Below are positions 1 to 64,000 of a stretch of 64,000 nucleotides of DNA, piece by piece. The stretch spans positions 17,640 to 81,639 of the forward strand of contig CADCVR010000102.1 of assembly GCA_902806205.1 (NCBI GenBank). Direction: 5' to 3'. The notes under the pieces are model-generated. The model searched no databases and was not told where the DNA came from. It worked only from the letters and a program-made list of their open reading frames with translations. The stretch comes from an uncultured Solirubrobacteraceae bacterium (GTDB lineage Bacteria; Actinomycetota; Thermoleophilia; Solirubrobacterales; Solirubrobacteraceae). Within the stretch, counting starts at the first letter, position 1; every line of letters starts with the position of its first letter. A program made the position numbers and the translations under genes.

Positions 1-1
1 T

Positions 2-169
2 CTCTCCGCGCTCAACGCCCTCATCCGCCAGCACAACGAGTGGTACCCCGTCGAGCGCGACCTGCCGATGGACCCCCGCACCGGCGACTACGTGCTCGTC
101 CACGGACGCTCGTACAAGCGCGAGCTTCTCGGGCCCGAGTGGATCCTCACGCAGTTTCCGGCGTCCTGA
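2..169 (+). CDS. Hypothetical protein, 3' partial (LSALNALIRQHNEWYPVERDLPMDPRTGDY...QFPAS*)
   Basis: Hand translation of frame 2; GC3-rich codons; open from window edge to TGA at 167-169. Confidence 0.6.
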   Translation, partial: LSALNALIRQHNEWYPVERDLPMDPRTGDYVLVHGRSYKRELLGPEWILTQFPAS

Positions 170-296
170 CTGGCGGCAATGCGCGGGCGAGGAGCCCAAG
201 ACGGCGAGCAGCCATGGTTCCCGGGACGCCAGCGCAGGGCGGGTGCGCCGACGGCCGCCGGCACGGCCGTCGGCGTCCGTTCTCTAACCTGCGTCC

Positions 297-1229
297 ATGC
301 GCAAGCTCATGACCTCCCTCTGCGTCATCGCCGGGATGGGCGCGGGTGCGACCGCCCTCGCCGGCTGCGGCGGCGACGAGGTCGCGGGGCTCGACGTCGC
401 CAAGGCGGCCGCGGCCACCGCCGACAAGGGCACCGCTCGCATCGCGGTGAAGATCAGGGTGGAGGGTGCGGGCCTGCCGTTGCCCGTCGACCTTGACGCC
501 AAGGGGATCACGGCCCTGGGCGCTCCCAAGGGCAGGCTCACGTTCGATCTGGCGCCGCTGCTGGGCATGGCGGGTGCGCCGAAGGGCACCCCGGGAGACC
601 TCGAGGTGCGCTTCGACGGCGGGACGCTGTACGCCAGGCCGCCCGCGCTCGACGAGCTCAAGATCCCGAATGGCAAGCGCTGGGTCTCGCTCCGGCTGCC
701 GAAGCTCGCGTCGGCGCTCGGGCTGCCGACCCGGGGGCTCGGCAAGCTCTTCACGCTCGAGCCTGCCGCGCAACTGCGCGCGCTGAAGGCGGCCAAGGGC
801 CTCAAGGAGGTCGGCAAGGAGGACGTGGGCGGCGCCGAGACCACGCACTACCGGGGCACGTTCAAGCTCACCGACTTCGTCGCGACGCTGCCTCCGGCCG
901 AGCGTGCGGAGGTCGAGCGGGCGATCAAGGAGCTCGAGCGGCTGGGCGGGGACAGCGGCGCGGGCCTCGACGATCCTGTCCCCGCCGACCTCTGGGTCGA
1001 CGAGGAGGGCGTGACCCGCAAGCTGCTGTCCACGGCCAGGCTTCCTGGCCAGAACGGCCAGCCGGGCGGGACGATCAAGCAGAGCTACGTGCTCAGCGAC
1101 TTCGGCGTTGCGCTCGACGCGTCGCCGCCGGCCGCGGGCGAGACCTACGACGCGACGGCCGCGCTCGCCGGGCTGCTGAAGCAGGTCTCGACGTCGGGTG
1201 GCGGGAGCGCGCAGACGCCGACGCCATAG
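297..1229 (+). CDS. Lipoprotein, LppX/LprAFG-like
   Basis: Lipobox LAGC; beta-rich body with LppX-like segments (ETTHYRGT, DLWVDEEG, LSDFG). Confidence 0.65.
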   Translation: MRKLMTSLCVIAGMGAGATALAGCGGDEVAGLDVAKAAAATADKGTARIAVKIRVEGAGLPLPVDLDAKGITALGAPKGRLTFDLAPLLGMAGAPKGTPGDLEVRFDGGTLYARPPALDELKIPNGKRWVSLRLPKLASALGLPTRGLGKLFTLEPAAQLRALKAAKGLKEVGKEDVGGAETTHYRGTFKLTDFVATLPPAERAEVERAIKELERLGGDSGAGLDDPVPADLWVDEEGVTRKLLSTARLPGQNGQPGGTIKQSYVLSDFGVALDASPPAAGETYDATAALAGLLKQVSTSGGGSAQTPTP

Positions 1230-1258
1230 GCGGCGACGTCCGTGTCACAGTCGTCCTC

Positions 1259-1963
1259 GTGAGTGACCGGGTGGGGCGCACGGCGCAGTACGACGTCTTC
1301 GCTGACGAGTTCCGCCGCCACGCAGTGGACGGGTTCTACAACGCCCACTGCGACCGGCCGGCGTGCCTGGCCCTGCTCGGAGTCGTCGCCGGGCGGCACG
1401 TGCTGGACGCCGCGTGCGGCCCGGGGCTCTACGCCGAGGAGCTGGTGGCCCGCGGTGCGCAGGTGACGGGGTTCGACCAGAGCCCGCGCATGGTGGAGAT
1501 CTGCTCTGAACGAGTGCCCGCTGGCGACTTCCGCGTCCACGACCTCGGCGACCCCCTGGACTGGTTGGGTGACTGTTCGGTGGACCTGGCGTTGCTCGCG
1601 CTGGCCATCGAGTACGTCGACGACCGCGTGCAAGCCCTCCGGGAGCTGCGCAGGGTGCTGCGTCCCGGCGGTGCGCTCGTGCTGTCCCGGCAGCATCCGA
1701 CGGCGGACTGGCTGCGCCATGGCGGCAGCTACTTCGACGTGCGGGTGATCGAAGAGGTCTGGAGCAAGGGGTGGGCGGTGCGCTACTGGTTGGCGCCGCT
1801 GCAGCAGACGTGCGAGGAGCTCTTCCAGGCCGGCTTTCTGATCGAGCGTCTGCTCGAGCCCACGCCCTCCCCGGAGGCGGCTGCCCTCGACCCGGAGCGC
1901 CACCGGCGACTGTCTCGAGAGCCGATGGGATTCCTCGCCCTCCGGGCCGTGCGCCGGGATTGA
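1259..1963 (+). CDS. Class I SAM-dependent methyltransferase
   Basis: VLDAACGPG motif I, GFDQS, LRRVLRPGG. Confidence 0.9.
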   Translation: MSDRVGRTAQYDVFADEFRRHAVDGFYNAHCDRPACLALLGVVAGRHVLDAACGPGLYAEELVARGAQVTGFDQSPRMVEICSERVPAGDFRVHDLGDPLDWLGDCSVDLALLALAIEYVDDRVQALRELRRVLRPGGALVLSRQHPTADWLRHGGSYFDVRVIEEVWSKGWAVRYWLAPLQQTCEELFQAGFLIERLLEPTPSPEAAALDPERHRRLSREPMGFLALRAVRRD

Positions 1964-1986
1964 GGACTGCTACCGAGTCGTCGCCG

Positions 1987-2586
1987 TCAGGCGAGCACGC
2001 CCTCGAGGTAGGGCCCCAGCAGCGTCGCGACGGAGTCGGCGCCCATGCCCGGCGGGGCGCTGGGCAGCGTGGCGCAGCTGATGGCCAGGCGCACGACGCA
2101 CTCGGCCAGCAGGCGCGCCTGCTCGGGCGCCATGGGCGCCCAGGCCTGGTCGAGGAAGGCGGCGAGGCGTTCCGTCGCGTGCCCGAGGACCGGCCGGCCC
2201 TGTGTCGTGACGAGCGGCAGCAGCTCGTCGCTGCTCTTCCCCGAGACGATGGAGCGCACGAGCGGGTCGTCGGCGGCCGCGGTGAGGAAGACGTCGAAGG
2301 CAGCCGAGAGGGCGCGGGCCGGCTCGTCGAGATGAGCCTGCACCGCCGCCTCGACGGCCTCGAGGAAGCAGTCGACCTCGCGCAACACGTAGGCCTGCGC
2401 GAACTCCTCGCGTGAGCCGAACGCCTTGTACAGCGTCTGCCGGCTCACGCCGGCCGCACGGGCGACCTCCGCCATCGTCACCGTCGCCCACTCGCGGGTG
2501 GTCAACTGCTCGCGCATCGCATCGAGCAGCGTGCTGCGCAGCAGCTCCCGGGCGGCGACGGCGTAGGGGACGGGCGCCTCGGCCAT
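1987..2586 (-). CDS. TetR-family regulator of the alkB operon (AlkU/AlkX-like)
   Basis: HTH VTMAEVARAAGVSRQTLYKAFGS; lies directly after alkB and rubredoxin. Confidence 0.85.
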   Translation of the reverse strand: MAEAPVPYAVAARELLRSTLLDAMREQLTTREWATVTMAEVARAAGVSRQTLYKAFGSREEFAQAYVLREVDCFLEAVEAAVQAHLDEPARALSAAFDVFLTAAADDPLVRSIVSGKSSDELLPLVTTQGRPVLGHATERLAAFLDQAWAPMAPEQARLLAECVVRLAISCATLPSAPPGMGADSVATLLGPYLEGVLA

Positions 2587-2602
2587 GTGCGGCACCCGGA
2601 CT

Positions 2603-2767
2603 CTAGGCCGCGGGCTCGAAGTCCGGCTTGCTCTCCACGCCGCAGTCCGGACACGGCCAGTCGTCCGGAACCGCGCTCCACCCCGTCCCCGGCGGGAAGC
2701 CCTCGCGCGGATTGCCCTGCTCCTCGTCGTAGGTGAAGCCGCACTCCGGGCAGCGAAAAGCGCTCAC
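2603..2767 (-). CDS. Rubredoxin (54 aa)
   Basis: CPECG...CPDCG pair; GTG start overlaps alkB stop (GTGA); appears only as the tail of the 2603-3718 ORF in the track. Confidence 0.92.
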   Translation of the reverse strand: MSAFRCPECGFTYDEEQGNPREGFPPGTGWSAVPDDWPCPDCGVESKPDFEPAA

Positions 2768-3996
2768 GCGACGAGCCCCGCGGTGTTGTTCTCGCCCCCG
2801 TAGCGGCGCAGCACCCGCTCGCGCCGGCGCGGGTGGATGTTCGCCCGGGTGACGTCGCCGTCGTAATGGTCCAGGACACGGGGGTCCATCACGCGCCGCC
2901 ACAGCGGCGGCACCACCGCCAGCACGATCATCGTCGCGTAGCCCGACGGCAGCTCGGGCGCCTCGTCGAAGTGGCGCAGCGCCTGGAAGCGGCGCAGCGG
3001 GTGCGCGTGGTGGTCGGAGTGGCGCTGCAGGTGATAGAGCAGGACGTTGGAGGACACCCTGTTCGAGTTCCACGAATGCCGGGGCTCCGTCCGCACGTAG
3101 CGGCCGTCCTCGCGCTTGTCCCGCAGCAGGCCGTAGTGCTCGAGGTAGTTGACGACCTCGAGCAGCGAGAAGCCGAAGACCGCCTGGACGAGCAGCCACG
3201 GCAGGACGGCCACGCCGAAGGTCGCGGTGAGCGCGCCGAAGAGCACGACCGTCATCGCCCAGGCGTTGAGGATGTCGTTCTTGATGGTCCAGGGGGAGGA
3301 GCCCCCGCGGCGCAGACGCTCGGCCTCGAGCTCCCAGCTCGACTTGAGCGAGCCCGTCACCGTACGCGGGAGGAACGCCCAGAAGCTCTCGCCCATCCGT
3401 GAGCTCGCGGGATCCTCCGGAGTGGCGACGCGGACGTGGTGGCCCCGGTTGTGTTCGATGAAGAAGTGGCCGTAGCCCGACTGGGCCAGCGCGACCTTGC
3501 TCAGCCAGCGCTCCACGCTCGCGCGCTTGTGGCCGAGCTCGTGCGCCGTGTTGATCGCGATGCCGCACACGCAGCCGACGGTCAGTGCGAGGCCGAGCGA
3601 CTCCACGGCGGACAGCCCGCCGCCCGCCCACAGCCAGCAGGCCACCACGAGCGACGTGTACTGCAGCGGCAGGTAGAGGTACGTGCACCAGCGGTAGTAG
3701 CGGTCCTGCTCGAGCCACTGCACGACGGAGTCCGGCGGGTTCTTGGCGTCGTCGCCCACCAGGTGGTCGAGGAAGGGCATGACGCCGAACACGAACAGCG
3801 GGCCGAAGAACCAGAAGACCCCGAGGCCGGTGACTTCCACGAGACCCCAGGCGATGAACGGCAGCGTGGGTACCAGGAGGCCCAGCAGCCAGGCGTAGCG
3901 CTTGGAGTCGGTCCAGCGGGCGGGCGTCAGCTCGGGTACGCCGCCGTGCACCGCTTCCGTCGTCGTCATCTGGACACCGTAGCCCGTCTTGTCCAC
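2764..3996 (-). CDS. alkB: Alkane 1-monooxygenase
   Basis: His boxes NTAHELGHK, EHNRGHH, NYLEHYGL, LQRHSDHHAHP; multiple TM helices. Confidence 0.97.
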   Translation of the reverse strand: MDKTGYGVQMTTTEAVHGGVPELTPARWTDSKRYAWLLGLLVPTLPFIAWGLVEVTGLGVFWFFGPLFVFGVMPFLDHLVGDDAKNPPDSVVQWLEQDRYYRWCTYLYLPLQYTSLVVACWLWAGGGLSAVESLGLALTVGCVCGIAINTAHELGHKRASVERWLSKVALAQSGYGHFFIEHNRGHHVRVATPEDPASSRMGESFWAFLPRTVTGSLKSSWELEAERLRRGGSSPWTIKNDILNAWAMTVVLFGALTATFGVAVLPWLLVQAVFGFSLLEVVNYLEHYGLLRDKREDGRYVRTEPRHSWNSNRVSSNVLLYHLQRHSDHHAHPLRRFQALRHFDEAPELPSGYATMIVLAVVPPLWRRVMDPRVLDHYDGDVTRANIHPRRRERVLRRYGGENNTAGLVA

Positions 3997-4053
3997 CGAT
4001 ACAACAGCGACGGAGAAATGTTTGACACCGCGTCAGCTCGACAGCGGCGGGAG

Positions 4054-4272
4054 CTACATCCCGACGGTGCGGCGGAAGAGCACCAGGCAGATCACCGCGA
4101 TGATGCCCGACAGCACCGGGATGCCGAGGCCAAAACCGCCGACGATCGCCAGCACCAGGCCGACCACGGCGATCACGCCGAAGGTGCCGCCCGCGGCGGC
4201 CAGGCGGAAGGCGCGGGCTTCACGGTCCTTGCGGGAGACGCGCTTGGGAGAACGGGGCTCGAGGCTGGTCAC
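4054..4272 (-). CDS. Small membrane protein (2 TM)
   Basis: Hydrophobic C-terminal part of ORF 4054-6003; GTG overlaps upstream stop (GTGA). Confidence 0.65.
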   Translation of the reverse strand: MTSLEPRSPKRVSRKDREARAFRLAAAGGTFGVIAVVGLVLAIVGGFGLGIPVLSGIIAVICLVLFRRTVGM

Positions 4273-4595
4273 GCGGACATCGTCGCACGCGCCGGGGTGG
4301 TGCGGTCGGTTGTCGCCCAGGCGGCCAGCCCGACGAGCGCGGCGACGAGCGCGACGGCACCCCAGGTGCCCAGCACGTCGGCCACGAGATGGGAGGCGAC
4401 GAACGCCGCGACGTAGAGCCCGACGAGCGCCGCGGCCACGCCTGCGCCGGCCCTCTCGCGCCAGCGCAGCGCGCACCAGCCGGCGCCCGCGAGCAACACC
4501 ACGCCACCGAGCGGACGGACGCCGGTCGCCTGCGCGACGCCGAAGCCGAGCACCAGCGAGCCGGCGGCCACGGGCCAGGTGGGGAGGTTGCGCAT
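4269..4595 (-). CDS. Hypothetical membrane protein (about 4 TM)
   Basis: MRNLPTWPVAAGSLVLGFGVAQ...; translational coupling to next gene. Confidence 0.7.
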   Translation of the reverse strand: MRNLPTWPVAAGSLVLGFGVAQATGVRPLGGVVLLAGAGWCALRWRERAGAGVAAALVGLYVAAFVASHLVADVLGTWGAVALVAALVGLAAWATTDRTTPARATMSA

Positions 4596-4698
4596 GGCTT
4601 CCAGGGTAGGGCGCCGGGCTTCGCGCCCCGCCGGGGTCGGGCCTGCCCGCCCTCCGGGGCGAGGCGACCGCGCGCGCGTCGGCGCTAGCGTCCGCGCG

Positions 4699-5907
4699 AT
4701 GAGCCCGTTCGACGATCCCGAGACCCTCGAGCGCTTCGCCCGGCTCGCGGTCGGCTTCGCCGCCAACGTCCAGCCCGGCCAGCTCGTACAGGTCAAGTCG
4801 GAGATCGGCAAGGAGGCATTGACCCGCGCGGTCGCCGCCGAGGCCTACCGCACGGGAGCGAAGTACGTCGACGTGGAGTACTTCGACCTGCACGTCAAGC
4901 GCGCCCGCCTCGAGCATGCGGCGCAGGAGACGCTCGACTGGGTGCCGGACTGGCTCGGAGCGAAGCTCCTGGCGCTCTCCGACGCCCACGCCGCACGCAT
5001 CGCGCTCAGCGGTCCGGCCGCACCTCGCCTGCTCGAGGGCATCGATCCCGCGCGCTCGGGCAAGGACCAGCTCCCGGCCCTGAAGGAGACGGGCCCGGTG
5101 GTCAACGCGCGGACGACGAACTGGACGATTCTGCCCTGTCCGACGCGCCCTTGGGCCGAGGAGGTCCACCCGGGGCTCGAGCCCGACGCCGCGTGGGCGC
5201 GGCTCGGCGAGCAGCTGCTGCACGTCTGCCGCCTCGACGAGGACGATCCCGTCGCGGCCTGGCGCGAGCGCGCCGCGGTCCTGGTCGGCGCCGCCGCGCG
5301 CCTGACCGAGCGCCGCTTCGAGGCGGTTCGCTTCCGCGGCGAGGGCACCGACCTGCGGGTCGGCCTGCTGCCCACCTCCACCTGGCTGGCGGCGCAGTTC
5401 ACGACCATCGACGGCCTCGCCCACATGCCGAACCTCCCGAGCGAGGAGATCTTCTGCTCCCCTGACCCCGAACGGGTGGACGGCGTGGTGCGGGCCACGA
5501 AGCCGCTCGTGCTCGGCGGCAGCGTCATCCGCGGCCTCGAGGTGGAGTTCTCCGGCGGCGTGGCCGTTCGCATCGATGCCGAGGAGGGCGCCGACGTGCT
5601 GCGGGGCTACGCCGCCAAGGACGCGGGAGCGGCGCGCCTCGGCGAGGTCGCCCTCGTCGACGGCGATGGCCGTATCGGCAGGCTCGACACGGTCTTCTAC
5701 GACACGCTGCTCGACGAGAACGCCGCAAGCCACATCGCCCTGGGCAACGCGTACAGCTTCGGCGCCGGCAAGGCCGATCAGGACCGGCTGAACCGCTCGG
5801 CGATCCACGTCGACTTCATGATCGGCTCCGACGCCATGGAGGTCGACGGCCTGGCCGCCGCGGGCGGGGAGACGTCCGTCCTGCGCGGAGGGGCCTGGCA
5901 GCTGTAG
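4699..5907 (+). CDS. Aminopeptidase, M29 family (AmpS/PepS/aminopeptidase T)
   Basis: NLPSEEIF, LGEVALV, LLDENAASHIALG, SAIHVDFMIGS motifs. Confidence 0.93.
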   Translation: MSPFDDPETLERFARLAVGFAANVQPGQLVQVKSEIGKEALTRAVAAEAYRTGAKYVDVEYFDLHVKRARLEHAAQETLDWVPDWLGAKLLALSDAHAARIALSGPAAPRLLEGIDPARSGKDQLPALKETGPVVNARTTNWTILPCPTRPWAEEVHPGLEPDAAWARLGEQLLHVCRLDEDDPVAAWRERAAVLVGAAARLTERRFEAVRFRGEGTDLRVGLLPTSTWLAAQFTTIDGLAHMPNLPSEEIFCSPDPERVDGVVRATKPLVLGGSVIRGLEVEFSGGVAVRIDAEEGADVLRGYAAKDAGAARLGEVALVDGDGRIGRLDTVFYDTLLDENAASHIALGNAYSFGAGKADQDRLNRSAIHVDFMIGSDAMEVDGLAAAGGETSVLRGGAWQL

Positions 5908-6072
5908 GACCATCGTCGAGGGCGGATGGTGCGCCCGAGGTGGTTTCCGGCGGGTGCGCGAATATTTCGACCGGCTCCGACTGGCGCCGGTGCGCTGCGA
6001 CACGCCGACGGATCCGAGAGCCGTGGCCCGCGGAACCCGACTGAGCTAGGCTTGGTCACTCGCAGGACCCCA

Positions 6073-6159
6073 GGAGAGGTGCCAGAGCGGCTGAATGGGC
6101 ACGACTGGAAATCGTGTGTGCGTTTGCGCGTACCGAGGGTTCGAATCCCTCTCTCTCCG
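6073..6159 (+). tRNA. tRNA-Ser (anticodon GGA); CCA end not fully encoded (CCT follows)
   Basis: Acceptor GGAGAGG/TCTCTCC, anticodon arm CACGA-CTGGAAA-TCGTG, long variable arm, T arm GAGGG-TTCGAAT-CCCTC. Confidence 0.97.
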
Positions 6160-6558
6160 CCTGGCGTCCTGTCAGAACGGCTCTCAAAAAGAGGCGGGAC
6201 GGGCAGGCCTTCTGGCGCCGTCCGTGGAGGCGGCGTTGTGCGGATGGGCCGCTACTGCGGCGCCCCCGCGCCACCGGTGTCCGTGGCTCGAGAGGCACCA
6301 TGCGAACCACCCCCTCACCACGGTGAGCGTGGCCGCCAGTTGCTCTCGGCCTCGCCGTTGCGCGTCTCAGGAGCGGCACGTTCTCTTCGGCTTCCACCGT
6401 CGCGTGCGAGGTCTGAACAGAGCGCCCGCACATCAGCCACGGCCTCGAAGGGAGTCACCGTGGATGGTCCAGGCGTGGTAGGCGTCGTGGACCGTGACGG
6501 GTGTGCGTGAGGGGCGCCGTCCCCGGAGGGTAAGGCGCCCGTCACGTTGCTGCACCTG

Positions 6559-6717
6559 CTAGTTGTCGGGGGAACCCTCGTCCGGAGCCTCGGCGGGGGT
6601 TTCGGCGGGGGATTCGTTGGGGGCCGGGGCTTTGGTGGGGGCCGGGGCGTCCGGGTCGCTCGCGGCGGGGGAGGGCTCGCCCGGGGTGGGCGATTCTTTG
6701 GAACTCTCGTCGGTCAT
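6559..6717 (-). CDS. Small acidic Pro-rich protein, 52 aa (MTDESSKESPTPGEPSPAASDPDAPAPTKAPAPNESPAETPAEAPDEGSPDN)
   Basis: ATG preceded by GAGGAG at about 8 nt; below the ORF-track length cutoff. Confidence 0.55.
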   Translation of the reverse strand: MTDESSKESPTPGEPSPAASDPDAPAPTKAPAPNESPAETPAEAPDEGSPDN

Positions 6718-6899
6718 CCTGGGCTTCTCCTCGGGTTGGGTGGTGAGGGCGAGCCTACCTCACGAAACCGCAGCGGCGCCTGCCGCGTAAACCCCGCCCC
6801 GGCGCACTCGTGCGACGCTTGGACGACGGGGCGCGCGGCTTCGTCGAAGCAGCTGTTCCGCTTCGTCCTGGCGCGGGCCGCAACGCATAGAGTCGCCGT

Positions 6900-7226
6900 G
6901 TGTCGACGGTCGAGGAGTACGTCGAGGAACTGACCCCCGGCCAGCGCGAGCAGTTCGAGCGCGTGCGCGCGATCGTCAGGCGGCTCGTGCCCGACGCCGA
7001 GGAGACGATCAGCTACCGGATCCCGACGTTCAAGCACCGCGGCAAGTACCTCATCTACTTCGCCGCCTTCCAGAACCACATGAGCGTGTACCCGACCGTC
7101 GGCGCCGTCGAGGCCACGCCGGGCACCAAGGGCACGTTTCGCTTCACCGAGGACAAGCCGGTCCCGCAGGACGTCGTGGTGGATATCGTGACCCACCGGC
7201 TCGCCCAGATCGACCGCCGCCGATGA
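6900..7226 (+). CDS. DUF1801/YdhG-like protein
   Basis: VEEYV...EETISYRIPTF...YFAAFQNHMSVYP pattern. Confidence 0.85.
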   Translation: MSTVEEYVEELTPGQREQFERVRAIVRRLVPDAEETISYRIPTFKHRGKYLIYFAAFQNHMSVYPTVGAVEATPGTKGTFRFTEDKPVPQDVVVDIVTHRLAQIDRRR

Positions 7227-7504
7227 TCGGGACGCGCGTGGTGATTTGGCGTCCTCGGCGACGACGGCACCGGCTCGGCGGCGCTCGTCGCTGCGGCCAG
7301 GTGCTTGGTGTACCGGTCACGCGGCGGCAAGCTCCACCGCGATCCGCGCGCGAGGAGTGATGCGCTCGAAGCATCGTCACCCTGCCGGGCATCGGATCGA
7401 CTCTGCGATGTTCTCGCTGCTGCTCAAAAGAGCTGTCAGCCGACGCTGATGTCCTGAGCGGCAGTGCAGGCGCCCGTCTCAGGCGTCGGCGACTCTTCTG
7501 CTGG

Positions 7505-7894
7505 TCATGACGCCTTGTCCAGGTAGGCCTTGACGAGTCGCTTAGGCGCCCGTGCCAGCCAGGCTTCGACGATCACCTCTCCGAGGTCCGCGACGGTGAT
7601 CGGGTCGAGCCGCACCAGGATCGCCGGGTAGCCATCGAAGTGGGGGGTGGTGAAGAAGACGCTCTCGCCGCTGGCGAGGAATGCCTCCTTTGCGCCCAGG
7701 TGCTCCACGCGGGCGCCGAGGATGGGCCCGTCGGGTGCCTCGCCGCCGAGGGCCTCCAGGTCCGCTCGGCGAAGTGGGCGCTCCCACACGAAGAGCTTGT
7801 CCTTGACCAGCCATTGACGCAGCTCGCGCGAGGTTCGCTCGCTGGTCTCGGGCAGCGTGAGCGCGCGCTGACGCACATTCTCCCAGTTGGCCAC
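7505..7894 (-). CDS. MmcQ/YjbR-family protein
   Basis: [37 protein letters not shown]. Confidence 0.85.
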
Positions 7895-7985
7895 GGCGAC
7901 ACGGTCGCACACCGAGAGAGTCGTCGGCTTCATCTTCGGCCACCTCCTCGGCTTCGAACTGCTGCCACGGTTGAAGCACGTCGGC

Positions 7986-8545
7986 TCAGCCCGTCTGTAC
8001 CGAGCACCGCTTGATGAGGCGTTCGACCCTGGTGTCGAGGCGTTCGAACGCGGACGCTCGTGTTCGCGGTAGACCCGGCCGAAGCCGCGCAGCGGCGTCG
8101 AGCTCGCCGGCGGCGGCCGCCGCCGCGACGCCGCCCAGCCGGCGCAGCTTCCCCCTGCAGCCCGGTGACGCGCTCCGCGTCGAGCGACGCGAGCAGCGCA
8201 TCCCGCGCCGGCCACGCGTGGCGAACCTCGCCCGCGAGCTTGAAGCCATGCAGGCCTTCGAAGCGCGCCTGCAGCGGGCCGAGCACCGGGTCGCGCCGCC
8301 GAGCGCCGTCCACGCCGCACCGTCGGCGGCCGACCGCCGCGGGGTCCTCCTCGCCGTGAGCCTTCCCGGCCACGGGACCGTCGCGCTCTGCCTGGCGGAG
8401 CTCCACGCCCACGGGACCGCCCGTGTCCGTCGAGCAACGCCAGGCGCAGGACGTCGTCGTCGCCGGCCTCGACGGGTCCGAAGCCGACGCCGATGGCTTG
8501 GCGCAGGTCGAACGGCCCGCACGGCTCGAGCGTCAGCGACGGCAC
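7986..8545 (-). pseudogene. Fragmented DNA-3-methyladenine glycosylase II (AlkA-like) pseudogene
   Basis: Recognisable pieces in three different frames: MPSLTLEPCGPFDLRQAIGVGFG; GVELRQ...RRDPVLGPLQARFEGL; KLRRLGGVAAAAAAGELDAA; internal deletions. Confidence 0.65.
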
Positions 8546-8603
8546 GCCTCGAACGCCGGTCCGAACGAGCGCGGATCGCTCTGATGCTCAAAGGCCTTCG
8601 GCG

Positions 8604-8855
8604 TCATTCCGGCGCGTCGACGGCCAGGACGATGTGCCGACGTGAGACCGCGAGAAACGCGTGGTGCTCGGAGCCCCCGCCGTCGAGGCGCTCCACGGTC
8701 ACGTCGGTCAACGGGATGAAGTCGCGCTCGTTGGCGTTCAGGAGGTCTGACATGCGCGAGCGGTAGCCGTCGCGGGCCAGCGTCACCAGACCCCACACAC
8801 GGTGGCTTTCGGTCTCGAGGACGACGCGTTCCTGGCGATGCTGACCCTGGTCCAT
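8604..8855 (-). CDS. Small conserved hypothetical protein (DUF6812-like)
   Basis: RMSDLLNANERDFIPLTDV...FLAVSRRHIV pattern. Confidence 0.7.
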   Translation of the reverse strand: MDQGQHRQERVVLETESHRVWGLVTLARDGYRSRMSDLLNANERDFIPLTDVTVERLDGGGSEHHAFLAVSRRHIVLAVDAPE

Positions 8856-8955
8856 TCCCACATCCTCGCGCACGAGGCGGCGGGAGAGCCGTGCGCGCGA
8901 TCTGCGAGCTACCCCCGGCCTGTACGAGACGCGATCTCGAGACCAGGAGATTCGC

Positions 8956-9090
8956 TTGTTCGCCCGATTGACCATCGCGGCGGCGGTCACCGCCACGGCG
9001 GTGGCGCTTGCTCTCGCCGGGCCCGCGGCTGCCGCCTTCGCGCCGGCCCGCCACCGCGCCGCTCTATCCGGCGGCGGTCTCCGGCCGTAG
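8956..9090 (+). CDS. 44-aa ORF that is almost entirely a Sec signal peptide (possible remnant)
   Basis: AGGAG RBS, TTG start, hydrophobic stretch and AAA-A cleavage site, then only about 17 residues. Confidence 0.35.
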   Translation: MFARLTIAAAVTATAVALALAGPAAAAFAPARHRAALSGGGLRP

Positions 9091-9153
9091 CGGCCGCGCG
9101 TACCCCGGCCGGCGCCCGGATGAGTGCGCACGGGTAGCGTCCGTCGGACACCG

Positions 9154-9936
9154 ATGTCCGCGTTCTCGCCCGTCCGAACCCGCCGCACCTTCGAGGAGGC
9201 GGTGGAGCAGATCGCCGAGCGCATCTCGCTCGGCGAGCTCGCTCCCGGCGACCAGCTGCCGTCCGAGCGGACGCTCGCACAGCAGATGGAGATCTCACGC
9301 CCGACGGTGCGCGAGGCGCTCAAGGTGCTCGCCGACTCGGGAGTCATCGAGGTTCGCCCGGGCTCGGGTGGTGGCGCGTTCGTCCGCAGCGAGTTCGTGC
9401 CCCGCGAGGTCCTGCGGCGCGCCGCCGTGCGCATCGGCGAGGTCGGCGGTGTGCTGGAAGCGCGGCGCCTGCTCGAGCCGCGGGTCGCGCAGCTCGCGGC
9501 GCTTCACGGGCGCGAAGCGGACTTCACCGCGATGCAGCGCACGATCGAGCGGCAGGCGGCGATCGCCCACGCACCCGAGCGCTTCGCGGCCAACGAGGAC
9601 CGCTTCCTCGCCCTCGATGTGCAGTTCCACATCGGGATCGCCCGCGCCACGGGGAACGCGACGATCGTCGGGCTCGTGCGCTCGCTGCTGCGCCAGCTCG
9701 AGATCGCGCGCGACATGGCGCTCCACGTGCCCCGCTCCGTCGAGCGCTCGCTGGAGATCCACCAGGAGACGCTCGACGCGATCCGCTCGGGGGACATGCG
9801 CCGCGTCGACGAGATCATGGACGTCCACCTGGCGCAGCTCGAGGGAACCTGGGAGGAGGAGAGCGGCCGCTCCCTCGTGCGAGCGATCCCGGACTTCCTC
9901 AAGCCCGTGGCGGCGCGGGGCGCCAATCGCCGCTGA
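9154..9936 (+). CDS. FadR/GntR-family transcriptional regulator
   Basis: LPSERTLAQQMEISRPTVREAL wHTH; FCD domain (DVQFHIGIARATGN). Confidence 0.95.
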   Translation: MSAFSPVRTRRTFEEAVEQIAERISLGELAPGDQLPSERTLAQQMEISRPTVREALKVLADSGVIEVRPGSGGGAFVRSEFVPREVLRRAAVRIGEVGGVLEARRLLEPRVAQLAALHGREADFTAMQRTIERQAAIAHAPERFAANEDRFLALDVQFHIGIARATGNATIVGLVRSLLRQLEIARDMALHVPRSVERSLEIHQETLDAIRSGDMRRVDEIMDVHLAQLEGTWEEESGRSLVRAIPDFLKPVAARGANRR

Positions 9937-10029
9937 CGCGGGGTCGGTGCGCTCGTCCGTCGAGCGGATCGCGGTGTGCACCAGGTCTGGTAAGGTAAGC
10001 TGACCAAGACCTTCCCGGGGGAGAACCGC

Positions 10030-13000
10030 ATGGCTGTCGCCGCCGCACCGCCGCCCGCCGTATCCTTGGACGACAAGTACCTGCTCCGCGAAGGTCGCAT
10101 CTTTCTCTCGGGCGTCCAGGCGCTCGTGCGCGTGCCGCTGGACCAGCAGCGAGCAGACCACGCGGCCGGCCTGCACACCGGGACGTTCATCTCGGGCTAT
10201 CAGGGCTCGCCGCTCGGCACGTTCGACCAGGAGCTGCTGCGCATCCGCGGGCTCTGGGCGGAGCACGAGCTCCACCTCCAGCCCGCGGTCAACGAGGAGC
10301 TCGGCGCCACCGCCGTCTGGGGCTCGCAGCTCGCGGCCGGCATGAAAGGCGCGAAGGTCGACGGCGTGGTCGGGCTCTGGTACGGCAAGAACCCGGGCCT
10401 CGACCGCGCGGCCGACGCGATCCGCCACGCGAACCTGTGCGGCGTCGGGCCGACGGGCGGTGCGGTCGCGCTCGTCGGCGACGATCCCGGGTGCAAGTCC
10501 TCCACGCTGCCCAGCGCGAGCGAGGCGATGCTCGCGTCCCTGCTGCTGCCGACGTTGTGGCCGGGCAACGTGCAGGAGGTGCTCGACCTCGGGCGTCACG
10601 CCGTCGCGCTCTCGCGTGCGAGCGGCCTGTGGACGGGCTTCAAGATCGTCACGAACGTCGCCGACGCGGCGGGCACGGCGGAGGTCTCCCCGGAGCGCGT
10701 CACCCCGGTGATCCCGGAGGTCCTGCGCAGCGGGCGCCGCTACGTCCACCGGCCGAACCCGGTGATGCTCGCGCCGGACTCCCTGATCTCCGAGCGCAAC
10801 CTCTTCGACGTCCGCCTCGAGATCGCGCGCGCCTACTCGAGGATCAACGCGCTCAACCGCGTGACCGTCGACGGGCCGGGCGCCTGGCTCGGAGTGGCAG
10901 CGGCGGGCAAGACGTACGCGGACCTCATCCAGGCCTTCGCGGACCTCGGCCTCGACGACCTGTCCCTCAAGGCCGCGGGCATCCGCGTCCTGAAGCTCGG
11001 GATGGTCTGGCCGCTGGAGGAGGCGACCGTCCGTGAATGGGCCCAGGGGCTGCAGGAGCTGCTCGTCGTCGAGGACAAGCTGCCGTTCCTCGAGACCGCC
11101 GTCAAGGACGTGCTCTACGGCGTCAGCGAGCCGCCGCGGGTCGTCGGCAAGCTCGACGAGGAGGGCCGCGTGCTGCTTCCCGCCGAGGGAGAGCTCGACG
11201 CGGACCTCATCGCTCGCGCGATCGCCTCGCGCCTGCGCCTGCGCGACATCCGCGTGGAGTCCGTCGTCGCCCGCATGGCCAAGCTCGAGGAGGCCCAGCG
11301 GGCGAAGCTCGTGCCGCTGCCCGTCGTGCGCACGCCGTTCTTCTGCTCGGGCTGCCCGCACAACTCCTCGACGGTCGCCGCCGACGACGCCCTGGTCGGC
11401 GCCGGCATCGGCTGCCACACGATGGTGCTGCTCAACCGCGACGGCCGCGGCATGATCACCGGCATCACCCAGATGGGCGGGGAAGGCGCGCAGTGGATCG
11501 GCATGTCACCGTTCCTCGAGGAGCAGCACTTCGTCCAGAACCTCGGGGACGGCACGTTCCACCACTCGGGCTCGCTCGCGGTGCGGGCGTCGATCGCGGC
11601 GGGCACCAACGTCACCTACAAGCTCCTGGCCAACGGCAGCGTGGCGATGACGGGCGCGCAGAGGATCCAGGGCGGCATGAGCGTCGCCGAGCTCACGCAC
11701 TGGTTCGCCCTGGAAGGGGTCAAGCAGGTTGTCGTGACGACGGAGGATCCCGCGCGCTACGACGGCGTCGAGCTCTCACCGATCGCCACGGTGCGTCCGC
11801 GCGAGCACATGCTGCAGGTGCAGCAGGAGCTCGCGGGGGTCCCAGGCACCACCGTGCTCATCCACGACCAGGCGTGCGCGGCGGAGAACCGGCGCCTGCG
11901 CAAGCGCGGCAAGCTCGAGGAGCCCAGGAAGCGCGCGGTCATCAACGAGCGCGTCTGCGAGGGCTGCGGCGACTGCGGGTCGAAGAGCTCGTGCCTCAGC
12001 GTGCAGCCCGTCGAGACGGAGTTCGGGCGCAAGACACAGATCCACCAGGCGTCGTGCAACAAGGACTTCTCCTGCCTGGAAGGCGACTGCCCGTCGTTTC
12101 TCACGGTCATCCCCGGCAAGGCCCGCGAGCACGTGATTCCCGCGCCGCCCCCGGATCTGCACGAGCCGGAGATGCTCGTCGACCCGACGGATTTCACCCT
12201 GCGGATGATCGGCATCGGCGGCACGGGAGTCGTGACGGTCTCACAGATCCTCTCGATGGCCGCCCACCTCGAGGGCAAGCACGCGTGGGGGCTCGACCAG
12301 ACCGGCCTGTCGCAGAAGGGCGGCCCGGTCGTCTCCGACGTCCGCCTCTCGACGGAGCCGATCGCCGGGACGAACAAGGCGAGCGCCGCGCACGTCGACC
12401 TCTACCTCGGACTCGATCTGCTCGGCGCGGCGAACCCGAGGAACCTGCGAACCGCGGACCCGGCGCGCACGATCGCGGTCGTCTCCACCGGCGCGGTGCC
12501 CACGGGCAAGATGGTCGTCGATCCCACGGTCGGGTTTCCCGCGCTCGAGGACGCGTTCGCGGCGATCAACGGCCGGACGCGCGCAGCGGACAACGTGTTC
12601 CTCGACGCGCAGCGCCTGAGCGAGCGGCTCTTCGGCGATCACCTGCCGGCGAACATGATCGCGCTGGGCGCGGCGTTCCAGCGCGGTGCGCTGCCCGTCG
12701 CGGCCGGCTCGATGGAGGCGGCGATCCGCCTCGACGCCACCGCGGTGGAGAAGAGCCTCACGGCGTTCGCGTGGGGCCGGGCGTGCGTCGCGGCGCCCGA
12801 CGCGGTCGCGGCGCTCGAGGGCGTCGCCGGCCGGCTCGTCGCGGAGCCGCTGTCCGCGGAGGGCCGGGCGCTCATCGCCCGCGTCGGGGCCCCCGAGGGC
12901 TCCGAGCTCCGGCGGCTGCTCGAGCTGCGCGTGCCCGAGCTCATCGCCTACCAGAGCGCGGAGTACGCCGCGCGCTACGTCGCCTTCGTCGGCGAGGTGC

Positions 13001-13581
13001 TCGAGGCCGAGCGGCGACTCGGCGGCGCCGACGACGGCGCGCTCGCGATCACCGAGGCGGTCGCCCGCATGCACTTCAAGCTGCTGGCCTACAAGGACGA
13101 GTACGAGGTTGCGAGGCTGCACCTCGATGCGCTCGAGAAGATCCGGGCCGAGCACGGGGAGGAGGCGGAGCTTCGCTTCCGTCTCCAGCCCCCGGTGCTG
13201 CGGGCGCTCGGGATGCACCGCAAGCTCGAGCTGGGGGAGTGGTTCGTGCCGGCGTTGGGCGGGCTGCGGCGGATGAAGCGCCTGCGGGGCACGCGGCTCG
13301 ACCCGTTCGGCCGCACCGCGGTCCGCCGCGTCGAGCGCGCGCTGCCCGCCGAGTACGAGGAGGCCGTACGCGGCGCGCTCGCCCACCTGACCCCCGCGAC
13401 CTCGCCGCTCGTCGCCGAGCTCGCAGAGCTCCCCGACGTCATCCGCGGCTATGAGGAGATCAAGCTGCGCGGGGTCGCGCGCTGGCGTGAGGAGACCGCG
13501 AGGCTGCGGGCGCGGATCACCGAAGGCGTGCCGACGGCCCCCGAGGCGCCGTTCGTGCTGCCGTTCACGCTGGTGCGCTGA
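10030..13581 (+). CDS. Fused indolepyruvate/arylpyruvate:ferredoxin oxidoreductase family protein (IorAB fusion)
   Basis: SGYQGSPLG, FCSGCPHNSS, GIGCH, TPP motif GDGTFHHSG, CEGCGDC...CLEGDC ferredoxin, GIGGTGVVT gamma domain, AYKDEYEVARL tail. Confidence 0.95.
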   Translation: MAVAAAPPPAVSLDDKYLLREGRIFLSGVQALVRVPLDQQRADHAAGLHTGTFISGYQGSPLGTFDQELLRIRGLWAEHELHLQPAVNEELGATAVWGSQLAAGMKGAKVDGVVGLWYGKNPGLDRAADAIRHANLCGVGPTGGAVALVGDDPGCKSSTLPSASEAMLASLLLPTLWPGNVQEVLDLGRHAVALSRASGLWTGFKIVTNVADAAGTAEVSPERVTPVIPEVLRSGRRYVHRPNPVMLAPDSLISERNLFDVRLEIARAYSRINALNRVTVDGPGAWLGVAAAGKTYADLIQAFADLGLDDLSLKAAGIRVLKLGMVWPLEEATVREWAQGLQELLVVEDKLPFLETAVKDVLYGVSEPPRVVGKLDEEGRVLLPAEGELDADLIARAIASRLRLRDIRVESVVARMAKLEEAQRAKLVPLPVVRTPFFCSGCPHNSSTVAADDALVGAGIGCHTMVLLNRDGRGMITGITQMGGEGAQWIGMSPFLEEQHFVQNLGDGTFHHSGSLAVRASIAAGTNVTYKLLANGSVAMTGAQRIQGGMSVAELTHWFALEGVKQVVVTTEDPARYDGVELSPIATVRPREHMLQVQQELAGVPGTTVLIHDQACAAENRRLRKRGKLEEPRKRAVINERVCEGCGDCGSKSSCLSVQPVETEFGRKTQIHQASCNKDFSCLEGDCPSFLTVIPGKAREHVIPAPPPDLHEPEMLVDPTDFTLRMIGIGGTGVVTVSQILSMAAHLEGKHAWGLDQTGLSQKGGPVVSDVRLSTEPIAGTNKASAAHVDLYLGLDLLGAANPRNLRTADPARTIAVVSTGAVPTGKMVVDPTVGFPALEDAFAAINGRTRAADNVFLDAQRLSERLFGDHLPANMIALGAAFQRGALPVAAGSMEAAIRLDATAVEKSLTAFAWGRACVAAPDAVAALEGVAGRLVAEPLSAEGRALIARVGAPEGSELRRLLELRVPELIAYQSAEYAARYVAFVGEVLEAERRLGGADDGALAITEAVARMHFKLLAYKDEYEVARLHLDALEKIRAEHGEEAELRFRLQPPVLRALGMHRKLELGEWFVPALGGLRRMKRLRGTRLDPFGRTAVRRVERALPAEYEEAVRGALAHLTPATSPLVAELAELPDVIRGYEEIKLRGVARWREETARLRARITEGVPTAPEAPFVLPFTLVR

Positions 13582-13605
13582 GGCAGCTCCTAAGCTCCGC
13601 TTCCA

Positions 13606-14166
13606 GTGTCCCGTCATGCTGGCCCAGCGCCGCACTCCGCGTCGGCCAAGCCGCTCGCCGACCTCGGCGGCCCCGGCCTCCGGCTGCTGCTGTGCGGCAT
13701 CAACCCGTCGCTGCGCTCGGCGGAGGCCGGCCACCACTTCGCCCGCCCCGGCAACCGCTTCTGGCCGGCCTTGCACCTGGCGGGCATCACCCCCCGGCGC
13801 CTCGCGCCGGCCGAGCAGCACGAGCTCCTGCCGCTCGGCGTGGGGATCACGAACGTCTGCGCCCGCCCTACGCGCCGTGCCGACGAGCTGACTCCGGGCG
13901 AGCTGCTCGCCGGCGCCCTCGCGCTCGAGGCGCTCGTCGCCGGCTGGCGCCCCGGGGTCGTCGCGATCGTCGGCGTCACCGCCTACCGCGCCGCGTTCAC
14001 CCGCCCCCGGGCGGTGCTCGGCGAGCAGGCCGAGCGCCTCGGCGGTCGCCCGCTCTGGGTGCTTCCGAACCCGTCGGGCCTCAACGCCCACCACCGCGTC
14101 GAGGACCTCGCAGGCTGGTACGGCGCGGCCTGGGCGGCCGTGGGACCGGCTGTCCGTGACGTCTGA
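13606..14166 (+). CDS. mug: G/U mismatch-specific DNA glycosylase
   Basis: CGINPS, HHFARPGNRFW, LPNPSGLNAH. Confidence 0.9.
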   Translation: MSRHAGPAPHSASAKPLADLGGPGLRLLLCGINPSLRSAEAGHHFARPGNRFWPALHLAGITPRRLAPAEQHELLPLGVGITNVCARPTRRADELTPGELLAGALALEALVAGWRPGVVAIVGVTAYRAAFTRPRAVLGEQAERLGGRPLWVLPNPSGLNAHHRVEDLAGWYGAAWAAVGPAVRDV

Positions 14167-14347
14167 TGCAGCCATACGGTCCATCGGCCGCCACGGACAG
14201 CGTGTGGTGTGCGCCCGAGCTCAAGCGGGAGCGGGTTCTGGGGTGGTGCGCCCGCGGACTGTGGCGGACGCGCGCTGGGGCTGTTCTTCCGCGCCGCCGT
14301 CGCGCCCGTGTAGGAACGCTTGAGGATCTCGTGCGATGGTGTCTGTC

Positions 14348-14959
14348 ATGAGCACGCCGACCCGCACCGACCGCTCCGCCCGCGCGAACGGCCTGCTCGT
14401 GGTCGCGGCGATGGTCGCGCTGATGTGGCTCCTGGAGATCGTCGACGTCATCGCCGGCCACCGCCTCGACGCCTACGGGATCGAGCCGCGCTCCACGGAG
14501 GGCCTGCCCGAGGTCGTCTCCGCGCCGTTTCTGCATCTCGGCTTCGATCACCTGATCTCCAACACCGTGCCGTTCGCGGTGATGGGCGCCGCGATCGCGC
14601 TCGGCGGGGCGGCGCGGGTGCTGCTCGTCACCGCGATCGTCGGCGTGGTCAGCGGCCTGGGCGTCTGGCTCGTCGCGCCGGAGGGAACGGTCACCCTGGG
14701 CGCGAGCGGCCTCGTCTTCGGCTATGCGACGTACCTGATCTTCCGTGGCCTGTTCAATCGCAGCGTCCTCGAGATCGGCGTGGGGCTGGTGGTCGGGGCG
14801 TTGTGGGGAACGGCGCTGCTCGGCGGCCTGCTGCCCCAGGAGGGGATCTCCTGGCAGGCGCACTTCTTCGGCGCGGTCGGCGGCCTGATCGCTGCTCGGG
14901 CGCTCGCGCGCAGCCGGGGCACGGCCGCGCGGCTCCCGGGTCAGCGCGTCGCGGCCTGA
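14348..14959 (+). CDS. Rhomboid-family intramembrane serine protease
   Basis: HLISN, GASG catalytic Ser, ISWQAHFFG catalytic His. Confidence 0.92.
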   Translation: MSTPTRTDRSARANGLLVVAAMVALMWLLEIVDVIAGHRLDAYGIEPRSTEGLPEVVSAPFLHLGFDHLISNTVPFAVMGAAIALGGAARVLLVTAIVGVVSGLGVWLVAPEGTVTLGASGLVFGYATYLIFRGLFNRSVLEIGVGLVVGALWGTALLGGLLPQEGISWQAHFFGAVGGLIAARALARSRGTAARLPGQRVAA

Positions 14960-14988
14960 TCCGTACCAGGGCGCCGCGCCATCATGTG

Positions 14989-16989
14989 ATGGGCGTGGCC
15001 GTCGCCGACCTCGAAGCCCCCACGGTGCCCGCTGCCGCTCGGGCGGTGCGCCAACGGCTGCCCGGGACCCTGCCGGCCGCCCACGCGGCGCTCCTGGTGA
15101 CAGGGGAAGTCGACGCCTTCGCGCTGACCGGGAGCTGGGCCGGCGTCGCGGCGGTGGTCGGCACCGCGCCGCTGCTGGTCCTCGCCCGCGACGACGACCC
15201 GTTCCTGGCGCTGGACCGGCTCCCCGCGCTCGCTGCCGGCCGCGGCGCCGGCGTCGCGCTCGGCGGCGGCTGGTTCGGTGCGCTGGGCTACGCGCTCGGG
15301 GAGAGGACGGAGCCGACGGTGCCCGCGCCGCCTCGGACGCTCCGGCTGCCCGCGGCGCCCCTCGCGTTCTTCGATCACCTGCTCGTCTGTGATCGCGAGG
15401 GGGGCTGGTGGTTCGAGGCGCTGAGCACCCCGGAGCGCGACGCCGCGTTGCGTGGGCGCCGTGACGCGCTGGCGGCCCGCCTGGCCGCGGCGCCACGGCC
15501 GCGCCCCGTCCGCCTGCGAGGCGTGCGCCTGCGCGCGCCGGGTGCTTCGGGGCACCGGACGGCGGTTGCCGCGTGTCGCGAGCGCATCGGGGCAGGAGAG
15601 ATCTTCCAGGCGAACCTCTGCCTGCACCTCGACGCCACCCTCGACGGGCGCCCCGAGGATCTCGCCGTCGCGGCCGCCGAAACCCTCGCACCGGCACACG
15701 GCGCGCTGCAACGGGGCACTTGGGGTGCGCTCGTGAGCGCTTCACCCGAGCTCTTCCTGCGCCGCACGGGACGAGACGTCCGTACGGAGCCGATCAAGGG
15801 GACTGCGCCGGCCGGGAGTCCGCTCGCGCTGACCGCCTCGGCGAAGGACCGCGCGGAGAACGTCATGATCGTCGACCTGATGCGAGACGATCTGGGGCGA
15901 GTCTGCGAGTTCGGCTCGGTCAGCGTCGGAGAGCTGGCGAAGCCCCGCACCGGTGCGGGGGTGACGCATCTTGTATCTGGTGTCAGCGGGAGGCTTCGGC
16001 CCGACGTCGGCGACGGTGAGCTGCTTCGGGCGACGTTCCCGCCGGGCTCGGTCACAGGTGCGCCCAAGGTGCAGGCGACCCGCGTCATCGCCGAGCTCGA
16101 GGGCTCGGCGCGGGAGCTCTACACGGGCGCGATCGGGTACGCCAGCCCGGTCGCCGGCCTGGAGCTGAGCGTCGCCATCCGGACGTTCGAGCTCGTCGGC
16201 GGGCACGCGCAGCTCGGCGTCGGCGGTGGCATCACGTCCGGCTCGCACCCGGACGCCGAGCTCGAGGAGTGCCTCGTCAAGGCCCGGCCGCTGCTCGCCC
16301 TCGGGGCCGCGGACGCGCCGGCTCTCACCACCCCGTCCGCGCTCGCACTGCCCCCGCCGGCGCTCTCCGACGGACGGAAGCGCCCCGATCCGGCCCGCGG
16401 GGTGTTCGAGACGCTCCGGGTCCTCGACGGCGTCGCCGACCGGCTGCCCGACCACCTCGCCCGCCTGCGGGCCGGTGCGGCGGCGTGCGGCCTCAGGGCT
16501 CCTGGAGACCTGCGATCACAGGTCGTCACCGCGGCGGCGCGGCAGGGCACGGGTCGGCTCCGCCTCGACCTCGCCTTCGACGAGAGCATCGCGATCAGCA
16601 CTGGCCCGCTTCCTGCGACGGACGGCCCGGTCCGCCTCGCCCCGTGCCTCCTGCCCGGCGGACTCGGCGCGCACAAGTGGGCCGACCGGCGCCTGCTCGA
16701 CGCCCTGGCGGTCGCGCTCGGTGCCGTCCCGCTGCTCGTGGACACCGACGGCTCGGTCCTCGAGGCGGCCTGGGCGAGCGTCTGGGCGCAGGAGGGCGAC
16801 CGCCTGCTCACCCCGCCGGCCGACGGGCGCCTCCTCCCGGGCCTCACCCGCGCCGCGCTGCTGGCCGGGGACCCGCGGTGCTCCGAGGAGCCGCTGTCGC
16901 TGACGCGGCTCGGCCGCGCGGACGCGGTCTGGGTGAGCTCCGCGCTGCGCGGGCTCGTCCCGGCGCTGCTGCGCCCTGAGAGCCGCTGA
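14989..16989 (+). CDS. pabB: Aminodeoxychorismate synthase component I fused to class IV aminotransferase (PabB-PabC)
   Basis: GEIFQANL, SPELF, PIKGT, KDRAENVMIVDLMR, PPGSVTGAPK; C-terminal GVFETL, HLARL, HKW, LLPGLTR. Confidence 0.85.
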   Translation: MGVAVADLEAPTVPAAARAVRQRLPGTLPAAHAALLVTGEVDAFALTGSWAGVAAVVGTAPLLVLARDDDPFLALDRLPALAAGRGAGVALGGGWFGALGYALGERTEPTVPAPPRTLRLPAAPLAFFDHLLVCDREGGWWFEALSTPERDAALRGRRDALAARLAAAPRPRPVRLRGVRLRAPGASGHRTAVAACRERIGAGEIFQANLCLHLDATLDGRPEDLAVAAAETLAPAHGALQRGTWGALVSASPELFLRRTGRDVRTEPIKGTAPAGSPLALTASAKDRAENVMIVDLMRDDLGRVCEFGSVSVGELAKPRTGAGVTHLVSGVSGRLRPDVGDGELLRATFPPGSVTGAPKVQATRVIAELEGSARELYTGAIGYASPVAGLELSVAIRTFELVGGHAQLGVGGGITSGSHPDAELEECLVKARPLLALGAADAPALTTPSALALPPPALSDGRKRPDPARGVFETLRVLDGVADRLPDHLARLRAGAAACGLRAPGDLRSQVVTAAARQGTGRLRLDLAFDESIAISTGPLPATDGPVRLAPCLLPGGLGAHKWADRRLLDALAVALGAVPLLVDTDGSVLEAAWASVWAQEGDRLLTPPADGRLLPGLTRAALLAGDPRCSEEPLSLTRLGRADAVWVSSALRGLVPALLRPESR

Positions 16990-17184
16990 GAACCCGCTCC
17001 CCAGTGGCGGCGCATCGCGCCCCCGAGTGCGTAGAGCGCGTTCAATCCTGCCTTAAACTGGACGTAACGCTAACCGGCGTCTTTTGGTGGATCGCGGGCT
17101 ATCGTGCCGCTTCGCGCACCCGATCAGGACGGTCGAGCACCGGTCAAGGATGGCGGCAGCCGCCGCGGAGGAGCCCCAGGAGTC

Positions 17185-18576
17185 ATGCGGAGAGAGGTGG
17201 TCGCCAGAGCAGGAGTGGTTGCCGTGCTGGTCCTCGCTCTCGTGCTGCTCGCCCTCGTCCTGCTCCGAGGCGGTGGCGGGGGATACGAGATCGACGCCCG
17301 CCTGGCCAACGCGGGCAACCTCGTGAAGGGCAACCTCGTCACGGTCGCCGGCGAGGAGGTCGGCAAGGTCAAGGAGATCCGCCTCTCCGACGACGGACTG
17401 GCCGTGGCGCGCCTCTCGGTGGACGACGAGTACGCGCCGCTGCGCCAGGGCACCCGCGCGGTCGTCCGCAAGCGTTCGCTGTCGTCCATCGCCAACGACA
17501 TCATCGAGCTCCAGCTCGGCGAGGGCGACGCGCCCGACATCGAGGAGGGCGGCACGATCACGGCCGTCAACACGGAATCCGATGTCCCTCTCGACGCGGT
17601 CTTCAACACCTTCGATCCCGTGGCCCGCGTGGCGGTCGGCAAGACCTTCAAGCTCTTCCGCGACTTCAACCGGGGCAAGGAGGAGCGCGCTCGCGCGGCG
17701 TTCATGTACCTCAATCCCGCGCTCTCGTCCTCGAGCCGCCTGTTCGCCGAGCTCGATCGCAACAAGCCCGACCTCGAGCGCTTCATCACCGCGACGGCCT
17801 CGCTGACCACCGACCTGAGCGCCCGCGACGACGAGCTCGCCGGTCTGGTGACCAATCTCGGCACCACCATGCGCGCGCTCGCCTCCGAGCGTGAGAGCCT
17901 CGGCAGCGCCCTGGACCAGCTGCCGACGTTCCTTCGCCGTACGAACACGACGTTCGTCAACCTGCGGGCCTCACTCGACGACCTGGACCCGCTCGTCACC
18001 GCCGCCACGCCCGTGGTGCGCGACAAGCTGCGCCCGCTCTTCGCGGAGCTGCGCCCGTTCGCGGCGGGGGCCGAGCCGACCGTGCGGGACCTGTCGCGCA
18101 CGATCCGCCAGCCCGGAGCCGACAACGATCTCGTCGACCTGCTGGAGCGCCAGCCCGCCGTCGACCGGATCGCCAACGCCAAGGCACAGCGCAACGGGCG
18201 TGAGCGTGAGGGTGCGTTCCCCGCGATGCGCCGTGCGGCGCAGGGCGCCAGCCCCCAGCTCGGATTCCTGCGGCCCTACGGGGTGGACCTCGTGGGCTGG
18301 TTCGACGACTTCAGCGCCTCGGGTGCCTACGACGCCCTCGGCTCGTTCTCTCGCGCGGGCCTGCAGGTCAACCAGTTCACGTTCAACCCGCTGCTCGACA
18401 GGGTCCTCCCGGTGCCGGGTGCGTTGCGGCCGCTGCTCGAGAGCGAGTCGCTGGCCACGGGGCGCAACAACCGCTGCCCCGGCTCCATCGAACGGCGTGC
18501 CGGCGACGGCACGAACCCCTACAAGCCGTCGGCGGACTTCAACTGCGACGCGAGCCAGGTTCCGATCGGGAGATGA
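17185..18576 (+). CDS. MCE/MlaD-family protein 1
   Basis: N-terminal TM; NAGNLVKGNLVTVAGEEVGKV MCE domain; long helical region; AGGAG RBS. Confidence 0.9.
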   Translation: MRREVVARAGVVAVLVLALVLLALVLLRGGGGGYEIDARLANAGNLVKGNLVTVAGEEVGKVKEIRLSDDGLAVARLSVDDEYAPLRQGTRAVVRKRSLSSIANDIIELQLGEGDAPDIEEGGTITAVNTESDVPLDAVFNTFDPVARVAVGKTFKLFRDFNRGKEERARAAFMYLNPALSSSSRLFAELDRNKPDLERFITATASLTTDLSARDDELAGLVTNLGTTMRALASERESLGSALDQLPTFLRRTNTTFVNLRASLDDLDPLVTAATPVVRDKLRPLFAELRPFAAGAEPTVRDLSRTIRQPGADNDLVDLLERQPAVDRIANAKAQRNGREREGAFPAMRRAAQGASPQLGFLRPYGVDLVGWFDDFSASGAYDALGSFSRAGLQVNQFTFNPLLDRVLPVPGALRPLLESESLATGRNNRCPGSIERRAGDGTNPYKPSADFNCDASQVPIGR

Positions 18577-20153
18577 CCCGCGTCCTCGTCACGCTCCTGT
18601 TCGCCGCCGCGGCCATCGCGGGTCTCGTCGTGCTCACCTGGAGTGGGGACGAGGACTCCGGCGGCCTGCAGTACCGGGTGGAGCTCGACAACGCCTCGGG
18701 CCTGACCCAAGGCGCGGACCTCCGCGCCGCGGGCGTGAAGGTCGGCTCGATCCGGAAGCTGGATCTCGAGGCGAGGACGGCCCGGGCCATCGCCACCGTC
18801 GACGTCGCGCGCCCCGAGTTCGGAGGCTTGCGGAGCGACGCGACGTGCGAGATCAAGCCGCAGTCGCTCATCGGCGAGTACTACATGGACTGCGATCCCG
18901 GGACCGCCTCGCGGAAGCTGCCCGACGGCGGCACCGTGCCGATCGAGCGGACCATGGGCACCGTCTCGCCCGACCTCGTGATGAACGTCCTGCGCAAGCC
19001 CTACCGGCAGAAGCTGCAGGTCGTCCTCTCCGAGCTCGGCGCGGGCTTCGCGGCGCGTGGCGGTGACGTCAACGAGACCATTCGGCGCGCGATCCCCGCA
19101 CTGCGCGAGACCGACGAGGTCCTGCGGCTCCTGAGCGAGGAGCGCCGGACGATCGCGCAGCTGACCCGCGACGCGGACACGGTCGTCGGGCGCCTGGACG
19201 ACAACAAGTCCGACGTCGCCCGCTTCGTCTCGGCGGCCCGCGACACCGCCGAGATCTCGGCCGACCGCCGCGACGAGCTCGCCGGCACGATCCGCCGGCT
19301 GCCGACCTTCCAGCGCGTCCTGCGCCCGACCCTCCGCGATCTCGGGGTGGCGGCGAGGCGCCAGACGCCGGCCCTGAGCGACCTTCGCGCGGCGGCGCCC
19401 TCGCTGACCACGCTGCTCAACCGCCTCGGTCCGTTCGCGGACGCCGCGCTTCCGGCCGTCCGCGGGCTCGGCCGGGCCTCCGCGACGGGAACGCCCGCGG
19501 TCAAGGACGCGCGCGGGACCGTCCGGACGCTGCGAAGCGTGGCGGCGACGGCCAAGGAGCCGCTCACGAACCTCCGCTTCGTCCTCGAACACCTCGACGA
19601 CCGCAAGAACGCCGTCGAGAAGAACCCGCTGTCGCCCGGCGGCGCGGGCTTCACCGGCCTTGAGGCGATCCTCCAGTACTTCTTCACCCAGTCCCAGGCG
19701 ACCAACCTGTTCGACGACCGCGGCTACATCTTGAAGCTCAACGCACTCGTCAACGAATGCTCGAACTACACGAACGGTTCGACCGCCCTGAAGGAGCCGG
19801 AGCGGACGAAGCGCTGCTCGGCCGCGCTCGGGCCGGGCGGCAAGTTCGAACCGACGCCGTCCACCGCCTCGGCAAGCGCCGCCAAGGGACAGCCCGCCGC
19901 GGACGCCCCCCGCACGCCGCCCACGCCGGCGACCCCGGATGCAGGGTCGCCAGCCCCTCCGGTATCGCCCGGCCGGCCCGGTGCGCCACAGCCGCAGGGC
20001 AAGCCGTCGCTTCCCCTCCCGCTCGACCCGGGAACCCTTCCGGAGCTCGAGCTGCCCGGCGTCGGCAAGGTCCGAGTTCCCGACCTCGGCGGCTCCGGCT
20101 CCTCACGCGCTCCCGGCGCCTCCGCCGACCTCCTCGACTACCTGCTCGGCTGA
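18573..20153 (+). CDS. MCE/MlaD-family protein 2
   Basis: NASGLTQGADLRAAGVKVGSI; Pro-rich tail; ATGA coupling. Confidence 0.9.
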   Translation: MTRVLVTLLFAAAAIAGLVVLTWSGDEDSGGLQYRVELDNASGLTQGADLRAAGVKVGSIRKLDLEARTARAIATVDVARPEFGGLRSDATCEIKPQSLIGEYYMDCDPGTASRKLPDGGTVPIERTMGTVSPDLVMNVLRKPYRQKLQVVLSELGAGFAARGGDVNETIRRAIPALRETDEVLRLLSEERRTIAQLTRDADTVVGRLDDNKSDVARFVSAARDTAEISADRRDELAGTIRRLPTFQRVLRPTLRDLGVAARRQTPALSDLRAAAPSLTTLLNRLGPFADAALPAVRGLGRASATGTPAVKDARGTVRTLRSVAATAKEPLTNLRFVLEHLDDRKNAVEKNPLSPGGAGFTGLEAILQYFFTQSQATNLFDDRGYILKLNALVNECSNYTNGSTALKEPERTKRCSAALGPGGKFEPTPSTASASAAKGQPAADAPRTPPTPATPDAGSPAPPVSPGRPGAPQPQGKPSLPLPLDPGTLPELELPGVGKVRVPDLGGSGSSRAPGASADLLDYLLG

Positions 20154-21673
20154 TGAAGCGCCGTCAGAGCTCCGCATCCGTCGCCGCCAACCCGATCCTC
20201 ATCGGGGCGGTGACCACCGTCGTCCTCTTCGTCGCCGTCTTCCTGGCCTACAACGCGAACAAGGGCTTGCCGTTCGTTCCGACCTTCACGCTGAAGGTCG
20301 AGGTTCGCAACGCCCAGCGGCTCGTGGTGGGCAACGAGGTGCGCGAGGGTGGCGAGCGCGTGGGGCAGATCGCGTCGATCGACCCGTTGCGCCTCGACGA
20401 CGGCCGCCTCGGCGCCCAGATCGAGCTGCAGCTCGACCGCAAGTTCTCGCCGATCCCCGACGACACCCGCTACGTCATCCGTTCCAAGGGCACGCTCGGG
20501 CTGAAGTACGTCGACCAGATCCGCGGGCAGTCGCCGAGCGCCTATCGGGAGAACAGCGTGGTGGCGGCCGGGCCGGACGCCACCACGCCCGAGCTCGACG
20601 ACTTCTTCTCGACCTTCGACGCGCCCACGCGCGAGAACATCCGCCGCAACCTCGACACCTACGGCGCCGCCCTCGCGGGCCGCGGCGTGGAGCTCAACCG
20701 GACCTTTGCGGCACTGCCCGAGCTGCTCGAGGACCTCACGCCGGTCATGCAGACCCTGAGCGCGCCGAGCTCCGAGCTCCGCGGCTTCTTCGGCGAACTC
20801 GCGGACTTCACCCGGATCGCGGCCCCGGTCGCGCAGGACCTGGCCGCGGGGTTCACCACGGGGGCGAACACCTTCGAAGCGCTCTCGCGCAACCCCGAAG
20901 CGCTCGACGAGACGATCGCCGAGTCGCCCGAGACCCTCGACGTGGCCATCCGTGAGCTCCCCGTGCAGCGCGGGCTGTTCCGCGCTCTGGCGCAGATCGC
21001 CGACGAGGCCACGGGCGCCGCCTCGGAGCTGCGCACGAGCGCCCCCGTCGTCTCCCGTGCCCTGGCCGTCGGCACCGACGTGCTGCCGGAGACGACGCGG
21101 CTGAGCGACGACCTGCGCGGCTCCCTGCGGGCACTTGGAGACCTCGGCCGCTCTCCGCTGGCGAACCTGACGCTCCGGGGCCTGCTGACCACGACGGGGA
21201 CCGCCAATCCCACCCTTCAGTACCTCGGCCCGCACGTGACGGTCTGCAACTACTGGAACTTGTACTGGACCCTGATCGCCGACCATCTGTCCGAGCGCGT
21301 ACCGAGCGGCACGCTTCAGCGCATCCAGGTCAAGGAGGTCCCGCCCGGCCAGCGCAACGGCTTGTCGAGCTTCGGTGCGGCGCGCCCCGCCGACGGTACG
21401 GGAGCGCTCGGTGGCCCGGGGCCTGACCCGGCGGCCCTGCACTTCCAGCAGTACGGCCGGGCCGTCGACGAGCAGGGGAAGGCCGACTGCGAGAACGGTC
21501 AGCGCGGCTACCTCAACCGCGTCGCCGAGGGGGCGCCCGCCGACCTCAACATCGCGGTGGACGCCCGCACCCCCGGGAACCAGGGGCCGACGTTCTCCGG
21601 CAAGCCGGCGGTGCCCGCAGGACAGACGTTCAGCGCCGAGCCTGCCGGCCGTGCACCGCAGGTGACCCCGTGA
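20153..21673 (+). CDS. MCE/MlaD-family protein 3
   Basis: NAQRLVVGNEVREGGERVGQI; TGATG coupling. Confidence 0.9.
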   Translation: MKRRQSSASVAANPILIGAVTTVVLFVAVFLAYNANKGLPFVPTFTLKVEVRNAQRLVVGNEVREGGERVGQIASIDPLRLDDGRLGAQIELQLDRKFSPIPDDTRYVIRSKGTLGLKYVDQIRGQSPSAYRENSVVAAGPDATTPELDDFFSTFDAPTRENIRRNLDTYGAALAGRGVELNRTFAALPELLEDLTPVMQTLSAPSSELRGFFGELADFTRIAAPVAQDLAAGFTTGANTFEALSRNPEALDETIAESPETLDVAIRELPVQRGLFRALAQIADEATGAASELRTSAPVVSRALAVGTDVLPETTRLSDDLRGSLRALGDLGRSPLANLTLRGLLTTTGTANPTLQYLGPHVTVCNYWNLYWTLIADHLSERVPSGTLQRIQVKEVPPGQRNGLSSFGAARPADGTGALGGPGPDPAALHFQQYGRAVDEQGKADCENGQRGYLNRVAEGAPADLNIAVDARTPGNQGPTFSGKPAVPAGQTFSAEPAGRAPQVTP

Positions 21674-23235
21674 CGCGCCGGCGCGGATCGCGCAACCCGA
21701 TCCCGATCGCCCTCGCGCTGATCGCGGTGATCCTCGTCGGCTCCTACCTGGCCGTGGCCAAGGACGTCCCGCTTCTCAACGAGCCCTACGTCATCCGCGC
21801 GGCGTTCAAGGACTCCAGCGGCATCAAGAAGGGATCGCCCGTGCGGATCGCGGGCGTCGAGGTCGGTGAGATCTCCAAGGTCGAGCCGACGGGCAAGGGC
21901 GCCCGCTCGGCGACCGTCGAACTGGCGATTCGCGGCGAGGGGCGGCCGATCAAGCGTGACGCGACCGCCAAGATCCGCCCGCGCATCTTCCTCGAGGGCA
22001 ACTTCTTCGTCGAGCTCTCGCCGGGCCGTCCGGGCACCGCCGAGCTCGACGACGGCGGCATGCTGCCGGTCGAGCAGACCGCGAACCCCGTGCAGCTCGA
22101 CCAGGTGCTCAAAACGCTCAAAGCCGACGTGCGCGCCGATCTGCGGCGCACGTTCGCCGAGCTGGCGGGCACCGAGGGCAACGGCGGCGCCAAGGCGTTC
22201 AACCGCTCACTCGACTACCAGCCCGCCGCGTACAAGTTCTCCGCGATCGTCTCGGAGGCGCTGCTGGGCGAGAAGCCCGACGACCTCGGGCGCTACATCA
22301 GCGCGCAGGGTGCGGTCTCCGAGGCTCTGGACGCAGACCGGCAGGCGCTCAGGGACCTCGTCACGAACTTCAACGTCACGACCGCTGCGCTGGCCGACCG
22401 GGAGGCCGACCTGCGCGTCGCGCTGCGCGAGCTGCCCGTCACGCTGCGCGCCGCGCTCCCGACGCTGTCGGCGCTCAACGCCGCGTTCCCCGCGGTGCGC
22501 TCCTTCTCGCGTGCGGCACTGCCCGGCGTGCGCTCCACCGGGCCGACGGTGGACGTGGCGCTCCCGCTCGTGCGGGAGCTCCGCGGACTCGTCGGCCCCG
22601 GCGAGCTGCGCGGGCTCTCGGAGGATCTGCGGACCGCCACCCCCCCGCTGGCCCGCTTCGCCCGGGCGTCGGTGCCGGTGCTCGAGCAGCTGCGCGAGCT
22701 GGCCTCCTGCACGAACGAGGTCCTCGTGCCCTTCGGCAACGACACGCTCGAGGACGAGGCGTTCCCGGCGGAGGGCAAGGTCTTCGAGGAGATCCCCAAG
22801 TCGCTCGTCGGCCTGGCGGGCGAGAGCCGCTCCACTGACGCGAACGCCCAGTGGTTCAAGGTTCTCGGGACGGGCGGCCTGGAGACCCTGACGCTGGGCA
22901 ACGGCCTCTTCGGCTCCACGGCCTCCAAGATGCGCGGCGTCAACCCGCCGCCGCAGACGACGCGCCCCCCGCTCGAGGCCGACCAGCCCTGCGAGAACCA
23001 GCAGGCCCCCGACCTGCGGACCAAGCCGGGCGCCCCGCCGCGGAGCGTGCCGACCGACAACTCCTCCCCCGCTGTCCGCAAGCGCACCGCCAAGGCGCAG
23101 TCCGTCGCCGTCGAGGTGCTCCGTGACCAACTGCGGGCCGAGGGCAGCGACCTCGAGGTCGTCGACAAGCCGATCACGCGAGATGAGCTGCTGGGCGGTC
23201 TGCGCGCCCTCAAGGTCCGGGGGGCCGGCAAGTGA
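21670..23235 (+). CDS. MCE/MlaD-family protein 4
   Basis: DSSGIKKGSPVRIAGVEVGEI. Confidence 0.9.
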   Translation: MTRRRGSRNPIPIALALIAVILVGSYLAVAKDVPLLNEPYVIRAAFKDSSGIKKGSPVRIAGVEVGEISKVEPTGKGARSATVELAIRGEGRPIKRDATAKIRPRIFLEGNFFVELSPGRPGTAELDDGGMLPVEQTANPVQLDQVLKTLKADVRADLRRTFAELAGTEGNGGAKAFNRSLDYQPAAYKFSAIVSEALLGEKPDDLGRYISAQGAVSEALDADRQALRDLVTNFNVTTAALADREADLRVALRELPVTLRAALPTLSALNAAFPAVRSFSRAALPGVRSTGPTVDVALPLVRELRGLVGPGELRGLSEDLRTATPPLARFARASVPVLEQLRELASCTNEVLVPFGNDTLEDEAFPAEGKVFEEIPKSLVGLAGESRSTDANAQWFKVLGTGGLETLTLGNGLFGSTASKMRGVNPPPQTTRPPLEADQPCENQQAPDLRTKPGAPPRSVPTDNSSPAVRKRTAKAQSVAVEVLRDQLRAEGSDLEVVDKPITRDELLGGLRALKVRGAGK

Positions 23236-24644
23236 TCCTGACCCTGCGAAAGAACGTGGGCTACATCGTCGCCCTCGTCGTCCTGGCGGCGATCGCCCTG
23301 GCCGTCGCCGCGTACGTCCTCGCACAGCAGGGCGCGCGGATCCCCGTCCTGTCCGAATCCCCGGTCCGGATCTCGGCGGTGCTCGACAACGCCCAGGCCG
23401 TGACTCCCGGGCAGGGCCAGACCGTGCAGGTCGCGGGCGTGCAGGTCGGCAAGATCGCCGAAGTCGAGCTCGTCGACGGACGCGCCAGGCTCGGGCTCGA
23501 CATCGAGCCCAAGTGGATCGAGGCGGGCCTCATCCGGACCGACGCACGGGCGCTGCTCCGGCCACGCACGCCGCTGAAGGACATGTACCTCCAGGTGCTC
23601 CCGGGCTCGTGGGACAAGGGCGAGGCGATCCGTGAAGGCTTCTCGATACCGCTGCAGAACACGCTGACCGACGTCGACCTCGACGAGATCCTCTCGGCGC
23701 TCGACGGTCGAACCCGCGACTATCTGACCCTGCTGATCAACGGGACGGGCGAAGGCCTGAAGTTCCGCGGCGGTGACCTCGCCGAGGTCTTCCGCCGCTT
23801 TGAGCCGACGGCCCGCGACCTGGGGCGGGTCAGCCGCGCGGTGGCCGAGGAGCGTGTGGCGCTGCGGCGGGTCGTCAGCTCGCTGGCCGGCCTCAACGGC
23901 GAGCTCGCCGAGCGCCCGGAGGACCTCTCGGGCCTGGTCACCGCCGCCGACGCGACGTTCGGCGCGTTCGCCTCCGAGGACGAGAACCTCAAGGAGACCG
24001 TCTCGGAGCTCCCCGAGACGCTGCGACGCGTCACCCGGACCCTCCGCGACGTGGGGCCCTTCGCCCGCGAGCTCGGTCCGGCGACGCGCGCGCTGACGCC
24101 GGCCGTCCAGGCGCTTGATCGCAGCAACGCGCGCGTGCAGCCCTTCGCCCGGCAGGCGACGCCGATCGTCCGCAAGCAGATCCGGCCGTTCACGCGGGCG
24201 GCGCAACCGCTCGTCCGCGACCTCGCGCCCGCGGCGACCGACCTCGCGGCGCTCGCTCCCGAGCTCCGGCGCAGCACCCGCGTGCTCAACCGCTTCTTCA
24301 ACCTCTTCGCCTTCAACAAGGACGGTCGGGAGGGCCCGGAGAAGGCGGGCCGCGACGAGGGCTACCTGTTCTGGCTGGCCTGGGTCACCCACCAGGGGTC
24401 GAACCTCATCAACATCGACGACGCGAACGGGCCGATGCGCCCGATCTTCCTGACGGGCACCTGCTCCGCGCTCACCTCGCTCGTGGAGGGTGAGCCCGAG
24501 CTCGAGTTCGCCATGGGCATCTCGCCGCTGCTGGCGACGGTCTGCGACGACCCGCAGACGGCGTCGGTGCGGCTCGGCGAGGTCAAGAAGCGGACGGCGG
24601 CGGCCGCGAAGGCCCGCGCCGCCGCGGCGGGAGACGGGCGCTGA
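23232..24644 (+). CDS. MCE/MlaD-family protein 5
   Basis: NAQAVTPGQGQTVQVAGVQVGKI. Confidence 0.9.
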   Translation: MILTLRKNVGYIVALVVLAAIALAVAAYVLAQQGARIPVLSESPVRISAVLDNAQAVTPGQGQTVQVAGVQVGKIAEVELVDGRARLGLDIEPKWIEAGLIRTDARALLRPRTPLKDMYLQVLPGSWDKGEAIREGFSIPLQNTLTDVDLDEILSALDGRTRDYLTLLINGTGEGLKFRGGDLAEVFRRFEPTARDLGRVSRAVAEERVALRRVVSSLAGLNGELAERPEDLSGLVTAADATFGAFASEDENLKETVSELPETLRRVTRTLRDVGPFARELGPATRALTPAVQALDRSNARVQPFARQATPIVRKQIRPFTRAAQPLVRDLAPAATDLAALAPELRRSTRVLNRFFNLFAFNKDGREGPEKAGRDEGYLFWLAWVTHQGSNLINIDDANGPMRPIFLTGTCSALTSLVEGEPELEFAMGISPLLATVCDDPQTASVRLGEVKKRTAAAAKARAAAAGDGR

Positions 24645-26092
24645 TGCAGAAGACCCCGTTCAGCTTCGCGCGGCTGGCGACGATCACCCTGTTCACGCTG
24701 TCGTGCTTCGGCCTGCTGTGCTTCCTCTGGATCGCCTTCGGCGGTTCGGTGCCGCTGCAGGCCAAGGGCTACCGCGTGAAGATCTCCTTCGACGATGCCC
24801 AGCAGCTCGCCGACCAGGCCGACGTCCGCGTGGCCGGCGTGCCGATCGGCAAGGTCGTCGGCAAGGGGCTCGATCCCCGGGGCAACCGCACCCTCGCCGA
24901 GATCGAGCTCGAGCCCCGGTACGCGCCGCTGCGCTCCGACGCCCGGGCGATCCTGCGCCAGAAGACGCTGCTCGGCGAGACCTACGTCGAGCTGACCCTG
25001 GGCTCCAAGACCGCGCAGCCCATTCCCGAGAACGGCCGCCTGCGCGACGGTCAGGTCGCCGACTCCGTCGACTTCGACGAGTTGCTGGACACGTTCGACG
25101 CGCCGACCCGCCGGATCTTCCAGCAGTGGCAGGCCTCGCTGGCCGACGCGAGCGAGGGGCGCTCGCAGGAGATCAACGATGCACTGGGCTCCCTTCCGGA
25201 GTTCGCGGAGAACGCGGAGTCGGTCGTCGACACGCTGGGCAAGCGACGCGAGGCGCTCGGCGCGCTGACCCGCGAGACCGGCCGGACGTTCGAGGCGATC
25301 ACCCGGAACGAGGGCGCGCTTCAGAACCTGATCACCGACAACGCGCGCACGTTCCGCACCCTGTCGGACCGCCGGGAGCGCCTGGCGGAGTCGATCGTCG
25401 CGTTCCCGACGTTCCTGCGGGAGTCGCGCGCGACGTTGCGGCGACTCTCGCGCTTCTCGCGGGACACGACCCCGCTCGTGCGCGATCTCGGTCCGGTGCT
25501 CGCCGACGCCCAGCCGACCCTGGTCTCGCTGCGTGGGCTCTCACCGGACCTGCAACAGCTCTTCACCGATCTGCGGCCGCTGATCTCCGCGGGGCGCACC
25601 GGGTTCCCGGCGCTGAGCCGCGTGCTGCGCGGCATCGATCCCACCCTGGCCTCGACAGGGCCGTTCTTGCAGCAGCTCAACCCGATCCTCGAGTACCTCG
25701 AGACCCAGCAGTCGACCGTCTCGGACTTCCTCGGGGTCCCGCCGGCCGCCTTGAACTTGAAGGTCCCGGCCCGGCCCGGGAGCCAGACCAACGGGCACGC
25801 GCTCCCGCAGATCATCGTCACCGGCACCCAGTCCCTCCCCGCGATGAACCGTACGCCGGACAACCGCGGCAACGCCTACTACCCGCCCGGCGCGCTGGCC
25901 GGCCCGGGCCTGAAGGACCCTTCGAAGTTCATCCTGCCGAGCTTCGACTGCGCCAACAGCGGGGTCAAGGCGCCGACGCGGACGCCGGGCTGCGATCAGT
26001 CCGGCCCGCAGAAGTTCCAGGGAAAGCTCCAGAAGTTCCCGCAGCTCGAGCAGAACGCGCCGGGCGGCGTCTCGCGGTCGGAGGGGCGCTGA
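24644..26092 (+). CDS. MCE/MlaD-family protein 6
   Basis: DAQQLADQADVRVAGVPIGKV. Confidence 0.9.
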   Translation: MQKTPFSFARLATITLFTLSCFGLLCFLWIAFGGSVPLQAKGYRVKISFDDAQQLADQADVRVAGVPIGKVVGKGLDPRGNRTLAEIELEPRYAPLRSDARAILRQKTLLGETYVELTLGSKTAQPIPENGRLRDGQVADSVDFDELLDTFDAPTRRIFQQWQASLADASEGRSQEINDALGSLPEFAENAESVVDTLGKRREALGALTRETGRTFEAITRNEGALQNLITDNARTFRTLSDRRERLAESIVAFPTFLRESRATLRRLSRFSRDTTPLVRDLGPVLADAQPTLVSLRGLSPDLQQLFTDLRPLISAGRTGFPALSRVLRGIDPTLASTGPFLQQLNPILEYLETQQSTVSDFLGVPPAALNLKVPARPGSQTNGHALPQIIVTGTQSLPAMNRTPDNRGNAYYPPGALAGPGLKDPSKFILPSFDCANSGVKAPTRTPGCDQSGPQKFQGKLQKFPQLEQNAPGGVSRSEGR

Positions 26093-26157
26093 GCCCGACG
26101 CCGCTCGGGTTGGTTACCAGCGTGGGGCGACCCTCTACCTCGGATATCCTGGGGTGC

Positions 26158-26349
26158 ATGGAACGACGCGTTCGCTCGCTCACGCAGCGCGCCCAGCGCG
26201 AGGCGGCCCGGATGGGAAGCACTCAGGGAGCCGGCGAGGCCGCAGCGGGGGCCGGCGCAGCCCCTGCGCCGCGCGCGACACGAGGGCTCTCCCGCGGCGG
26301 GCTGACCAAGCGCGCGGCGCAGCTGCTCGCCGGCCGCCGGGCCCGCTGA
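26158..26349 (+). CDS. Possible small basic hypothetical protein (63 aa)
   Basis: ATG start and fills the intergenic gap; no family recognised. Confidence 0.35.
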   Translation: MERRVRSLTQRAQREAARMGSTQGAGEAAAGAGAAPAPRATRGLSRGGLTKRAAQLLAGRRAR

Positions 26350-26394
26350 CCGCTTTCGCCTGCTTTCTCACCCCGGCGGGCGCCTCGCCTCCTC

Positions 26395-27192
26395 CTAGTG
26401 CTCGCCGTCCTTCTGGGTGAGCTTTCCGTGCACCTTCGCCTTCAGCGAGTCCGGGACGAGCGCGCCGGCTTTCGCCTGCACCTTGTTGACCAGTGAGCCG
26501 GCGACGACCTTCTCCTCGCCCTTCATCATCGCCTCGAAGCCCTGCCGGGCGACCTTGTCGGCCGGGTCGCGCTTGGCGGCCATGGTCGCGTCCTCGAGGT
26601 CGGCGCGCTCGAAGAACTCCGTGTCGGTCGGTCCCGGCATGAGCGACGTGACGGTCACGCCGGTGTCCTTGAGCTCCTCGCGGATCGCCTCGGCGAAGGA
26701 CTGCGTGAACGACTTCGACGCGTTGTAGACGGCGTGGTGGGCGCCGGGCGCCGTCGAGGCGATCGAGGACGTGATCAGGACCCGGCCCTCCCCACGCTCG
26801 ACCATCCCGGGCAGGATCCGCTTGGCCAGATGGACCGTCGAGCGCACGTTGAGATCGATGAGCCTGAGCTCCTGGTCGAGCTCGGTCTCCGACGCGAACT
26901 TGCCGCCCGCGCCGATGCCCGCGTTGAGCGCGAGAGCGTCGACCGCGCGTGGGCGCGCGAGGACGAAGCGGGCGAGCTCCTCGACGCCATCAGCGCTGGC
27001 CAGATCGACCCGGACCGATTCGACGTGGGTCCCGAGGCGCTCGAGCTGCCTTGCGGCCTGCGTCAGCTCGGCGTCCTCGGCGGCGACGACGAGGTCGAAG
27101 CCGTGCTCGGCGAACTGCCTGGCGAGCTCGAGGCCGATGCCGCTGGAGGCTCCCGTGACGACGGCGAGGGGAGTGGGTGGCGTGATGCTCAT
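26395..27192 (-). CDS. Short-chain dehydrogenase/reductase
   Basis: TGASSGIG, NAG, YNASK. Confidence 0.95.
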   Translation of the reverse strand: MSITPPTPLAVVTGASSGIGLELARQFAEHGFDLVVAAEDAELTQAARQLERLGTHVESVRVDLASADGVEELARFVLARPRAVDALALNAGIGAGGKFASETELDQELRLIDLNVRSTVHLAKRILPGMVERGEGRVLITSSIASTAPGAHHAVYNASKSFTQSFAEAIREELKDTGVTVTSLMPGPTDTEFFERADLEDATMAAKRDPADKVARQGFEAMMKGEEKVVAGSLVNKVQAKAGALVPDSLKAKVHGKLTQKDGEH

Positions 27193-27308
27193 CTCCGACG
27201 GGTTCCCGAAGCGGAGGCGGTCAATCCCGAAGGCTTCGAGAACGTGGACCCGAGGTGCGCGCGATGCGCGCCTTGACCTGGGTCGGGCCCGTCGGTAGGA
27301 AGGACGCC

Positions 27309-28058
27309 TTGACCCAGACTACGGAGGGACTCGTCGCGCTCACGGGCGTCCGCAAGTCCTTCGGCGACCACGTCGTCCTGGACGACATCAATCTGACGAT
27401 CCGCCGCGGCGAGGCGATCGTCGTCGCGGGCCCGTCCGGGTCCGGCAAGTCGACGATGTTGCGCTGCGTCAACGGCCTGGAGACGATCGACGGCGGCTCG
27501 ATCACCGTCGACGGCCAGCGCATCGACACCGCCGGGGGCGGCCTGAGCGTGCTGCGCCGCGAGATCGGGATGGTCTTCCAGTCGTTCAACCTCTTCCCGC
27601 ACATGACCGTCGAGCGCAACGTGATGCTCGCGCCGGTCAAGGTCCGCGGCCTTGCCGAGGCCGACGCCCGAACGCGGGCGCACGAGCTGCTCGGGCGGGT
27701 CGGCATCCCGGAGAAGGCCCGCGACTATCCCGCCGACCTCTCCGGCGGTCAGCAGCAACGCGTCGCGATCGCCCGCGCCCTGGCGATGGACCCCAAGCTC
27801 ATGCTCTTCGACGAGCCGACCTCGGCGCTGGACCCGGAGGTCATCCGTGAGGTCCTCGACGTCATGCGCGACCTCGCCCGCTCCGGGATGACGATGGTCG
27901 TCGTCACCCACGAGATGGGCTTCGCGCGGGAAGTCTGCGACCGGCTGGTCTTCATCGACGGGGGCCGCATCGTGGAGGAGGCGCCGCCCGAGGAGTTCTT
28001 CAACGCTGCCAAGTCGGACCGGGCGCGCGAGTTCGTCGACAAGATCATCCACCACTAG
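27309..28058 (+). CDS. Polar amino acid ABC transporter ATPase (GluA-like)
   Basis: GPSGSGKS, LSGGQQQRVAIARAL, FDEPTSALDPE. Confidence 0.95.
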   Translation: MTQTTEGLVALTGVRKSFGDHVVLDDINLTIRRGEAIVVAGPSGSGKSTMLRCVNGLETIDGGSITVDGQRIDTAGGGLSVLRREIGMVFQSFNLFPHMTVERNVMLAPVKVRGLAEADARTRAHELLGRVGIPEKARDYPADLSGGQQQRVAIARALAMDPKLMLFDEPTSALDPEVIREVLDVMRDLARSGMTMVVVTHEMGFAREVCDRLVFIDGGRIVEEAPPEEFFNAAKSDRAREFVDKIIHH

Positions 28059-28070
28059 AGGAGGAGCACG

Positions 28071-28985
28071 ATGGGACAGCAACGAACGCGACGATGGGCA
28101 GCCGCCTTGGCGGCCTGCTCGATCGCGCTGGGCGTCGCCGCCTGCGGGGACGAGGAGGAGGAGGCACCGGGAGCCGGGGCCTCCACGCCGGCGGCGACCA
28201 GCACCACGCCGCCCGAGAAGTTCGCAGCCGACACGACGATGGGCAAGCTGCAGAAGAAGGGCGAGATCACGATCGGCGTCAAGTACGACGTGCCGCCGTT
28301 CGGCTTCAAGAACCCTTCCACCGGCGACATCGAAGGGTTCGACATCGACTTCGGCAAGGCGGTGGCCGATGCTCTCGGCGTCAAGCCCAAGTACATCGAG
28401 GCGATCTCGGACAACCGCATACCGTTCATCACCGACGGCACCGCCGACCTGATCCTCTCGACGATGACGATCAACGAGGAGCGGGTGAAGGAGATCAACT
28501 TCACCGATCCGTACTTCATCGCCAAGGGGCGCATCCTGCAGAAGAAGGGCGGGGACATCGGCGGCGTGGAGGACCTCGCGGGCAAGCGGGTCTGCACGGC
28601 GCTGGGCTCGACCTACGAGGAGACGCTGAAGAAGGAGGCCCCCAAGGCCAAGCTGCGTCTCGTCGACTCGTACTCCGAGTGCCTCGAACTCGTGCAGAAC
28701 GGTGGCGTGGACGCGGTCAGCACCGACGACGTGATCCTCACGGGCATGATCATCCAAGACGACTCGCTGGAGCTCGTCGAAGGCGAGGAGCTCACGACCG
28801 AGCCCTACGGCGGGGGCCTGAAGAAGGGCGACACGGAGTTCACGGAGTTCCTCAACGGGGTGCTCGAGAAGTACGAGTCCGACGGCCGCTGGAAGGCCGC
28901 CTACCAGAAGTGGCTCGGCCAGTACACCGGCGAGAAGGCAGAGCCGCCGACCCAGACGCTCGAGGACGTCGTCCCCGCCGCCTAG
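28071..28985 (+). CDS. Glutamate-type ABC substrate-binding lipoprotein (GluB-like)
   Basis: Lipobox VAAC; IGVKYDVPPFG, EPYGGG. Confidence 0.92.
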   Translation: MGQQRTRRWAAALAACSIALGVAACGDEEEEAPGAGASTPAATSTTPPEKFAADTTMGKLQKKGEITIGVKYDVPPFGFKNPSTGDIEGFDIDFGKAVADALGVKPKYIEAISDNRIPFITDGTADLILSTMTINEERVKEINFTDPYFIAKGRILQKKGGDIGGVEDLAGKRVCTALGSTYEETLKKEAPKAKLRLVDSYSECLELVQNGGVDAVSTDDVILTGMIIQDDSLELVEGEELTTEPYGGGLKKGDTEFTEFLNGVLEKYESDGRWKAAYQKWLGQYTGEKAEPPTQTLEDVVPAA

Positions 28986-29037
28986 GCGACGAGGCGCTGC
29001 ATCGAGTGTCACGCCCGTATGCCCTGACCCGCAGGGC

Positions 29038-29208
29038 CTAGGAGCCTGTTGAAGAATCCGCGCACCCGCAGCGAACCACCTCGCGCGCACCAGCCGCCAC
29101 CCGATGACGCATCAATTCCAACCAGGATTGATCATGTCAACGGTCGTCGCCTGGCACGGGCGATGCGGCCCGCTGCGGCCACGCGGCTATTCATCACCAG
29201 GCTCCTAG
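29038..29208. mobile_element. MITE/REP-like end-to-end palindromic element, 163 bp flanked by CTAG on both sides
   Basis: Ends CTAG-GAGCCTG...CAGGCTC-CTAG; arms 29038-29119 and 29125-29208 pair at 62 of 81 aligned positions (manual count). Confidence 0.7.
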
Positions 29209-29224
29209 GCGCAGCGCGCGCGCC

Positions 29225-29878
29225 GTGATCAACGTCCTCACCGACAACCTCGACGACTTCGCCTCCGGCCTGTGGGTCACCACCCGCCTGGTCGCCGGCA
29301 GCTTCGTCGTGGCGCTCGTGCTGGGAACGCTGGTCGCGGCGCTGCGCGTCTCGGCCTCCGGGGCGCTTCGGCGTGTGGGCACCGTCTACGTCGAGATCTT
29401 TCGCAACGTCCCGCTGCTGGTCCTGCTGTTCATCGCCTTCCCCGGCGTGCTGCGCGGCGGCGTGGACATCTCGCCGTGGACCTCGGGCATCATCGCGCTC
29501 GGCGTCTACACCTCCGCCTACGTCGCCGAGGTGCTGCGCTCCGGCGTGGCGGCGGTGAGCACCGGGCAGCTGGAGGCCGGCCTGTCGCTCGGTTTCACGC
29601 CGGTCTCGGTGCTGCGGCGCATCGTGCTGCCGCAGGCGTTTCGCACCGTGATCGGGCCGCTCGGCTCGATCACCATCGCGATGATCAAGAACTCGGCGAT
29701 CGTCGGCGCGTCGATCGTCGCGCTGCCCGACATCCTCAAGGAGGCGCGGATCGTCAACTCGAACACGTTCCAGACCACCGAGGCGTTCTTCTGGGCGGCT
29801 GCCTGCTACCTGCTGCTCACCGTCACGCTCACCTTCGTCTTCCGCGGGCTCGAGTCCCGCTACGCCATCCGGCGGTAG
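29225..29878 (+). CDS. Amino acid ABC permease (GluC-like)
   Basis: FRNVPLLV, AEVLRSG...GQLEAG EAA motif. Confidence 0.93.
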   Translation: MINVLTDNLDDFASGLWVTTRLVAGSFVVALVLGTLVAALRVSASGALRRVGTVYVEIFRNVPLLVLLFIAFPGVLRGGVDISPWTSGIIALGVYTSAYVAEVLRSGVAAVSTGQLEAGLSLGFTPVSVLRRIVLPQAFRTVIGPLGSITIAMIKNSAIVGASIVALPDILKEARIVNSNTFQTTEAFFWAAACYLLLTVTLTFVFRGLESRYAIRR

Positions 29879-29884
29879 GACGGC

Positions 29885-30676
29885 ATGGGCTACCTCCTCG
29901 ATCCCGACAACTGGGAGTGGGTCTTCACGGGCAACAACGCCCGGTTCCTCCTGGAGGCCTTCGCGACCAACGTGCAGATCGCGGTGATCGCGATGGTCCT
30001 CGCGCTGGCGCTCGGTCTGGTGCTCGCGCTCATGGCGATCGCCACCCTGACCCCGGTGCGCCTCGCGGCCAAGGTCTGGGTGGACGTCTTCCGGAACATC
30101 CCGCTGATCCTGCTGATCCTCTACCTCGCGCTGTCGCTGCCGGAGTCCGTGCGCGACTTCTGGGTCGACGCCGCACCGGGCTTCCTGCCCGAGGCGCTGC
30201 GCTCGCAGTTCGTGCTCGCCGGCATCGGCGGCCTGGTGCTCTACAACTCGGCCGTGCTGGCCGAAGTCTTCCGTGCGGGGATCCTGTCGCTGGACTCGGG
30301 GCAGCGTGAGGCGGCCGCGGCGCTCGGGCTGACCTACCGCCAGCAGATGCGCCTCGTCGTCCTGCCGCAGGGGCTGCGCCGCATGGTGCCCGCGACCGTC
30401 TCCCAGCTCATCACGCTCAACAAGGACACGACGCTGGTCTCCATCATCGCCATCCAGGAGGTCGTGCGTTCGGGCCGCGTGCTCACCCAGACCGCGGGCA
30501 ACCCGTTCACCGGCGGCGGGGTCACCGCCCCGATCCTGCAGGTGATGATCTTCATCGGCGTGCTCTTCGTGATCGTCAACTTCGCCCTGTCGCGCCTCAG
30601 CGGCCGCCTGGAGGTTCGCGAGGGGCGCCGCACCGCCGTGAAGAAGCCTCCCGTCGCCGAGCCGGCGGCGGCGTGA
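29885..30676 (+). CDS. Amino acid ABC permease (GluD-like)
   Basis: FRNIPLIL, AEVFRAG...GQREAA, LNKDTTL. Confidence 0.93.
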   Translation: MGYLLDPDNWEWVFTGNNARFLLEAFATNVQIAVIAMVLALALGLVLALMAIATLTPVRLAAKVWVDVFRNIPLILLILYLALSLPESVRDFWVDAAPGFLPEALRSQFVLAGIGGLVLYNSAVLAEVFRAGILSLDSGQREAAAALGLTYRQQMRLVVLPQGLRRMVPATVSQLITLNKDTTLVSIIAIQEVVRSGRVLTQTAGNPFTGGGVTAPILQVMIFIGVLFVIVNFALSRLSGRLEVREGRRTAVKKPPVAEPAAA

Positions 30677-31608
30677 CGGCGGCCGTGGCCCTCGCGGACG
30701 TCCGCGCGGCGGCCGCACGACTGGCCGGCGTGGCGGTGCGCACCCCGGCGGTGCGCCTGCCCGGCACCGACGTGTGGCTGAAGCTCGAGTCGCTCCAGCG
30801 CACCGGGGCGTTCAAGTTCCGCGGCGCGTTCAACCTCGTCGCCCAGCTGGAGCCCGAGCAGCGCGGCCGCGGCCTGGTCGCCGCCTCCTCGGGCAACCAC
30901 GCGCAGGCGCTCGCGCTGGCAGCCCGGCTCCACGGGGTGCCCGCGACGGTCTTCATGCCGACCGACGCCCCCGCGGTCAAGCGCGCCGGAGCGGAGCGGC
31001 TCGGCGCCCGCGTCGTCGCCTACGAGCGTCTGGTCGACGACCGTGACGCGCTCGTCGCGGCGTTCGCCGAGGAGACGGGCGCGGTCGTCGTGCCCGCCTA
31101 CGACGACGCACGGATCGTGGCGGGCGCCGCAACCGCCGCCCTCGAGCTGCTGGAGGACGTGTCCGGGCTGGAGGCGCTCGTCGTTCCCACCGGTGGAGGG
31201 GGCTCGCTGGCGGGGTGGTCGGTCGTCGCGCCGCCGGAGGTCGAGCTCTACGGGGCCTGCCCGGCGGCCGCCGACGCGCCGCGGCGCTCGTTCCTCGCGG
31301 GTGCCCGCGAACGGGTGGTCGTGCGTCCTACGATCGCCGACGGCCTGCAGGTCGCCGTGCCCGGCGCGCTGAACTTCGCCACCTGGATGCCGCGCGTGCG
31401 CGACGTGGTGACCGTCGAGGACGCCGAGGTCGAGGCGGCGCTGCGGACGCTCGCGTTCCACGGCAAGCTCCTGGCCGAGCCGAGCGGCGCCGTCGCGCTG
31501 GCCGGGGTGCTCTCCGGCCGGCTCGCCCTCGACGGCCGGCGCGTCGGCGTGCTCGTCTCGGGCGGGAACGCCGACCCGGCGCTGCTGGCCCGGGTGCTGG
31601 CGAGCTGA
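30673..31608 (+). CDS. PLP-dependent Ser/Thr dehydratase-family ammonia-lyase, no ACT domain
   Basis: KLESLQRTGAFKFRGA, SSGNHAQ, EPSGA, SGGN. Confidence 0.92.
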   Translation: MTAAVALADVRAAAARLAGVAVRTPAVRLPGTDVWLKLESLQRTGAFKFRGAFNLVAQLEPEQRGRGLVAASSGNHAQALALAARLHGVPATVFMPTDAPAVKRAGAERLGARVVAYERLVDDRDALVAAFAEETGAVVVPAYDDARIVAGAATAALELLEDVSGLEALVVPTGGGGSLAGWSVVAPPEVELYGACPAAADAPRRSFLAGARERVVVRPTIADGLQVAVPGALNFATWMPRVRDVVTVEDAEVEAALRTLAFHGKLLAEPSGAVALAGVLSGRLALDGRRVGVLVSGGNADPALLARVLAS

Positions 31609-31732
31609 TCGCCCCGAGCCCGCGGCTCCCGAAGTCTGACGCGGGTCGAGTGCCGGACGACGCCCGAGGGGCGGGGTCAGATCGGCGCTCGGCCAGGAGC
31701 ACCGCGTCATGCGCATCTGCCAGCCTCGCGGG

Positions 31733-32185
31733 ATGTCCCACACGCTCCGCCCGGCCCGCCACGAGGACGTCGACCCGATGCTCGCCGCCTACGAGTGGCT
31801 CTTCGCTCCGCCGGGCTCCCAGCCGGCGCAGTGGCATCCCGAGCGCGCGCGGGAGACGCTCGCCTGGCTCGTCGACGCCGACGGCGCCACGGCGCTCGTC
31901 GCCGAGGCCGTTCCCGGCGCGCTCGTGGGACTCTGCACGGTGGCCCTCGACGTCCGCTCGGTGCGTTACGGGCAGCGCGCGTGGGTCGAGGATCTGGTGG
32001 TCGACCCGGCGCGACGCTCCACCGGCGTCGGCAGGGGGCTGCTGGACGCGGCGAAGGCGTGGGCGCGCGAGCGCGGCGCGACGCATCTCGAGCTCGATTC
32101 GGGCGACGCGCGCACCGCAGCGCACCGCTTCTACGAGCGGGAGTCCCCGAGCTGGACGACGCGGTGCTTCGGCTGGGCGCTGTGA
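31733..32185 (+). CDS. GNAT-family N-acetyltransferase
   Basis: VEDLVVDPARRSTGVGRGLL; AHRFYERE. Confidence 0.9.
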   Translation: MSHTLRPARHEDVDPMLAAYEWLFAPPGSQPAQWHPERARETLAWLVDADGATALVAEAVPGALVGLCTVALDVRSVRYGQRAWVEDLVVDPARRSTGVGRGLLDAAKAWARERGATHLELDSGDARTAAHRFYERESPSWTTRCFGWAL

Positions 32186-34212
32186 GCGTTCCCGGCGTGA
32201 GTCCCGTGCCCGACCCCGAGCAGAGCCGCGTCGAAGCGCTGGCCGCCGACCTGCGGCGCCTGCGGGAGCGGTACTACGCCGGGGAGCCCGAAGTCGACGA
32301 CGTCACCTACGACGGGCGGGAGGACGAGCTGCGCGCGCTCCTGGCCGCCCGGCCGGAGCTCACCCCCGCCGACAACCCGCTCGAGCAGGTCGGCGCCGCC
32401 CCGCGCGGCGGCCGCCGCGCGATCCGCCACGCGCGGCCGATGCTCTCGCTCGCGAAGGTCAGTCCCGACGCGCGCGCGGAGGGCGTGCGGGAGTTCGTCG
32501 AGCGCTTCCCGGGCCAGCCGCTCCGGGTGACGCCCAAGCTCGACGGCGTCTCGCTCTCGGTCGTCTACGAGGACGGCGCACTGGCCTACGTCGCCACGCG
32601 CGGTGACGGCACGACCGGGGAGGACGTGACGCACGCCACGCGCCACGTCGTCACGAACCTTCCCCGGACGCTCGACGGGGTGTCCGGCCGCGCGGAGGTC
32701 CGCGGCGAGGCGGTGATGCTCGGCTCGGTCTTCGCCGCCTACAACGCGGGACACCCGGACAAGCCGCTGGCCAACCCGCGCAACGCGTGCGCGGGCACCC
32801 TGCTGCAGAAGGACCCCGAGGCCGCCGCCGCGGAGGGTCGGGTGCTTCACTTCTTCGCCTTCGACGCCGACGGCCCACCGGTCTCCGCGCTCCCCGCGCA
32901 CGGCTTCGCGGTTCCCGAGGTCGCGAAAGTCACGGGCGCCGATGCGGTGCTCGCGGTCATCGCACGCATCGAGGCCGGGCGCACGGCGAACGACTTCGAC
33001 ATCGACGGCGCGGTGGTGCGTCTCGACGACGAGCGCGCCTACGCCGCGGCGGGCAGTCGCTCGAACACCCCGCGCGGCGCGGTGGCCGTCAAGCTCGCCG
33101 CCGAGGAGCGTGAAACGCTCCTGCGCGACGTCGCCTGGGAGGTCGGCCCGGGCGGTAAGGTCGTCCCGCGCGCGGTGCTCGAACCGGTCTTCGTCGGCGG
33201 GACCACCGTCTCGAGCGCGACCCTCGCCAACCAGGAGGTGCTCCGCAGCCGGGGAGTGAAGGTCGGGATGCGGGTGCTCGTGCGCCGGGCGGGGGACGTC
33301 ATCCCGTTCGTCAGTGGCCCCGCACCCGGTCCGCAGCCCGACGGGATGCGGGACGCCGAGATCCCGGCGAACTGCCCCTCCTGCGGCACCGCCCTCGACG
33401 AGCGCGGCAACTCGCGGGAACTGCTCTGTCCGAACCTCGACTGCCCGGCGCAGACCCTCCGCCGCCTGCAGTGGTGGGCCGGCCGGGCGGCCGCCGACAT
33501 GGAGGCCGTCGGCGCGACCTGGATCGCCCGCCTGTACGCGGACGGCAAGCTCGCCTCGCCCGCGGACTTCTACGCGCTCGGCGTCGACGACCTCCTGGCC
33601 TACGACGGCATGGGGGAGGTGAGCGCGAAGCGCTTCGTCGACTCGGTCGAGCGCTCCAAGGCGCTCGGCATGCGTCGCGCGCTGATCGGCTTCGGGATCC
33701 GCCACGCGCGCGAGGGCGTCGCCAAGCGCCTGGCCCTGGCGGGCTACGAGCGCGTCGAGGACGTCGCTGCGGCCGGCGCCGAGGAGCTCGCGACCGTGAA
33801 GGACATCGGCGCCGTGGTGGCCGCGTCGATCGAGGAGTACTTCGGGCGCGACGACGTCACGGCGATGCTGGAGCAGCTTCGCGGCCACGGCGTCTCGCTC
33901 GACGTGCGCGACGAGGACCGCCCCGTCGACGTGGCCGAGGCGGGGGAGACGCCGCTCATGGGCGCGACGGTCGTCGTCACCGGCGCCCTCGTGCACCCCG
34001 ACACCGCCGAGAAGGTGACCCGGCCCGCGTTCATCCGGCTGCTCGAGCGCGCGGGCGCGACGAGCGCGACGTCGGTCTCGGCCGCGACGTCGTTGTTGAT
34101 CACGGGCGACGACGTGGGCGCGCAGAAGACGGCGAAGGCCGCCAAGCTCGAGGTCCCCGTCGTCGACCAGGCCGCCGTCTGGCAGTGGCTGCGCGAGGCG
34201 GGCGTGGCGTAG
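32182..34212 (+). CDS. ligA: NAD-dependent DNA ligase, divergent LigA
   Basis: KLDG, TRGDG, EVRGE, NPRNA, RRAGDVIP, CPSC...C...C Zn finger, HhH repeats, BRCT. Confidence 0.9.
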   Translation: MSVPGVSPVPDPEQSRVEALAADLRRLRERYYAGEPEVDDVTYDGREDELRALLAARPELTPADNPLEQVGAAPRGGRRAIRHARPMLSLAKVSPDARAEGVREFVERFPGQPLRVTPKLDGVSLSVVYEDGALAYVATRGDGTTGEDVTHATRHVVTNLPRTLDGVSGRAEVRGEAVMLGSVFAAYNAGHPDKPLANPRNACAGTLLQKDPEAAAAEGRVLHFFAFDADGPPVSALPAHGFAVPEVAKVTGADAVLAVIARIEAGRTANDFDIDGAVVRLDDERAYAAAGSRSNTPRGAVAVKLAAEERETLLRDVAWEVGPGGKVVPRAVLEPVFVGGTTVSSATLANQEVLRSRGVKVGMRVLVRRAGDVIPFVSGPAPGPQPDGMRDAEIPANCPSCGTALDERGNSRELLCPNLDCPAQTLRRLQWWAGRAAADMEAVGATWIARLYADGKLASPADFYALGVDDLLAYDGMGEVSAKRFVDSVERSKALGMRRALIGFGIRHAREGVAKRLALAGYERVEDVAAAGAEELATVKDIGAVVAASIEEYFGRDDVTAMLEQLRGHGVSLDVRDEDRPVDVAEAGETPLMGATVVVTGALVHPDTAEKVTRPAFIRLLERAGATSATSVSAATSLLITGDDVGAQKTAKAAKLEVPVVDQAAVWQWLREAGVA

Positions 34213-34292
34213 GCGCGCGGCGGCGCTCGCGCTACCCGTCGCCGGGGCACAGCCGAAAACGAGATCCGGCGGGTGCCGGGCCCTAGCCTCGC

Positions 34293-35261
34293 GTGATGCT
34301 CGCCGCCTACGCCGCCCGCCAGAACCCCGAAGAACCGCTCGCGGGTCTGGAGGTCGGGGAGGTCCCAGAGCCGGAGGTCCCGCAGGGATGGACGACGGTG
34401 ACGGTGCGCGCCGCGTCGCTCAACCACCACGACCTGTGGTCGCTGCGGGGGGTCGGGCTGCGCGCGGAGGCCCTGCCGATGGTCCTCGGCTGCGATGCGG
34501 CCGGCATCGACGAGGACGGCGAGGAGGTCGTCGTGCACGGTGTCGTCGCGTCAGACGGGTGGAGTGGCGACGAGACCCTCGACCCCAAGCGATCGCTGCT
34601 TTCGGAGCGGCACCCGGGGACCTTCTCAGAGCGTGTCGCGGTGCCGCGCCACAATCTCATCGCCAAGCCCGCGGCGCTCTCCTTCGAGCACGCCGCCTGC
34701 CTTCCGACGGCGTGGCTGACGGCCTACCGGATGCTCTTCACCCGTGCCGCAGCCGCCCCGGGCTCGACGGTCCTGGTGCAGGGTGCCGGCGGCGGCGTCG
34801 CGACGGCGGCGATCGTGCTCGGCGCCGCGGCGGGCATCCGCGTCTGGGCGACGAGCCGCTCGGAGGAGAAGCGCGCCCGCGCGCTCGAGCTCGGTGCCGA
34901 CCGGGTCTTCGAGCCGGGAGCGCGGCTGCCCGAGCGCGTCGATGCGGTGATCGAGACCGTCGGCCAGGCGACCTGGGCCCACTCGCTGCGCGCGCTCAAG
35001 CCGGGCGGGGCGCTTGTCGTCTCGGGCGCCACGAGCGGCGACGCCCCGTCCGCCGAGCTCAAGCGCACGTTCTTCCTCCAGCTCCGCGTGCTCGGCTCGA
35101 CGATGGGATCGCGCGACGAGCTCGCCCGCCTGGTCCAGCTGTGCGCCAGCGGCGCCGTGACGCCGCTGATCGACTCGACGATGCCGCTGGCCGCCGCCCG
35201 TGACGGATTCGCCGCGATGGCCTCCGGCGAGCTGTTCGGCAAGGTCGTCTTCACGGTCTGA
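34293..35261 (+). CDS. Zinc-binding dehydrogenase / NADPH:quinone oxidoreductase (MDR family)
   Basis: ASLNHHD, PTAWLTAY, VQGAGGGVA, LGSTMGS. Confidence 0.92.
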   Translation: MMLAAYAARQNPEEPLAGLEVGEVPEPEVPQGWTTVTVRAASLNHHDLWSLRGVGLRAEALPMVLGCDAAGIDEDGEEVVVHGVVASDGWSGDETLDPKRSLLSERHPGTFSERVAVPRHNLIAKPAALSFEHAACLPTAWLTAYRMLFTRAAAAPGSTVLVQGAGGGVATAAIVLGAAAGIRVWATSRSEEKRARALELGADRVFEPGARLPERVDAVIETVGQATWAHSLRALKPGGALVVSGATSGDAPSAELKRTFFLQLRVLGSTMGSRDELARLVQLCASGAVTPLIDSTMPLAAARDGFAAMASGELFGKVVFTV

Positions 35262-35267
35262 GGTATC

Positions 35268-35474
35268 TCAGTCCAGCCGGAAGCCGATCTTCACCGTCAC
35301 CTGGAAGTGGGAGAGCGTCTGGTTCTCGATGTGGCCTCGCGTCTCGACGACCTCGAACCACTCGAGGTTGCGAACGGTCTCGGCGGCCTTGGCCACGGCC
35401 ACGCGCACGGCCTCCTGAATGCTCTCGGTCGACGAGCCGGTGACCTCGATGCTCTTGTAGACGTGATCGGACAT
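35268..35474 (-). CDS. Dodecin (flavin-binding)
   Basis: [11 protein letters not shown]...WFEV...FQVTVKIGF. Confidence 0.95.
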
Positions 35475-35557
35475 GGATCCTCCTCGTGGGATGTCGGCGG
35501 TGCAGGCCCCCTACCGCACCCGGCCGCAGCTCACGCCCGGAGCCGACGACCTCGGGG

Positions 35558-35827
35558 CTACGCGGCGTACCGGCGCTGCGCGCGGGCACGGGCCTTGACG
35601 GCCTCGGTCTCGCGGTCCTTCGGGGGTGCGCTCGTCGTCAGCCCGTCCAGCAACTCACGGGAGGCCGCCGTGACCGCCTCGACGGCGCGCGCGAACACCT
35701 CCTCGTTGGCCTGCGACGGTTTCGTCGCGCCGCTGATCTTGCGGACGTACTGCAGCGCGGCGGCGCGAATCTCGTCGTCCGTGACGGCGGGCTCGAAGTT
35801 GTGCAGGGTGCGGATGTTCCGACACAT
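35558..35827 (-). CDS. DUF2277 family protein
   Basis: MCRNIRTLHNFEP...AALQYVRKISG. Confidence 0.9.
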   Translation of the reverse strand: MCRNIRTLHNFEPAVTDDEIRAAALQYVRKISGATKPSQANEEVFARAVEAVTAASRELLDGLTTSAPPKDRETEAVKARARAQRRYAA

Positions 35828-35877
35828 GCCCCCCAGCGTAGAAGCGCGGGCGCCGCAGCGCCACCTGCGGTCCTACG

Positions 35878-36471
35878 ATGCAGGGCGTGAGCATCACGGT
35901 GGAAGGCCCGGGACCTCCCGTCCGGGAGATCGACCTGCCGGCGGCTGAGGCCGCGGCCCGCGCGCTGCTCGTCGCGCTCGGAGTGGACTTGAGCACTCCG
36001 GGCATCGCCGACACCCCGCGTCGCGTGGCCACCGCCTACGCCGAGCTGTTGACCCCGGTGCCGTTCGTCGCGACGACGTTCCCGAACGACGAGGGCTACG
36101 ACGAACTGGTCGTCGCGCGGGACATCCCGTTCCACTCGCTCTGCATGCACCACATGCTCCCGTTCCACGGCGTCGCCCACGTCGCCTACCTGCCGGGGGA
36201 GCGAATCGTCGGGTTGTCGAAGCTCGCCCGGGTCGTCGAGTCGTTCTCGCGCGACCTGCAGGTGCAGGAGCGCCTGACGATGCAGGTCGCGGGGTGGATG
36301 GAGGAGACGCTGAGACCCCGCGGCGTCGGAGTCGTGCTCGAGGCCGAGCACGCCTGCATCGCGCTGCGCGGCGTACGCAAACCCGGCTCGCGGGCGGTGA
36401 CGTCGGCGCTGCGCGGCCTCCTCCGCGACGACGCGCGGACGCGGAACGAGTTCCTGACGCTCGTGCGCTGA
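35878..36471 (+). CDS. folE: GTP cyclohydrolase I
   Basis: TPRRV, SLCMHHMLPF, GLSKLARVV, QVQERLT, HAC. Confidence 0.93.
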   Translation: MQGVSITVEGPGPPVREIDLPAAEAAARALLVALGVDLSTPGIADTPRRVATAYAELLTPVPFVATTFPNDEGYDELVVARDIPFHSLCMHHMLPFHGVAHVAYLPGERIVGLSKLARVVESFSRDLQVQERLTMQVAGWMEETLRPRGVGVVLEAEHACIALRGVRKPGSRAVTSALRGLLRDDARTRNEFLTLVR

Positions 36472-36509
36472 CATTCGCACGGACGTGCGGATGGGCTAGG
36501 CTGCAGTGC

Positions 36510-36866
36510 GTGAGCGACGACGGGTGCGACCTGCTGTGCCTCGATCTCCCGAAGGCCGAGGCGATCCGCCTCACGTTGCCGGACGCGGGCCGGCTCGCCG
36601 CCTGGGCGGACGCGGCGAAGGCGCTGACGGACCCCACCCGCCTCTCGATCGTGCTCAGCCTGAGGGAGGGCGGCGCCACCTGCGTCTGCGACCTGGCCTG
36701 GATCGTCGGGCGTCCCGAGAAGCTCGTCTCCCACCACCTGCGCCTGCTCAGGGCCGCGGGCGCCGCGAGCTCGCGGCGTGACAGGCGGATGGTCATGTAC
36801 GAGCTCACTCCGGCCGGGCACACGCTCGTCGACGGCCTGCTGCGGGCGGCGGAAGCGGTGAGATGA
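36510..36866 (+). CDS. ArsR/SmtB metalloregulator, CadC-like
   Basis: CDLLC N-terminal pair plus CVCDLA; VSHHLRLL helix. Confidence 0.88.
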   Translation: MSDDGCDLLCLDLPKAEAIRLTLPDAGRLAAWADAAKALTDPTRLSIVLSLREGGATCVCDLAWIVGRPEKLVSHHLRLLRAAGAASSRRDRRMVMYELTPAGHTLVDGLLRAAEAVR

Positions 36867-37591
36867 GCACCCTCGCCGAGCTGGACGTGACCGGCGACGC
36901 CCCGGCGCCGGCTCCCCTGACGCGGGCCGCCTACGCCGCCCTGGCGGGACGGGTGAAACTGCTGTCGTGGCTGTCGCTGGCGTGGATGACCGTCGAGGGC
37001 GTCGTGGCGCTCGTCGCCGGCTTCTCTGCGGGCTCGATCGCATTGGTCGGATTCGGCCTGGACTCCGTCGTCGAGGGCGTGGCAAGCGTGGTGATCATCT
37101 GGCGCTTCACAGGCGGTCGCGTCTTCTCCGAGGCGGCCGAGCGGCGCTCGCAGACGCTCGTCGCGTGGCAGTTCTTCCTGCTGGCGCCCTACGTCGCCGC
37201 GGAGTCGGTGCGCGGGCTCCTCACGGGCGAGCGCCCGGACGTGACCGAAGTGGGCATCGCGCTCGCGGTCGGCTCGGTCGTCCTCATGCCGCTGCTGGGT
37301 CTCGCCAAGCAACGGCTGGCCGATCAGCTCGGCTCCGCGGCGACGCGGGGCGAGGGCCGGCAGAACATGCTCTGCGCGTACCTCGCGGGAGCGCTGCTCG
37401 TCGGTCTGCTCGCCAACGCGCTCCTCGGGGCCTGGTGGCTGGACGGTGCGGTGGGGCTGCTCATCGCCGCGGTCGCCGTCAAGGAGGGTCGGGACGCGCT
37501 GCGCGGCGACGGCTGCGGCTGCTGCGCCTCACCGCTGGAGGGCGCACTCGTGGCCGACGACGAGAGCTGCCCGGAAGCGTGCTGCCGATGA
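36863..37591 (+). CDS. CDF-related cation transporter lacking the cytosolic C-terminal domain
   Basis: SIALVGFGLDSVVE, LGSAATRGEG, WWLDG; Cys-rich tail CGCC...CPEACC. Confidence 0.8.
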   Translation: MSTLAELDVTGDAPAPAPLTRAAYAALAGRVKLLSWLSLAWMTVEGVVALVAGFSAGSIALVGFGLDSVVEGVASVVIIWRFTGGRVFSEAAERRSQTLVAWQFFLLAPYVAAESVRGLLTGERPDVTEVGIALAVGSVVLMPLLGLAKQRLADQLGSAATRGEGRQNMLCAYLAGALLVGLLANALLGAWWLDGAVGLLIAAVAVKEGRDALRGDGCGCCASPLEGALVADDESCPEACCR

Positions 37592-38502
37592 GCGGGCACG
37601 CGCATCCCCACGCGGGACACGTCCACGCGCCGTCGCCCGGTGCCGACCGCGGGAAGCTCGCGTTCGCCCTCTCGCTGATCGTCGGCTTCATGCTCGTCGA
37701 GGTCGCCGCCGGCCTCGTCGCGGGGTCGGTGGCGCTGCTCTCCGACGCCGCGCACATGGTCACCGACGCCGGATCGATCGCGCTGGCGCTGACCGCCGCC
37801 CGTCTGGCCGCCCGCCCCGTCAGCGCCGGCTTCACCTTCGGCCTCAAGCGCGCCGAGATCCTCTCCGCCCAGCTCAACGGCGCGGCGCTTCTAGTGCTCG
37901 CCGCGGTGCTGGCCTGGGAGTCCCTGGGTCGTCTCGGCGGGGGCGGGCCGGATGTCGAGGGCGCCGTCGTCGTCGTGGTCGGCGCGCTGGGCGCGCTGGT
38001 CAACGTCGCCGCTGCCTGGTCGCTGGCGCGCGCGGAGCGCCGCTCGCTGAACCTCGAGGGCGCCCGCCAGCATCTGCTCGCCGACCTCTACGGTTCCCTG
38101 GCCGCGATCGTCGGCGGCCTGGTCGTCCTGCTGGCCGGCGTCCGGGAGGCCGATCCGATCGCCGCGCTCGTCGTGGTCGCGCTCATGCTGCGCTCGGGCT
38201 GGAGCCTCGTGCGCGCGAGCTCGCGCGTGCTGCTCGAGGCGGCGCCGAAGGGTCTCGACACGGAGGCGATCGGACGCGCGCTGTGCTCGCACCCGGGCAT
38301 CGTCGAGGTCCACGACCTGCACGTGTGGGAGCTGACGACGGACTTCCCGGCGCTCTCGGCTCATGTCCTGGTGGCGCCGGGCGACGACTGCCACGGCCGG
38401 CGCGTGGAACTCGAGCGCGTGCTGCGGGAGCGCTTCTCCATCGCGCACACGACGCTGCAGGTCGACCACGAGCACCGCGACGAGCTGCTGAACCTGAGCT
38501 GA
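37588..38502 (+). CDS. Cation diffusion facilitator (CzcD/ZitB-like)
   Basis: His-rich N-terminus, LLSDAAHM, HLLADL, HDLHVW, HTTLQVDH. Confidence 0.93.
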   Translation: MSGHAHPHAGHVHAPSPGADRGKLAFALSLIVGFMLVEVAAGLVAGSVALLSDAAHMVTDAGSIALALTAARLAARPVSAGFTFGLKRAEILSAQLNGAALLVLAAVLAWESLGRLGGGGPDVEGAVVVVVGALGALVNVAAAWSLARAERRSLNLEGARQHLLADLYGSLAAIVGGLVVLLAGVREADPIAALVVVALMLRSGWSLVRASSRVLLEAAPKGLDTEAIGRALCSHPGIVEVHDLHVWELTTDFPALSAHVLVAPGDDCHGRRVELERVLRERFSIAHTTLQVDHEHRDELLNLS

Positions 38503-38582
38503 CGAGCCGCCGAGGCCATCGGTTCACGACGGCCCGCGCGGCGCCTCTCGTGTGACCGTCGATGTGCTCGGCCAGAACGCAA

Positions 38583-38611
38583 GGAGGCCCAGGCGCGTTG
38601 CCTGGGCCTCC
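38583..38611. terminator. GC-rich hairpin between convergent genes
   Basis: GGAGGCCCAGGC-GCGTT-GCCTGGGCCTCC, perfect 12-bp stem. Confidence 0.6.
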
Positions 38612-38652
38612 GGAGGGACAGGGTGATGGCGCTCCGTCAAGGAGTGCCGGGA

Positions 38653-39345
38653 CTACGCGCCGGTGTCGACCGTGATCTTGGCGGTGCCGATGACCAGCCC
38701 TTCCTTGAGCGCGTCGATGCCGAAGGTCATGTTGAGCAGGTCGGCGGCCTCCTGCTTGAGCTTGACGGTCGTGCCCTCGAGCACGGCCTTGGAGCCGTCG
38801 GCGTTCGTCCGCAGCGGCTGCAGCGTGCGGCCGTCGAGGAAGAACAGCGGCGCGTCGGCGACTGCCTCTTCGCCGTCGACGGAGACGTCGCCGGTGAGGA
38901 CTGACTTGCCGGGGTCGACGTCGAAGTTCTCGAGCTCGACCTTCTTGCCGCCGGCCTCGAGGCTCAAGCCGGCGTTGTCGTGGTTGATGAGGCCCTGGAC
39001 GTAGGGCATGACGCCGGAGTCGGGGCTGTAGTAGGTGACGTTGCCGCCGGTGATCGGGAAGGTGGCGACGCCGGCCTTGGAGATCGTCGCGTCGCCGACC
39101 GGGCCGGGCGTGACCTTCAGCGAGGTGAGGGCCTCGACGAAGCCCTCGTCGAGTGTGACCTTCGTGGTCCTGCCGCTGAGGGAGTCGATCTGGGCGGCGG
39201 GCTTGGGCTTGTCGCCGGAATCGGACTTCGCGGCGGCGCCGGGGGTCGAGGTGGTCGTCTCCTCGTCGTCGCCGCACGCGGCGGCGGTGAAGGCGAGGGC
39301 GCCTGCAGCAAGCAGGGCGGAGGGGAGTCGGAAGTTCATACTCAT
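38653..39345 (-). CDS. Secreted lipoprotein of unknown function (beta-rich)
   Basis: Lipobox AAAC followed by acidic/Thr linker; FPITGG, NFDVDPG. Confidence 0.8.
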   Translation of the reverse strand: MSMNFRLPSALLAAGALAFTAAACGDDEETTTSTPGAAAKSDSGDKPKPAAQIDSLSGRTTKVTLDEGFVEALTSLKVTPGPVGDATISKAGVATFPITGGNVTYYSPDSGVMPYVQGLINHDNAGLSLEAGGKKVELENFDVDPGKSVLTGDVSVDGEEAVADAPLFFLDGRTLQPLRTNADGSKAVLEGTTVKLKQEAADLLNMTFGIDALKEGLVIGTAKITVDTGA

Positions 39346-39525
39346 AGATGACGCCGCAGACGCCCGACCGGATCACATCTCAACACTCAAAGGGGTGTTC
39401 CGCGCCGGTTCGGCCTGAAGGACTTCAGGGCTCCGACCCCGGCCGGGCGGTGGCCGCTGCGTCGCGCCGGGGCCGCGAGCCTTCGAATCTGCTCACGTGG
39501 GCGTGACGCGCGCCACACTGGGGTC

Positions 39526-40923
39526 GTGGGATTCTCGGCGTCCGAAAGGCAGGCCCCGGACGCCGACGCGCGCTGGCGCTTCGGCCTCTTCTCGGCGCTG
39601 TTCGCGCTCTCGCTGATCTTGCACCAGCTCTGGTGGGACGGCTTCGAGGTCCCGGGGTTGCACTTCGGCGTCATCATCGCCGCGTTCTGGGTTCTCATGC
39701 GCCCGACGTCCGTCGCGCGCCTGCTGGCCCTGCTCGCGCTGGAGGTGGTGGCCGTGGCGCGCGACATGCCCGGGGCGGGAAGCCACACGCTGCTCGCCGC
39801 CGTGTGCGGAGCGTCGATCCTCCTCTACGCCGCATGGACGGCGGCCTCCACGCGGCGCCTGCCCGACGCCGCTGCCTGCTTCGAGCGCGTCGCGCCCTTC
39901 CTGCGGGTCGCACTCATCGTCCTCTATGCGGCGGCAGCGCTGGCGAAGATGAATCCCGGCTACTTCGACGCCCAGATCAGCTGCGCGGCGGCGATGGTGC
40001 CGAGCGTCGTCGGGTTCGCCCTTGGACTGGTCGACGTGAGGTGGCTCCCCGGACCGGCGATGTGGGGCAGTGTGCTCGTCGAGGCGACGCTGCCGCTGCT
40101 GCTCGTCCTGCCGCGCACCCGGGTGGCCGGCCTGATCCTCGGCGCGACGTTCCATCTTGTTCTCGCGCTCGCGGGCAACGTCCCGTTCACGTCGCTCGTC
40201 CTCGCGTTCTACGTCGCGTTCCTGCCGCCCGGCGTGGCGACGCGGATGCGCGCCGTCGCGCTCGAGCGCCGGCCGGTCTGGGCCGGCGCATGGGCTTGGC
40301 GCGCAGTGCTCGCGACGCTTGCGGGCCTCTGGACGCTCGGCGGGATCGCGACGGAGGTGGAGCCCACGTCGGCCACCACGGCGGTCGCGTGGGGCACCCG
40401 CCTCGTCGTGGTGGCGGTCATCGGGGTCGCCGGGATGCTCGCGCTCGCCGTGCGGCGCGCCGGTGACCGGCCCGGGCGCCCTCCGCGGCTCGGGCTGCGC
40501 GTCACTCATCCGGCTCTCGTCGCCGGCATCGTGCTGCTCGGGCTCAACGCCGCCGCGCCGTATCTCGGGCTGAAGACCGAGAGCGCCTTCACGATGTTCT
40601 CGAACCTGCAGACGGAGGCCGACGACTGGAATCACGCGTTCGTACCGCAGGCGGTGCGCCTGTTCGGCTACCAGGAGGAGCTCGTCACCGTCACCGCGTC
40701 GAACGACCCGCGCCTGCTGCGGCGCACGAGCCAGGGGACCCGGATGGTGCGCTTCGAGCTCGAGCGCCACCTGCGGCGCAACCCCGGCGTGCGCGCGATC
40801 TGGACCGACCGCGCCGGGGGGTCGCATACCGCGGCCAGGGCAGAGAGCCCATGGCCGGTCGCCCTCGTCGACAAGGTCGCGAAGTTCCGCGACGTGCGGG
40901 CGCCCGAACGGCGCGGCTGCTGA
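39526..40923 (+). CDS. Multi-pass membrane protein, HTTM-like, with soluble C-terminal domain
   Basis: About 10 TM segments; AALAKMNPGYF, FHLVLAL, FTMFSNLQTE...NH. Confidence 0.65.
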   Translation: MGFSASERQAPDADARWRFGLFSALFALSLILHQLWWDGFEVPGLHFGVIIAAFWVLMRPTSVARLLALLALEVVAVARDMPGAGSHTLLAAVCGASILLYAAWTAASTRRLPDAAACFERVAPFLRVALIVLYAAAALAKMNPGYFDAQISCAAAMVPSVVGFALGLVDVRWLPGPAMWGSVLVEATLPLLLVLPRTRVAGLILGATFHLVLALAGNVPFTSLVLAFYVAFLPPGVATRMRAVALERRPVWAGAWAWRAVLATLAGLWTLGGIATEVEPTSATTAVAWGTRLVVVAVIGVAGMLALAVRRAGDRPGRPPRLGLRVTHPALVAGIVLLGLNAAAPYLGLKTESAFTMFSNLQTEADDWNHAFVPQAVRLFGYQEELVTVTASNDPRLLRRTSQGTRMVRFELERHLRRNPGVRAIWTDRAGGSHTAARAESPWPVALVDKVAKFRDVRAPERRGC

Positions 40924-40950
40924 CCCGCAGCCGGCGGCTCGGCGAACTTA

Positions 40951-41114
40951 GCGCTCCGATTCCGAAGTTCCGTGGCAGCATCCGGGCGCCTCGCCGGGCC
41001 GTGCCGCCCGGCGACGGCCCCGCAAGTACGCCCGGTACGAGCAGGGCCGTCGCCGAACGCCACGGCGCGCCGATCCATCCCGGATCCTGCGACGGAACTT
41101 ACGAATCGGAGCAC
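40951..41114. repeat. 164-bp end-to-end imperfect palindrome between convergent genes
   Basis: Arms 40951-41029 and 41035-41114 pair at 63 of 79 positions (manual count), 5-nt loop. Confidence 0.8.
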
Positions 41115-41861
41115 TCAGCCCGCCAGGTTCCTGCGCCGCAGTGACCACATCTGCGAGGCGCGCTCCAGTTCAAGCGCCGCGGCCCAGGGCAGTGCAGGCG
41201 GGCCCGTGCTCGCCCGCATGGAGCGCGCGGTACGTCGGGCGAGCTCCGGATCGCTCGCCGGGACGGCGGCGAGCTCCAGCGCGGTGGCGTCGACCCGGTC
41301 GGCCGGTACGGCGGTCCAAGCGAGGCCGAGCTCGACGGCCTGTGCCCCGGTGACGGTGGCGCCGAAGAGCTGCATGGCGTTGGCGGTCTCCCGCCCGGCC
41401 GCGCGCGAGAGAAGCAGCCCGTGGCCGCCGCCCGGATGCAGGCCGATCGGCAGGAACCCCGAGAGGAGCTTCGCGTCGGCGGCGACGACGCGCAGGTCGG
41501 TGGCCAGCGCGAGGTTCAGTCCCGCGCCGAGCGCGCCGCCGCGGATCGCCGCGATCGTCGGGGGCTCAAGCGTCCCCATGCGGGCGAAGGCGCGGTAGAT
41601 CGTGCCCATGTCGCGGTAGGCGGCCGGGGCGGCCGGATCCTCGCCGGCGGCGGCGAGCGTCGCGCGGTCGCCGCCGGCGCAGAAGTAGGGACCCTCGCCG
41701 CGGACGACGACCGCGCCGATCCCCGGGTCGCCGTCGATCGTCTCGCAGGCCTCGACCATGGCCTCGGCCATCGCGGGGGTCAGCGCGTTGCGCCGCTCGG
41801 GCGCCCGCAGGGTCACGACGGCGATGCCGTCCCGGCGTTCCAGCGTGAGCTGTTCGGACAT
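41115..41861 (-). CDS. Enoyl-CoA hydratase/isomerase family protein
   Basis: RRNAL, FCAGGD, ALGAGLNLALATDLR. Confidence 0.92.
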   Translation of the reverse strand: MSEQLTLERRDGIAVVTLRAPERRNALTPAMAEAMVEACETIDGDPGIGAVVVRGEGPYFCAGGDRATLAAAGEDPAAPAAYRDMGTIYRAFARMGTLEPPTIAAIRGGALGAGLNLALATDLRVVAADAKLLSGFLPIGLHPGGGHGLLLSRAAGRETANAMQLFGATVTGAQAVELGLAWTAVPADRVDATALELAAVPASDPELARRTARSMRASTGPPALPWAAALELERASQMWSLRRRNLAG

Positions 41862-41919
41862 CTCCCGGAGCCTACGGCCGCACGCTGCAGCTGCCGTCGG
41901 GCGACCGCACGCGACAGGC

Positions 41920-42462
41920 TCAGGCGATCTCGCGCAGCGCTCCGGTGTCCACGTCGTAGACGAAGCCGCGGACGTGGTCGCGGTACGGCACGAAGGGGCT
42001 CTGCCGGACGCGCTGCACCGAGCTGCGCACGTCGAGATCGAGGTCGGTGAACGTCTCGACGGCCCAGCTCGGCTTCGTGCCGGTCTCCTCGAGCAGCTCG
42101 AGGCGCAGATCGTCCTCGGTGAAGGTGAGCATGCCGCAGTCGGTGTGGTGGACGAGGATGATCTCGCGCGTGCCGAGCTTGCGCTGGGAGATCGTCAGCG
42201 AGCGGATGACGTCATCGGTGGCGACGCCACCGGCGTTGCGGATCAGGTGGGCGTCCCCGGGCTGCAGCCCGAGGATGCCGAAGAGGTCCAGGCGGGCGTC
42301 CATGCACGCCACGACCGCCACGCGCCGCGCCGGTCGTGGCGTCCGCAACGGCGCCTCGAACGTCGTGGCGTGCCCGACCGCGCTGGCGACGAGCTCGTCG
42401 ATGACCGACGAGCCGGCAAGCTCTCGACGGCGATCGTGGTGGTTCCAGGCTGCGGCGGTCAC
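41920..42462 (-). CDS. Beta-class carbonic anhydrase (start uncertain)
   Basis: ACMDARL, IRNAGG, HHTDCGM zinc ligands. Confidence 0.93.
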   Translation of the reverse strand: MTAAAWNHHDRRRELAGSSVIDELVASAVGHATTFEAPLRTPRPARRVAVVACMDARLDLFGILGLQPGDAHLIRNAGGVATDDVIRSLTISQRKLGTREIILVHHTDCGMLTFTEDDLRLELLEETGTKPSWAVETFTDLDLDVRSSVQRVRQSPFVPYRDHVRGFVYDVDTGALREIA

Positions 42463-42519
42463 CGCTCAGATGATGCCCGCTCGGCCCGCCGAGCAGCTCA
42501 GGTGACGCCGCCGCTGCCT

Positions 42520-43608
42520 TCAGCAGATCCGCGGCAGCGGATCGCCGGCGAGCATGTCGACCACGCGGTTGCCACCGAAGGCGGTGTTCAGCAGCACCAT
42601 GCCCGGAGCCGTAGGGTCCTCCCGGAGCTCGCCGACGACCGCGGCGTCTCCGCCGAGCGGATGCCCACGCAGCGCGGCGAGCGCCGCCTCGACGCCGGCG
42701 GGGCCGACGACGGCCACGAGCTTGCCCTCGTTGGCGACGTACAGCGGGTCGATGCCGAGGATCTCACAGGCGCCGTGGACCTCCGGGCGGATCGGCAGCG
42801 CGGCCTCGTCGAGATCGACCGCGAGCTCCGTCGCGAGCGCCAGCTCGGCGAGGACCGTGGCCAGCCCCCCGCGCGTCGGGTCGCGGAGCCAGCGGACCTC
42901 GTCGGTGGCGTCGAGCAGGGCCGCCGTCAGCTCGTTGACCGAGGCGGTGTCGCTGCGCAGGTCGGTCTCCAGCTCGAGCTCGCCCCGGGCGACCATGATC
43001 GCCATCCCGTGATCGCCGAGGGTTCCCGAGACGATGACCTTGTCGCCGCTGCGCACCTGCTCCGGAGCGAGCACGATGTCACGCTCGTGCACGCCGACGC
43101 CCGCCGTGGTGATGTAGAGCCCGTCCGCCTTGCCGCGCTCGACGACCTTGGTGTCCCCGGTCACGATGGCGACTCCCGCCCGAGCGGCGGCGCCGGCCAT
43201 GGACTGGGCGATGCGCTCGAGTTCCGCGGTGGCCAGCCCCTCCTCGAGGATGAACGAGGCCGACAGCCACAGCGGACGGGCGCCGGCCATCGCCAGGTCG
43301 TTGACGGTGCCGTTGACCGCGAGCTCGCCGATGTCGCCGCCGGGGAAGAAGCGCGGCTTGACCACCGATGCGTCGGTGGTGAACGCCAGGCGCGGCGCCG
43401 TGCCCTCGACCTGCAACAGCGCCGAGTCGCCGAGCGCGTCGAGTGCCGGGTTGGTGAACGCCCGGCGGAAGACCATCTCGATCAGCGTGTGGGAGGACTT
43501 GCCGCCGGCACCGTGGGCCAGCGTGATCTGCTGGTCCATCAACTTGACGTGCGGGCGCCGGCGGCGACGCTCGATGGCGTCGAGGACGTCCTCCTCCGAA
43601 CGGCTCAC
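42520..43608 (-). CDS. hypE: Hydrogenase maturation protein HypE
   Basis: ITLAHGAGG, GGDIGELAVNGTVNDLAM, RDPTRGG, ANEGK, C-terminal LPRIC. Confidence 0.97.
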   Translation of the reverse strand: MSRSEEDVLDAIERRRRRPHVKLMDQQITLAHGAGGKSSHTLIEMVFRRAFTNPALDALGDSALLQVEGTAPRLAFTTDASVVKPRFFPGGDIGELAVNGTVNDLAMAGARPLWLSASFILEEGLATAELERIAQSMAGAAARAGVAIVTGDTKVVERGKADGLYITTAGVGVHERDIVLAPEQVRSGDKVIVSGTLGDHGMAIMVARGELELETDLRSDTASVNELTAALLDATDEVRWLRDPTRGGLATVLAELALATELAVDLDEAALPIRPEVHGACEILGIDPLYVANEGKLVAVVGPAGVEAALAALRGHPLGGDAAVVGELREDPTAPGMVLLNTAFGGNRVVDMLAGDPLPRIC

Positions 43609-44735
43609 GCGACGGAAGCCGGCTCGGGCGTGCGCCGTCCGGCGTGACGCCCGTAGTTGTAGTAGGCCGCGCAGGCGCCCTCGCTGGAGACCATGCACGT
43701 CCCGATGGGCCGATCCGGCGTGCACGAGGTCCCGAAGACCTTGCACTGCCAGGGCTTGATGACGCCCTTTAGGACCTCGCCGCACTGGCAGGCCTTGGGG
43801 TCGGCGACGCGCACGCCGGGAATGTCGTAGCGCACTTCCGCGTCCCAGACCGCGAGCTCGTCGCGAAGCTTCAGCGCGCTCTGGGAGATGAAGCCCAGCC
43901 CCCGCCACTCGAACGTCGTTCGCAGCTCCATCGTCTCGGCGATCGCCTTCAGCGCCAGGGGATTGCCCTCCTCGCGAACCACGCGCGAGTACTGGTTCTC
44001 CACCTCGGAGCGCCCCTCGGCGAGCTGGCGCATGAGCATGTAGACGCCCTGCAGGATGTCGAGCGGCTCGAATCCGGAGACCGCGATCGGCAGGTCGTAG
44101 TCCCGGCTGATGAACTCGTAGGGACGCGTCCCGATCACCGTCGAGACGTGGCCGGGCCCGATGAAGCCGTTGAGGCGCAGGTCGGGGGAGTCCAGGATCG
44201 AGCGGATCGCCGGGATGATCGTCACGTGGTTGGCGAAGAGCGAGAAGTTGGTGATCCCCTCCGCCCGAGCGCGCAGCAGGGTCACGGCCGTCGACGGGGT
44301 CGTCGTCTCGAAGCCGATGGCGAAGAAGACGACCTCGCGGTCCGGGTTCTCGCGCGCGATGCGCAGCGCGTCGAGCGGCGAGTAGACCATCCGCACGTCC
44401 GCTCCGCTGGCCTTGGCGTCGAGCAGCGACCCCTGGCTCGCGGGCACGCGCATCATGTCGCCGAAGGTCGTGAAGATGACTTCCGGGCGCTTGGCGATGG
44501 CGATGGCGTCGTCCTGGCGGCCCATCGGGATGACGCACACCGGGCATCCCGGTCCGTGCACCAGTTCGATCTCCGGCGGCAGGAGGTCCTCCACGCCGTG
44601 CTTGTAGATCGTGTGCGTGTGGCCGCCGCAGACCTCCATGAACTTGTAGTTGCGGCCGGGTTCGGCCAGCCCGGCGATCTGCTCGGCGACGCGCTTGGCC
44701 ACCTCTCCGGAACGGAACTCGTCGACGAATTTCAT
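43605..44735 (-). CDS. hypD: Hydrogenase maturation protein HypD
   Basis: MEVCGGHTH, GPGCPVC, GFETT, CMVSSEGAC. Confidence 0.98.
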   Translation of the reverse strand: MKFVDEFRSGEVAKRVAEQIAGLAEPGRNYKFMEVCGGHTHTIYKHGVEDLLPPEIELVHGPGCPVCVIPMGRQDDAIAIAKRPEVIFTTFGDMMRVPASQGSLLDAKASGADVRMVYSPLDALRIARENPDREVVFFAIGFETTTPSTAVTLLRARAEGITNFSLFANHVTIIPAIRSILDSPDLRLNGFIGPGHVSTVIGTRPYEFISRDYDLPIAVSGFEPLDILQGVYMLMRQLAEGRSEVENQYSRVVREEGNPLALKAIAETMELRTTFEWRGLGFISQSALKLRDELAVWDAEVRYDIPGVRVADPKACQCGEVLKGVIKPWQCKVFGTSCTPDRPIGTCMVSSEGACAAYYNYGRHAGRRTPEPASVA

Positions 44736-46090
44736 GTGGGGCTTCCTATCGCTTCGAGGATCAGGTGGTAGATCGTGGCCTGCGTCTCCTGCACGCGGGC
44801 CACGTCGTCGCTGGGCACCAGGAGCAGGTGGTCCAGCCAGTCGAATTCGCCGATCAACCCACCGGGGTGGGCGACGATCGCGCAGGTCTTCATCCCGCGA
44901 TGGTGGGCGGCGGCGAGCGCTTGCAGAAGGTTCTCGGACGACCCGTTCACCGAGAGGGCGATCGCGACGTCCCTGCTGTGTCCGAGGGTCGTGATCTGGC
45001 GGGCGAAGACGTTCTCGTAGCCGTCGTCGTCAGCCAGTGCCGTAACGGTGGCCGCGTCGTTGCCCAGCGCGAACGCGGTCCAGCCCTGGTTCAGCAGGTC
45101 GCCGGCGAAGTCCTGGGCGGCGGCGGCCGAGCCGCCGTTGCCGAACGTGAGCACGCGGCCGCCGGTCATCAGGCGCCTGCGGATCTTGCCCGCGCACCGT
45201 TCGATCTCGGCGACATCGAGTTCGCGCCTGAGCAGCAGGATCTCGCGTCCCTTCTGCGCGATCGACTCGCGGACGTCGCGGAGGGCCACGTCGATGTCGC
45301 GCTCGACGCGCTCGAGGAAGGGGTAGAGCGACGACGCGGGGACAGGGCCTTCCCCGGGGCCGGCGTCGAGGCGCTCGAGCGCCACGCCGGCGTGGCAGAG
45401 CAGGAGGTCACCCTGGGTGACTTCCTCGATCAGATCGCACGCGACATCTTCGCGGAGCCCGTCGATGTCGACGGTGGCGCCGTGCTCGGTCAGGGCGACG
45501 ACGCGGCCCGGGAGCGCGATGTCGCCGCAGGTGATGCAGGCCTCCTCGAGCAGTCCCGGGTGTTCGAAGAAGACCTGCACCAGCTCACACAGGAGCTGGT
45601 AGGCGACCTGCTGGACCTCTTGAACGACGTGGGGATCCGAGGAGTCGACCGTCAGCACGTGGTCGGCGCGGGGGGCCGTGCCCCCGGGGCCGACGAGCGC
45701 GACGGTCAGGGCGCCGCGCCGGGCGCCCGCGTCGAGAAAGGCGCGGGCGGGCTCGTCGACCGGCCCGTGCGTGAGGCTCAGGGCGATGTCGTCGCCCCCG
45801 AAGATCTGGGCACGCTGCGTCGCCCCCGTCGGATCGTTGGACGGCGCGAGCGCGGGAAACGAGCGCTTGCCGGCGACCGTGGGGTGCATGAGGGCGACGG
45901 CGACGCGCGCGGCGTCGGTCGCCGCGCTGGCGGACCCGTGGGCCAGCAGCACGCCGCCGCGGCCCAGGGACCGCGCGACGTCGTGGCAGGCGCGCGTGAG
46001 GCGCTCGCCGTGCTCGTCGAGGAAAGCGCTGAGCGCCCTCTCGCGATCGACCAGACGGGCGGTGAAGGGCGTGACGCCAGCCGCCGTCAC
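44732..46090 (-). CDS. Triple fusion: GmhA-like SIS domain, HypC/HupF-like domain, GmhA-like SIS domain
   Basis: N-terminal SIS (ALMHPTVAGKRSFPAL, VQEVQQVAY); central CITCGD...DLLLCHAGVAL; C-terminal SIS (FGNGGS, ALGND, SVNGSSEN, RVQETQ); no stop between them; GTGA overlap with hypC. Confidence 0.8.
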   Translation of the reverse strand: MTAAGVTPFTARLVDRERALSAFLDEHGERLTRACHDVARSLGRGGVLLAHGSASAATDAARVAVALMHPTVAGKRSFPALAPSNDPTGATQRAQIFGGDDIALSLTHGPVDEPARAFLDAGARRGALTVALVGPGGTAPRADHVLTVDSSDPHVVQEVQQVAYQLLCELVQVFFEHPGLLEEACITCGDIALPGRVVALTEHGATVDIDGLREDVACDLIEEVTQGDLLLCHAGVALERLDAGPGEGPVPASSLYPFLERVERDIDVALRDVRESIAQKGREILLLRRELDVAEIERCAGKIRRRLMTGGRVLTFGNGGSAAAAQDFAGDLLNQGWTAFALGNDAATVTALADDDGYENVFARQITTLGHSRDVAIALSVNGSSENLLQALAAAHHRGMKTCAIVAHPGGLIGEFDWLDHLLLVPSDDVARVQETQATIYHLILEAIGSPT

Positions 46091-46365
46091 TCGATCTTGC
46101 TCCCCTCGAGCTCGGCGAGCTCCTCGTGCCAGGGGTCGCCCAACTGGATCAGGAACTCCAGCGTCGACTTCGCCTCCTCCTCGTCGATCTTCGACATGGC
46201 GAAGCCGACGTGGATGAGGACCCAGTCCCCGACGTCGACGGCGTCCGGACCGTCGGCCAACAGGCCGACGTTGACCGCGCGGCGGACGCCGGAGACCTCG
46301 GCCTTGGCGATGTTGGTCTTCACGTCGACCCACTCGATGATCTGTCCGGGGATTCCTAGGCACAT
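46087..46365 (-). CDS. hypC: Hydrogenase chaperone HypC
   Basis: MCLGIPG, GDWVLIHVGFAM; AAGGAG RBS. Confidence 0.97.
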   Translation of the reverse strand: MCLGIPGQIIEWVDVKTNIAKAEVSGVRRAVNVGLLADGPDAVDVGDWVLIHVGFAMSKIDEEEAKSTLEFLIQLGDPWHEELAELEGSKIE

Positions 46366-46490
46366 GGTGTTCTCCTTGCCGCGATCGCGGCCTGTCCGAA
46401 GCTGATCCCGGCATCGTCGCGCGAGATGTTGGAAAAGGGGGCCTTCTGAGACTAGGACCACGCGCAAGCCATGGTTCGGGTCACATGGTA

Positions 46491-46507
46491 GATGTAGCGG
46501 ACACACA
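46491..46507. promoter_or_regulatory. Candidate operator motif, copy 1 (GATGTAGCGGACACACA)
   Basis: Matches TG-N9-CACA pattern seen upstream of three other locus units. Confidence 0.35.
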
Positions 46508-46688
46508 CCGCGGGACCACGCCGGCCGGCGCGGCTACTTGGCGCGACGGGGGTCGCCCGTCCGCTCTGCTTCGAACACTCAGCTGGTGTTGCTCCGCGCA
46601 CCGGTCCAGGCCGCGCCTCCCGCAAGATCGCGTGCAGTGCAGGAGATTCTTTGCCGTGGGCGACGGCCTGGCGTACCGTGGCCGCGCC

Positions 46689-47225
46689 ATGACACGCCAA
46701 TTCCAGCCTGCCGTCACCGATCTGCGCCGCGCCATCGACGGCCTCTCCGGTCGAACCCGCGAAGCCATGCTCGAGGGCATCGAGTGCGAGGCCGTGATCA
46801 CCGGCGGTTACATGGACAACGATGGCGGGGTCTGCCCGATGCTCGCCGCCCACCGGCAGGGGGCGCGCGCCAACTTCGTCCTCTTCGCCGGGGCGTGGGA
46901 CCACTTCACCGGTGTGGACGGCCTCAGCATCACCCGCCGCGCCACTCCGCGCGAGCTCGGCGCCCTGGTCGCCCAGCTCGAGGAGAGCCTGCAGAGCGAG
47001 GGGCCGCTGTCGGACCTGGCGGCTGCGATCGCCGATCACAAGGCCCTCGCGCGTGCCCGCCGTGACCCCGGGCCGTGGTCCGACCTGGCGGCCGCGATCG
47101 CCGACCATCAGGTGCTCGCCCGTGCCCGTCGCGAGCGCGAGGCGTCCGGCGTCGGCCTCGACTGGCTTCACGGCGGGGACGACGCTCCGGTGGTGGAGCC
47201 GCAGCGGAGCCTCGCCCTGGCGTAG
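46689..47225 (+). CDS. Hypothetical protein with internal 23-aa tandem duplication
   Basis: GGVCPMLAAHR motif; GPxSDLAAAIADHxxLARARR twice (69-bp unit at 47001 and 47070). Confidence 0.75.
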   Translation: MTRQFQPAVTDLRRAIDGLSGRTREAMLEGIECEAVITGGYMDNDGGVCPMLAAHRQGARANFVLFAGAWDHFTGVDGLSITRRATPRELGALVAQLEESLQSEGPLSDLAAAIADHKALARARRDPGPWSDLAAAIADHQVLARARREREASGVGLDWLHGGDDAPVVEPQRSLALA

Positions 47226-47402
47226 GGGTCCTGGGGCGTGTCGCGGCGGTCTCGGCCGCCGCTCGGGCGCTCTCGGGGCGGACCGCCCGCGCGCGGACGC
47301 GGGGCTGCGCTGGATGCCGGCCGCGAGACGGTCGGGGCCGGCCTCCGACCGTGTTAGGTCCCCGACACTGTGTTCGACGCACTTAGCCGCGTTCTTCGCC
47401 GG

Positions 47403-47419
47403 TGTGTATGGTCGCCACA
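47403..47419. promoter_or_regulatory. Candidate operator motif, copy 2 (TGTGTATGGTCGCCACA)
   Basis: GGTGTG-N9-CACACC inverted repeat 65 bp upstream of hydrogenase pair 1. Confidence 0.45.
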
Positions 47420-47484
47420 CCTAGCGGTGAGCGCGGGCGCACGTTGCGCCCGCTGCGCCGTGCCGAACCAGGAGAAGCGGGAAG

Positions 47485-48783
47485 ATGTCTTACGACGAAG
47501 TGGCAGCAGACCCCCTGAGCAACCCGGTCGGGGGCCCGGACCCTGACGACAACATCATCCACCTCTTCTGGCTCCAGGGCATGGGCTGCGACGGATGTAC
47601 CACGGCGCTGCTGGCGGCCAACCGTCCCTCCTTGGAGGAGATGGTGCTGGGAACCGTGCCTCGCATCCCGCGGATCATCCTGCACCACCCGATGCTCGAC
47701 GACGACTCCGGTCCCGATTTCATGAGCGCGTACCGGCAGGCCGTCGAGGGAACGCTGGGAGCGCCGTACGTCGTGGTGCTCGAGGGGTCGATCCCCGACG
47801 ATCAGAGCTTCCCGGGGGAGGGATACTTCGCGGCACTGGGTGTCGCCGCCGACGCCCCGCAGGGAATGCGCGCCACCGGGCGCCCGGACCAGCCGCTGCG
47901 CGTCAGCGACTGGGCGTGGGCGATGGCCCGCCGCGCAGAGGCCTGCTTCTCGATCGGCACGTGCGCCACCTGGGGCGGCATCCCGGCGGCCGCGGGCAAC
48001 ATCACCGGTTCCATGGGCTTCATGGACTACCTGGGCAGGGAGTATCGCTCGGCCCGGGGGTTGCCCGTCGTCAACGTTCCGGGGTGCGCTCCGATCGGCG
48101 ACAACTTCACCGAGACCCTGATGCAGGTGCTGTTGTATTTCGACGGGGCCGTGAAGCTGCCGGAGTTCGACGAACTCGGCCGTCCCGAGTGGATGTTCGC
48201 CGAGACGGTGCACCGGCACTGCATGAAGGCCGGGTACTACGAGGAGGGCGTGTTCGCCCACGAGCCCGGCGACAACGAGTGCCTCGTCGAGATCGGCTGC
48301 TGGGGTCCGGTGGTGCAGTGCAACATCACCGAGCGCGGCGCGATCAACCACACGGGTGGCTGCATGATCGCGGGCGGGGCGTGCATCGGCTGCACGATGC
48401 CCGGTTTCCCGGACAAGTACAGCCCGTTCTACAAGGCGCCTCCGGGCTCGGCGGTCTCGGGCACCGTCTCGCGGATCTACGGCGGTGGCATCCGCCGGCT
48501 GCGCCGCCTGTCGATGACGGCCGGCAACCACACGCCGATCTGGGACCGCGCTGACCACATCCCCTCCGCCTGGGGGATCGCCGCAGGCCAGAAGACGCCA
48601 GCCCAGAAGGTCAACGCGTACTTCTACAAGAAGTTGCAGTACAAGGGCACCGTCAACCACTCCGCGCGCAACAAGAAGCAGCCGCAGCCCGGGAGCCGTG
48701 ACATCCTCAAGCAGAAGGGCGTCGACATGAGCGCGAGCGTCCCCGTGCTGGGCGAACGGGTCGTCACCCGGGAGGAGCTGTGA
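47485..48783 (+). CDS. [NiFe]-hydrogenase small subunit, paralog 1 (group 1l-like, no Tat signal)
   Basis: CDGC, GTCATWGG, PGCAP proximal; HRHC...ECL...GC distal; QC...GGC...CIGC medial. Confidence 0.95.
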   Translation: MSYDEVAADPLSNPVGGPDPDDNIIHLFWLQGMGCDGCTTALLAANRPSLEEMVLGTVPRIPRIILHHPMLDDDSGPDFMSAYRQAVEGTLGAPYVVVLEGSIPDDQSFPGEGYFAALGVAADAPQGMRATGRPDQPLRVSDWAWAMARRAEACFSIGTCATWGGIPAAAGNITGSMGFMDYLGREYRSARGLPVVNVPGCAPIGDNFTETLMQVLLYFDGAVKLPEFDELGRPEWMFAETVHRHCMKAGYYEEGVFAHEPGDNECLVEIGCWGPVVQCNITERGAINHTGGCMIAGGACIGCTMPGFPDKYSPFYKAPPGSAVSGTVSRIYGGGIRRLRRLSMTAGNHTPIWDRADHIPSAWGIAAGQKTPAQKVNAYFYKKLQYKGTVNHSARNKKQPQPGSRDILKQKGVDMSASVPVLGERVVTREEL

Positions 48784-50477
48784 TGCACGCCGTGAGCCAG
48801 CAGGGCGCCGGTCAGCTGCGGCGCATCGACTTCGATCCCGTGGCCCGGGTGGCAGGTGGCCTCGCTCTGCGCACGGTGGTCGACACCGAGCGTTTCGAGG
48901 TCGTCGAGGCCAGCATGCTGGCCACGATGTACCGCGGCTACGAGGTGCTCCTCCGTGGCCGCGACCCGCGCGACGCGGTCTTCGTCTCCAGCCGCGCGTG
49001 CGGCGTCTGCGGCGGTGCGCACGCATGGACGTCCGCGCTGGCGTGCGAGATGGCCTACGGCTCTGCCCCGCCCGCCATGGGCATCGTGGCGCGCAACTGG
49101 CTCTCGGCGCTCGAGGATCTCTGCGACCTGCCGCACCACCTCTTCCAGCGCGCCGGCCCGGACTTCTCCGAGCCGCTCGTGCGCCAGACCAGTCCCGAGC
49201 TGTGGGCGCGTGCGCAACAGACCCCGGCAGCCAACGTCGCGACGCACGGGTACGGCCTGGTGTCGGAGATCATGACGGCGATGACGCCGTTCAGGGGCGG
49301 CCTCTACCGCAGGGCGCTGGAGCTGACGCGCGTCGCCAAAGAGGCCTACGGGCTCGTGGGTGGCAAGCATCCGCACCCCCAGACGACCACGCCCGCCGGG
49401 GTCAGTGCGCTGATCGACCCCTCCGACCGGAACCTGACGTTGCTGCGGATCGACAAGTTCCTGGACTACAGTCGCGAGGTGGCGGCGGTCTGGGACGATC
49501 TCGCCGATTTCTTCCTCACGGCCGATCCCCGCTACGCCGACGTGGGCGCCGGGCCGAAGAACTTCTTCGATTTCGGCCGGTGGGACGACCCGTTCGCCTA
49601 CGATGCCACGTTCGAGAACGCCCCGGTCTGGGGTGAGCGGCGCTGGTCGACTCCCGGCGTGATCGTCGACGGGCGATTGCGGACCACGAATCTCCACCAG
49701 ATCGACGGCGGCGTCGAGGAGTTCGTCGACCGCTCCTTCTACGAGGACTGGAGTGCCGACGGGGGCGTCTACGCCACGGACCCGGCGGGCAACAACGTGT
49801 CCGCCCGCCATCCCTGGAACAAGGAGACACTCCCGCAGCCGGGCGGCCCCAACCTCAACGGGCAGTACTCGTGGTCGACCGCGCCGCGCTGGGACCGCCT
49901 CGCGATGGAGACCGGTGCCGGCGCGCGCATGTGGATCACCGCGATGGCGCGCAAGCAGCCTCACTCACGGTTTGTCGAGTCGACGGGCCACAGCCTCGTC
50001 ATGCACATGCCCCAGGCCGCGCTGCCGGAGGCGACGCTCGAGTGGCTGGTGCCCGAGCGCTGGAATGCGTTCGAGCGCAATCGGGCGCGGGCGTACTCGC
50101 TCGTCCATTCGACGCTCGTCGCCTACGAGAACGTCTTGATCGGCTACGACCTCGCCCGCATCGGGGGCCCCGACGCCCGGACCTTCACCGAGTACGAGAT
50201 CCCCAAGGGCGGCGTCGTCGGCGTGGGCTACTGGGGCGGCCCCCGCGGTGCCATCAGCCATCACATGGAGATCGACAACCGCGTGATCCGCAACTACCAG
50301 ATCCTCGCCGGCTCCACGTTCAACGCCTCGCCGATGGACCCGTTCGGCACTCCCGGACCGTGCGAGGCGGCGGTGATGGGCACGCCGCTTCTCAGTACGC
50401 GGCAGCCCGAGCGGTACCTCGACGCGATGCGTGCCGTCCGCAGCTTCGATCCCTGCATGTCCTGCGCGACGCACTGA
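48783..50477 (+). CDS. [NiFe]-hydrogenase large subunit, paralog 1, lacking C-terminal extension
   Basis: L1 RACGVCGGAH, GPRG canopy Arg, L2 FDPCMSCATH followed directly by TGA. Confidence 0.95.
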   Translation: MHAVSQQGAGQLRRIDFDPVARVAGGLALRTVVDTERFEVVEASMLATMYRGYEVLLRGRDPRDAVFVSSRACGVCGGAHAWTSALACEMAYGSAPPAMGIVARNWLSALEDLCDLPHHLFQRAGPDFSEPLVRQTSPELWARAQQTPAANVATHGYGLVSEIMTAMTPFRGGLYRRALELTRVAKEAYGLVGGKHPHPQTTTPAGVSALIDPSDRNLTLLRIDKFLDYSREVAAVWDDLADFFLTADPRYADVGAGPKNFFDFGRWDDPFAYDATFENAPVWGERRWSTPGVIVDGRLRTTNLHQIDGGVEEFVDRSFYEDWSADGGVYATDPAGNNVSARHPWNKETLPQPGGPNLNGQYSWSTAPRWDRLAMETGAGARMWITAMARKQPHSRFVESTGHSLVMHMPQAALPEATLEWLVPERWNAFERNRARAYSLVHSTLVAYENVLIGYDLARIGGPDARTFTEYEIPKGGVVGVGYWGGPRGAISHHMEIDNRVIRNYQILAGSTFNASPMDPFGTPGPCEAAVMGTPLLSTRQPERYLDAMRAVRSFDPCMSCATH

Positions 50478-50491
50478 GGCGGGCCAAGCGG

Positions 50492-50517
50492 CGACGGGTG
50501 ACCGCGGTCACCCGTCG
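50492..50517. terminator. Perfect 26-bp palindrome between convergent genes
   Basis: CGACGGGTGACCGCGGTCACCCGTCG equals its own reverse complement. Confidence 0.6.
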
Positions 50518-51095
50518 GCCTCGGGTACGGCCTCTTCGGGAAGCGCCTCCTCGCAGGCCCGGACGAAGAAGCCGTACAGCCAAGGCCGCTTGAGCTCGGC
50601 GGGGTCCCCCTCGACGGGGCCCTCGAGCTCGCGGAGGTAGTCCTCGATCGTGCGTCGCGCCAGGAAGTGGCGCACGTGGCCGCCGGGGCCCGGGACACGC
50701 CAGCTCTTCGCGAGCTCGTCGTCGGGACTCGGCTTGCCGAGCGGCTCCGACCGGGCTATGTCGCCGCACGCCTCCGCGATGGCTTGCGGCCAGTTCCCTG
50801 CCCTCGCGTGGTACTCGCGCAGCATCTCCGGGATCCAGTCAGCGGGCCGGCGGGCGGGCTCGAAGTACTCCGCCTCGACGAGGCGGCTCAGGTATCCGGC
50901 CTGGCGCAGGCGGTTGTCCAGATCGAACGGATTGTCGCCGGCGAGCGTCTGGTCGCGCGTCTCCAGCACCTCGGCGATGAATCCGGGTGGTCGCTCGCCG
51001 CGCCGCTCCTCGACGCGCGCGAAGACGGCTTCGACCAGCGTCTGCATGACCAGCCCGGTGTCGACGGGAAGCAGCCCGCCGGGTTCGCTCATCAT
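50508..51095 (-). CDS. Hypothetical helical protein between the two hydrogenase pairs
   Basis: 195-aa ORF with typical codon style; no family recognised. Confidence 0.75.
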   Translation of the reverse strand: MMSEPGGLLPVDTGLVMQTLVEAVFARVEERRGERPPGFIAEVLETRDQTLAGDNPFDLDNRLRQAGYLSRLVEAEYFEPARRPADWIPEMLREYHARAGNWPQAIAEACGDIARSEPLGKPSPDDELAKSWRVPGPGGHVRHFLARRTIEDYLRELEGPVEGDPAELKRPWLYGFFVRACEEALPEEAVPEADG

Positions 51096-51183
51096 CGTTC
51101 GAAATCCCCATCTGCGCGAGTGAGTGCGCGACCGCGGCGCTACCTTAAGTCTTGCGCCAAGTTCACAGCACCGGAAGGTCCTA

Positions 51184-51200
51184 TGTGTAGTATGCACACA
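51184..51200. promoter_or_regulatory. Candidate operator motif, copy 3 (TGTGTAGTATGCACACA)
   Basis: TGTGT-N7-ACACA palindrome 31 bp upstream of hydrogenase pair 2. Confidence 0.45.
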
Positions 51201-51231
51201 GCGCAGTCAACGCTGGGAGGAGAGCAAGTCT

Positions 51232-52581
51232 ATGGCCCCTGTTAGGGATGCCCGCGGGAACGAGATGCGTCTGCAGACGGTGCCGCACGGCGGCGGCGTC
51301 TTCGGAGCTAACCGACAGCCCGGTCTGGGCGGTCACGGAGGAAGCCCGAACGGACCGCTGAACGAGGTTCACGTCTTCTGGATCGCCGGCATGAGCTGCG
51401 ACGGCTGCACGATCGCCGCAAGCGGTGCCACCAACCCCTCGGTCGAGGACCTGCTGCTCGGCCGCATCCCCAACCTGCCGAAGGTGATCCTGCATCACCC
51501 CGTGCTCTCCCCGGGAGCCGGCACGGAGTTCATCCGGCCCTTCAAGCAGGCCGTCAACGGCGAGCTCGGAGCGCCCTACGTCGTGGTGCTGGAGGGCTCC
51601 GTCCCCGACGACCAGGCCTTCCCGTCCGACATCGGCTACTTCTCGGCGATGGGCGCGGGCGGCTTCGACCCCGAGTCCGAGACCGATCAGCCCAACCGCG
51701 TGACGGACTGGCTGTGGAAGCTCGCACCCGGAGCCGCCGCATACGTCGCCATCGGCACGTGCGCGACATGGGGCGGGATCCCGGCCGCCGCGGGCAACAT
51801 CACCGGCTCGATGAGCCTGACGGACTACTTGGGCCAGGACTACCGCTCCGCCCTGGGCGTGCCGGTCGTCAACGTTCCGGGCTGCGCACCCGTCGGCGAC
51901 AACTTCACCGAGACGGTCGCGGCCGTGCTCATGTTCCTGCAGAACCTCGCGCCGGTGCCGAAGTTCGACGAGTTGGGCCGTCCGGCGTGGCTCTTCGGCG
52001 AGACCGTGCACCGTCACTGCCCCAAGGCGGGCTACTATGAGGAGGGCGTCTTCGCCGAGGAGTTCGGCGACAACGAGTGCCTCGTGGAGATCGGCTGCTG
52101 GGGCCCGGTGGTGCAGTGCAACATCACCGAGCGCGGCGCGATCAACCACATGGGTGGCTGCATGGTCGCGGGTGGCCCCTGCATCGGCTGCACCATGCCC
52201 GGCTTCCCGGACAAGTACAGCCCGTTTCTGAAGGCGCCCCCAGGCTCCTCTATCTCCGGGGGGATCTCCAAGGTCACCGGTGGCGGGATCCGGCGCCTGC
52301 GTCGCCTGTCGATGAAGAAGGGCAACCGCACCGGAGTCTGGGACAACGCCCACGAGGTGCCGTCCGGCTGGGGCCGTGCGCACGGAGACAAGGGCCCGGT
52401 CGACAAGGCCAACGGGTTCTTCTACGAGAAGCTGCAGTACCGCGGCTCGGTCAACCACGCCAAGCGCAACAAGAGGCAGCCGCTGCCCCAGAGCCGCGAT
52501 ATCCTGAGACAGAAGGGCGTTGACCTCACCGCGAGCGTCGATGTACTTGGCGAACGGGTCAAGACCCGGGAGGAGCTGTAA
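51232..52581 (+). CDS. hylS: [NiFe]-hydrogenase small subunit, group 1l-type
   Basis: AGMSCDGC; full Cys/His set for three Fe-S clusters; GGGAGGAG RBS; no twin-Arg signal. Confidence 0.9.
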   Translation: MAPVRDARGNEMRLQTVPHGGGVFGANRQPGLGGHGGSPNGPLNEVHVFWIAGMSCDGCTIAASGATNPSVEDLLLGRIPNLPKVILHHPVLSPGAGTEFIRPFKQAVNGELGAPYVVVLEGSVPDDQAFPSDIGYFSAMGAGGFDPESETDQPNRVTDWLWKLAPGAAAYVAIGTCATWGGIPAAAGNITGSMSLTDYLGQDYRSALGVPVVNVPGCAPVGDNFTETVAAVLMFLQNLAPVPKFDELGRPAWLFGETVHRHCPKAGYYEEGVFAEEFGDNECLVEIGCWGPVVQCNITERGAINHMGGCMVAGGPCIGCTMPGFPDKYSPFLKAPPGSSISGGISKVTGGGIRRLRRLSMKKGNRTGVWDNAHEVPSGWGRAHGDKGPVDKANGFFYEKLQYRGSVNHAKRNKRQPLPQSRDILRQKGVDLTASVDVLGERVKTREEL

Positions 52582-52584
52582 ACC

Positions 52585-54504
52585 ATGTGCTTCAAGAATC
52601 TGCCGATCGAGTTCGATTCGCAGGGCAACGCGACGCTGAAGCAGGGCGTCGCAAACCCCTACACCTACACCGAGACGCCGGCGCCCACGCCCATCGAGGA
52701 CGATCCGGAGCGGATGCGGGAGCTGTTTGCGCGCAACGGTGCGATCCGGCGCGTCGACTTCGACCCGGTGACCCGCGTCGCGGGAGCGCTCGCCTTCCAC
52801 ACGGTGGTCGATCTCGACAGTCGTGAGGTGCTCGAGACCGCCTCGATGGCGACCCTGTTCCGTGGCTACGAGGTCATCCTCCAGGGCCGTGATCCGCGCG
52901 ATGCGATCAACATCTCCAGCCGGGCCTGCGGCGTGTGCGGCGGCGTGCACGCCACGACGTCCGCCCTGGCGTGCGAGATGGCCTTCGGCATCTCGCCGCC
53001 GCCGATGGGCGTCGTGGCGCGCAACCTGCTGCTCTCGACGGAGTACCTCTACGACCATCCGATCCACTTGTCGCTGCTCGCCGGTCCGGACTTCTCCGAG
53101 GAGGCGGTGCGCGAGACCAACCCGGAGATCTGGACGCGCGCCGAGAACACGCGCACTCAGGGCCGTGAGGTGCACGGCTATGAGTTCATGTCGGAGCTGA
53201 TGACCGACCTGACGCCGCTGACCGGCAAGCTGTACCTCGAGGGCCTGTACTACACGCGTCTCGCGCGCGAGGCGTACGTGCTCATCGGCGGCAAGTACCC
53301 TCACCCGCACACGGTCGTGCCCGGCGGCGTCAGCACGACGATCGACCCCTCCGACCTCAACGAGATCATGCTGCGGGTGGTCAAGTACTTCGACTACGGC
53401 CGCAAGACCGTGGCCATCTGGAACGACATCGCGGAGTTCTTCTACGACGTCAACCCGAAGTACAAGGACATCGGGACCCGTCCGAAGAACATGGTCGAGC
53501 CCGGCCAGTGGGACGATCCGTTCGCCTACGACGCCAGCTATGAGAACTGCGACGACTGGGGCCGCCGGCGCTGGGCGACCCCCGGCGTGCTCGTCGACGG
53601 AGAGCTCGTCACCACGAGCCTGCAGATGGTCAACGCGGGCGTCGAGGAGTTCGTCGAGCACGCCTTCTACGAGGAGTGGACCGGCAACGGCTCCGGCAAC
53701 GAGTACTACAAGTTCCCGACCGATCCGGCCGGCAACCCGTTGTCGCCGTACCACCCGTGGAACAAGGAGACGATCCCCAAGCCGACCGCGACCAGCTGGA
53801 AGGAGAAGTACTCCTGGTCGACGGCCCCTCGCTGGGATCGCATGGCGATGGAGACGGGGGCCTACTCGCGGATCTGGACGGCGGCGATGACGCCGAACTA
53901 CCGTCAGAGCAACTACATCGAGCCCACCGGGCACAGCCTCAAGATCCACCTGCCCAAGGCCTCGCTGCCCAACACCGAGATCGAGTGGAAGATTCCCGAG
54001 GTCTGGGGTGCCTTCGAGCGCAATCGCGCGCGCGCCTACTGCATCCTGTACACGGCGGCCATCGCGTACGACAACCTCCTGCTGGCCTACGACCTGCTGC
54101 GCAAGGGCGGGCCGGACGCCAAGATGTCGACGCCGTTCAAGGTGCCGAAGGATCACCGCATCGGCGTCGGGTTGTGGAGCGCCGGCCGCGGCTATCTGAC
54201 CCATCACATGGAGATCGACAAGGGCGTCATCAAGAACTACCAGATCCTGACCCCCTCGACGTGGATGGCGTCGCCGAAGGACCCCTTCGGCAACCCGGGG
54301 CCCTACGAGGAGGCGGTCATGGCCACGCCGCTGCTGGAGAACTACGAGAAGCCCGAGGACTTCAAGGGCATCGACGTGCTCCGGGCGATCCGCAGCTTCG
54401 ACCCGTGCATGCCGTGCACCACGCACATCCACTCCGACGACCGGACGATCACCCGCGAGATCATCAGCTGCGCATGCGGCGCGACCGGAGACCATGAGCA
54501 CTAG
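52585..54504 (+). CDS. hylL: [NiFe]-hydrogenase large subunit, group 1l-type, with 25-aa cleavable extension
   Basis: MCFKNLPIEFD N-terminus, L1 RACGVCGGVH, L2 FDPCMPCTTH plus IHSDDRTITREIISCACGATGDHEH. Confidence 0.9.
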   Translation: MCFKNLPIEFDSQGNATLKQGVANPYTYTETPAPTPIEDDPERMRELFARNGAIRRVDFDPVTRVAGALAFHTVVDLDSREVLETASMATLFRGYEVILQGRDPRDAINISSRACGVCGGVHATTSALACEMAFGISPPPMGVVARNLLLSTEYLYDHPIHLSLLAGPDFSEEAVRETNPEIWTRAENTRTQGREVHGYEFMSELMTDLTPLTGKLYLEGLYYTRLAREAYVLIGGKYPHPHTVVPGGVSTTIDPSDLNEIMLRVVKYFDYGRKTVAIWNDIAEFFYDVNPKYKDIGTRPKNMVEPGQWDDPFAYDASYENCDDWGRRRWATPGVLVDGELVTTSLQMVNAGVEEFVEHAFYEEWTGNGSGNEYYKFPTDPAGNPLSPYHPWNKETIPKPTATSWKEKYSWSTAPRWDRMAMETGAYSRIWTAAMTPNYRQSNYIEPTGHSLKIHLPKASLPNTEIEWKIPEVWGAFERNRARAYCILYTAAIAYDNLLLAYDLLRKGGPDAKMSTPFKVPKDHRIGVGLWSAGRGYLTHHMEIDKGVIKNYQILTPSTWMASPKDPFGNPGPYEEAVMATPLLENYEKPEDFKGIDVLRAIRSFDPCMPCTTHIHSDDRTITREIISCACGATGDHEH

Positions 54505-54543
54505 GACGTCCGCGGGCACGCGCACCGGAGGCCGATAGCCCCA

Positions 54544-55017
54544 GTGCGCGTGCTCGTCTGCGGGGTCGGCTACCGGTTTCTGCGCGACGGGGCGCTCGGT
54601 CCCTACATGTCAGACACCCTGTCGGCGCGTGCCACCGAGCGGGTGGAGGTCGAGGACCTCGGCTACCACCCGGTCGGTTTCACGCAGAACTTGCAGGAGC
54701 GGCCGGACTACGATCGGATCGTGTTCGTGGCCGCGGTCGATCGCGGTCGCGCGCCCGGGACGATCAAGGCGTATCGCTATGATCATTGCCTGCCCTCCTC
54801 CAAAGAGGTCCAAGAGCGTGTCGGCGACTCCGTGACAGGTTCGATCTCGCTGGACAACCTGCTGATCGTCTCTGAGGCGTTCAAGGCGCTGCCCGACGAC
54901 GTCTGGGTCGTGGAGGTCGAGCCGGCCGACGAGACCTGGGGCGAGGGGTTCAGTCCCATCGTCGAGGCGAAGCTGCCGGAGATCACGGAGACCATATGGA
55001 ATTTGACCAAGCCGTAG
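54544..55017 (+). CDS. Hydrogenase maturation protease-like protein, degenerate metal site
   Basis: VLVCGVGYRFLRDGALG, IVFVAAVDRGRAPG, WGEGFSP; HybD/HycI-fold pattern with substitutions. Confidence 0.8.
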   Translation: MRVLVCGVGYRFLRDGALGPYMSDTLSARATERVEVEDLGYHPVGFTQNLQERPDYDRIVFVAAVDRGRAPGTIKAYRYDHCLPSSKEVQERVGDSVTGSISLDNLLIVSEAFKALPDDVWVVEVEPADETWGEGFSPIVEAKLPEITETIWNLTKP

Positions 55018-55943
55018 CTGAATTGGACACCCTCGTCGGGACCCTCGAACGGGAGGGCGACACGCGGGCGCTGATGCTGCTCGATCTGATGGACGCCGTG
55101 CACCGGCCCGCGCTCGAGCTGATCGTGGCCGGCGACTCCCGCCACCCCGTGGCGCACGCCCTGCTCTCCATGTACGACCTCGCGCCGCTCGACGAGTACG
55201 TGCAGGTCGAGGAGGCGCTCGACGAGATCCGCCCCTACATCGAGTCGCACGGCGGCGGCCTGGACCTGCTCGATGTCGAGGCGGACGAGGGCATCGTCCA
55301 CGTACGCCTGCACGGCTCGTGCCACGGATGCGCGGGCTCGGCGATCACCCTGCGGCGCGGCGTGGAGGAGAAGCTTCGCGAGCGTCTGGACTGGTTCACC
55401 GGGGTCGTCGCCCACGAGGACGACGACGCCGCCGAGACGGCGGAGGGACCGGAGGACGGCATCGCCGCCAAGCTGCTGAAGATCGAGCACTTCAACAGCG
55501 ACATCAAGGCTGCAGGACCCCTTTTGCCGAGTGCTCCCGTCGGCGCGGCCGGTCAGCCGGCCGACCCTTCCGGCGGCACCCTGCTGCAGATCGAGGGCAT
55601 CCGTCGAGAGAAGGTCGGCAGGCCGGTGTTCGTCGAGGCCGGCGCGCTCGCCGACCTGCCGCCGGGCGGGTCGAAGGCCGTCGACGTCGACGGGAACTCG
55701 ATCCTCATCATCAACGTCGACGGCGAGCCGTACGCGTTTCGGAACGTCTGCCCCGTCGACGGGCGGTCGGAGCTCTACGGCGGACACGTCACGGGCTCCG
55801 TCATCGTCTGTCCGTGGCACAACTGCGCCTACGACGCGCGCTCCGGCAAGCGCGTGGACGACCAGCCCCAGGAACCCGCGCTGGCGGTGGTGCCGATCGC
55901 GGTCCACGACGGCATGCTGCAGGTGGCGGCGAACGTCGCGTGA
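54996..55943 (+). CDS. NifU-like plus Rieske-like Fe-S protein (HhyE/HucE-like)
   Basis: IRPYIESHGG...GSCHGC NifU motif; CPV...CPWH Rieske-like motif. Confidence 0.85.
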   Translation: MEFDQAVAELDTLVGTLEREGDTRALMLLDLMDAVHRPALELIVAGDSRHPVAHALLSMYDLAPLDEYVQVEEALDEIRPYIESHGGGLDLLDVEADEGIVHVRLHGSCHGCAGSAITLRRGVEEKLRERLDWFTGVVAHEDDDAAETAEGPEDGIAAKLLKIEHFNSDIKAAGPLLPSAPVGAAGQPADPSGGTLLQIEGIRREKVGRPVFVEAGALADLPPGGSKAVDVDGNSILIINVDGEPYAFRNVCPVDGRSELYGGHVTGSVIVCPWHNCAYDARSGKRVDDQPQEPALAVVPIAVHDGMLQVAANVA

Positions 55944-56431
55944 GCACCGCGATCCCCTCCGAGGCGCCGGGCGTCCGCGCCCGGCGCGTGCTCGTCGCGG
56001 GCGTCGGGAACGTTCTTCGAGGCGACGACGGGTTCGGGCCGGCGGTGACCGAAATGCTCGGTGACCTCCCCGAGGGCGCAGACGTCGTGGAGACGGGGAT
56101 CGGTGGCATCGCCCTTCTGCAGGAGTTGATGCGGGGCTACGACGGCCTGATCCTGATCGACGCGGTCGAGCGTGGCGCCGACCCGGGAACCGTCTTTCTC
56201 ATAGAACCGGAGGTCGACATGGGTGTCCACGTCCCGGACATCCACCTCGCCAACCCGCACCGTGTGCTGTCGATGGCCAAGACAATGGGGGTGCTGCCCG
56301 CCCGGGTGGTGATCGTCGGCTGTCAGCCGCTGGACGTCGAGGAGATGTGCCAGGGGCTCTCCCCGCCGGTGCAGCGTGCTCTCGCCCCCGCCGTTACCAG
56401 GATTCAGGAGATCGTCGATGAATGGCTTTGA
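55940..56431 (+). CDS. Hydrogenase maturation endopeptidase (HybD/HupD family), intact
   Basis: GVGNVLRGDDGFG, LIDAV, DIHLANP. Confidence 0.92.
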   Translation: MSTAIPSEAPGVRARRVLVAGVGNVLRGDDGFGPAVTEMLGDLPEGADVVETGIGGIALLQELMRGYDGLILIDAVERGADPGTVFLIEPEVDMGVHVPDIHLANPHRVLSMAKTMGVLPARVVIVGCQPLDVEEMCQGLSPPVQRALAPAVTRIQEIVDEWL

Positions 56432-57311
56432 CTCAATCGCGGAGATGCGCCAAGCGCTCGCCGGGCAGCGCTACCTGGCCGACGAGGGCCTGGCGACCGT
56501 GGCGTTTCTCGCCTTGCGGCTTCGACGCCCTCTGCTCGTGGAAGGTGAGCCCGGCGTCGGGAAGACCGAGCTTGCGAAGGCCCTTGCGGCGGCCACCGGC
56601 GCACCGCTCATCCGCCTGCAGTGCTATGAGGGGATCGATGTCCACCAGGCGCTGTACGACTGGGACTACCCCCGGCAGCTGCTGCAGTTGCGCGCGGGGG
56701 GATCCGCGCCGCTGTACTCCGAGGAGTTCATGCTCCGCAGGCCGCTGCTCGAGGCGCTCGCCTCCGATCCGGCGCGCCCCGCCGTGCTGCTGATCGACGA
56801 GCTCGATCGCGCCGACGACGAGTTCGAAGCGTTCCTGCTCGAGTTCCTGTCCGACTTTCAGGTGACGATCCCCGAGCTCGGAGTCATCAAGGCCGCGGCG
56901 CCGCCGACCGTGATCATCACGTCGAACCGCACCCGCGACCTGCATGAGGCACTCAAGCGCCGCTGCCTGTACCACTGGATCGACCACCCCGACCTCGCTC
57001 GAGAGGTGGCGATCGCCCGCGCTCGCCTGCCCCACATCAGCGAGCGCCTCACCACCCAGGTGTGCAGCTTCGTCCATGAGCTGCGGTTCCTGGACCTCTA
57101 CCGCTCACCCGGGGTGGGCGAGACCCTCGACTGGGCCGAGGCCTTCCACGTCCTGGGGCGCCAGCAGATGGACGCTTCCACGGCCGACCGGACGCTCGGC
57201 ACGCTGCTCAAGGAGCGCGACGACATCGAGCGCATCCGTGGCAAGCCGGTGGAGGCGCTGATCGACCGCGCCAATGGCGTCCCGAAGGATGGAGCCAGCG
57301 GTGACCATTAA
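56418..57311 (+). CDS. MoxR-family AAA+ ATPase (CoxD-like)
   Basis: GEPGVGKT, RLQCYEG, LLIDELDRAD, TSNRTRDLHEALKRRC. Confidence 0.93.
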   Translation: MNGFDSIAEMRQALAGQRYLADEGLATVAFLALRLRRPLLVEGEPGVGKTELAKALAAATGAPLIRLQCYEGIDVHQALYDWDYPRQLLQLRAGGSAPLYSEEFMLRRPLLEALASDPARPAVLLIDELDRADDEFEAFLLEFLSDFQVTIPELGVIKAAAPPTVIITSNRTRDLHEALKRRCLYHWIDHPDLAREVAIARARLPHISERLTTQVCSFVHELRFLDLYRSPGVGETLDWAEAFHVLGRQQMDASTADRTLGTLLKERDDIERIRGKPVEALIDRANGVPKDGASGDH

Positions 57312-58587
57312 ATCTGACCAGCTCGGCCCGCCGTCCGGCCAGCCCGTCCTCGCCGCTGCAGTAGGGCTCGCGCGCGTGCTGCGCACCTTCGGGATGTCGG
57401 CGAGCGTGGACAGCGAGCACGTCTTCATGCGCGCACTCGCAGAGATCGACGTGCGAGAGCGCGACGCCGTCTACTGGGCCGCCCACGCCGCGTTCGTGCA
57501 CGGTCCCGATGAGCGCCCCGTGTTCGACGTCGTCTTCGAGCGCTTCTGGGAGGGCCGGGCGCTGATCCTCGAGGAGCGCGGTGCCGAGCACGGCGAGGAC
57601 GACGCGCGCATGAGCGGTTCTCACCACGGTGGCGAGTCACTGCCGCAGTTCGGCGCCGAGGGGGAACAGGCGTCTCCTCTGGACGGCGACAACAACCGCG
57701 CCACGCGCGAGATCCCCAGCCCTGACGGCAACGAGGGCAAGAGCAACCAGGAGATCGGCGTCCTGGCCGCCTGGAGTGCCCAGGACACGGCGAGCGAGGA
57801 AGAGCGGCTGAAGTACCAGGCCGACGAGCTCGCGGCGCTCCGTCAGCTGGCTCACGAGATCAAGCGTGCCGCACCCGAGCGGCGCTCCCGGCGATGCAAG
57901 CCGGCGCCCGGCGGGGACCGGCTTGACGTCCGCGGGACCCTGCGCGGCTCGCTGGCGACCGACGGCGAAGCGTTCCGGCTGTCGTTCACCGCGCCGACGC
58001 TCCGTCCGAGACGGCTGCTGTTCCTCTGTGACGTCTCGGGGTCGATGGAGCGCTACTCGCGCGTCCTGCTCGCCTCGCTGAAGGCGGCGGTCGGCGCGAC
58101 GCGGAAGGCGGAGGCCTTCGTCTTCGCCACGCGCCTGACGCGACTGACCCGGTCGCTCGATGGTCATGACCTGGAGCGCGCGCTCGATCATGCACGCGCC
58201 GCGATCCCCGACTGGTCGGGGGGCACGCGGATCGGGGCGGCGCTCGAGGAGTTCAACCACAGCTACGGTCGTCGCGGGTTCGCACGCGGCGCGATCGTCA
58301 TCGTGGTCAGCGACGGCTGGGATCGAGGCGACCCCGAGATCCTGGCCACCGAGGTTCGCCGGCTGCAGCTTCAGGCCCGGCAGCTGGTCTGGATCAACCC
58401 CCGCCCCATGACCGTCGATCAGCAGCCGCTCGCGATCGGCATGCGCGCGGCGATGCCGTACGTCGACGAGTTCGTCGCCGGACACGATCCGAGGGCCATC
58501 GCCGGGCTTGCCCGGTTGATCGGCGGTCTCGGCGCCGACCGCCCGCAGCGCGCGGTGGTTCCACGCGCTGCTCCAACCGTCGCCTGA
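57301..58587 (+). CDS. VWA-domain protein (CoxE-like)
   Basis: DVRGTLR, CDVSGSMERY MIDAS, FATRLT, WSGGTRIG, VSDGWD, WINP. Confidence 0.92.
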   Translation: MTIKSDQLGPPSGQPVLAAAVGLARVLRTFGMSASVDSEHVFMRALAEIDVRERDAVYWAAHAAFVHGPDERPVFDVVFERFWEGRALILEERGAEHGEDDARMSGSHHGGESLPQFGAEGEQASPLDGDNNRATREIPSPDGNEGKSNQEIGVLAAWSAQDTASEEERLKYQADELAALRQLAHEIKRAAPERRSRRCKPAPGGDRLDVRGTLRGSLATDGEAFRLSFTAPTLRPRRLLFLCDVSGSMERYSRVLLASLKAAVGATRKAEAFVFATRLTRLTRSLDGHDLERALDHARAAIPDWSGGTRIGAALEEFNHSYGRRGFARGAIVIVVSDGWDRGDPEILATEVRRLQLQARQLVWINPRPMTVDQQPLAIGMRAAMPYVDEFVAGHDPRAIAGLARLIGGLGADRPQRAVVPRAAPTVA

Positions 58588-58595
58588 CGCCAACG

Positions 58596-58632
58596 GTCGC
58601 CTGACGCTCGCTTCGAGCGGGCGTCAGGCGAC
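58596..58632. terminator. 17-bp stem hairpin between convergent genes, overlapping a 17-bp tandem duplication (58573-58606)
   Basis: GTCGCCTGACGCTCGCT-TCG-AGCGGGCGTCAGGCGAC. Confidence 0.65.
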
Positions 58633-58701
58633 GCGGCTTCGTCGGGCTCGACGCTCCCGGGCTGCTTTCCGGGCACTACCGGTGTAGCGCCCGGAACGCG
58701 C

Positions 58702-59139
58702 TCAGCGCTGTCGCAGCGGCTCGCCCGTGCGCTCGGCGCCCGCGTTGCGGGCCACAGAGAGCAGGCCGAGTCCCAGCGCCGCGGAGCCCGAGACCAGGTG
58801 CAGCACGTTGTCCAATTCGCCGGCGCCGTTCATCGAGATGATCTGGAGGCTGTTCGCGAATCCGAGGAACGTCGCCAGGAGGTAGACCAGGCCACCACCG
58901 ATCAGCGCTCCTTCCGTTACCGGCCGGCTGACCTGCGAGACGATGATGAGGTAGATGCCGATCGCCAGGTGCACCACGTTGTGGAACGGGTTGATCGCGA
59001 AGCCCAACAGCGCATCGTCGGTGTTCTGCACGAAGTTGCCGAATCCCGTGATGAAGAACCCGATCACACCCGCTGCCGCGTAGACGGCCCCCACCACGAG
59101 TGCTCCGGCCTGCGCGAAGCCCTTGTTGCTCAGATCCAT
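58702..59139 (-). CDS. DUF4383-like 4-TM membrane protein
   Basis: FAINPFHNVVHLAIG and DNVLHLVSG motifs. Confidence 0.82.
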   Translation of the reverse strand: MDLSNKGFAQAGALVVGAVYAAAGVIGFFITGFGNFVQNTDDALLGFAINPFHNVVHLAIGIYLIIVSQVSRPVTEGALIGGGLVYLLATFLGFANSLQIISMNGAGELDNVLHLVSGSAALGLGLLSVARNAGAERTGEPLRQR

Positions 59140-59248
59140 ACTTGAATTCTCCCCCGCTAGGTGTCTCGAACACCTTACTGCGTCCACCCACCGGGAGGGA
59201 GAAAATCGAACGGCGCGGTTTCCACGGCGGTCTCGCACGCGTGCGGCA

Positions 59249-59279
59249 GTCGTGCCGCGACTGTCGTGCCGCGACTGTC
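59249..59279. repeat. 14-bp tandem repeat x2.2 (GTCGTGCCGCGACT) in divergent promoter region
   Basis: Direct inspection. Confidence 0.75.
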
Positions 59280-59493
59280 CCTCCGCCTTGTCGCAGGCTC
59301 CCACGCGGGTTGAAGACGTCGGCCGCGAGGGGCCGGCGGGACACGCGGCCGTCCGCGATCCGACCGCGGTGGCAGCGGGTCGGCCGTTGCGCCGGGCTCG
59401 TCCGGCCGCAATCCGTCAGCTTCAGCGGGAAACCCCGGTTTTCGGCGCCTTCGCCCGCCCCGAAGGGGTCAGGAGCGACAGGTCGGCGCGATA

Positions 59494-59510
59494 GGTGTTG
59501 CAAACACACA
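59494..59510. promoter_or_regulatory. Candidate operator motif, copy 4 (GGTGTTGCAAACACACA)
   Basis: GTG-N9-CAC, 23 bp upstream of the small TM gene array. Confidence 0.4.
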
Positions 59511-59533
59511 GTCGTTGTGTCAGGCTCGCTCCA

Positions 59534-59821
59534 ATGAGAGCCCTTGCCGTGCAGAGCGTCGAATCACAGTCTTATACGGGGTGGTGGACCGGCTTGATCA
59601 TCGGCTTCGTCGTCGTCTGGGTCGTCGTCATCCTCGTCGGCACCATCCTGATGTACGCGTCGCGCATCGCCGACCAGGCCAAGGAGGGGATCGCGCGAAT
59701 GGATGAGGCCCGCGCCACCACGCTCCCGATCTGGGAGCTGCAGGACCTCAACGTCGCTGCGACGGGTATTTGGAAGGCGGTCGAGTCCACTCGGCCCGTA
59801 CTCGAGGAGAAGATCAGATGA
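59534..59821 (+). CDS. Small single-TM coiled-coil protein A (HylTM-like)
   Basis: One TM helix followed by amphipathic helix; ATGA coupling to next gene. Confidence 0.75.
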   Translation: MRALAVQSVESQSYTGWWTGLIIGFVVVWVVVILVGTILMYASRIADQAKEGIARMDEARATTLPIWELQDLNVAATGIWKAVESTRPVLEEKIR

Positions 59822-60108
59822 CGGTGCTTGCTCTGACCGAGGACGAACGGGTCTTCTGGTACATAGCCCTGGGCATGGGGCTCGTAGTGATCCTGGTGGT
59901 CATCGTGCTCCTGTCCCTGCTGATCTCGCTCGTGCGGGACATCGACGAGGGAGTGGTCACGCTCTGGACGGTGACCAAGCGCCTGGCGACCAACACCACC
60001 GGCGCGTACCAGCTCGCCGGCACGGCCTCGATCCTGCGCGCGTTGCGCGAGGAGTGCCTGCGCCAGGACAAGATGCTCACCGAGCGCAACGGGATGGCAA
60101 GACGATGA
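59818..60108 (+). CDS. Small single-TM coiled-coil protein B (HylTM-like)
   Basis: WYIALGMGLVVILVVIVLL...VRDIDEGV...KRLATNT. Confidence 0.8.
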   Translation: MTVLALTEDERVFWYIALGMGLVVILVVIVLLSLLISLVRDIDEGVVTLWTVTKRLATNTTGAYQLAGTASILRALREECLRQDKMLTERNGMARR

Positions 60109-60377
60109 GCAAGACACTGCTGACGGTCCTCACCGTCGTCGAGATCGTGGCGCTCGTGGCCATCCTCGCGGCCTACTTGCTCGTCGTCGCCAAGCAACTT
60201 CGCTCGATCTCTTCGACGCTGGCCGAGGTCGCATGGGGAGCCCGCGCCGTCGAGCGTCAGTTGCGGGCGGTCCGCTCCAACGTCGGGCAGATCAACGCAG
60301 CGTTGGGAGACGTCGCCGGCGCCCTGCCGGGCGTCATCGACAAGGTCGAAGACCTCAACCGAGGAGCGCGCGTCTGA
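60105..60377 (+). CDS. Small single-TM coiled-coil protein C (HylTM-like)
   Basis: VAILAAYLLVVAKQLRSISSTL...INAAL. Confidence 0.8.
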   Translation: MSKTLLTVLTVVEIVALVAILAAYLLVVAKQLRSISSTLAEVAWGARAVERQLRAVRSNVGQINAALGDVAGALPGVIDKVEDLNRGARV

Positions 60378-60625
60378 TGACCCTTTGGTGGATCGGCAAC
60401 ATCATCTTCCTCGTCGTCGTGATCCCGGTGGTGGCCGTGATCCTCGGCCAGGTCTTCGCCCCCGTCAAGCAGATCGGGGTCTACGCCGACGACATCGCCG
60501 TGCACGGGGCCCTCTTCGGCCCCCACCTTGACGCGTTGCAAGAGCTCGGGACGACCCGCGAGCTCGTGCGCAGGATTTCCCCCGAGCTCGAACGCTACGT
60601 TCGAGCGCTCGACCAGATTCGCTAG
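60377..60625 (+). CDS. Small single-TM coiled-coil protein D (HylTM-like)
   Basis: LWWIGNIIFLVVVIPVV...IGVYADDI; TGATG coupling. Confidence 0.8.
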   Translation: MTLWWIGNIIFLVVVIPVVAVILGQVFAPVKQIGVYADDIAVHGALFGPHLDALQELGTTRELVRRISPELERYVRALDQIR

Positions 60626-60634
60626 GAGACATTC

Positions 60635-61027
60635 ATGAGTGCAGCCCCCGTCGTCACGCTCATCGGTGTAGCGCTCACCGTGGTAGTGATCGCGCTCTAT
60701 TTGATCGGGATCGCGTTGATCCTGAAGCGCGTGCACGCCCGCCTGGTGACCATTCTGGGTGCCGTCGTCGAGGTCAGCGAGAAGTCCGCCCCGGCAGGAG
60801 ACGTGATCGCCGGGATCAACGCTGACCTTGCCCGCGGGCATTCAGCCGTCGGTGCCGCTGTCGAGCGCCTCCAAGAGCGTGTCGCGGCCGACGACGACTT
60901 GAATCGAGGCGGAGACCCGCTGCCCGCCGCGCGCGGCGGCAGCGTGGCAGCCCCGCCGCCCGGCGGCCGCGGCGGCAGCGTGGCAGCCCCGCCGCCCGCC
61001 GACCGCGGCGGATGGTGGCAGCGCTGA
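60635..61027 (+). CDS. Single-TM coiled-coil protein E (HylTM-like) with duplicated RGGSVAAPPP tail
   Basis: VIALYLIGIALILKRV...INADL; 36-bp unit at 60932 and 60968. Confidence 0.8.
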   Translation: MSAAPVVTLIGVALTVVVIALYLIGIALILKRVHARLVTILGAVVEVSEKSAPAGDVIAGINADLARGHSAVGAAVERLQERVAADDDLNRGGDPLPAARGGSVAAPPPGGRGGSVAAPPPADRGGWWQR

Positions 61028-61142
61028 GTTTGTAGCGTCCCGGCGCACAGAAGGTGGTCGGCGCTGAGCGAGACCTCCCGGGGCCCCGCCGCTTTCCGGC
61101 GGGGAAGCGGGCAGGTGAGCAGCCGACCGGTGCATGGTCGGT

Positions 61143-61193
61143 GGGTCACCCGGGCGACACCCGCTTGGGGTCACCCGGGCGACACCCGCTTGG
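61143..61193. repeat. Perfect 25-bp tandem duplication (GGGTCACCCGGGCGACACCCGCTTG x2)
   Basis: Direct inspection. Confidence 0.8.
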
Positions 61194-61439
61194 CGAGCGT
61201 CGCTCGACCCCCGCAGCGTCTCGTCATGCATAGGCCGGCGAGGTGAAGCGCGCACCCCCGGCGACCGCGAGCCAGGTCGAGTCGAGGTGGCCGCACACAC
61301 TGCCTGATCCTGCACGCGCCGTTTTCAGCTCCTATCGATTCCGACCGTCAGACAGCCGGCACCCTAGGCGCCAAGCGGCGTGCGCCCTCAAACCGCGCTC
61401 ACATCAACCTACGAGAAGCGCCGTTTTCACGGCTGCTGG

Positions 61440-61781
61440 GGGTTGCAGCGGGCGGTTGCGAGGACGTTGAGCGCGGCACCGAGGGGGAGGTGGTCGCCGC
61501 CGTTGGCCGAACTGGCGTGAGCGTGATGTTTGGTGGACCAACGGGGTACACAGATGCCGTCGACACCTCGACGTGGGTGGTCGCTGAGCTCGATACGTGG
61601 CGCACGGTCGGTGCGGTCGTCGAGCGCGTCGCTTCTGAGGCTCAGCGCCAGACCGATTTGCTCGAAGACCTTCGGCGGCTCGGGATCGATGAGATTTCGC
61701 ATCGCAAGGGGCAGCGCTAACCTGACTGTCGCCGTCGATCACAACACCGGCCGCCTGGTTCGGGCGGCGGCTGGCCGCGAC
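61440..61781 (+). pseudogene. ISL3-family transposase remnant
   Basis: WRTVGAVVERV...LGIDEISHRKGQR*, then shifted LTVAVDHNTGRLV...GRD; TAC changed to TAAC creates stop and frameshift. Confidence 0.85.
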
Positions 61782-61954
61782 CCCGCCGGGCATTCCCGGA
61801 CTTCCCAACTCCTCCTGCCGACAGTCAATCACCCACGACTGCGCCGTCGCGGACGCCCTGGAGACGCTCAGCAGTCCCGCGCCATCCACTCCGCGGGAGG
61901 GCGAGACCAATCGACTGCCACGCCCGGGTTATTCCGGGCGCGTCCCACCGCCCG

Positions 61955-62653
61955 CTATCCGCCGCTCTCGAACGTCGACACGATCCGGTCGAACACTGGG
62001 AGGTACTTCTCCAGGCGCCGCGCGGGGAGCGTCTGAAACACCATGGTGATCAGCCGGCCTTCCTTGAAGAGGAAGTAGTGGACGTGACCTCCGGGCTCGC
62101 CGGTCGCCGTGTCGAAGGTGTAGTCGTAGCGGTAGCCCGGCAGCCCGGCCAGGACGAGCGCGCGGGGCTGGTTCATCAGACGGACCCGCCCGTCGGCGCG
62201 GACCAGGCGGTCGGTGAGGTCGCGAACGATCGACAGCGTCTCCCGAGTGACCTCCAGGCCGACGGGCGTCACGCGGACGAGCATGGACACGGCTCGTCCT
62301 TCGGCGACGATCAGTTCGACCTGCGGGTCGTCCGAGGGCACGCGCGACCAGGACCTGGGGTAGGCGATCGAGAAGGGCACCTCGGCATTGCGACTGCGGA
62401 AGCGTACGTAGCCCGCGGGATCGGGTTCGGCCTGGGCTTTCGGCGGCGAGGCCGCGGTGGTCGACGGCGCGGCGGCGGGGCCAGACGCCTGCGGCGCGGG
62501 CGACGACACGACAGCTCGGCCGACGGCCGCCGCTGCGATCAGGACCACGACGCCGGCAGCGATCACCAGCATCAAGGGGGACCGCGTCGCGCGGGCGAAG
62601 GTCGTGCGCAGGCTGCGGCCCGGTGAGGGGTCCGGAGGGCCGGAAGCGCTCAT
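61955..62653 (-). CDS. Membrane-anchored protein with PsbP/DcrB-like extracellular domain
   Basis: TM, Pro/Ala linker, FSIAYPRSW, LAGLPGYRYDY, FDRIVSTF. Confidence 0.65.
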   Translation of the reverse strand: MSASGPPDPSPGRSLRTTFARATRSPLMLVIAAGVVVLIAAAAVGRAVVSSPAPQASGPAAAPSTTAASPPKAQAEPDPAGYVRFRSRNAEVPFSIAYPRSWSRVPSDDPQVELIVAEGRAVSMLVRVTPVGLEVTRETLSIVRDLTDRLVRADGRVRLMNQPRALVLAGLPGYRYDYTFDTATGEPGGHVHYFLFKEGRLITMVFQTLPARRLEKYLPVFDRIVSTFESGG

Positions 62654-63078
62654 GGGGCGGGGTGGTCAGGCGCTCCGGAAGGGTTCCGATCTACGACGGG
62701 CTCATGCGGAGGCTCTTGCGGAGGAGGTGCGATCGGCGTCTCGAGTGACGTCTCGCGAACGGCGTGTGCCCCGAGTTGGAGGTCCTTCAGCGATGCGAGC
62801 AGTCCGCGCGTCGTATCGGGTTCACGCCCTGTCGGGTGGGCCTCGAGGAGCTGTGTCGCCTTCAACTGAAGGTCCTTGAGGAACGAGACGAGCATCGTCA
62901 TCAGCCCCATGAGCAGGAGCAGGACCACCGCCCCGAATACGAGCGCTACGGTCGCGACCGTGTTGGTCTCGACGAGGGCGACGGTCGCGATCCCGCCGCC
63001 GATCAGAACGACGACGGCGATCGCGACCACGCCGAGGGACCGGCGAACACGCCGGTCCCTCAGTGCGGCCGCGAGCAC
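62650..63078 (-). CDS. 2-TM membrane protein with repeated LKDLQL segment
   Basis: Two hydrophobic helices; SFLKDLQLKA and ASLKDLQLGA; ATGA coupling. Confidence 0.65.
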   Translation of the reverse strand: MLAAALRDRRVRRSLGVVAIAVVVLIGGGIATVALVETNTVATVALVFGAVVLLLLMGLMTMLVSFLKDLQLKATQLLEAHPTGREPDTTRGLLASLKDLQLGAHAVRETSLETPIAPPPQEPPHEPVVDRNPSGAPDHPAP

Positions 63079-63082
63079 AGTC

Positions 63083-63835
63083 TCACCGGTTACAGCTCCG
63101 CGTGCGACCGAGGAGGTTCAGCAGTCGGCTGCAGTCGATCGAGTTCGCGTGCCCGTTGATGGTGTTCGGACCCGTGCCCCCGACCAGATCGAGCACCGTG
63201 GACAGATCGCTTCCGATGGGCCTAGCGATGTCCTGGACGTCCTCCGCCCGGCGGTTGATGCCGGCCACCTCGGGCTCGATCTGGTTCACGTCAGCGAGGA
63301 TCGTGCTGGCGTTGCCACGGATTCCCCTGGCGCTCGCGTTGATCGAGTCGGTGAGGGAGTTGATCGACCGCGCGCTCGCGTTGATCGACCGAGCGTTGCC
63401 GCCGATCGCGAGCACGGACGTGTTGATGGCCGCTGCGCTCGATCCGATCCCGTTGACCGTGGTGTTGATGGGAGTGACGTTCCCGTTGATCGTGGTCGCG
63501 GTCTGGTTGATCGTGGTCGCCGTGCGCAGGATCGTCTTCGCGATCCTGTCGATGTCCTTGGCGGCCGCGAGGGTGTCTGACAGCTGCCCGGTCAACGGCA
63601 TCGCCGCCCGCTTGATCTGACCCGAGATCACGGCCGTCCGTGCCGCGAGCGCGATCGCCTCGGTGTCCGTGCCGATGTCGTTGACCTCGGGCTTGATGAT
63701 CGCCACGCTGTCATCGATCTGGTTGGCGGCGACGAGCGTGCCCGTCAGCATCAACACAGCGGCCAGGGCCCACACGACGATCAGGATCAGGATCGCGGGC
63801 GCGAGCCCGCGGGTTCCCCTGAGAATGCTCAGCAT
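63083..63835 (-). CDS. TM-anchored long Ile/Asn heptad coiled-coil protein with terminal Cys pair
   Basis: About 15 heptads (e.g. INQTATT INGNVTP INTTVNG...); IDC...SC at C-terminus; AAGGGG RBS. Confidence 0.8.
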   Translation of the reverse strand: MLSILRGTRGLAPAILILIVVWALAAVLMLTGTLVAANQIDDSVAIIKPEVNDIGTDTEAIALAARTAVISGQIKRAAMPLTGQLSDTLAAAKDIDRIAKTILRTATTINQTATTINGNVTPINTTVNGIGSSAAAINTSVLAIGGNARSINASARSINSLTDSINASARGIRGNASTILADVNQIEPEVAGINRRAEDVQDIARPIGSDLSTVLDLVGGTGPNTINGHANSIDCSRLLNLLGRTRSCNR

Positions 63836-63848
63836 CGCCAGATCCCCT

Positions 63849-63998
63849 TTAGCACTCGGGGCTGGGGCGGACTTGGGTGGGCACTGGGAGATCCAGCACG
63901 TTCGACTCGCAGATGCTTGTCAGGTGCGAGTTGACCGAGTTCAGCCCACTGTTGATCGCCGTTGCGTCCTCATCGATCGGCCTGAGGATCTCGTTTGC
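63849..63998 (-). CDS. Partial paralog of 63083-63835 (C-terminus only; runs off window)
   Basis: Hand translation ANEILRPIDEDATAINSGLNSVNSHLTSICESNVLDLPVPTQVRPSPEC*. Confidence 0.7.
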   Translation of the reverse strand, partial: ANEILRPIDEDATAINSGLNSVNSHLTSICESNVLDLPVPTQVRPSPEC

Positions 63999-64000
63999 CC

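What the first reader, a model, noticed from the sequence alone, without database searches (positions are those of the whole stretch)
44732..46090. Single-chain SIS-HypC-SIS fusion between hypC and hypD
Seen: one 452-aa ORF with a degenerate GmhA-like SIS domain, an internal HypC/HupF-like domain starting CITCGD, and a more intact GmhA-like domain. Known: actinobacterial high-affinity hydrogenase clusters carry separate phosphoheptose-isomerase-like and HypC-like genes of unknown role, and canonical HypC needs a free N-terminal Cys. Inference: the fusion implies these parts act as one complex; the buried CxxC cannot work like HypC Cys2, so it may be a metal or sugar-phosphate-responsive maturation factor.
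Basis: partly seen in the sequence, partly recalled or inferred. Interest (0 to 1): 0.65.

Follow-up and report, generated by a model that had tools for sequence, protein, structure and literature searches.

The report
SIS–HypC-like–SIS hydrogenase maturation helper
This is a real gene in a nickel-iron hydrogenase assembly operon that joins two sugar-isomerase-like halves to a cysteine-bearing relative of the iron chaperone HypC; the family is widespread and unstudied, and this copy has lost its small-molecule pocket while an intact split copy sits elsewhere in the genome.

Summary
Window 44732-46090 (-) is one 452-aa ORF. Its GTG start overlaps the hypC stop and its stop overlaps the hypD ATG. 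It has an N-terminal SIS domain, a HypC-like OB barrel and a C-terminal GmhA-like SIS domain.

It is not an assembly artefact and not unique. More than 600 database proteins share the architecture. The same three parts also occur as SIS-SIS plus a small HypC-like gene, as [SIS-HypC-like] plus [SIS], or as a single SIS gene between hypC and hypD.

This genome also carries the split form, in its group 1h cluster. hypF, hypA and hypB exist only there. hypC, hypD, hypE and the SIS/HypC-like unit are duplicated, which ties the protein to the HypCDE iron-cofactor module.

The HypC-like domain has Asp where HypC has Cys2. It keeps an invariant CxTC-G-D motif and C-H-A-G.

Specific to this copy's sub-lineage, the N-SIS His/Glu and the C-SIS phosphate loop were lost together. 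The gene also evolves about ten times faster than hypD (dN/dS 0.25). It is therefore not an isomerase and most likely acts as a scaffold or chaperone. I found no published function.

The parts
46087..46365 (-). Canonical hypC (92 aa, MCLGIPG...). Its TGA stop overlaps the GTG start of the fusion gene.
   Evidence: Pfam HupF_HypC 4e-26 over the full model. Matches E. coli HypC 2ot2 at 1e-13 from residue 1.
44732..46090 (-). SIS - HypC-like - SIS fusion gene (452 aa plus stop).
45548..46069 (-). N-terminal SIS domain (aa 8-181). In this copy the family's conserved H62, E66, H165, H172 and W168 are R, A, Q, Q and C. It has no phosphate loop; H108 sits there instead.
   Evidence: Second SIS_2 stretch, AF2 alpha/beta fold, column counts.
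45356..45547 (-). HypC-like OB-fold domain (aa 182-245), with five beta strands at 193-241.
   Evidence: HupF_HypC 4.3e-13, HMM positions 3-55 of 65. HypC structures 2z1c and 3vyr at 7e-6. AF2 model.
45527..45538 (-). C185-I-T-C188 (CxxC), followed by G189-D190. D190 aligns with HypC Cys2.
   Evidence: C185, T187 and C188 are invariant and D190 is present in 118 of 119. They are 97% conserved in 35 diverse representatives.
45392..45397 (-). C232-H233 of the CHAG motif. H233 is the equivalent of HypC His51.
   Evidence: H233 is invariant and C232 is present in 118 of 119. H233 is 97% conserved in the broad set.
45305..45355 (-). Disordered inter-domain linker (aa 246-262). This is the point where split forms are cut.
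   Evidence: pLDDT below 50. In genome G003 the gene boundary, with a GTGA overlap, falls here. dN/dS is highest here.
44741..45304 (-). C-terminal GmhA-like SIS domain (aa 263-450). GNGGS is kept. The zinc-ligand positions read D327/D331/Q434/H442. The phosphate loop reads S-V-N-G-S-S instead of S-T-S-G-S-S. D324 is Ala and N354 is Asp.
43605..44735 (-). hypD. Its ATG overlaps the fusion gene's stop (ATGA).
   Evidence: Pfam HypD 4e-157.
42520..43611 (-). hypE.
   Evidence: Pfam AIRS and AIRS_C. 56% identical to C. necator HypE2.

Best explanation
The gene encodes a single-chain member of a widespread, uncharacterised accessory family. That family belongs to the HypC-HypD-HypE module, which builds and delivers the Fe(CN)2CO group, in oxygen-tolerant group 1h, 1h-like (called 1l in earlier notes of this scan) and 2a [NiFe]-hydrogenases.

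Its two SIS domains form a pseudo-dimeric platform, comparable to a GmhA dimer or the tandem-SIS isomerase domain of GlmS. A HypC-paralogous OB barrel is inserted in the linker between them. That barrel lacks HypC's N-terminal Cys2, which is Asp here. Instead it carries C-x-T-C-G-D just upstream and C-H-A-G at the His51 position. I infer that these form a Cys/His metal-binding or redox-active site. I also infer that the domain docks on HypD or on the apo large subunit as HypC paralogues do.

In most family members one GmhA-like site appears intact, and I infer it is composite. It would combine N-SIS His/Glu with C-SIS phosphate loop, Gln and His, and would bind a phosphorylated ligand. In this window's sub-lineage both halves of that site are destroyed. 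Here the protein can therefore only act as a scaffold or chaperone dedicated to the window's two 1h-like hydrogenases. Any ligand chemistry would be left to the intact split paralogue in the genome's group 1h cluster.

What is shown: gene reality, architecture, module-level linkage, residue losses and weaker constraint. What is inferred: metal or redox role of the Cys/His residues, docking on HypD, and the composite nature of the SIS site.
For: - Translational coupling to hypC and hypD.
- More than 600 homologues share the architecture. In L011 and L012 the order is hypF-hypC-fusion-hypD-hypE, next to the same type of hydrogenase cluster.
- The same parts occur as separate genes. Own genome contig C79 has hypC, a small HCITCSD gene, hypD, hypE and later a SIS-SIS gene followed by hypF. 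Thermus, Mycobacterium, C. necator PHG074 and O. carboxidovorans give further arrangements. G003 has a two-gene form cut in the linker.
- Only hypC, hypD, hypE and the SIS/HypC-like unit are duplicated in this genome. hypF, hypA and hypB are single copy, on C79.
- CxTC..D..H-A-G is 97% conserved over 35 diverse representatives.
- The AF2 model is confident (pLDDT 89, pTM 0.83). Foldseek matches GmhA and DiaA for single domains and GlmS tandem SIS for the whole protein.
- H62/E66 and the C-SIS phosphate loop are lost together in 11 of 119 sequences, all in this sub-lineage, with varied replacement residues.
- The four species genomes checked that have the fusion and no SIS-SIS keep both halves.
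- dN/dS is 0.2-0.27 in all three domains, so the gene is still under selection.
- A canonical GmhA exists elsewhere in the genome, on contig C83.
- GmhA active sites are built from two monomers (PMC7705670).
Against: - No experiment and no complex model were possible. I could not read model coordinates, so the proximity of C185, C188, C232 and H233, and the composite nature of the SIS site, are untested.
- dN is ten times that of hypD in the same genome pair (0.081 against 0.008). Combined with the lost conserved residues, this also fits a redundant gene in slow decay.
- The Asp-Asp pair of the C-SIS is not universal. The mycobacterial C-SIS has Thr and Leu there.
- The 'dead when redundant' pattern rests on one genome against four.
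Confidence: 0.6

Rival explanations
1. It is a redundant paralogue in slow decay. The genome's group 1h cluster already supplies an intact SIS-SIS protein and a HypC-like protein, so this copy contributes nothing and is drifting toward a pseudogene.
For: It has lost H62, E66, H165, H172, W168, D324, N354, T381 and S382, which are 85-98% conserved in the family. dN/dS is 0.25 against 0.04 for hypD and 0.10 for hypE in the same genome pair. An intact split copy lies on C79.
Against: The ORF is intact in at least 11 members that have diverged to 62-85% identity. dN/dS is below 0.3 in every domain and 0.02-0.2 in the HypC-like domain. CxTC, D190, CHAG, D327, D331, E435 and H442 are invariant in the sub-lineage. 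The overlaps with hypC and hypD are kept in relatives L013-L015.
Confidence: 0.13
2. It is a thiol-disulfide relay. The CxTC of the OB domain would be redox-active and would keep HypD or HypC cysteines reduced during cofactor assembly in air, with the SIS platform serving only as an anchor.
For: The CxxC motif is invariant. The family occurs with aerobic hydrogenases. Glutaredoxin-like genes accompany the module in Thermus and in Acidobacteria (PMC5900883). From established knowledge, HypD has a ferredoxin:thioredoxin-reductase-like redox cascade.
Against: No glutaredoxin gene sits next to either module in this genome. The conserved His and Asp beside the cysteines suggest metal ligation more than a simple dithiol.
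Confidence: 0.15
3. It is an active D-sedoheptulose-7-phosphate isomerase (GmhA), as many database names state.
For: The C-terminal domain matches GmhA models at 1e-34 to 1e-36 and GmhA crystal structures at TM about 0.85.
Against: Scores are far below the equivalog cut-offs (125.8 against 276; 118.8 against 209.45). Two of the four zinc ligands, which are completely conserved in GmhA (PMC5705639), are Asp in the C-SIS, and three of four are lost in the N-SIS. The phosphate loop reads S-V-N-G. A canonical GmhA gene is present on C83.
Confidence: 0.03
4. The fusion is an assembly or frameshift artefact joining separate genes.
For: Split forms exist in other genomes.
Against: GC3 is uniform in one frame. 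Hundreds of independent contigs from NCBI, JGI, ENA and Logan give proteins of the same length and architecture.
Confidence: 0.01

Closest known systems
HypC / HybG / HupF / HoxL family (Pfam PF01455)
   Same: It has the OB-fold barrel and the conserved His of the H-x-G motif (His51 equivalent, H233). It lies in a hyp operon next to hypD.
   Different: The domain is internal. Cys2 is replaced by Asp190. It has an extra CxTC two to five residues upstream. The C-terminal helix is missing (HMM positions 3-55 of 65). It scores below the TIGR00074 cut-off (42.4 against 48). A canonical HypC is always encoded alongside it.
GmhA (D-sedoheptulose-7-phosphate isomerase; PDB 1tk9, 2x3y, 5i01, 2i2w)
   Same: SIS_2 fold (TM 0.8-0.9). 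GNGGS, Q434, E435 and H442 are kept in the C-SIS.
   Different: The zinc ligands His and Glu are Asp and Asp in the C-SIS and Arg and Ala in the N-SIS. The phosphate loop is degenerate. It is a tandem pseudo-dimer rather than a homotetramer. Its context is a hyp operon, not a heptose pathway.
hyp-cluster 'gmhA'/SIS genes of group 1h and 2a loci (C. necator pHG1 PHG074, M. smegmatis MSMEG_2706, Frankia FsymDg_2476, Acidobacteria)
   Same: Same family and same operon position, between or beside hypC, hypD and hypE. They are noted in the literature with no assigned function (PMC11879354, PMC5900883, PMC12727194, PMC5445863).
   Different: Those are single SIS genes (PHG074 keeps all GmhA catalytic residues) or two-gene forms. 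Here all three parts are one chain and the ligand site is dead.
DiaA (GmhA-like SIS protein that scaffolds DnaA oligomers)
   Same: It is a precedent for a GmhA-fold protein that acts as a non-catalytic assembly scaffold. Sequence match 1e-24 and structure matches 2yva and 4u6n.
   Different: There is no DnaA context, and the score is far below the cut-off (87 against 352).
GlmS / GFAT isomerase module (tandem SIS domains)
   Same: Two SIS domains in one chain pack as a pseudo-dimer. Foldseek gives TMq about 0.5 over the whole model.
   Different: Sequence identity is only 10-12%. There is no glutaminase domain, and GlmS has no OB-domain insert.

Membership tests
HypC/HupF family | OB-fold beta barrel matching PF01455 | tested here: met
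   HupF_HypC 49.6 bits against the cut-off of 28.5. Five strands at 193-241 in the AF2 model.
HypC/HupF family | Cys at position 2, becoming the free N-terminus (essential for Fe binding with HypD; established knowledge) | tested here: not met
   HMM position 3 aligns with I191, so the Cys2 position is D190. It is Asp in 118 of 119 sequences. The domain starts at residue 182 of the chain.
HypC/HupF family | Conserved His (E. coli His51) in the (V/I)-H-x-G motif | tested here: met
   H233 in CHAG is invariant in 119 sequences and 97% conserved in the broad set.
HypC/HupF family | NCBIfam TIGR00074 subfamily cut-off | tested here: not met
   42.4 bits against the cut-off of 48.
GmhA (sedoheptulose-7-phosphate isomerase) | SIS_2 fold | tested here: met
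GmhA (sedoheptulose-7-phosphate isomerase) | Zinc ligands His64, Glu68, Gln175 and His183 (B. pseudomallei numbering), completely conserved in orthologues (PMC5705639) | tested here: not met
   The C-SIS has D327, D331, Q434 and H442. The N-SIS has R62, A66, Q157 and Q165.
GmhA (sedoheptulose-7-phosphate isomerase) | Phosphate-binding S-T-S-G-x-S loop | tested here: not met
   The C-SIS has S-V-N-G-S-S. The N-SIS has L-T-H-G-P-V.
GmhA (sedoheptulose-7-phosphate isomerase) | Equivalog model cut-offs | tested here: not met
   NF010546 scores 125.8 against 276. TIGR00441 scores 118.8 against 209.45.
GmhA (sedoheptulose-7-phosphate isomerase) | Isomerase activity and homotetramer | not testable with these tools
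   Needs an enzyme assay and a measurement of oligomeric state.
hyp-linked SIS / CxTC-HypC-like accessory family (unnamed) | N-SIS, CxTC-type OB domain and C-SIS encoded within a hypC-hypD-hypE module | tested here: met
hyp-linked SIS / CxTC-HypC-like accessory family (unnamed) | Family-conserved ligand residues: N-SIS H62, E66, H165 and C-SIS D324, N354, T381, S382 | tested here: not met
   The window protein has R, A, Q and A, D, V, N at these positions. The residues are 85-94% conserved in 68 and 106 diverse representatives.
DiaA | Equivalog cut-off and DnaA partnership | tested here: not met
   87.4 bits against the cut-off of 352. The context is a hyp operon.

The most novel reading that the evidence does not exclude
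The intact GmhA-like site of this family makes a diffusible small molecule needed for the Fe(CN)2CO cofactor in air-living bacteria. One candidate is a HypX-independent precursor of the carbonyl ligand derived from a sugar phosphate. The window's protein would then be a natural separation-of-function variant. Its catalysis is lost because the genome's other, intact copy supplies the product in trans, while the HypC-like and SIS scaffold is still required in cis for the second hydrogenase cluster.

Points that fit:
- The genome has no HypX.
- Only 9 of 401 sampled genomes of the phylum have HypX.
- The dead site occurs in the one species genome examined that carries two copies. The four species genomes checked that have the fusion and no SIS-SIS keep the site.

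Point that does not fit:
- HypX and hyp-type SIS proteins co-occur in at least four sampled genomes and in C. necator.
Probability: 0.08. Interest if true: 0.85.

Novelty: new variant of a known kind. Interest (0 to 1): 0.45.

Why it matters
The hydrogenases that consume atmospheric H2 (groups 1h, 1l and 2a) are a major sink in the global hydrogen cycle, yet how their metal centre is assembled in air is only partly understood. A 'gmhA' gene in their maturation operons has been noted for years without any explanation.

The set of fused, half-fused and split forms shows that two complementary SIS halves and a CxTC-type HypC relative form one functional unit. That unit travels with HypC, HypD and HypE.

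This window adds a natural variant in which the small-molecule pocket is destroyed but the HypC-like signature is untouched, next to an intact paralogue in the same genome. That separates a scaffold role from a ligand role and gives concrete mutants and complementation tests for M. smegmatis or C. necator.

Tried and rejected
- I could not measure distances between C185, C188, C232 and H233, or test whether N-SIS H62/E66 face the C-SIS phosphate loop. Model coordinates are not exposed and /data holds none.
- A complex prediction with HypD or the large subunit is not possible with the single-chain tool.
- The idea that the SIS unit replaces HypX was tested by co-occurrence. HypX is absent from this genome and rare in the phylum (9 of 401 genomes). 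However, G252, G294, G326 and G422 have both, so there is no mutual exclusion. The idea is kept only as a low-probability reading.
- Nine full-text literature searches found no functional study of the hyp-linked SIS or GmhA genes, only mentions of them.
- A plain GC3 filter did not separate genes from antisense frames in this 70% GC window.
- The 248-aa crotonase downstream of hypE was considered as a split HypX C-terminal domain. tblastn with C. necator HypX found nothing in the genome at E 1e-3, so I rejected this.
Full report
OBSERVATION

Window 44732-46090 on the minus strand is one open frame of 452 codons plus a stop.
- Its GTG start at 46090-46088 overlaps the TGA of a canonical hypC (46087-46365, MCLGIPG...; Pfam 4e-26).
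- A GGGGAG motif lies 9 nt upstream of the start (read).
- Its stop overlaps the ATG of hypD (43605-44735; Pfam HypD 4e-157). hypE follows at 42520-43611.
- Third-position GC is 0.86-0.98 in this one frame along the whole ORF.

Domain evidence:
- Pfam finds SIS_2 (1.8e-17, two stretches), HupF_HypC (4.3e-13, residues 191-243) and SIS.
- NCBIfam gmhA models match residues 293-448 at 1e-34 to 1e-36, but at less than 60% of their cut-off scores.
- PDB sequence search finds GmhA and DiaA for residues 273-450 and HypC for 191-243.
- An AlphaFold2 model built on 119 homologues is confident (pLDDT 89, pTM 0.83). It shows an alpha/beta domain at 8-175, a five-stranded barrel at 193-241, a disordered linker at 243-262 and a second alpha/beta domain at 266-448.
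- Foldseek matches GmhA and DiaA per domain (TM 0.8-0.9). It matches the tandem-SIS isomerase module of GlmS for the whole chain.

NOT AN ARTEFACT AND NOT RARE

A search of 5.8 billion proteins returned 616 hits among the candidates scored. The best 120 are all 430-500 aa with the same Pfam set. They come from NCBI, JGI, ENA and Logan, and are named 'SIS domain-containing protein' or 'D-sedoheptulose 7-phosphate isomerase'.

In two long contigs the order is five small genes, then hypF-hypC-fusion-hypD-hypE. This is divergent from a small subunit, a 647-aa large subunit, NifU-Rieske, a protease, and AAA and VWA_CoxE genes (in L012 only the hyp side is on the contig). That is the same kind of cluster as in the window.

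The window's 639-aa large subunit is closest to the C. necator group 1h enzyme 5aa5 (3e-143) at about 40% identity. Earlier notes of this scan call the cluster group 1l. I did not test that label further.

THE SAME PARTS OCCUR SEPARATELY

- This genome has a second hydrogenase cluster on contig C79, with a large subunit 74% identical to HofG. It contains hypC, then an approximately 84-aa gene reading ...YHCITCSDEG...LLVHAGTAL, then hypD, hypE and hypA. Further on come hypB, a 383-aa SIS-SIS protein with no OB insert, and hypF.
- Thermus thermophilus pTHTHE1601 has hypC, a 75-aa CATCGD protein, hypD, hypE, a 392-aa SIS-SIS protein, a glutaredoxin-like gene and hypF.
- A Mycobacterium plasmid has hypF, hypC, [N-SIS-HypC-like, 236 aa], [C-SIS, 218 aa], hypE, hypC and hypD. 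This matches the two adjacent 'phosphoheptose isomerase' genes reported for M. indicus pranii, MSMEG_2706 (gmhA) in M. smegmatis, and the 'hypothetical plus gmhA' pair in Frankia (PMC3505973, PMC5445863, PMC11879354).
- C. necator pHG1 (PHG074) and O. carboxidovorans have a single 230-aa SIS gene between hypC and hypD. PHG074 keeps every GmhA catalytic residue.

Counts:
- Among the 150 best 50%-identity cluster representatives I counted about 63 SIS-SIS, 42 single C-SIS-like, about 19 triple fusions and about 14 N-SIS-HypC-like proteins.
- In 401 species genomes of the phylum the full fusion occurs in 2. The two-gene form occurs in about 4, and SIS-SIS in at least 35.
- In 121 genomes of the family the fusion occurs in 5.
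- In genome G003 the two-gene form is cut by a GTGA overlap exactly in the linker that is disordered in the model.

WHICH MODULE IT BELONGS TO

In this genome hypF, hypA and hypB are single copy, on C79. hypC, hypD, hypE and the SIS/HypC-like unit are present in both clusters. The unit therefore travels with the proteins that assemble and deliver Fe(CN)2CO, not with the nickel-insertion proteins. A canonical HypC accompanies it in every arrangement seen, so it adds to HypC rather than replacing it.

ANATOMY OF THE HYPC-LIKE DOMAIN

HMM position 3 aligns with I191, so the Cys2 position is D190, which is Asp in 118 of 119 sequences. C185, T187 and C188 are invariant. So are H233, A234 and G235; C232 is present in 118 of 119.

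Across 35 diverse representatives, including free-standing proteins, C185, C188, D190 and H233 are each 97% conserved. In the free-standing proteins the CxTC is also not N-terminal.

This is a distinct HypC subfamily that cannot use a free N-terminal cysteine. It fails TIGR00074 (42.4 against 48) and lacks HypC's C-terminal helix. I infer that the two Cys, the His and a variable fourth ligand (Cys232 here) form a metal-binding or redox site. That is not shown.

ANATOMY OF THE SIS DOMAINS

GmhA binds zinc through His64, Glu68, Gln175 and His183, which are completely conserved in orthologues (PMC5705639). Its active site is built from two monomers (PMC7705670).

In the family consensus:
- The N-SIS keeps D59, H62, E66, Q157 and H165. 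It has no phosphate loop; H108 sits there instead.
- The C-SIS keeps GNGGS, the S-T-S-G-S-S loop, Q434, E435 and H442. It has Asp at both the His and the Glu positions (D327, D331).

The two halves are complementary. I infer that they form one canonical composite pocket and one remodelled one.

WHAT IS SPECIAL ABOUT THIS COPY

The window protein has R62, A66, Q165, Q172 and C168 in the N-SIS. In the C-SIS it has A324, D354, V381 and N382. These positions are 85-94% conserved in 68 and 106 diverse representatives.

In the 119-sequence alignment, all 11 sequences without H62/E66 also lack an intact phosphate loop. 107 sequences have both, and one is intermediate. The 11 are the window's closest relatives (62-85% identity). 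They carry different replacement residues, which is the signature of relaxed constraint at those positions. Meanwhile CxTC, D190, CHAG, D327, D331, E435 and H442 stay invariant.

The four species genomes checked (G047, G612, G524 and G603) have the fusion and no SIS-SIS paralogue. All keep both halves of the site. The one species genome examined with a dead-site fusion is this one, which also has the intact C79 copy. I could not check the rest of the genomes of the other ten dead-site sequences. That is one case against four, so it is only suggestive.

Against relative L013:
- The gene has dN 0.081 and dN/dS 0.25, and all three domains lie at 0.20-0.27.
- hypD has dN 0.008 and dN/dS 0.04. hypE has dN/dS 0.10.

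The gene is therefore under selection, but much more weakly than its neighbours. A canonical GmhA with all signature residues is on contig C83, so heptose synthesis does not depend on this gene.

EXPLANATION

Most likely (about 0.6) this is a scaffold or chaperone form of the hyp-linked SIS/HypC-like accessory factor. It presents a CxTC-type HypC paralogue to HypD or the apo large subunit during Fe(CN)2CO assembly for the window's two hydrogenases. Its ancestral ligand pocket is disabled.

Rivals:
- Slow decay of a redundant paralogue (0.13).
- A thiol-disulfide relay role for the CxTC motif (0.15). This overlaps with the main reading.
- True GmhA activity (0.03).
- An assembly artefact (0.01).

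THE HYPX QUESTION

The genome has no HypX, and only 9 of 401 sampled genomes do. However, four of those nine also carry hyp-type SIS proteins, and C. necator has both. A strict 'SIS instead of HypX' pattern is therefore not supported.

LITERATURE AND NOVELTY

The papers I could search mention gmhA or SIS genes in group 1h and 2a loci without assigning a function (PMC11879354, PMC5900883, PMC12727194, PMC7735108). None describes the fusion or the CxTC subfamily.

Earlier notes of this scan (AI notes, not independent evidence) reached similar family-level readings in other genomes. I found them after forming my own reading. They lower the novelty of this instance.

What is new here is the dead-site sub-lineage sitting beside an intact paralogue.

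NOT DONE

- Distances within the model and complex prediction were not possible.

Noticed in passing
window 41920-42462 (-) and 41115-41861 (-): A beta-carbonic anhydrase gene (Pro_CA, 2e-13) starts 57 bp downstream of hypE, followed by an enoyl-CoA hydratase gene. The carbonic anhydrase is also downstream of hypE in relative L013 (84% identical, dN/dS 0.31). It is absent from L011, L012 and L015. A carbonic anhydrase in a hyp operon is unusual.
   Followed up: partly
own genome G000 contig C79:31683-46292: There is a second, group 1h-type cluster whose large subunit is 74% identical to C. necator HofG. It holds the genome's only hypA, hypB and hypF. It also holds the split version of the finding: an approximately 84-aa HCITCSD HypC-like gene between hypC and hypD, and a 383-aa SIS-SIS gene directly before hypF.
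   Followed up: yes
window 46366-47484: About 1.1 kb between hypC and the first hydrogenase small-subunit gene has no ORF with coding-like codon-position GC. The 322-aa ORF at 46452-47420 (-) has no Pfam hit and atypical GC by codon position. Local GC ranges from 0.64 to 0.80. It could be regulatory or non-coding RNA.
   Followed up: partly
own genome G000 contig C83:3279-3758: This is a canonical GmhA gene with GNGGS, H..E, STSG, IQE and H all intact. It is presumably the housekeeping heptose isomerase.
   Followed up: partly
same-genus genomes G526, G570, G604: The three other species of the window's genus in the sample carry only the SIS-SIS form and no triple fusion. The window's 1h-like cluster therefore seems patchily distributed within the genus, through gain or loss.
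   Followed up: no
L009 (Thermus thermophilus pTHTHE1601) 9130-9390: A 'Uxx-star family glutaredoxin-like (seleno)protein' gene overlaps the end of the SIS-SIS gene. A putative glutaredoxin was also drawn next to gmhA in acidobacterial group 1h loci (PMC5900883). This may indicate a thiol-redox partner of the module.
   Followed up: no

What the first reader, a model, noticed from the sequence alone, without database searches (positions are those of the whole stretch)
47485..50477. Second, diverged group 1l-like hydrogenase whose large subunit has no cleavable C-terminal peptide (candidate unprocessed or sensory enzyme)
Seen: the large subunit keeps all four Ni-Fe cysteines (RACGVC, DPCMSC) and the canopy Arg, but ends ...FDPCMSCATH-TGA. 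The codons after the stop (GGPSGDG*) show no trace of the neighbour's extension, and it also lacks the ~45-aa MCFKNLP N-terminal segment. The neighbouring paralog has a 25-aa extension. Known: group 1 uptake enzymes are normally matured by endopeptidase cleavage after this His; genetically processed large subunits are typical of H2 sensors (group 2b) and some group 4 enzymes. Inference: a duplicated atmospheric-H2 hydrogenase that became protease-independent, possibly a new H2 sensor or an alternative-kinetics isoenzyme. I know of no description of this within group 1l.
Basis: partly seen in the sequence, partly recalled or inferred. Interest (0 to 1): 0.9.

Follow-up and report, generated by a model that had tools for sequence, protein, structure and literature searches.

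The report
Hydrogenase twin made without cleavable tail
This soil actinobacterium carries, next to its normal air-hydrogen-scavenging enzyme, a conserved second copy that is made at its final length (no tail for a protease to cut) and has a charged arginine at the gas-channel gate, a variant of the group 1l hydrogenases that I could not find described in the papers searched.

Summary
The large subunit (48780/48783-50477) keeps all four Ni-Fe cysteines and the canopy Arg. It ends ...DPCMSCATH-TGA and lacks the neighbour's ~41-45-aa N-terminal segment and 25-aa C-terminal extension.

The stop is not an error. All 100 members of one well-supported clade (100/99) end exactly at this His. The clade is nested inside actinobacterial group 1l. 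The gene pair lies in the same place, upstream of the canonical Hyl operon, in 10 related loci (the 11th, L095, has lost the long operon). In a 121-genome family sample it occurs only in genomes that also have the canonical enzyme (4 of 6 versus 0 of 115).

It is under purifying selection (omega 0.075 versus 0.029 for the neighbour). All 11 Fe-S cysteines of the small subunit are kept, and its electron-exit domain and tail match the neighbour's.

New here: 96% of the clade has Arg in place of the otherwise invariant gas-channel gate Leu (D. fructosovorans L122, the position that is Phe in H2 sensors).

Best reading: a functional, protease-independent companion hydrogenase that shares the canonical enzyme's partners. 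A sensor role is possible but has no kinase partner. No paper found describes it.

The parts
47403..47419 (.). Palindrome TGTGTATGGTCGCCACA (TGTG-N9-CACA), 66 bp upstream of the short small-subunit ATG. Candidate shared operator.
   Evidence: this pattern occurs at only two places in the 64-kb window, here and at 51184-51200 (expected 0.5 matches). It is partly conserved upstream of the same genes in L090, L091 and L093.
47485..48783 (+). Small subunit of the short (extension-less) hydrogenase, 432 aa, with no Tat signal.
   Evidence: Pfam PF01058 + PF14720. All 11 Fe-S cysteine columns are conserved in 9/9 clade members, and the proximal motif is CxxC as in 1l, not CxxD as in 1h. It is 66% identical to the neighbour's small subunit. 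Consensus identity is 95% in the medial/distal cluster domain and 76% in the C-terminal tail. Omega is 0.058.
48780..50477 (+). Large subunit of the short hydrogenase (565 aa from GTG 48780, 564 aa from ATG 48783). It ends at H565, with TGA at 50475-50477.
   Evidence: The best solved relative is mature HofG, 5aa5_C (E 1.7e-129). The AlphaFold model (pLDDT 81.8, pTM 0.88) matches 5aa5 at TM 0.90-0.91. The clade of 100 extension-less sequences has support 100/99. Omega is 0.075.
49149..49151 (+). Codon CGC for Arg124. This is the gas-channel gate position (second L1 Cys + 47), equivalent to D. fructosovorans Leu122 and the sensor Phe110.
   Evidence: Arg in 96/100 of the clade. Leu in 33/33 long actinobacterial 1l, 45/45 other 1l and 22/23 1h sequences. 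The ungapped alignment to 4kl8 pairs it with the Leu of HFYHL. The role of the position is described in PMC11023054.
50492..50517 (.). Perfect 26-nt palindrome (13-nt arms), 15 nt after the large-subunit stop and overlapping the end of the convergent gene. Terminator-like hairpin that separates the short operon from the long one.
   Evidence: and the sequence.
50511..51095 (-). Conserved ~195-aa gene of unknown function, convergent with the short large subunit. It has an invariant WRVPGPGGHVRH motif.
   Evidence: Found at the same position in every locus with the short form. Distant homologues (37-43%) occur in long-only loci L005, L008 and L042. No Pfam or NCBIfam hit. The model is a confident all-helical fold (pLDDT 87.7) with no PDB match.
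51184..51200 (.). Second copy of the TGTG-N9-CACA palindrome, 32 bp upstream of the likely start (51232) of the long small subunit.
51232..52581 (+). Small subunit of the canonical (long) group 1l-type hydrogenase. The ORF is open from 51124.
52585..54504 (+). Large subunit of the canonical enzyme, 639 aa. It has the MCFKNLP N-terminal segment, Leu165 at the gate, and a 25-aa C-terminal extension with a conserved R...CxC.
54544..56431 (+). Three genes that serve the long enzyme: a degenerate HycI-like protein (54544-55017), a NifU-Rieske protein (54996-55943) and an intact HycI-type endopeptidase (55940-56431).
   Evidence: The same trio follows the long large subunit in L090-L092 and L094 and in 1l loci of other phyla.
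56376..58587 (+). AAA+ ATPase and CoxE-like VWA protein, downstream members of the long operon.
   Evidence: Syntenic in related loci.
42520..46414 (-). hypE, hypD and a SIS-HypC-SIS fusion, transcribed divergently. This is the cofactor-assembly machinery available to both enzymes.
   Evidence: The same arrangement is seen in L003 and L095.

Best explanation
The pair 47485-50477 encodes a conserved, functional second hydrogenase, here called 'Hyl2', of the actinobacterial group 1l type.

Origin. It arose once, by tandem duplication of the canonical hylSL genes in Thermoleophilia-type Actinomycetota. It then changed in this order: (1) it lost the C-terminal extension, so the large subunit is translated at mature length and ends at the His; (2) the gas-channel gate Leu was replaced by Arg; (3) the N-terminal MCFKNLP segment eroded.

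How it most likely works. The Hyp proteins load the NiFe(CN)2CO cofactor without the proteolytic checkpoint, as in other naturally extension-less large subunits. The small subunit carries three Fe-S clusters. Electrons leave through an exit domain and C-terminal tail that are held to the same sequence as in the canonical enzyme, so they go to the same partner: the NifU-Rieske protein and/or the small membrane proteins of the long operon. On this reading it is a companion isoenzyme that depends on the canonical system. Its gas access, and so its kinetics or inhibitor tolerance, is altered by the gate Arg.

Shown: conservation, single origin, synteny, co-occurrence with the canonical enzyme, purifying selection, retained metal ligands, and the gate substitution.

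Inferred: protease-independent maturation, catalytic activity, a shared electron acceptor, and the kinetic effect of the Arg.
For: - Conserved stop: 100/100 clade members end at the His.
- Single origin: the clade has support 100* in FastTree on 201 sequences and 100/99 in IQ-TREE C20-PMSF on 70 sequences. It sits inside a 100/100 actinobacterial 1l clade.
- Order of events: the first-branching member, P0114, keeps Leu at the gate and a long N-terminus. Other early members (P0016, P0025, P0038) keep a recognisable N-extension.
- Synteny: the order short S-L, convergent unknown gene, long S-L, protease-like, NifU/Rieske, protease, AAA, VWA is seen in L002, L003, L090-L092 and L094; L001, L006 and L093 are cut off after the long small or large subunit.
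- Co-divergence: the codon trees of the short and long large subunits are nearly congruent.
- Co-occurrence: in 121 genomes of the family, the long form is in 6 and the short form in 4 of those 6. The short form is in none of the other 115.
- Selection: omega is 0.075 (large subunit) and 0.058 (small subunit), against 0.029 and 0.033 for the canonical genes in the same genomes.
- Ligands: C74 in 99, C77 in 98, C559 in 98, C562 in 100, H565 in 98 and canopy R489 in 99 of 100 sequences. All 11 Fe-S cysteines are present in 9/9 small subunits.
- Electron exit: small-subunit consensus identity between short and long forms is 95% in the medial/distal domain and 76% in the tail.
- Fold: the model matches mature HofG (5aa5) at TM 0.90-0.91.
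- Shared upstream palindrome before both operons.
- Precedent: an extension is not essential for cofactor insertion (title and abstract of PMC7294309, listed).
Against: - No activity, expression or maturation data exist.
- Arg at the gate could block gas access so strongly that the protein is a poor catalyst. That would fit a sensor better.
- The gene evolves about 2.5 times faster than its neighbour (59-72% versus 84-88% identity to the window across the same genomes).
- Otherwise invariant residues near the C-terminus have changed (Y528, E539, G546, P561).
- dS is probably near saturation at these divergences, so the omega values are approximate.
- The shared palindrome is only partly conserved in relatives.
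- Two of the six genomes with the canonical enzyme lack a detectable short form, so it is dispensable. Those two genomes are 81% and 89% complete.
Confidence: 0.58

Rival explanations
1. It is an H2 sensor (regulatory hydrogenase) recruited from a group 1l enzyme. On this reading it is a low-turnover, O2-indifferent H2-binding module whose redox state controls expression or activity of the adjacent canonical Hyl operon.
For: - It has the two hallmark traits of the known sensors. It lacks a C-terminal extension, and it has a bulkier residue at the gas-channel gate (Arg124 at the Leu122/Phe110 position). Both size and charge at this site slow diffusion by orders of magnitude in D. fructosovorans (PMC11023054).
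- It is always adjacent to, and found only with, an energy-conserving hydrogenase.
- It is a separate transcription unit ended by a hairpin.
- It evolves faster, as expected for a lowly expressed gene.
- PadR-family regulators lie divergently upstream in L090-L093.
Against: - No histidine kinase, PAS protein or other signalling partner is conserved with it. The window has none next to it.
- The PadR/CooC-like cluster is absent from the window, L003 and L095.
- The small subunit's electron-exit domain and tail are constrained to the canonical sequence. This argues for the same acceptor, not a dedicated transducer.
- The residue equivalent to V74 stays Val (92%), not Ile as in sensors.
- In the window both operons carry the same upstream palindrome.
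- It is not in group 2.
Confidence: 0.25
2. It is a non-autonomous partner of the canonical enzyme: a subunit pair that joins mixed oligomers with HylSL, or that acts as a scaffold or chaperone during its assembly. On this reading it has little catalytic role of its own.
For: - It strictly depends on the presence of the long form.
- The small-subunit tail, which mediates oligomer or partner contacts in related enzymes, is conserved between the two forms.
- Where the long operon is deleted (L095), the short large subunit has lost Ni-binding cysteines.
Against: A pure scaffold would not need all four Ni-Fe cysteines, the canopy Arg and 11 Fe-S cysteines kept at 98-100%. There are no data on oligomers.
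Confidence: 0.12
3. It is an artefact or a decaying copy. The stop is a sequencing error or a recent nonsense mutation in a gene drifting to a pseudogene.
For: - It evolves faster than the neighbour.
- Two related clusters (P0087, P0120) have lost Ni-binding cysteines.
Against: - The stop directly after the His is conserved in 100 clusters from many samples.
- Omega is 0.075.
- Ligands are conserved at 98-100%.
- The decayed pair is a single sublineage in which the whole system is being lost.
Confidence: 0.02

Closest known systems
Group 1l [NiFe]-hydrogenase (HylSL of Hymenobacter roseosalivarius and soil MAGs; Ortiz et al., bioRxiv 10.1101/2020.08.06.239558; PMC13554262)
   Same: - The large subunit is nested in the 1l clade (100/100). 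It is 45-63% identical to 1l loci and 38-41% identical to 1h loci.
- The proximal cluster motif is CxxC.
- It is cytosolic, with no Tat signal.
- It shares a locus with the NifU/Rieske (HylE-like) protein, the endopeptidases and the small single-TM genes.
   Different: - It has no C-terminal extension and no MCFKNLP N-terminal segment.
- Arg replaces Leu at the gas-channel gate.
- The S and L genes are adjacent and overlapping, not separated by HylTM1-5.
- It has no protease or Rieske gene of its own.
- It is found only as a second copy beside a canonical enzyme.
Group 1m [NiFe]-hydrogenase (HhmSL; Ray et al. 2022, PMC9561532)
   Same: - It is restricted to Actinobacteriota.
- The small and large subunit genes are adjacent.
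- The cluster holds a HybD-type peptidase, an Fe-S assembly protein and small single-TM proteins. CooC-type ATPases are also present, seen upstream of the short pair in L090-L094.
   Different: - That paper does not mention an extension-less paralogue or a tandem pair.
- I could not map the window's proteins onto their sequences, because the hhmL sheet is cut in the stored supplement. Whether 'short', 'long' or both would be called 1m is open.
Regulatory H2-sensing hydrogenases (HoxBC of Cupriavidus necator, HupUV of Rhodobacter capsulatus)
   Same: - The large subunit is made without a C-terminal extension.
- It has a bulkier residue at the Leu122-equivalent gate position.
- It is encoded beside an energy-conserving uptake hydrogenase.
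   Different: - It belongs to a different phylogenetic group (group 2).
- The sensor gate pair is Ile/Phe, not Val/Arg.
- Sensors work with a histidine kinase (HoxJ/HupT), which is absent here.
- Here the small-subunit tail copies that of the neighbouring enzyme.
Group 1h/5 actinobacterial-type hydrogenase (HofKG/HhySL; PDB 5AA5)
   Same: It is the closest solved structure (E 1.7e-129; model TM 0.90-0.91). It is a cytosolic, O2-insensitive type. A canonical 1h enzyme is also present in this genome at C79:35843-37645.
   Different: - Only 38-41% identity.
- 1h has a CxxD proximal ligand, Ile at the V74 site, Leu at the gate and a 20-28-aa cleavable extension.

Membership tests
Group 1l [NiFe]-hydrogenase (Hyl) | The large subunit falls in the 1l clade, separate from 1h (less than about 40% identity between the two groups). 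| tested here: met
   IQ-TREE gives 100/100 for the 1l versus 1h split, with the short clade inside 1l. Identity is 38-41% to 1h loci and 45-63% to 1l loci.
Group 1l [NiFe]-hydrogenase (Hyl) | A substituted proximal-cluster ligand relative to 1h (Cys where 1h has Asp). | tested here: met
   CxxC in 9/9 short, 9/9 long and 10/10 other 1l small subunits. CxxD in 6/6 1h small subunits.
Group 1l [NiFe]-hydrogenase (Hyl) | Five short transmembrane genes (HylTM1-5) between the small and large subunit genes. | tested here: not met
   The S and L genes overlap by 1-4 nt. Small unannotated genes lie downstream of the long operon instead (gene calls in L090-L094). Many non-actinobacterial 1l loci do show the ~1.5-kb S..L gap.
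Group 1l [NiFe]-hydrogenase (Hyl) | A large-subunit precursor with a C-terminal extension, and a cluster-encoded endopeptidase (HupD). | tested here: not met
   The extension is 0 residues in 100/100 of the clade. The proteases belong to the adjacent long operon.
Group 1l [NiFe]-hydrogenase (Hyl) | High-affinity, O2-insensitive oxidation of atmospheric H2. | not testable with these tools
   This needs enzyme or whole-cell kinetics.
Group 1m [NiFe]-hydrogenase (Hhm, Ray et al. 2022) | Actinobacterial, with adjacent S/L genes. The cluster holds a peptidase, an Fe-S assembly protein, a CooC-type ATPase and small TM proteins. | tested here: inconclusive
   Adjacency and actinobacterial origin are met. 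CooC-like genes are seen in L090-L094 but not in the window. TPR, BirA and DUF1059 genes were not seen.
Regulatory (H2-sensing) [NiFe]-hydrogenases | The large subunit lacks a C-terminal extension. | tested here: met
Regulatory (H2-sensing) [NiFe]-hydrogenases | A narrowed gas channel: Ile/Phe at the V74/L122 positions. | tested here: inconclusive
   The L122 position is Arg in 96% of the clade. The V74 position stays Val in 92%. The effect of Arg is not known.
Regulatory (H2-sensing) [NiFe]-hydrogenases | A cognate histidine kinase and response regulator (HoxJ/HoxA, HupT/HupR) encoded with it. | tested here: not met
   There are none in the window around the locus, and no such gene is conserved across the related loci.
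Regulatory (H2-sensing) [NiFe]-hydrogenases | Phylogenetic placement in group 2. | tested here: not met
   It is nested in group 1l. Group 2a HucL is a far weaker hit (E 5e-33) than 1h HofG.

The most novel reading that the evidence does not exclude
The short pair is the first H2-sensing or regulatory hydrogenase to have evolved from a group 1 high-affinity enzyme. On this reading the Arg-gated, protease-independent module reports trace H2, or the redox state of the Hyl electron path, and so controls the atmospheric-H2 oxidation system of desert-soil Thermoleophilia without a classical two-component partner.
Probability: 0.22. Interest if true: 0.85.

Novelty: new variant of a known kind. Interest (0 to 1): 0.62.

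Why it matters
- Maturation. Group 1 uptake hydrogenases are textbook examples of maturation that ends with endopeptidase cleavage. Here a whole natural clade of a group 1 enzyme has dispensed with that step. The residues that became free to vary afterwards (Y528, E539, G546, P561) point to the surface that serves the extension or the protease in the canonical enzymes.
- Gas channel. An Arg fixed at the gas-channel gate is a natural experiment on a position that has been engineered for years to tune gas access.
- Regulation. How atmospheric-H2 oxidation is regulated in Actinobacteria is unknown, and this pair is a concrete candidate to test.
- Ecology. Thermoleophilia are among the most abundant desert-soil bacteria, and 'group 1l' gene counts are used to estimate the share of cells that oxidise H2 (for example 82-83% in arid soils, PMC8528921). 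Genomes with two 1l-type large subunits per cell would inflate such estimates if the copies are not told apart.

Tried and rejected
- Sequencing error or nonsense mutation: rejected by the conserved stop.
- Pseudogene or relaxed selection: rejected by omega 0.075/0.058 and by ligand conservation. dS may be saturated, so I rely on the contrast with the neighbour and on site conservation, not on absolute values.
- The degenerate HycI-like gene (54544-55017) as a dedicated chaperone of the extension-less subunit: rejected. The arrangement protease-like, NifU/Rieske, protease also occurs in 1l loci of other phyla that have no short form.
- The convergent gene (P0125) as a signalling partner: no support. 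It has no family hit. Its confident fold has no PDB match. Homologues also occur in long-only loci.
- Shared operator: the palindrome lies upstream of both operons in the window but is only partly conserved elsewhere. I treat it as weak evidence.
- Mapping to 'group 1m': the stored supplement lacks the hhmL sequences, so this is unresolved.
- HydDB classification was not available. The group assignment rests on my trees, on identities and on the proximal-ligand motif.
- The position of the short clade relative to subclades of the long actinobacterial forms is unresolved: 84 in FastTree and a polytomy in IQ-TREE.
Full report
**What is there**

The window (71% G+C) holds a hydrogenase island.
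- On the minus strand are hypE, hypD and a SIS-HypC-SIS fusion (42520-46414).
- On the plus strand come first a small/large subunit pair (47485-48783; 48780 or 48783-50477).
- A convergent gene of unknown function follows on the minus strand (50511-51095).
- A second small/large pair follows (51232-52581; 52585-54504).
- After it come a degenerate HycI-like gene, a NifU-Rieske gene, an intact HycI-type endopeptidase, an AAA+ ATPase and a CoxE-type VWA protein.

The first large subunit has the L1 motif RACGVC (C74, C77), the canopy Arg (R489) and the L2 motif DPCMSCATH. H565 is followed directly by TGA at 50475-50477. The second large subunit begins MCFKNLP and has 25 residues after the His.

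**The stop is a trait of a clade, not a lesion**

- A search of the 5.8-billion-protein collection returned 120 top clusters. About 85 are 550-600 residues long and end exactly at C..C..H. The MCFKNLP forms carry 21-32 extra residues with a conserved R...CxC.
- With the large subunits taken from 80 genome loci, I had 100 extension-less and 101 extension-bearing sequences.
- In a 201-sequence FastTree the extension-less sequences form a single clade with support 100*. In a 70-sequence IQ-TREE (LG+C20 PMSF) the support is 100/99.
- The clade lies inside a 100/100 clade of actinobacterial MCFKNLP enzymes. That clade in turn lies inside the sequences that are 45-63% identical to the query and come from Bacteroidota, Chloroflexota, Gemmatimonadota and others, many with the ~1.5-kb gap between the S and L genes.
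- The 38-41% identical Streptomyces, Mycobacterium and Terriglobia enzymes form the outgroup.
- The small subunits show CxxC at the proximal cluster where the outgroup has CxxD.
- Taken with the published definition (under 40% identity between 1h and 1l, and a changed proximal ligand), both window enzymes are group 1l-type.
- The genome also has a canonical 1h enzyme with its own protease on contig C79.

**Context and inheritance**

- The short pair sits immediately upstream of a canonical pair in L001, L002, L003, L006 and L090-L094, on contigs of up to 3.8 Mb.
- In all of these the convergent unknown gene lies between the two pairs (frameshifted in L090).
- The named sources are Thermoleophilaceae, Solirubrobacteraceae and Solirubrobacterales MAGs. 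The window's long subunit is 90-91% identical to that of a Solirubrobacterales MAG.
- Codon trees of the short and long large subunits from the same seven genomes are nearly congruent. The duplication is therefore old and the two have travelled together.
- In a sample of 121 genomes of the window's family, the canonical C-terminus (CMPCTTH) occurs in six. The extension-less C-terminus occurs in four of those six and in none of the other 115.
- The one locus where the long operon is gone is L095, where only a 117-aa fragment remains. It is also the lineage in which the short large subunit has lost Ni-binding cysteines (C77S, C559S).
- The short enzyme therefore appears to depend on the canonical system.

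**Is it functional?**

Under a codon model (GY+F3X4+G4) on the same genomes, omega values are:

| Gene | Short form | Long form |
|---|---|---|
| Large subunit | 0.075 | 0.029 |
| Small subunit | 0.058 | 0.033 |

- Selection is clearly purifying, though about 2.5-fold weaker than on the neighbour. This matches the identities to the window: 59-72% for short large subunits against 84-88% for long ones.
- Among 100 clade members, C74 is kept in 99, C77 in 98, C559 in 98, C562 in 100, H565 in 98 and R489 in 99.
- All 11 Fe-S cysteine columns are kept in 9/9 small subunits.
- The AlphaFold model (pLDDT 81.8, pTM 0.88) superposes on mature HofG (5aa5) at TM 0.90-0.91.
- This is a metal-loaded redox protein, not a relic.

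**What changed**

I compared 100 short, 33 long actinobacterial, 45 other 1l and 23 1h sequences.
- The most striking clade-specific change is at residue 124. It is Arg in 96% of the clade and Leu in every other 1l sequence and in 22/23 1h sequences.
- The position is the second L1 cysteine plus 47. In the ungapped alignment to 4kl8 it pairs with the Leu of HFYHL.
- It is therefore the Leu122 of the D. fructosovorans enzyme. With Val74 (the residue before the second cysteine) that Leu forms the bottleneck of the gas channel. H2 sensors have Ile and Phe at these two sites, and both the size and the charge of the side chains change diffusion rates by orders of magnitude (PMC11023054).
- The V74 equivalent stays Val here (92%).
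- The first-branching clade member, P0114, still has Leu and a long N-terminus. The order of events was therefore loss of the extension, then Leu to Arg, then erosion of the N-terminal segment.
- Several residues that are invariant in all extension-bearing 1l and 1h enzymes became variable in the clade: Y528, E539, G546 and P561, all near the C-terminus. My inference is that they served the extension or protease docking and lost that constraint.
- Cys2 of MCFKNLP and the CxC of the extension are invariant in the actinobacterial long 1l enzymes (Cys2 91% in other 1l) and are both absent from the clade. This holds even in members that keep an otherwise recognisable N-segment, such as MVFENLP and MSFEKPP. 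It hints that these cysteines work together in the canonical precursor.

**Mechanism: enzyme or sensor?**

Points in favour of a sensor:
- No extension.
- A bulkier gate residue.
- Obligate association with an energy-conserving enzyme.
- A separate transcription unit, ended by a perfect 26-nt palindrome 15 nt after the stop.
- Faster evolution.

Points against a sensor:
- No kinase or other transducer is conserved with it.
- The convergent gene has homologues in long-only loci and a fold with no match.
- The small subunit is held to the canonical sequence exactly where electrons leave. Consensus identity is 95% in the medial/distal cluster domain and 76% in the 117-residue C-terminal tail, against 67% around the proximal cluster.
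- In the window the same TGTG-N9-CACA palindrome precedes both operons and occurs nowhere else in 64 kb. It is only partly conserved in relatives.

I therefore favour a companion isoenzyme that is matured without the protease, has altered gas access, and feeds the same acceptor as the canonical enzyme (confidence about 0.58). A sensor role comes second (about 0.25). A non-catalytic assembly or oligomer partner comes third (about 0.12).

**Comparison with what is known**

- The literature tool found the definition of group 1l, its ecology in deserts and the proposal of an actinobacterial 'group 1m' with adjacent S/L genes and CooC-type ATPases.
- None of these papers mentions an extension-less paralogue, a tandem pair or an Arg at the gate.
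- No NCBIfam model reaches its cut-off on either subunit.
- Earlier notes of this scan on other genomes describe canonical 1l loci only.
- I class it as a new variant of a known kind.

**Limits**

- There was no HydDB run.
- The omega values may be affected by saturated dS.
- The co-occurrence counts rest on exact DNA patterns, which miss divergent C-termini. G491 was found only with the looser pattern.
- The orientation of Arg124 in the protein is not known.

Noticed in passing
window 52588-52590 (Cys2 of MCFKNLP) and 54469-54477 (CAC of the C-terminal extension): In the actinobacterial long 1l large subunits, the N-terminal Cys2 and the R...CxC motif in the C-terminal extension are invariant (Cys2 91% in other 1l), and 1h lacks both. 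The extension-less clade has lost both, even where the rest of the N-segment survives. This suggests a Cys-based (metal?) site formed by the two ends of the canonical precursor.
   Followed up: partly
window 50511-51095 (-): A conserved ~195-aa protein with an invariant WRVPGPGGHVRH motif lies between the two hydrogenase operons. The model is a confident all-helical fold (pLDDT 87.7, pTM 0.87). It has no PDB fold match and no Pfam or NCBIfam family. Distant homologues occur in long-only loci.
   Followed up: partly
window 47403-47419 and 51184-51200: The palindrome TGTG-N9-CACA occurs only at these two places in 64 kb. Each lies just upstream of a hydrogenase small-subunit gene. Similar sites are found upstream of the same genes in L090, L091 and L093 but not in all relatives.
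   Followed up: partly
L095:8678-14400: This locus shows the system decaying. The short large subunit has C77S and C559S (motif NPSMSCATH). The long operon has been replaced by a Tricorn-like protease gene and an SBP gene, leaving a 117-aa large-subunit fragment.
   Followed up: partly
L096:6227-7741 (G313, another family of the same class): This is a second, unrelated extension-less large subunit (ends FDPCLACSIH-TGA). It is a prototypical Desulfovibrio-like group 1 enzyme (E 5e-135 to 1yrq/1frf). The same C-terminus is present in 8 sampled genomes of that family. Extension-less group 1 large subunits may be more common than assumed.
   Followed up: partly
window 54544-55017 and 55940-56431: Two HycI-type genes flank the NifU-Rieske gene. 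The first scores only 25-27 bits and the second 64 bits. The same trio is present in 1l loci of Chloroflexota, Acidimicrobiales, Gemmatimonadota and others, so it is a general 1l feature and not linked to the short enzyme.
   Followed up: partly
window 46689-47225 (+): A small ORF upstream of the short operon shows coding-type GC3 and has an internal repeat (DLAAAIADH[KQ].LARARR, twice). It has no family hit. Among the fetched loci it is conserved only in L093.
   Followed up: partly
L090-L094, upstream of the short small subunit: A divergent cluster of two or three CbiA/CooC-like ATPases, with one or two PadR-family regulators in L090-L093 (none called in L094), precedes the short operon in these relatives. 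In the window, L003 and L095 the hyp genes occupy that place instead.
   Followed up: no
G000 contig C79:31600-44400: This is the third hydrogenase of the genome: a canonical group 1h enzyme with a 21-aa extension, its own hypCDE genes, its own protease and a NifU/Rieske-like gene.
   Followed up: partly

Follow-up and report, generated by a model that had tools for sequence, protein, structure and literature searches.

Group 1l [NiFe]-hydrogenases (HylSL) are scavengers of hydrogen from air, and in non-actinobacterial loci their genes follow the published layout of hylS, five genes for small transmembrane (TM) proteins, hylL and a protease gene. The accessible part of the description of group 1m (HhmSL; PMC9561532) describes a clade confined to Actinobacteriota whose S and L genes lie side by side, together with HybD, a protein of FeS assembly, a CooC-type ATPase and short single-TM proteins (82-92 aa). 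The region studied here (positions 47485-63998 of the window, i.e. the whole 64,000-nucleotide stretch analysed, from an uncultured Solirubrobacteraceae bacterium) represents the core of the group 1l (Hyl) cluster in its Thermoleophilia form (Table 1). All genes listed in the initial annotation, namely two S/L pairs, two protease genes, a NifU-Rieske gene, an AAA+/VWA pair, a DUF4383 gene and genes for small membrane proteins, were retrieved from the sequence, their identities being assigned by Pfam and NCBIfam profile searches. Its claims of a missing Tat signal and a missing cytochrome b held as well, as direct reading revealed no twin-arginine motif in S1 and S2, and no Ni_hydr_CYTB match above cut-off was found in the entire genome.

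Table 1. Features of the Hyl cluster and its flanks (window positions).
Feature	Position	Strand	Evidence or remark
Second hyp maturation set	42520-46365	-	HypD 4e-157
hypE	42520-43539	-	
hypD	43605-44735	-	
SIS-HypC-SIS fusion	44732-~46090	-	HupF_HypC and SIS_2 in a single frame
hypC	46087-46365	-	
178-aa protein	46689-47225	+	Shared motif at 46493 precedes the gene
S1, paralogous small subunit, 432 aa	47485-48783	+	Oxidored_q6 and NiFe_hyd_SSU_C
L1, paralogous large subunit, 565 aa	48780-50477	+	NiFeSe_Hases 1e-67
Conserved 195-aa protein	50508-51095	-	Divergent from S2
S2 (HylS), 449 aa	51232-52581	+	Oxidored_q6 and NiFe_hyd_SSU_C
L2 (HylL), 639 aa	52585-54504	+	NiFeSe_Hases 7e-74
Catalytically dead maturation-protease homologue	54544-55017	+	TIGR00072, 63 bits (cut-off 47)
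NifU-Rieske protein (HylE/HhyE type)	54996-55943	+	NifU 6e-21, Rieske 3e-12
Active-type maturation endopeptidase (HupD/HycI)	55940-56431	+	HycI 2e-17
MoxR-type AAA+ ATPase	56418-57311	+	AAA profile match
VWA_CoxE protein	57274-58587	+	VWA_CoxE 2e-54
DUF4383 four-TM protein	58702-59139	-	PF14325 2e-17
HylTM1-5 cassette (95, 96, 90, 82 and 130 aa)	59534-61027	+	One TM helix each (TM prediction)
Transposase-like remnant	61490-61720	+	In a gene-poor gap of ~0.9 kb
TM-anchored proteins of 232 aa (weakly PsbP-like), 142 aa and 250 aa (Ile/Asn repeats)	61955-63835	-	
Fourth ORF, Ile/Asn-repeat type	63849-63998	-	Cut at the window end

The cluster reaches upstream of position 47485, where the hyp genes lie (peptides MDQQITLAHGAGG...PRIC and MCLGIPGQI). 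The 178-aa protein that follows them had zero matches in Pfam and NCBIfam searches; homologues adjoin the cluster in loci L029 and L034, and a paralogue occurs on contig C1. It also continues beyond the window end, where the same contig encodes a further Ile/Asn-repeat membrane protein, four CooC-like ATPases and a PadR regulator. The genes for the 195-aa and DUF4383 proteins and the 61955-63998 block lie on the minus strand.

S2 and L2 are orthologues of HylS and HylL. The comparison set comprised 80 related loci, spanning more than 10 phyla and found through the peptides MCFKNLPI and MATLFRGY; most of these loci contain MCFKNLP itself. L2 starts with MCFKNLPIEFD, the MCFKNLP segment being invariant in 41 aligned L2-type proteins from 10 phyla, and its C-terminus consists of DPCMPCTTH and a 25-aa extension with CAC; the group 1h enzyme of the same genome has DPCLPCGVH and is 40% identical to L2. 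Similarly, the proximal cluster motif is CDGC (four-Cys) in both S1 and S2, versus CDGD in HofK of 5AA5, the nearest solved structure, and in the genome's own HhyS. The small-subunit tail measures ~100 aa in S2, and S1 carries such an extension likewise. An AF2 model of L2 had low confidence at both tails. The earlier assignment to group 1l instead of 1h is thus borne out by the proximal cluster, the C-terminal motif and the invariant MCFKNLP, and both S1/L1 and S2/L2 belong to group 1l sensu Ortiz et al. Furthermore, the five small TM genes, previously equated with HylTM, indeed match, in the same order, the five ORFs (HylTM1-5) that separate hylS from hylL in Bacteroidota, Gemmatimonadota and Chloroflexota. 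They overlap by their start and stop codons and moved as a block from the hylS-hylL interval to the downstream position. The tri-Cys motif is missing in all actinobacterial HylTM2 orthologues (24/24). One cis motif is located upstream of S1, S2 and HylTM1, in the window and in its relatives; the copy at 51186-51200 lies 32 bp upstream of S2 (its first base being 46 bp from the ATG).

A matter of naming only is whether the actinobacterial clade with L2 and L1 corresponds to group 1m of Ray et al. 2022 and not to 1l, which is possible but is considered somewhat less probable than the 1l name. The definition of group 1m, as far as accessible, fits the adjacent S/L genes, HybD, the FeS-assembly protein, the CooC-type ATPase and the small single-TM proteins. 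Moreover, the available data of that study score Solirubrobacteraceae bin 90 (3.39 Mb) as hhyL=1, hylL=0 and hhmL=1, which equals the inventory of the host genome provided that its cluster is scored as 1m, and a union with the other adjacent-gene actinobacterial clade was not rejected (AU test, p=0.20). Against this, TPR, BirA-like and DUF1059 genes are absent from the locus, and another actinobacterial clade, L102-L106, fits the accessible description better, with DUF1059 at 3-12 kb from the enzyme in seven genomes. The best tree places the clade of the window, weakly (64/94), as sister to Bacteroidota group 1l, and the authors who established 1l include actinobacterial enzymes in it, loci L009 and L043 being MAGs of their study. 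The 1m proposal, overlooked by the initial annotation, may, from what is accessible of it, rename the clade.

The paralogous pair is 66% (S1 versus S2) and 56% (L1 versus L2) identical to the main enzyme. Identity between S1 and S2 climbs from 45-55% over the N-terminal half to 78-90% near the medial and distal clusters, the tail scoring 58-87%, and all 12 FeS ligands are kept in 13/13 S1-type proteins. L1 ends with DPCMSCATH, and in 15/15 L1-type proteins the last nickel-site His (DPCxxCxxH) is the C-terminus and the MCFKNLP segment is absent; neither the N-terminal segment nor the cleavable C-terminal peptide has survived in L1. S1/L1 is under purifying selection, with dN/dS values of 0.15-0.37 for L1 and 0.12-0.28 for S1, versus 0.04-0.10 for L2 alone and 0.04-0.13 for L2 and S2 together. 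All metal ligands of L1 and S1 are kept across a divergence down to 55-65% identity, and 15 copies showed no frameshift or stop. L1 evolves two to four times faster than L2, and about 20 positions that are invariant in 82 L2-type proteins are altered, including the residue after CxxC and two in DPCMPCTTH, so that an altered or reduced catalysis by L1 is possible.

Of the 22 actinobacterial loci that were informative, 15 contained the pair, against none of 44 loci of other phyla, and the identical gene order, paralogue included, was found on three more metagenome contigs. The L1-type proteins form one clade (100/100 support) inside the actinobacterial clade (also 100/100). This indicates that S1/L1 had a single origin within the actinobacterial branch and has been retained since; it is a regular feature of one soil actinobacterial lineage and not peculiar to the host genome. 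The dual layout, of which no description was found in the searchable literature, is standard for one Thermoleophilia subclade (15/17 loci with an L2 at least 80% identical) and absent from the remainder of group 1l.

None of the accessory genes tracks S1/L1. The dead protease homologue, the active protease and the NifU-Rieske protein recur in group 1l loci with a single enzyme, in each phylum sampled. Together with the lack of a cleavable peptide on L1, this leaves the earlier idea of two proteases for two enzymes unsupported. The gene for the dead homologue lies directly 3' of hylL in 72/74 related loci long enough to show the position, across all phyla; its metal triad is replaced, with Gly at the His position in 73/73 members, including that of the window. 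The gene at 54544-55017 was therefore rejected as a working protease in spite of its TIGR00072 match. The active-type endopeptidase has GNxxxxDDG and an intact D and H. The chaperone kit formerly ascribed to the dual system fared no better, as the AAA/VWA pair, the 195-aa protein and the TM cassette also occur in L1-less actinobacterial loci. Indeed, the MoxR-AAA+/VWA pair was restricted to actinobacterial loci, with or without L1, plus a single locus from Dormibacteria, and the 195-aa protein in 21 actinobacterial loci, again with or without L1 and with the invariant WRVPGPGGHVRH. The AF2 model of the latter is entirely helical (pLDDT 91) and a PDB fold search gave no match. The DUF4383 gene adjoins the cluster only in L011, L012 and L029. 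As homologues of the 61955-63998 block do so only in these three loci and L078, the link of this block to the hydrogenase is loose. The remnant at 61490-61720, without a match in a Pfam search, is presumably like ISL3 transposases (peptide ...LRRLGIDEISHRKGQR); at its position, L008, L090 and L091 have hypC after HylTM5.

As judged from sequence, the locus is probably best explained as a Thermoleophilia Hyl cluster in which S1/L1 would be a second catalytic module oxidising H2. L1 would mature without endoproteolysis, as its lack of a C-terminal peptide, shared with HoxC and HupV, makes an endopeptidase unnecessary. S1 retains the medial/distal-cluster region and the C-terminal tail of S2, so that its electrons may pass to the partners of S2/L2, and HylE and HylTM may be common to both modules. 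Kinetics, oxygen handling or the condition of expression would probably set the two enzymes apart. The MoxR/VWA pair may use ATP to assist assembly or metal insertion as a chaperone of the Hyl enzyme in general rather than of the paralogue.

A missing C-terminal peptide is a hallmark of H2-sensing hydrogenases, and S1/L1 might be a sensor like group 2b (HoxBC/HupUV), unprocessed, of low activity and controlling S2/L2 expression. The peptide is lacking in all 15 L1 proteins, as in regulatory large subunits, L1 evolves faster with changes next to active-site motifs, and the cluster is accompanied by PadR regulators and the shared operator-like motif. Nevertheless, this role is unlikely, as L1 is nested in group 1l and not in group 2b, and S1 has a full three-cluster wire with the exit end and tail of the respiratory S2. 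Also, S1 has the same upstream motif as S2 and therefore looks co-regulated, not constitutive, and five deeper-subclade loci have the same cluster without S1/L1. The absence of two-component genes reported earlier was confirmed, as Response_reg had no match on the whole 90-kb contig, versus 41 in the rest of the genome, and the called genes of the cluster included no recognised kinase; the sensing function proposed at that time is hence not upheld. Equally improbable is that S1/L1 is not an independent enzyme, being either a structural partner in mixed (S1L1)(S2L2) tetramers or a redundant copy under relaxed selection. Group 1h enzymes are (SL)2 tetramers (5AA5), (HylLS)2 has been modelled (PMC13554262), and the best-conserved parts of S1, its exit end and tail, are dimer-contact regions in 1h. 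Furthermore, dN/dS is two to four times that of L2 and S2, and the paralogue was lost or never there in 7/22 loci. However, dN/dS is far below 1, and the retention of all metal ligands and of 15 intact reading frames argues against this reading.

Compared with group 1h Hhy (Cupriavidus necator HofKG, PDB 5AA5; large subunit 3e-143, small subunit 3e-103), of which the genome has its own copy on contig C79, the enzyme is likewise cytosolic, without Tat signal or cytochrome b, and has a NifU-Rieske partner and hyp genes alongside. Group 1h differs by Asp at the proximal cluster, DPCLPCGVH, 40% identity and the lack of MCFKNLP, the long small-subunit tail and HylTM. The locus resembles group 1m HhmSL, as far as described in the accessible part of PMC9561532, in its restriction to Actinobacteria, adjacent S/L genes, HybD-type protease, NifU-type protein, nearby CooC-type ATPases and small single-TM proteins. 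It differs by the absence of TPR, BirA-like and DUF1059 genes and by five TM proteins versus two; a duplicated enzyme is not mentioned in the main text or readable supplements of that source. The AAA+/VWA pair is the same two-gene module as CoxD/CoxE of CO dehydrogenase (PMC4240915), NorQ/NorD, CbbQ/CbbO and RavA/ViaA (PMC3893208), with co-oriented AAA_5/AAA and VWA_CoxE genes overlapping the maturation genes of the enzyme. Unlike in those pairs, the client would be a [NiFe]-hydrogenase, a setting for which a literature search found no report. Finally, the locus shares with HylSL of Hymenobacter roseosalivarius (Ortiz et al., bioRxiv 10.1101/2020.08.06.239558; AF3 model PMC13554262) MCFKNLP, the four-Cys proximal cluster, a HylS tail of ~100 aa, five collinear single-TM proteins, a Rieske-type protein and an endopeptidase. 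L2 clusters with enzymes of Bacteroidota, Chloroflexota, Gemmatimonadota and other 1l members at 60-62% identity. In contrast to that system, hylS and hylL are adjacent here, the TM cassette is downstream with one HylTM lacking the tri-Cys motif, and the cluster is enlarged by the MoxR/VWA pair, the 195-aa protein and an extension-less second S/L pair upstream.

The assignment of the hydrogenase cluster to group 1l rather than to group 1h, proposed in the initial annotation, was borne out. In the accessible text of Ortiz et al. (bioRxiv 10.1101/2020.08.06.239558), group 1l is described as having a four-cysteine proximal cluster, a HylS tail, HylE, an endopeptidase, and transmembrane (TM) genes that occur 'often' between hylS and hylL. 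Indeed, a CDGC motif (four Cys) marked the proximal cluster of both small subunits, S1 (upstream paralogue) and S2 (HylS orthologue), and of every S1- or S2-type protein with sequence at that column, instead of the CDGD motif (Asp) of the genome's own HhyS and of HofK in the closest solved structure, the group 1h enzyme 5AA5 (large subunit, 3e-143; small subunit, 3e-103). In the 485-aa frame of S2, the alignment with HofK stopped near residue 408; the ~77 residues that follow correspond to the ~100-aa C-terminal extension of group 1l small subunits, a tail common to S1 and S2. Both a Rieske-type HylE (the NifU-Rieske protein) and an endopeptidase (HycI) were encoded in the cluster. A classical 1h cluster was present on another contig of the genome (C79; CDGD, DPCLPCGVH and hypCDE), and L2, the HylL orthologue, was 40% identical to the HhyL of this genome and 39-43% identical to the 1h enzymes of relatives, in line with the separation from 1h at ~40% identity or less that characterizes group 1l. 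The differing proximal motif, the separate 1h enzyme with DPCLPCGVH, and the 40% identity rule out membership of group 1h. In addition, a tree rooted on 1h enzymes, which included no H. roseosalivarius sequence, placed both L2 and L1 (the upstream large subunit) inside the 1l diversity, together with Bacteroidota and other loci of the published layout. H2 oxidation at atmospheric levels, a trait of group 1l, is putative for the cluster enzymes.

An exact look-up of the L2 sequence gave no record, and close relatives were used in its place. Species-representative genomes, scanned with L2 aligned to eight of its close homologues, yielded at least 572 relatives, the best 80 of which comprised 36 actinobacterial loci (70-92% identity) and 44 others (60-62%) from Chloroflexota, Bacteroidota, Acidobacteriota, Gemmatimonadota, Methylomirabilota, Planctomycetota, Verrucomicrobiota, Dormibacterota, and Myxococcota. 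These 80 loci were used for the tallies, as a class-level genome sample contained a 1l-type enzyme in only 2 of 251 genomes and was therefore uninformative on the taxonomic spread of the paralogue. The nearest relatives of the window were metagenome-assembled genomes (MAGs) labelled Solirubrobacterales or Solirubrobacteraceae; all related loci of this clade came from MAGs, and no isolate carrying an enzyme of this clade was found. HylL-like genes that stand alone as orphans, with 80-85% identity to L2, occurred in L089/L031 (8001-9923), L028, L032, L033, L035, and L036. The L089 orphan, with neither a small subunit nor accessory genes among the called genes, lay beside an HTH_3 regulator amid unrelated metabolic genes, on a 3.17-Mb contig that also bears a dual cluster (L090); no cluster gene was matched near the other orphans (L028, L032, L033, L035, and L036). 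Furthermore, four other Actinomycetota genomes of a phylum-wide sample (G295, G580, G504, and G426) each had two full-length 1l-like large subunits of different clades.

The naming of the clade to which the window belongs is inconsistent between groups 1l and 1m. According to the accessible text of Ray et al. 2022 (PMC9561532), group 1m (HhmSL) was split off as an Actinobacteriota-only group with adjacent small- and large-subunit genes, in a cluster with HybD, an FeS-assembly protein, a CooC-type ATPase, TPR, BirA-like and DUF1059 proteins, and two small single-TM proteins of 82-92 aa; the inventory given there for Solirubrobacteraceae bin 90 (hhyL=1, hylL=0, hhmL=1) equals that of the window genome, if its cluster is counted as 1m. 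Like group 1m, the window has adjacent S/L genes, a HybD-type protease, and an FeS-assembly protein, and CooC-type ATPases are encoded past its end on the same contig. Its small single-TM proteins number five, of 82-130 aa. TPR, BirA-like and DUF1059 proteins were absent from the Pfam results for the locus, the sole DUF1059 match in the genome being weak and on another contig. Whole-genome searches of the phylum-wide sample revealed a further actinobacterial clade with canonical, TM-interposed order (58-60% identical to L2), an adjacent-gene clade whose proteins start with MCFQNLP, and a long-stemmed adjacent-gene clade (L102-L106), seven genomes of which have DUF1059 within 3-12 kb of the enzyme gene. 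The last clade agrees more closely with the 1m description than does that of the window, and is possibly the group 1m of Ray et al. In a careful tree, the two formed separate clades (100/100 each), that of the window being weakly sister to Bacteroidota group 1l (64/94), and an AU test did not reject their joining (p=0.20). Hence, membership of group 1l, broadly defined, is secure, and group 1m is a possible narrower assignment.

The gene order of the locus, obtained by GC3-guided ORF calling and profile searches, is given in the table. All genes listed in the initial annotation were recovered; its extent had to be revised, as the cluster is larger than first delimited and several of its genes lie on the minus strand. 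The absences noted from the outset held as well: S1 and S2 carried no twin-arginine motif, no hydrogenase-type cytochrome b was found above cut-off in the whole genome (3.38 Mb, ~70% G+C), and response regulators numbered 0 on the whole contig versus 41 elsewhere in the genome. With the set in the window and that on C79, two hypCDE sets were present. CooC-like CbiA genes, located next to S1 in relatives, were found here ~20 kb downstream on the same contig, the first of them with a Cys-x-Cys site (GCLCQ); another Ile/Asn-repeat membrane protein was also encoded past the window end. The gene-poor gap after HylTM5, which contained a ~35-bp repeat in tandem (about 61130-61200) and, further on, a peptide resembling transposases (61490-61720), occupies the position where relatives have hypC. 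Together with the CooC/PadR block lying downstream of S1 rather than upstream, this suggests a rearrangement. A tandem duplication, with two copies of GTCGTGCCGCGACTGTC, was seen between DUF4383 and HylTM1 (59240-59290).

Features of the hydrogenase locus and of the contig beyond it (window coordinates, unless the contig is named)
Feature	Position	Strand	Remarks
hypE	42520-43539	minus	
hypD	43605-44735	minus	
SIS-HypC-SIS fusion	44732-~46090	minus	one frame, SIS domains and internal HypC/HupF-like domain; between hypC and hypD
hypC	46087-46365	minus	
motif site	46493-46507		
unknown gene	46689-47225	plus	
motif site	47405-47419		80 bp before S1 start
S1	47485-48783	plus	
L1	48780-50477	plus	
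195-aa unknown	50508-51095	minus	
motif site	51186-51200		46 bp before S2 start
S2	51232-52581	plus	
L2	52585-54504	plus	
protease-like gene	54544-55017	plus	TIGR00072
NifU-Rieske (HylE)	54996-55943	plus	
HycI-type protease	55940-56431	plus	
AAA+	56418-57311	plus	
VWA_CoxE	57274-58587	plus	
DUF4383	58702-59139	minus	
motif site	59496-59510		38 bp before HylTM1 start
five single-TM genes (HylTM1-5)	59534-61027	plus	
gene-poor gap	61028-61954		0.9 kb, transposase-like remnant
three TM-anchored genes and cut fourth ORF	61955-63998	minus	same repeat type
four CooC-like CbiA ATPases with PadR	contig C102, 83520-88397		past window end

The second pair, S1/L1, was related to the main enzyme at 66% (S1 versus S2) and 56% (L1 versus L2) identity. 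It occurred in 15 of the 22 actinobacterial loci with enough flank (15/17 where L2 was at least 80% identical, 0/5 in a ~71% subclade), either upstream, as here (12 loci), or between VWA and the TM cassette (three loci); the 44 loci outside the Actinobacteria all lacked it. A search of 5.8 billion proteins with L1 returned ~90 clusters of L1 length among the best 120; those with names were all Thermoleophilia or Actinomycetota MAGs under generic names, and three of their contigs repeated the gene order. All 15 L1-type proteins ended exactly at DPCxxCxxH (in the window, DPCMSCATH and stop) and lacked MCFKNLP, whereas every complete L2-type protein had an extension holding the conserved REV.TCACG motif. 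Within the actinobacterial clade, the L1 type formed a single nested clade (100/100) on long branches (for the two proteins of the window, 0.38 versus 0.05-0.06). The four Ni-site cysteines were intact in 15/15 L1-type proteins and the 12 FeS ligands in 13/13 S1-type proteins. Between closely related genomes, dN/dS was 0.15-0.37 for L1 and 0.12-0.28 for S1, versus 0.04-0.10 for L2 and 0.05-0.13 for S2. Some 20 positions invariant in 82 L2-type proteins were altered in L1, among which two in DPCMPCTTH (P610S/A and T612A/S) and V121A beside the CxxC motif. S1 and S2 differed mainly in the N-terminal half, which faces the large subunit (45-55% identity); their identity was 78-90% in the region of the medial and distal clusters, and the tails were 58-87% identical. 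These comparisons show that a complete group 1l cluster contains a conserved, selected paralogue with intact ligands that is devoid of the terminal segments. The dual layout and the MoxR/VWA addition are standard for one subclade of soil Thermoleophilia; they are present in public MAGs, including L009 and L043 from the study that defined group 1l, and no description of them was found in the searchable literature.

The absence of these segments from L1 bears on the two protease genes. A reading in which two proteases serve two enzymes fails because L1, ending at the last His, has nothing to cleave. Moreover, the protease-like gene after L2 matches the maturation-protease superfamily, but the metal triad of its family (Glu/Asp, Asp, His) is replaced by D[HNLG], G/A/T/S and G in all 73 members; this dead homologue directly follows hylL in 72 of 74 loci reaching far enough, in all sampled phyla. 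The second, HycI-type protease has kept all three metal positions. The dead protease is probably a chaperone or subunit binding the conserved, CAC-bearing C-terminal peptide of HylL. Besides this supposedly cleaved peptide (54430-54504), HylL has the invariant N-terminus MCFKNLP.EFD (52585-52620), the Cys2 of which is reminiscent of the MC..P start of HypC, and a metal site joining Cys2 and the C-terminal CAC is conceivable; among the best 80 relatives, most had the MCFKNLP start and a few a variant or uncalled one. In an AF2 model of L2 (41 sequences), the core was good, and residues 1-67 and 615-639 were of low confidence.

Non-actinobacterial loci had the order hylS, small TM genes, hylL, protease-like gene, often NifU-Rieske, and HycI, as in the published Hymenobacter layout. 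In the window, both S/L pairs were adjacent and the TM genes lay 5 kb downstream instead of between hylS and hylL. Nevertheless, five single-TM ORFs were present in the hylS-hylL gap of the ten canonical loci in which it was read fully, and the five TM proteins of the window aligned with them one to one and in the same order. The CPGCPxC motif singled out by Ortiz et al. was present in the second TM protein of 9/10 canonical loci (one Planctomycetota locus lacked it) and absent from HylTM2 of the window and its 24/24 actinobacterial orthologues (0-2 Cys). The accessory genes were not tied to the dual system. Indeed, the AAA+/VWA pair occurred in actinobacterial loci and one Dormibacteria locus, and the 195-aa protein in actinobacterial loci only, divergent from hylS, both with or without L1. 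The latter protein is predicted to be all-helical (AF2 pLDDT 91) with an invariant motif WR[VI]PGPGGHVRH; Foldseek gave no PDB match (best E 1.3), and Pfam and NCBIfam gave none either. Homologues of DUF4383 and the Ile/Asn-repeat proteins were found beside the cluster in only four other loci. The NCBIfam names "MadB/MadC" were set aside, as the papers found under those names concerned unrelated proteins. No paper reporting a MoxR/VWA pair in a hydrogenase cluster was found.

A motif, TGTW-N7-CACA, occurred four times in the 64-kb window, in front of four units of the cluster, versus 0.45 times expected, a circular comparison in that the pattern was derived from these sites. In related loci, ~13 of 23 matches in 599 kb were located 35-82 bp upstream of S1, S2 or HylTM1, with the consensus TGTACnATrCACACA; the motif is a candidate operator or promoter element. 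Given these positions, the main enzyme, the stalk genes and S1/L1 seem to be under common regulation. In relatives, the cluster is accompanied by PadR genes.

Group 1l enzymes are reported to be the commonest hydrogenases of Antarctic desert soils and, to our knowledge, none has been purified. Many soil MAGs of Solirubrobacterales and Thermoleophilaceae carry the present type of cluster, in which a full enzyme can be compared, as a natural experiment, with a paralogue that lacks both terminal segments and keeps the electron-exit end. This makes testable the roles of the dead protease and of the two ends of HylL (invariant N-terminus and C-terminal peptide), as well as a HylTM stalk serving two catalytic heads and MoxR/VWA acting on hydrogenases, and gives a clear experimental handle on maturation and docking of these enzymes. 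Also, similarity-based counts of hylL/hhmL score these genomes twice, or three times with an orphan large subunit.

As to its function, S1/L1 may constitute a second catalytic module, a reading to which we give close to an even chance. L1 would then mature without endoproteolysis, and S1/L1 would act as a second catalytic head with the same electron acceptor as the main enzyme, namely HylE, the HylTM stalk put forward in PMC13554262, or both, given the conserved exit end and tail of S1. MoxR/VWA would be assembly chaperones, by analogy with CoxD/E, NorQ/D, CbbQ/O, and RavA/ViaA. A pseudogene is ruled out by the intact ligands and the dN/dS of 0.15-0.37, and we hold it improbable that the pair is a structural partner or a decaying copy. 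A bolder proposal, speculative and rather unlikely, is that S1/L1 represents a new functional class in the high-affinity 1h/1l lineage, i.e. a protease-independent [NiFe] module docking on the HylE/HylTM stalk of the main enzyme, either as a built-in H2/redox sensor gating the complex or as partner in an (S1L1)(S2L2) tetramer; the MCFKNLP N-terminus and CAC peptide of HylL, on which the dead protease would act, would then be a maturation checkpoint that L1 has escaped.

The initial annotation had also read the locus as a sensing system. That S1/L1 is a sensor seems unlikely and is the weaker reading, since the contig is devoid of response regulators and the cluster showed no kinase gene, the exit end of S1 is that of a respiratory-type small subunit, the upstream motif is common to S1 and S2, and some members of the clade do without the pair. 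The likeness that speaks for a sensor is to the group 2b regulatory hydrogenases, the large subunit of which has no C-terminal peptide, as is the case for L1 in 15/15 orthologues. Unlike group 2b with its linked histidine kinase and response regulator, however, the contig has no Response_reg gene, and L1 is nested in group 1l.
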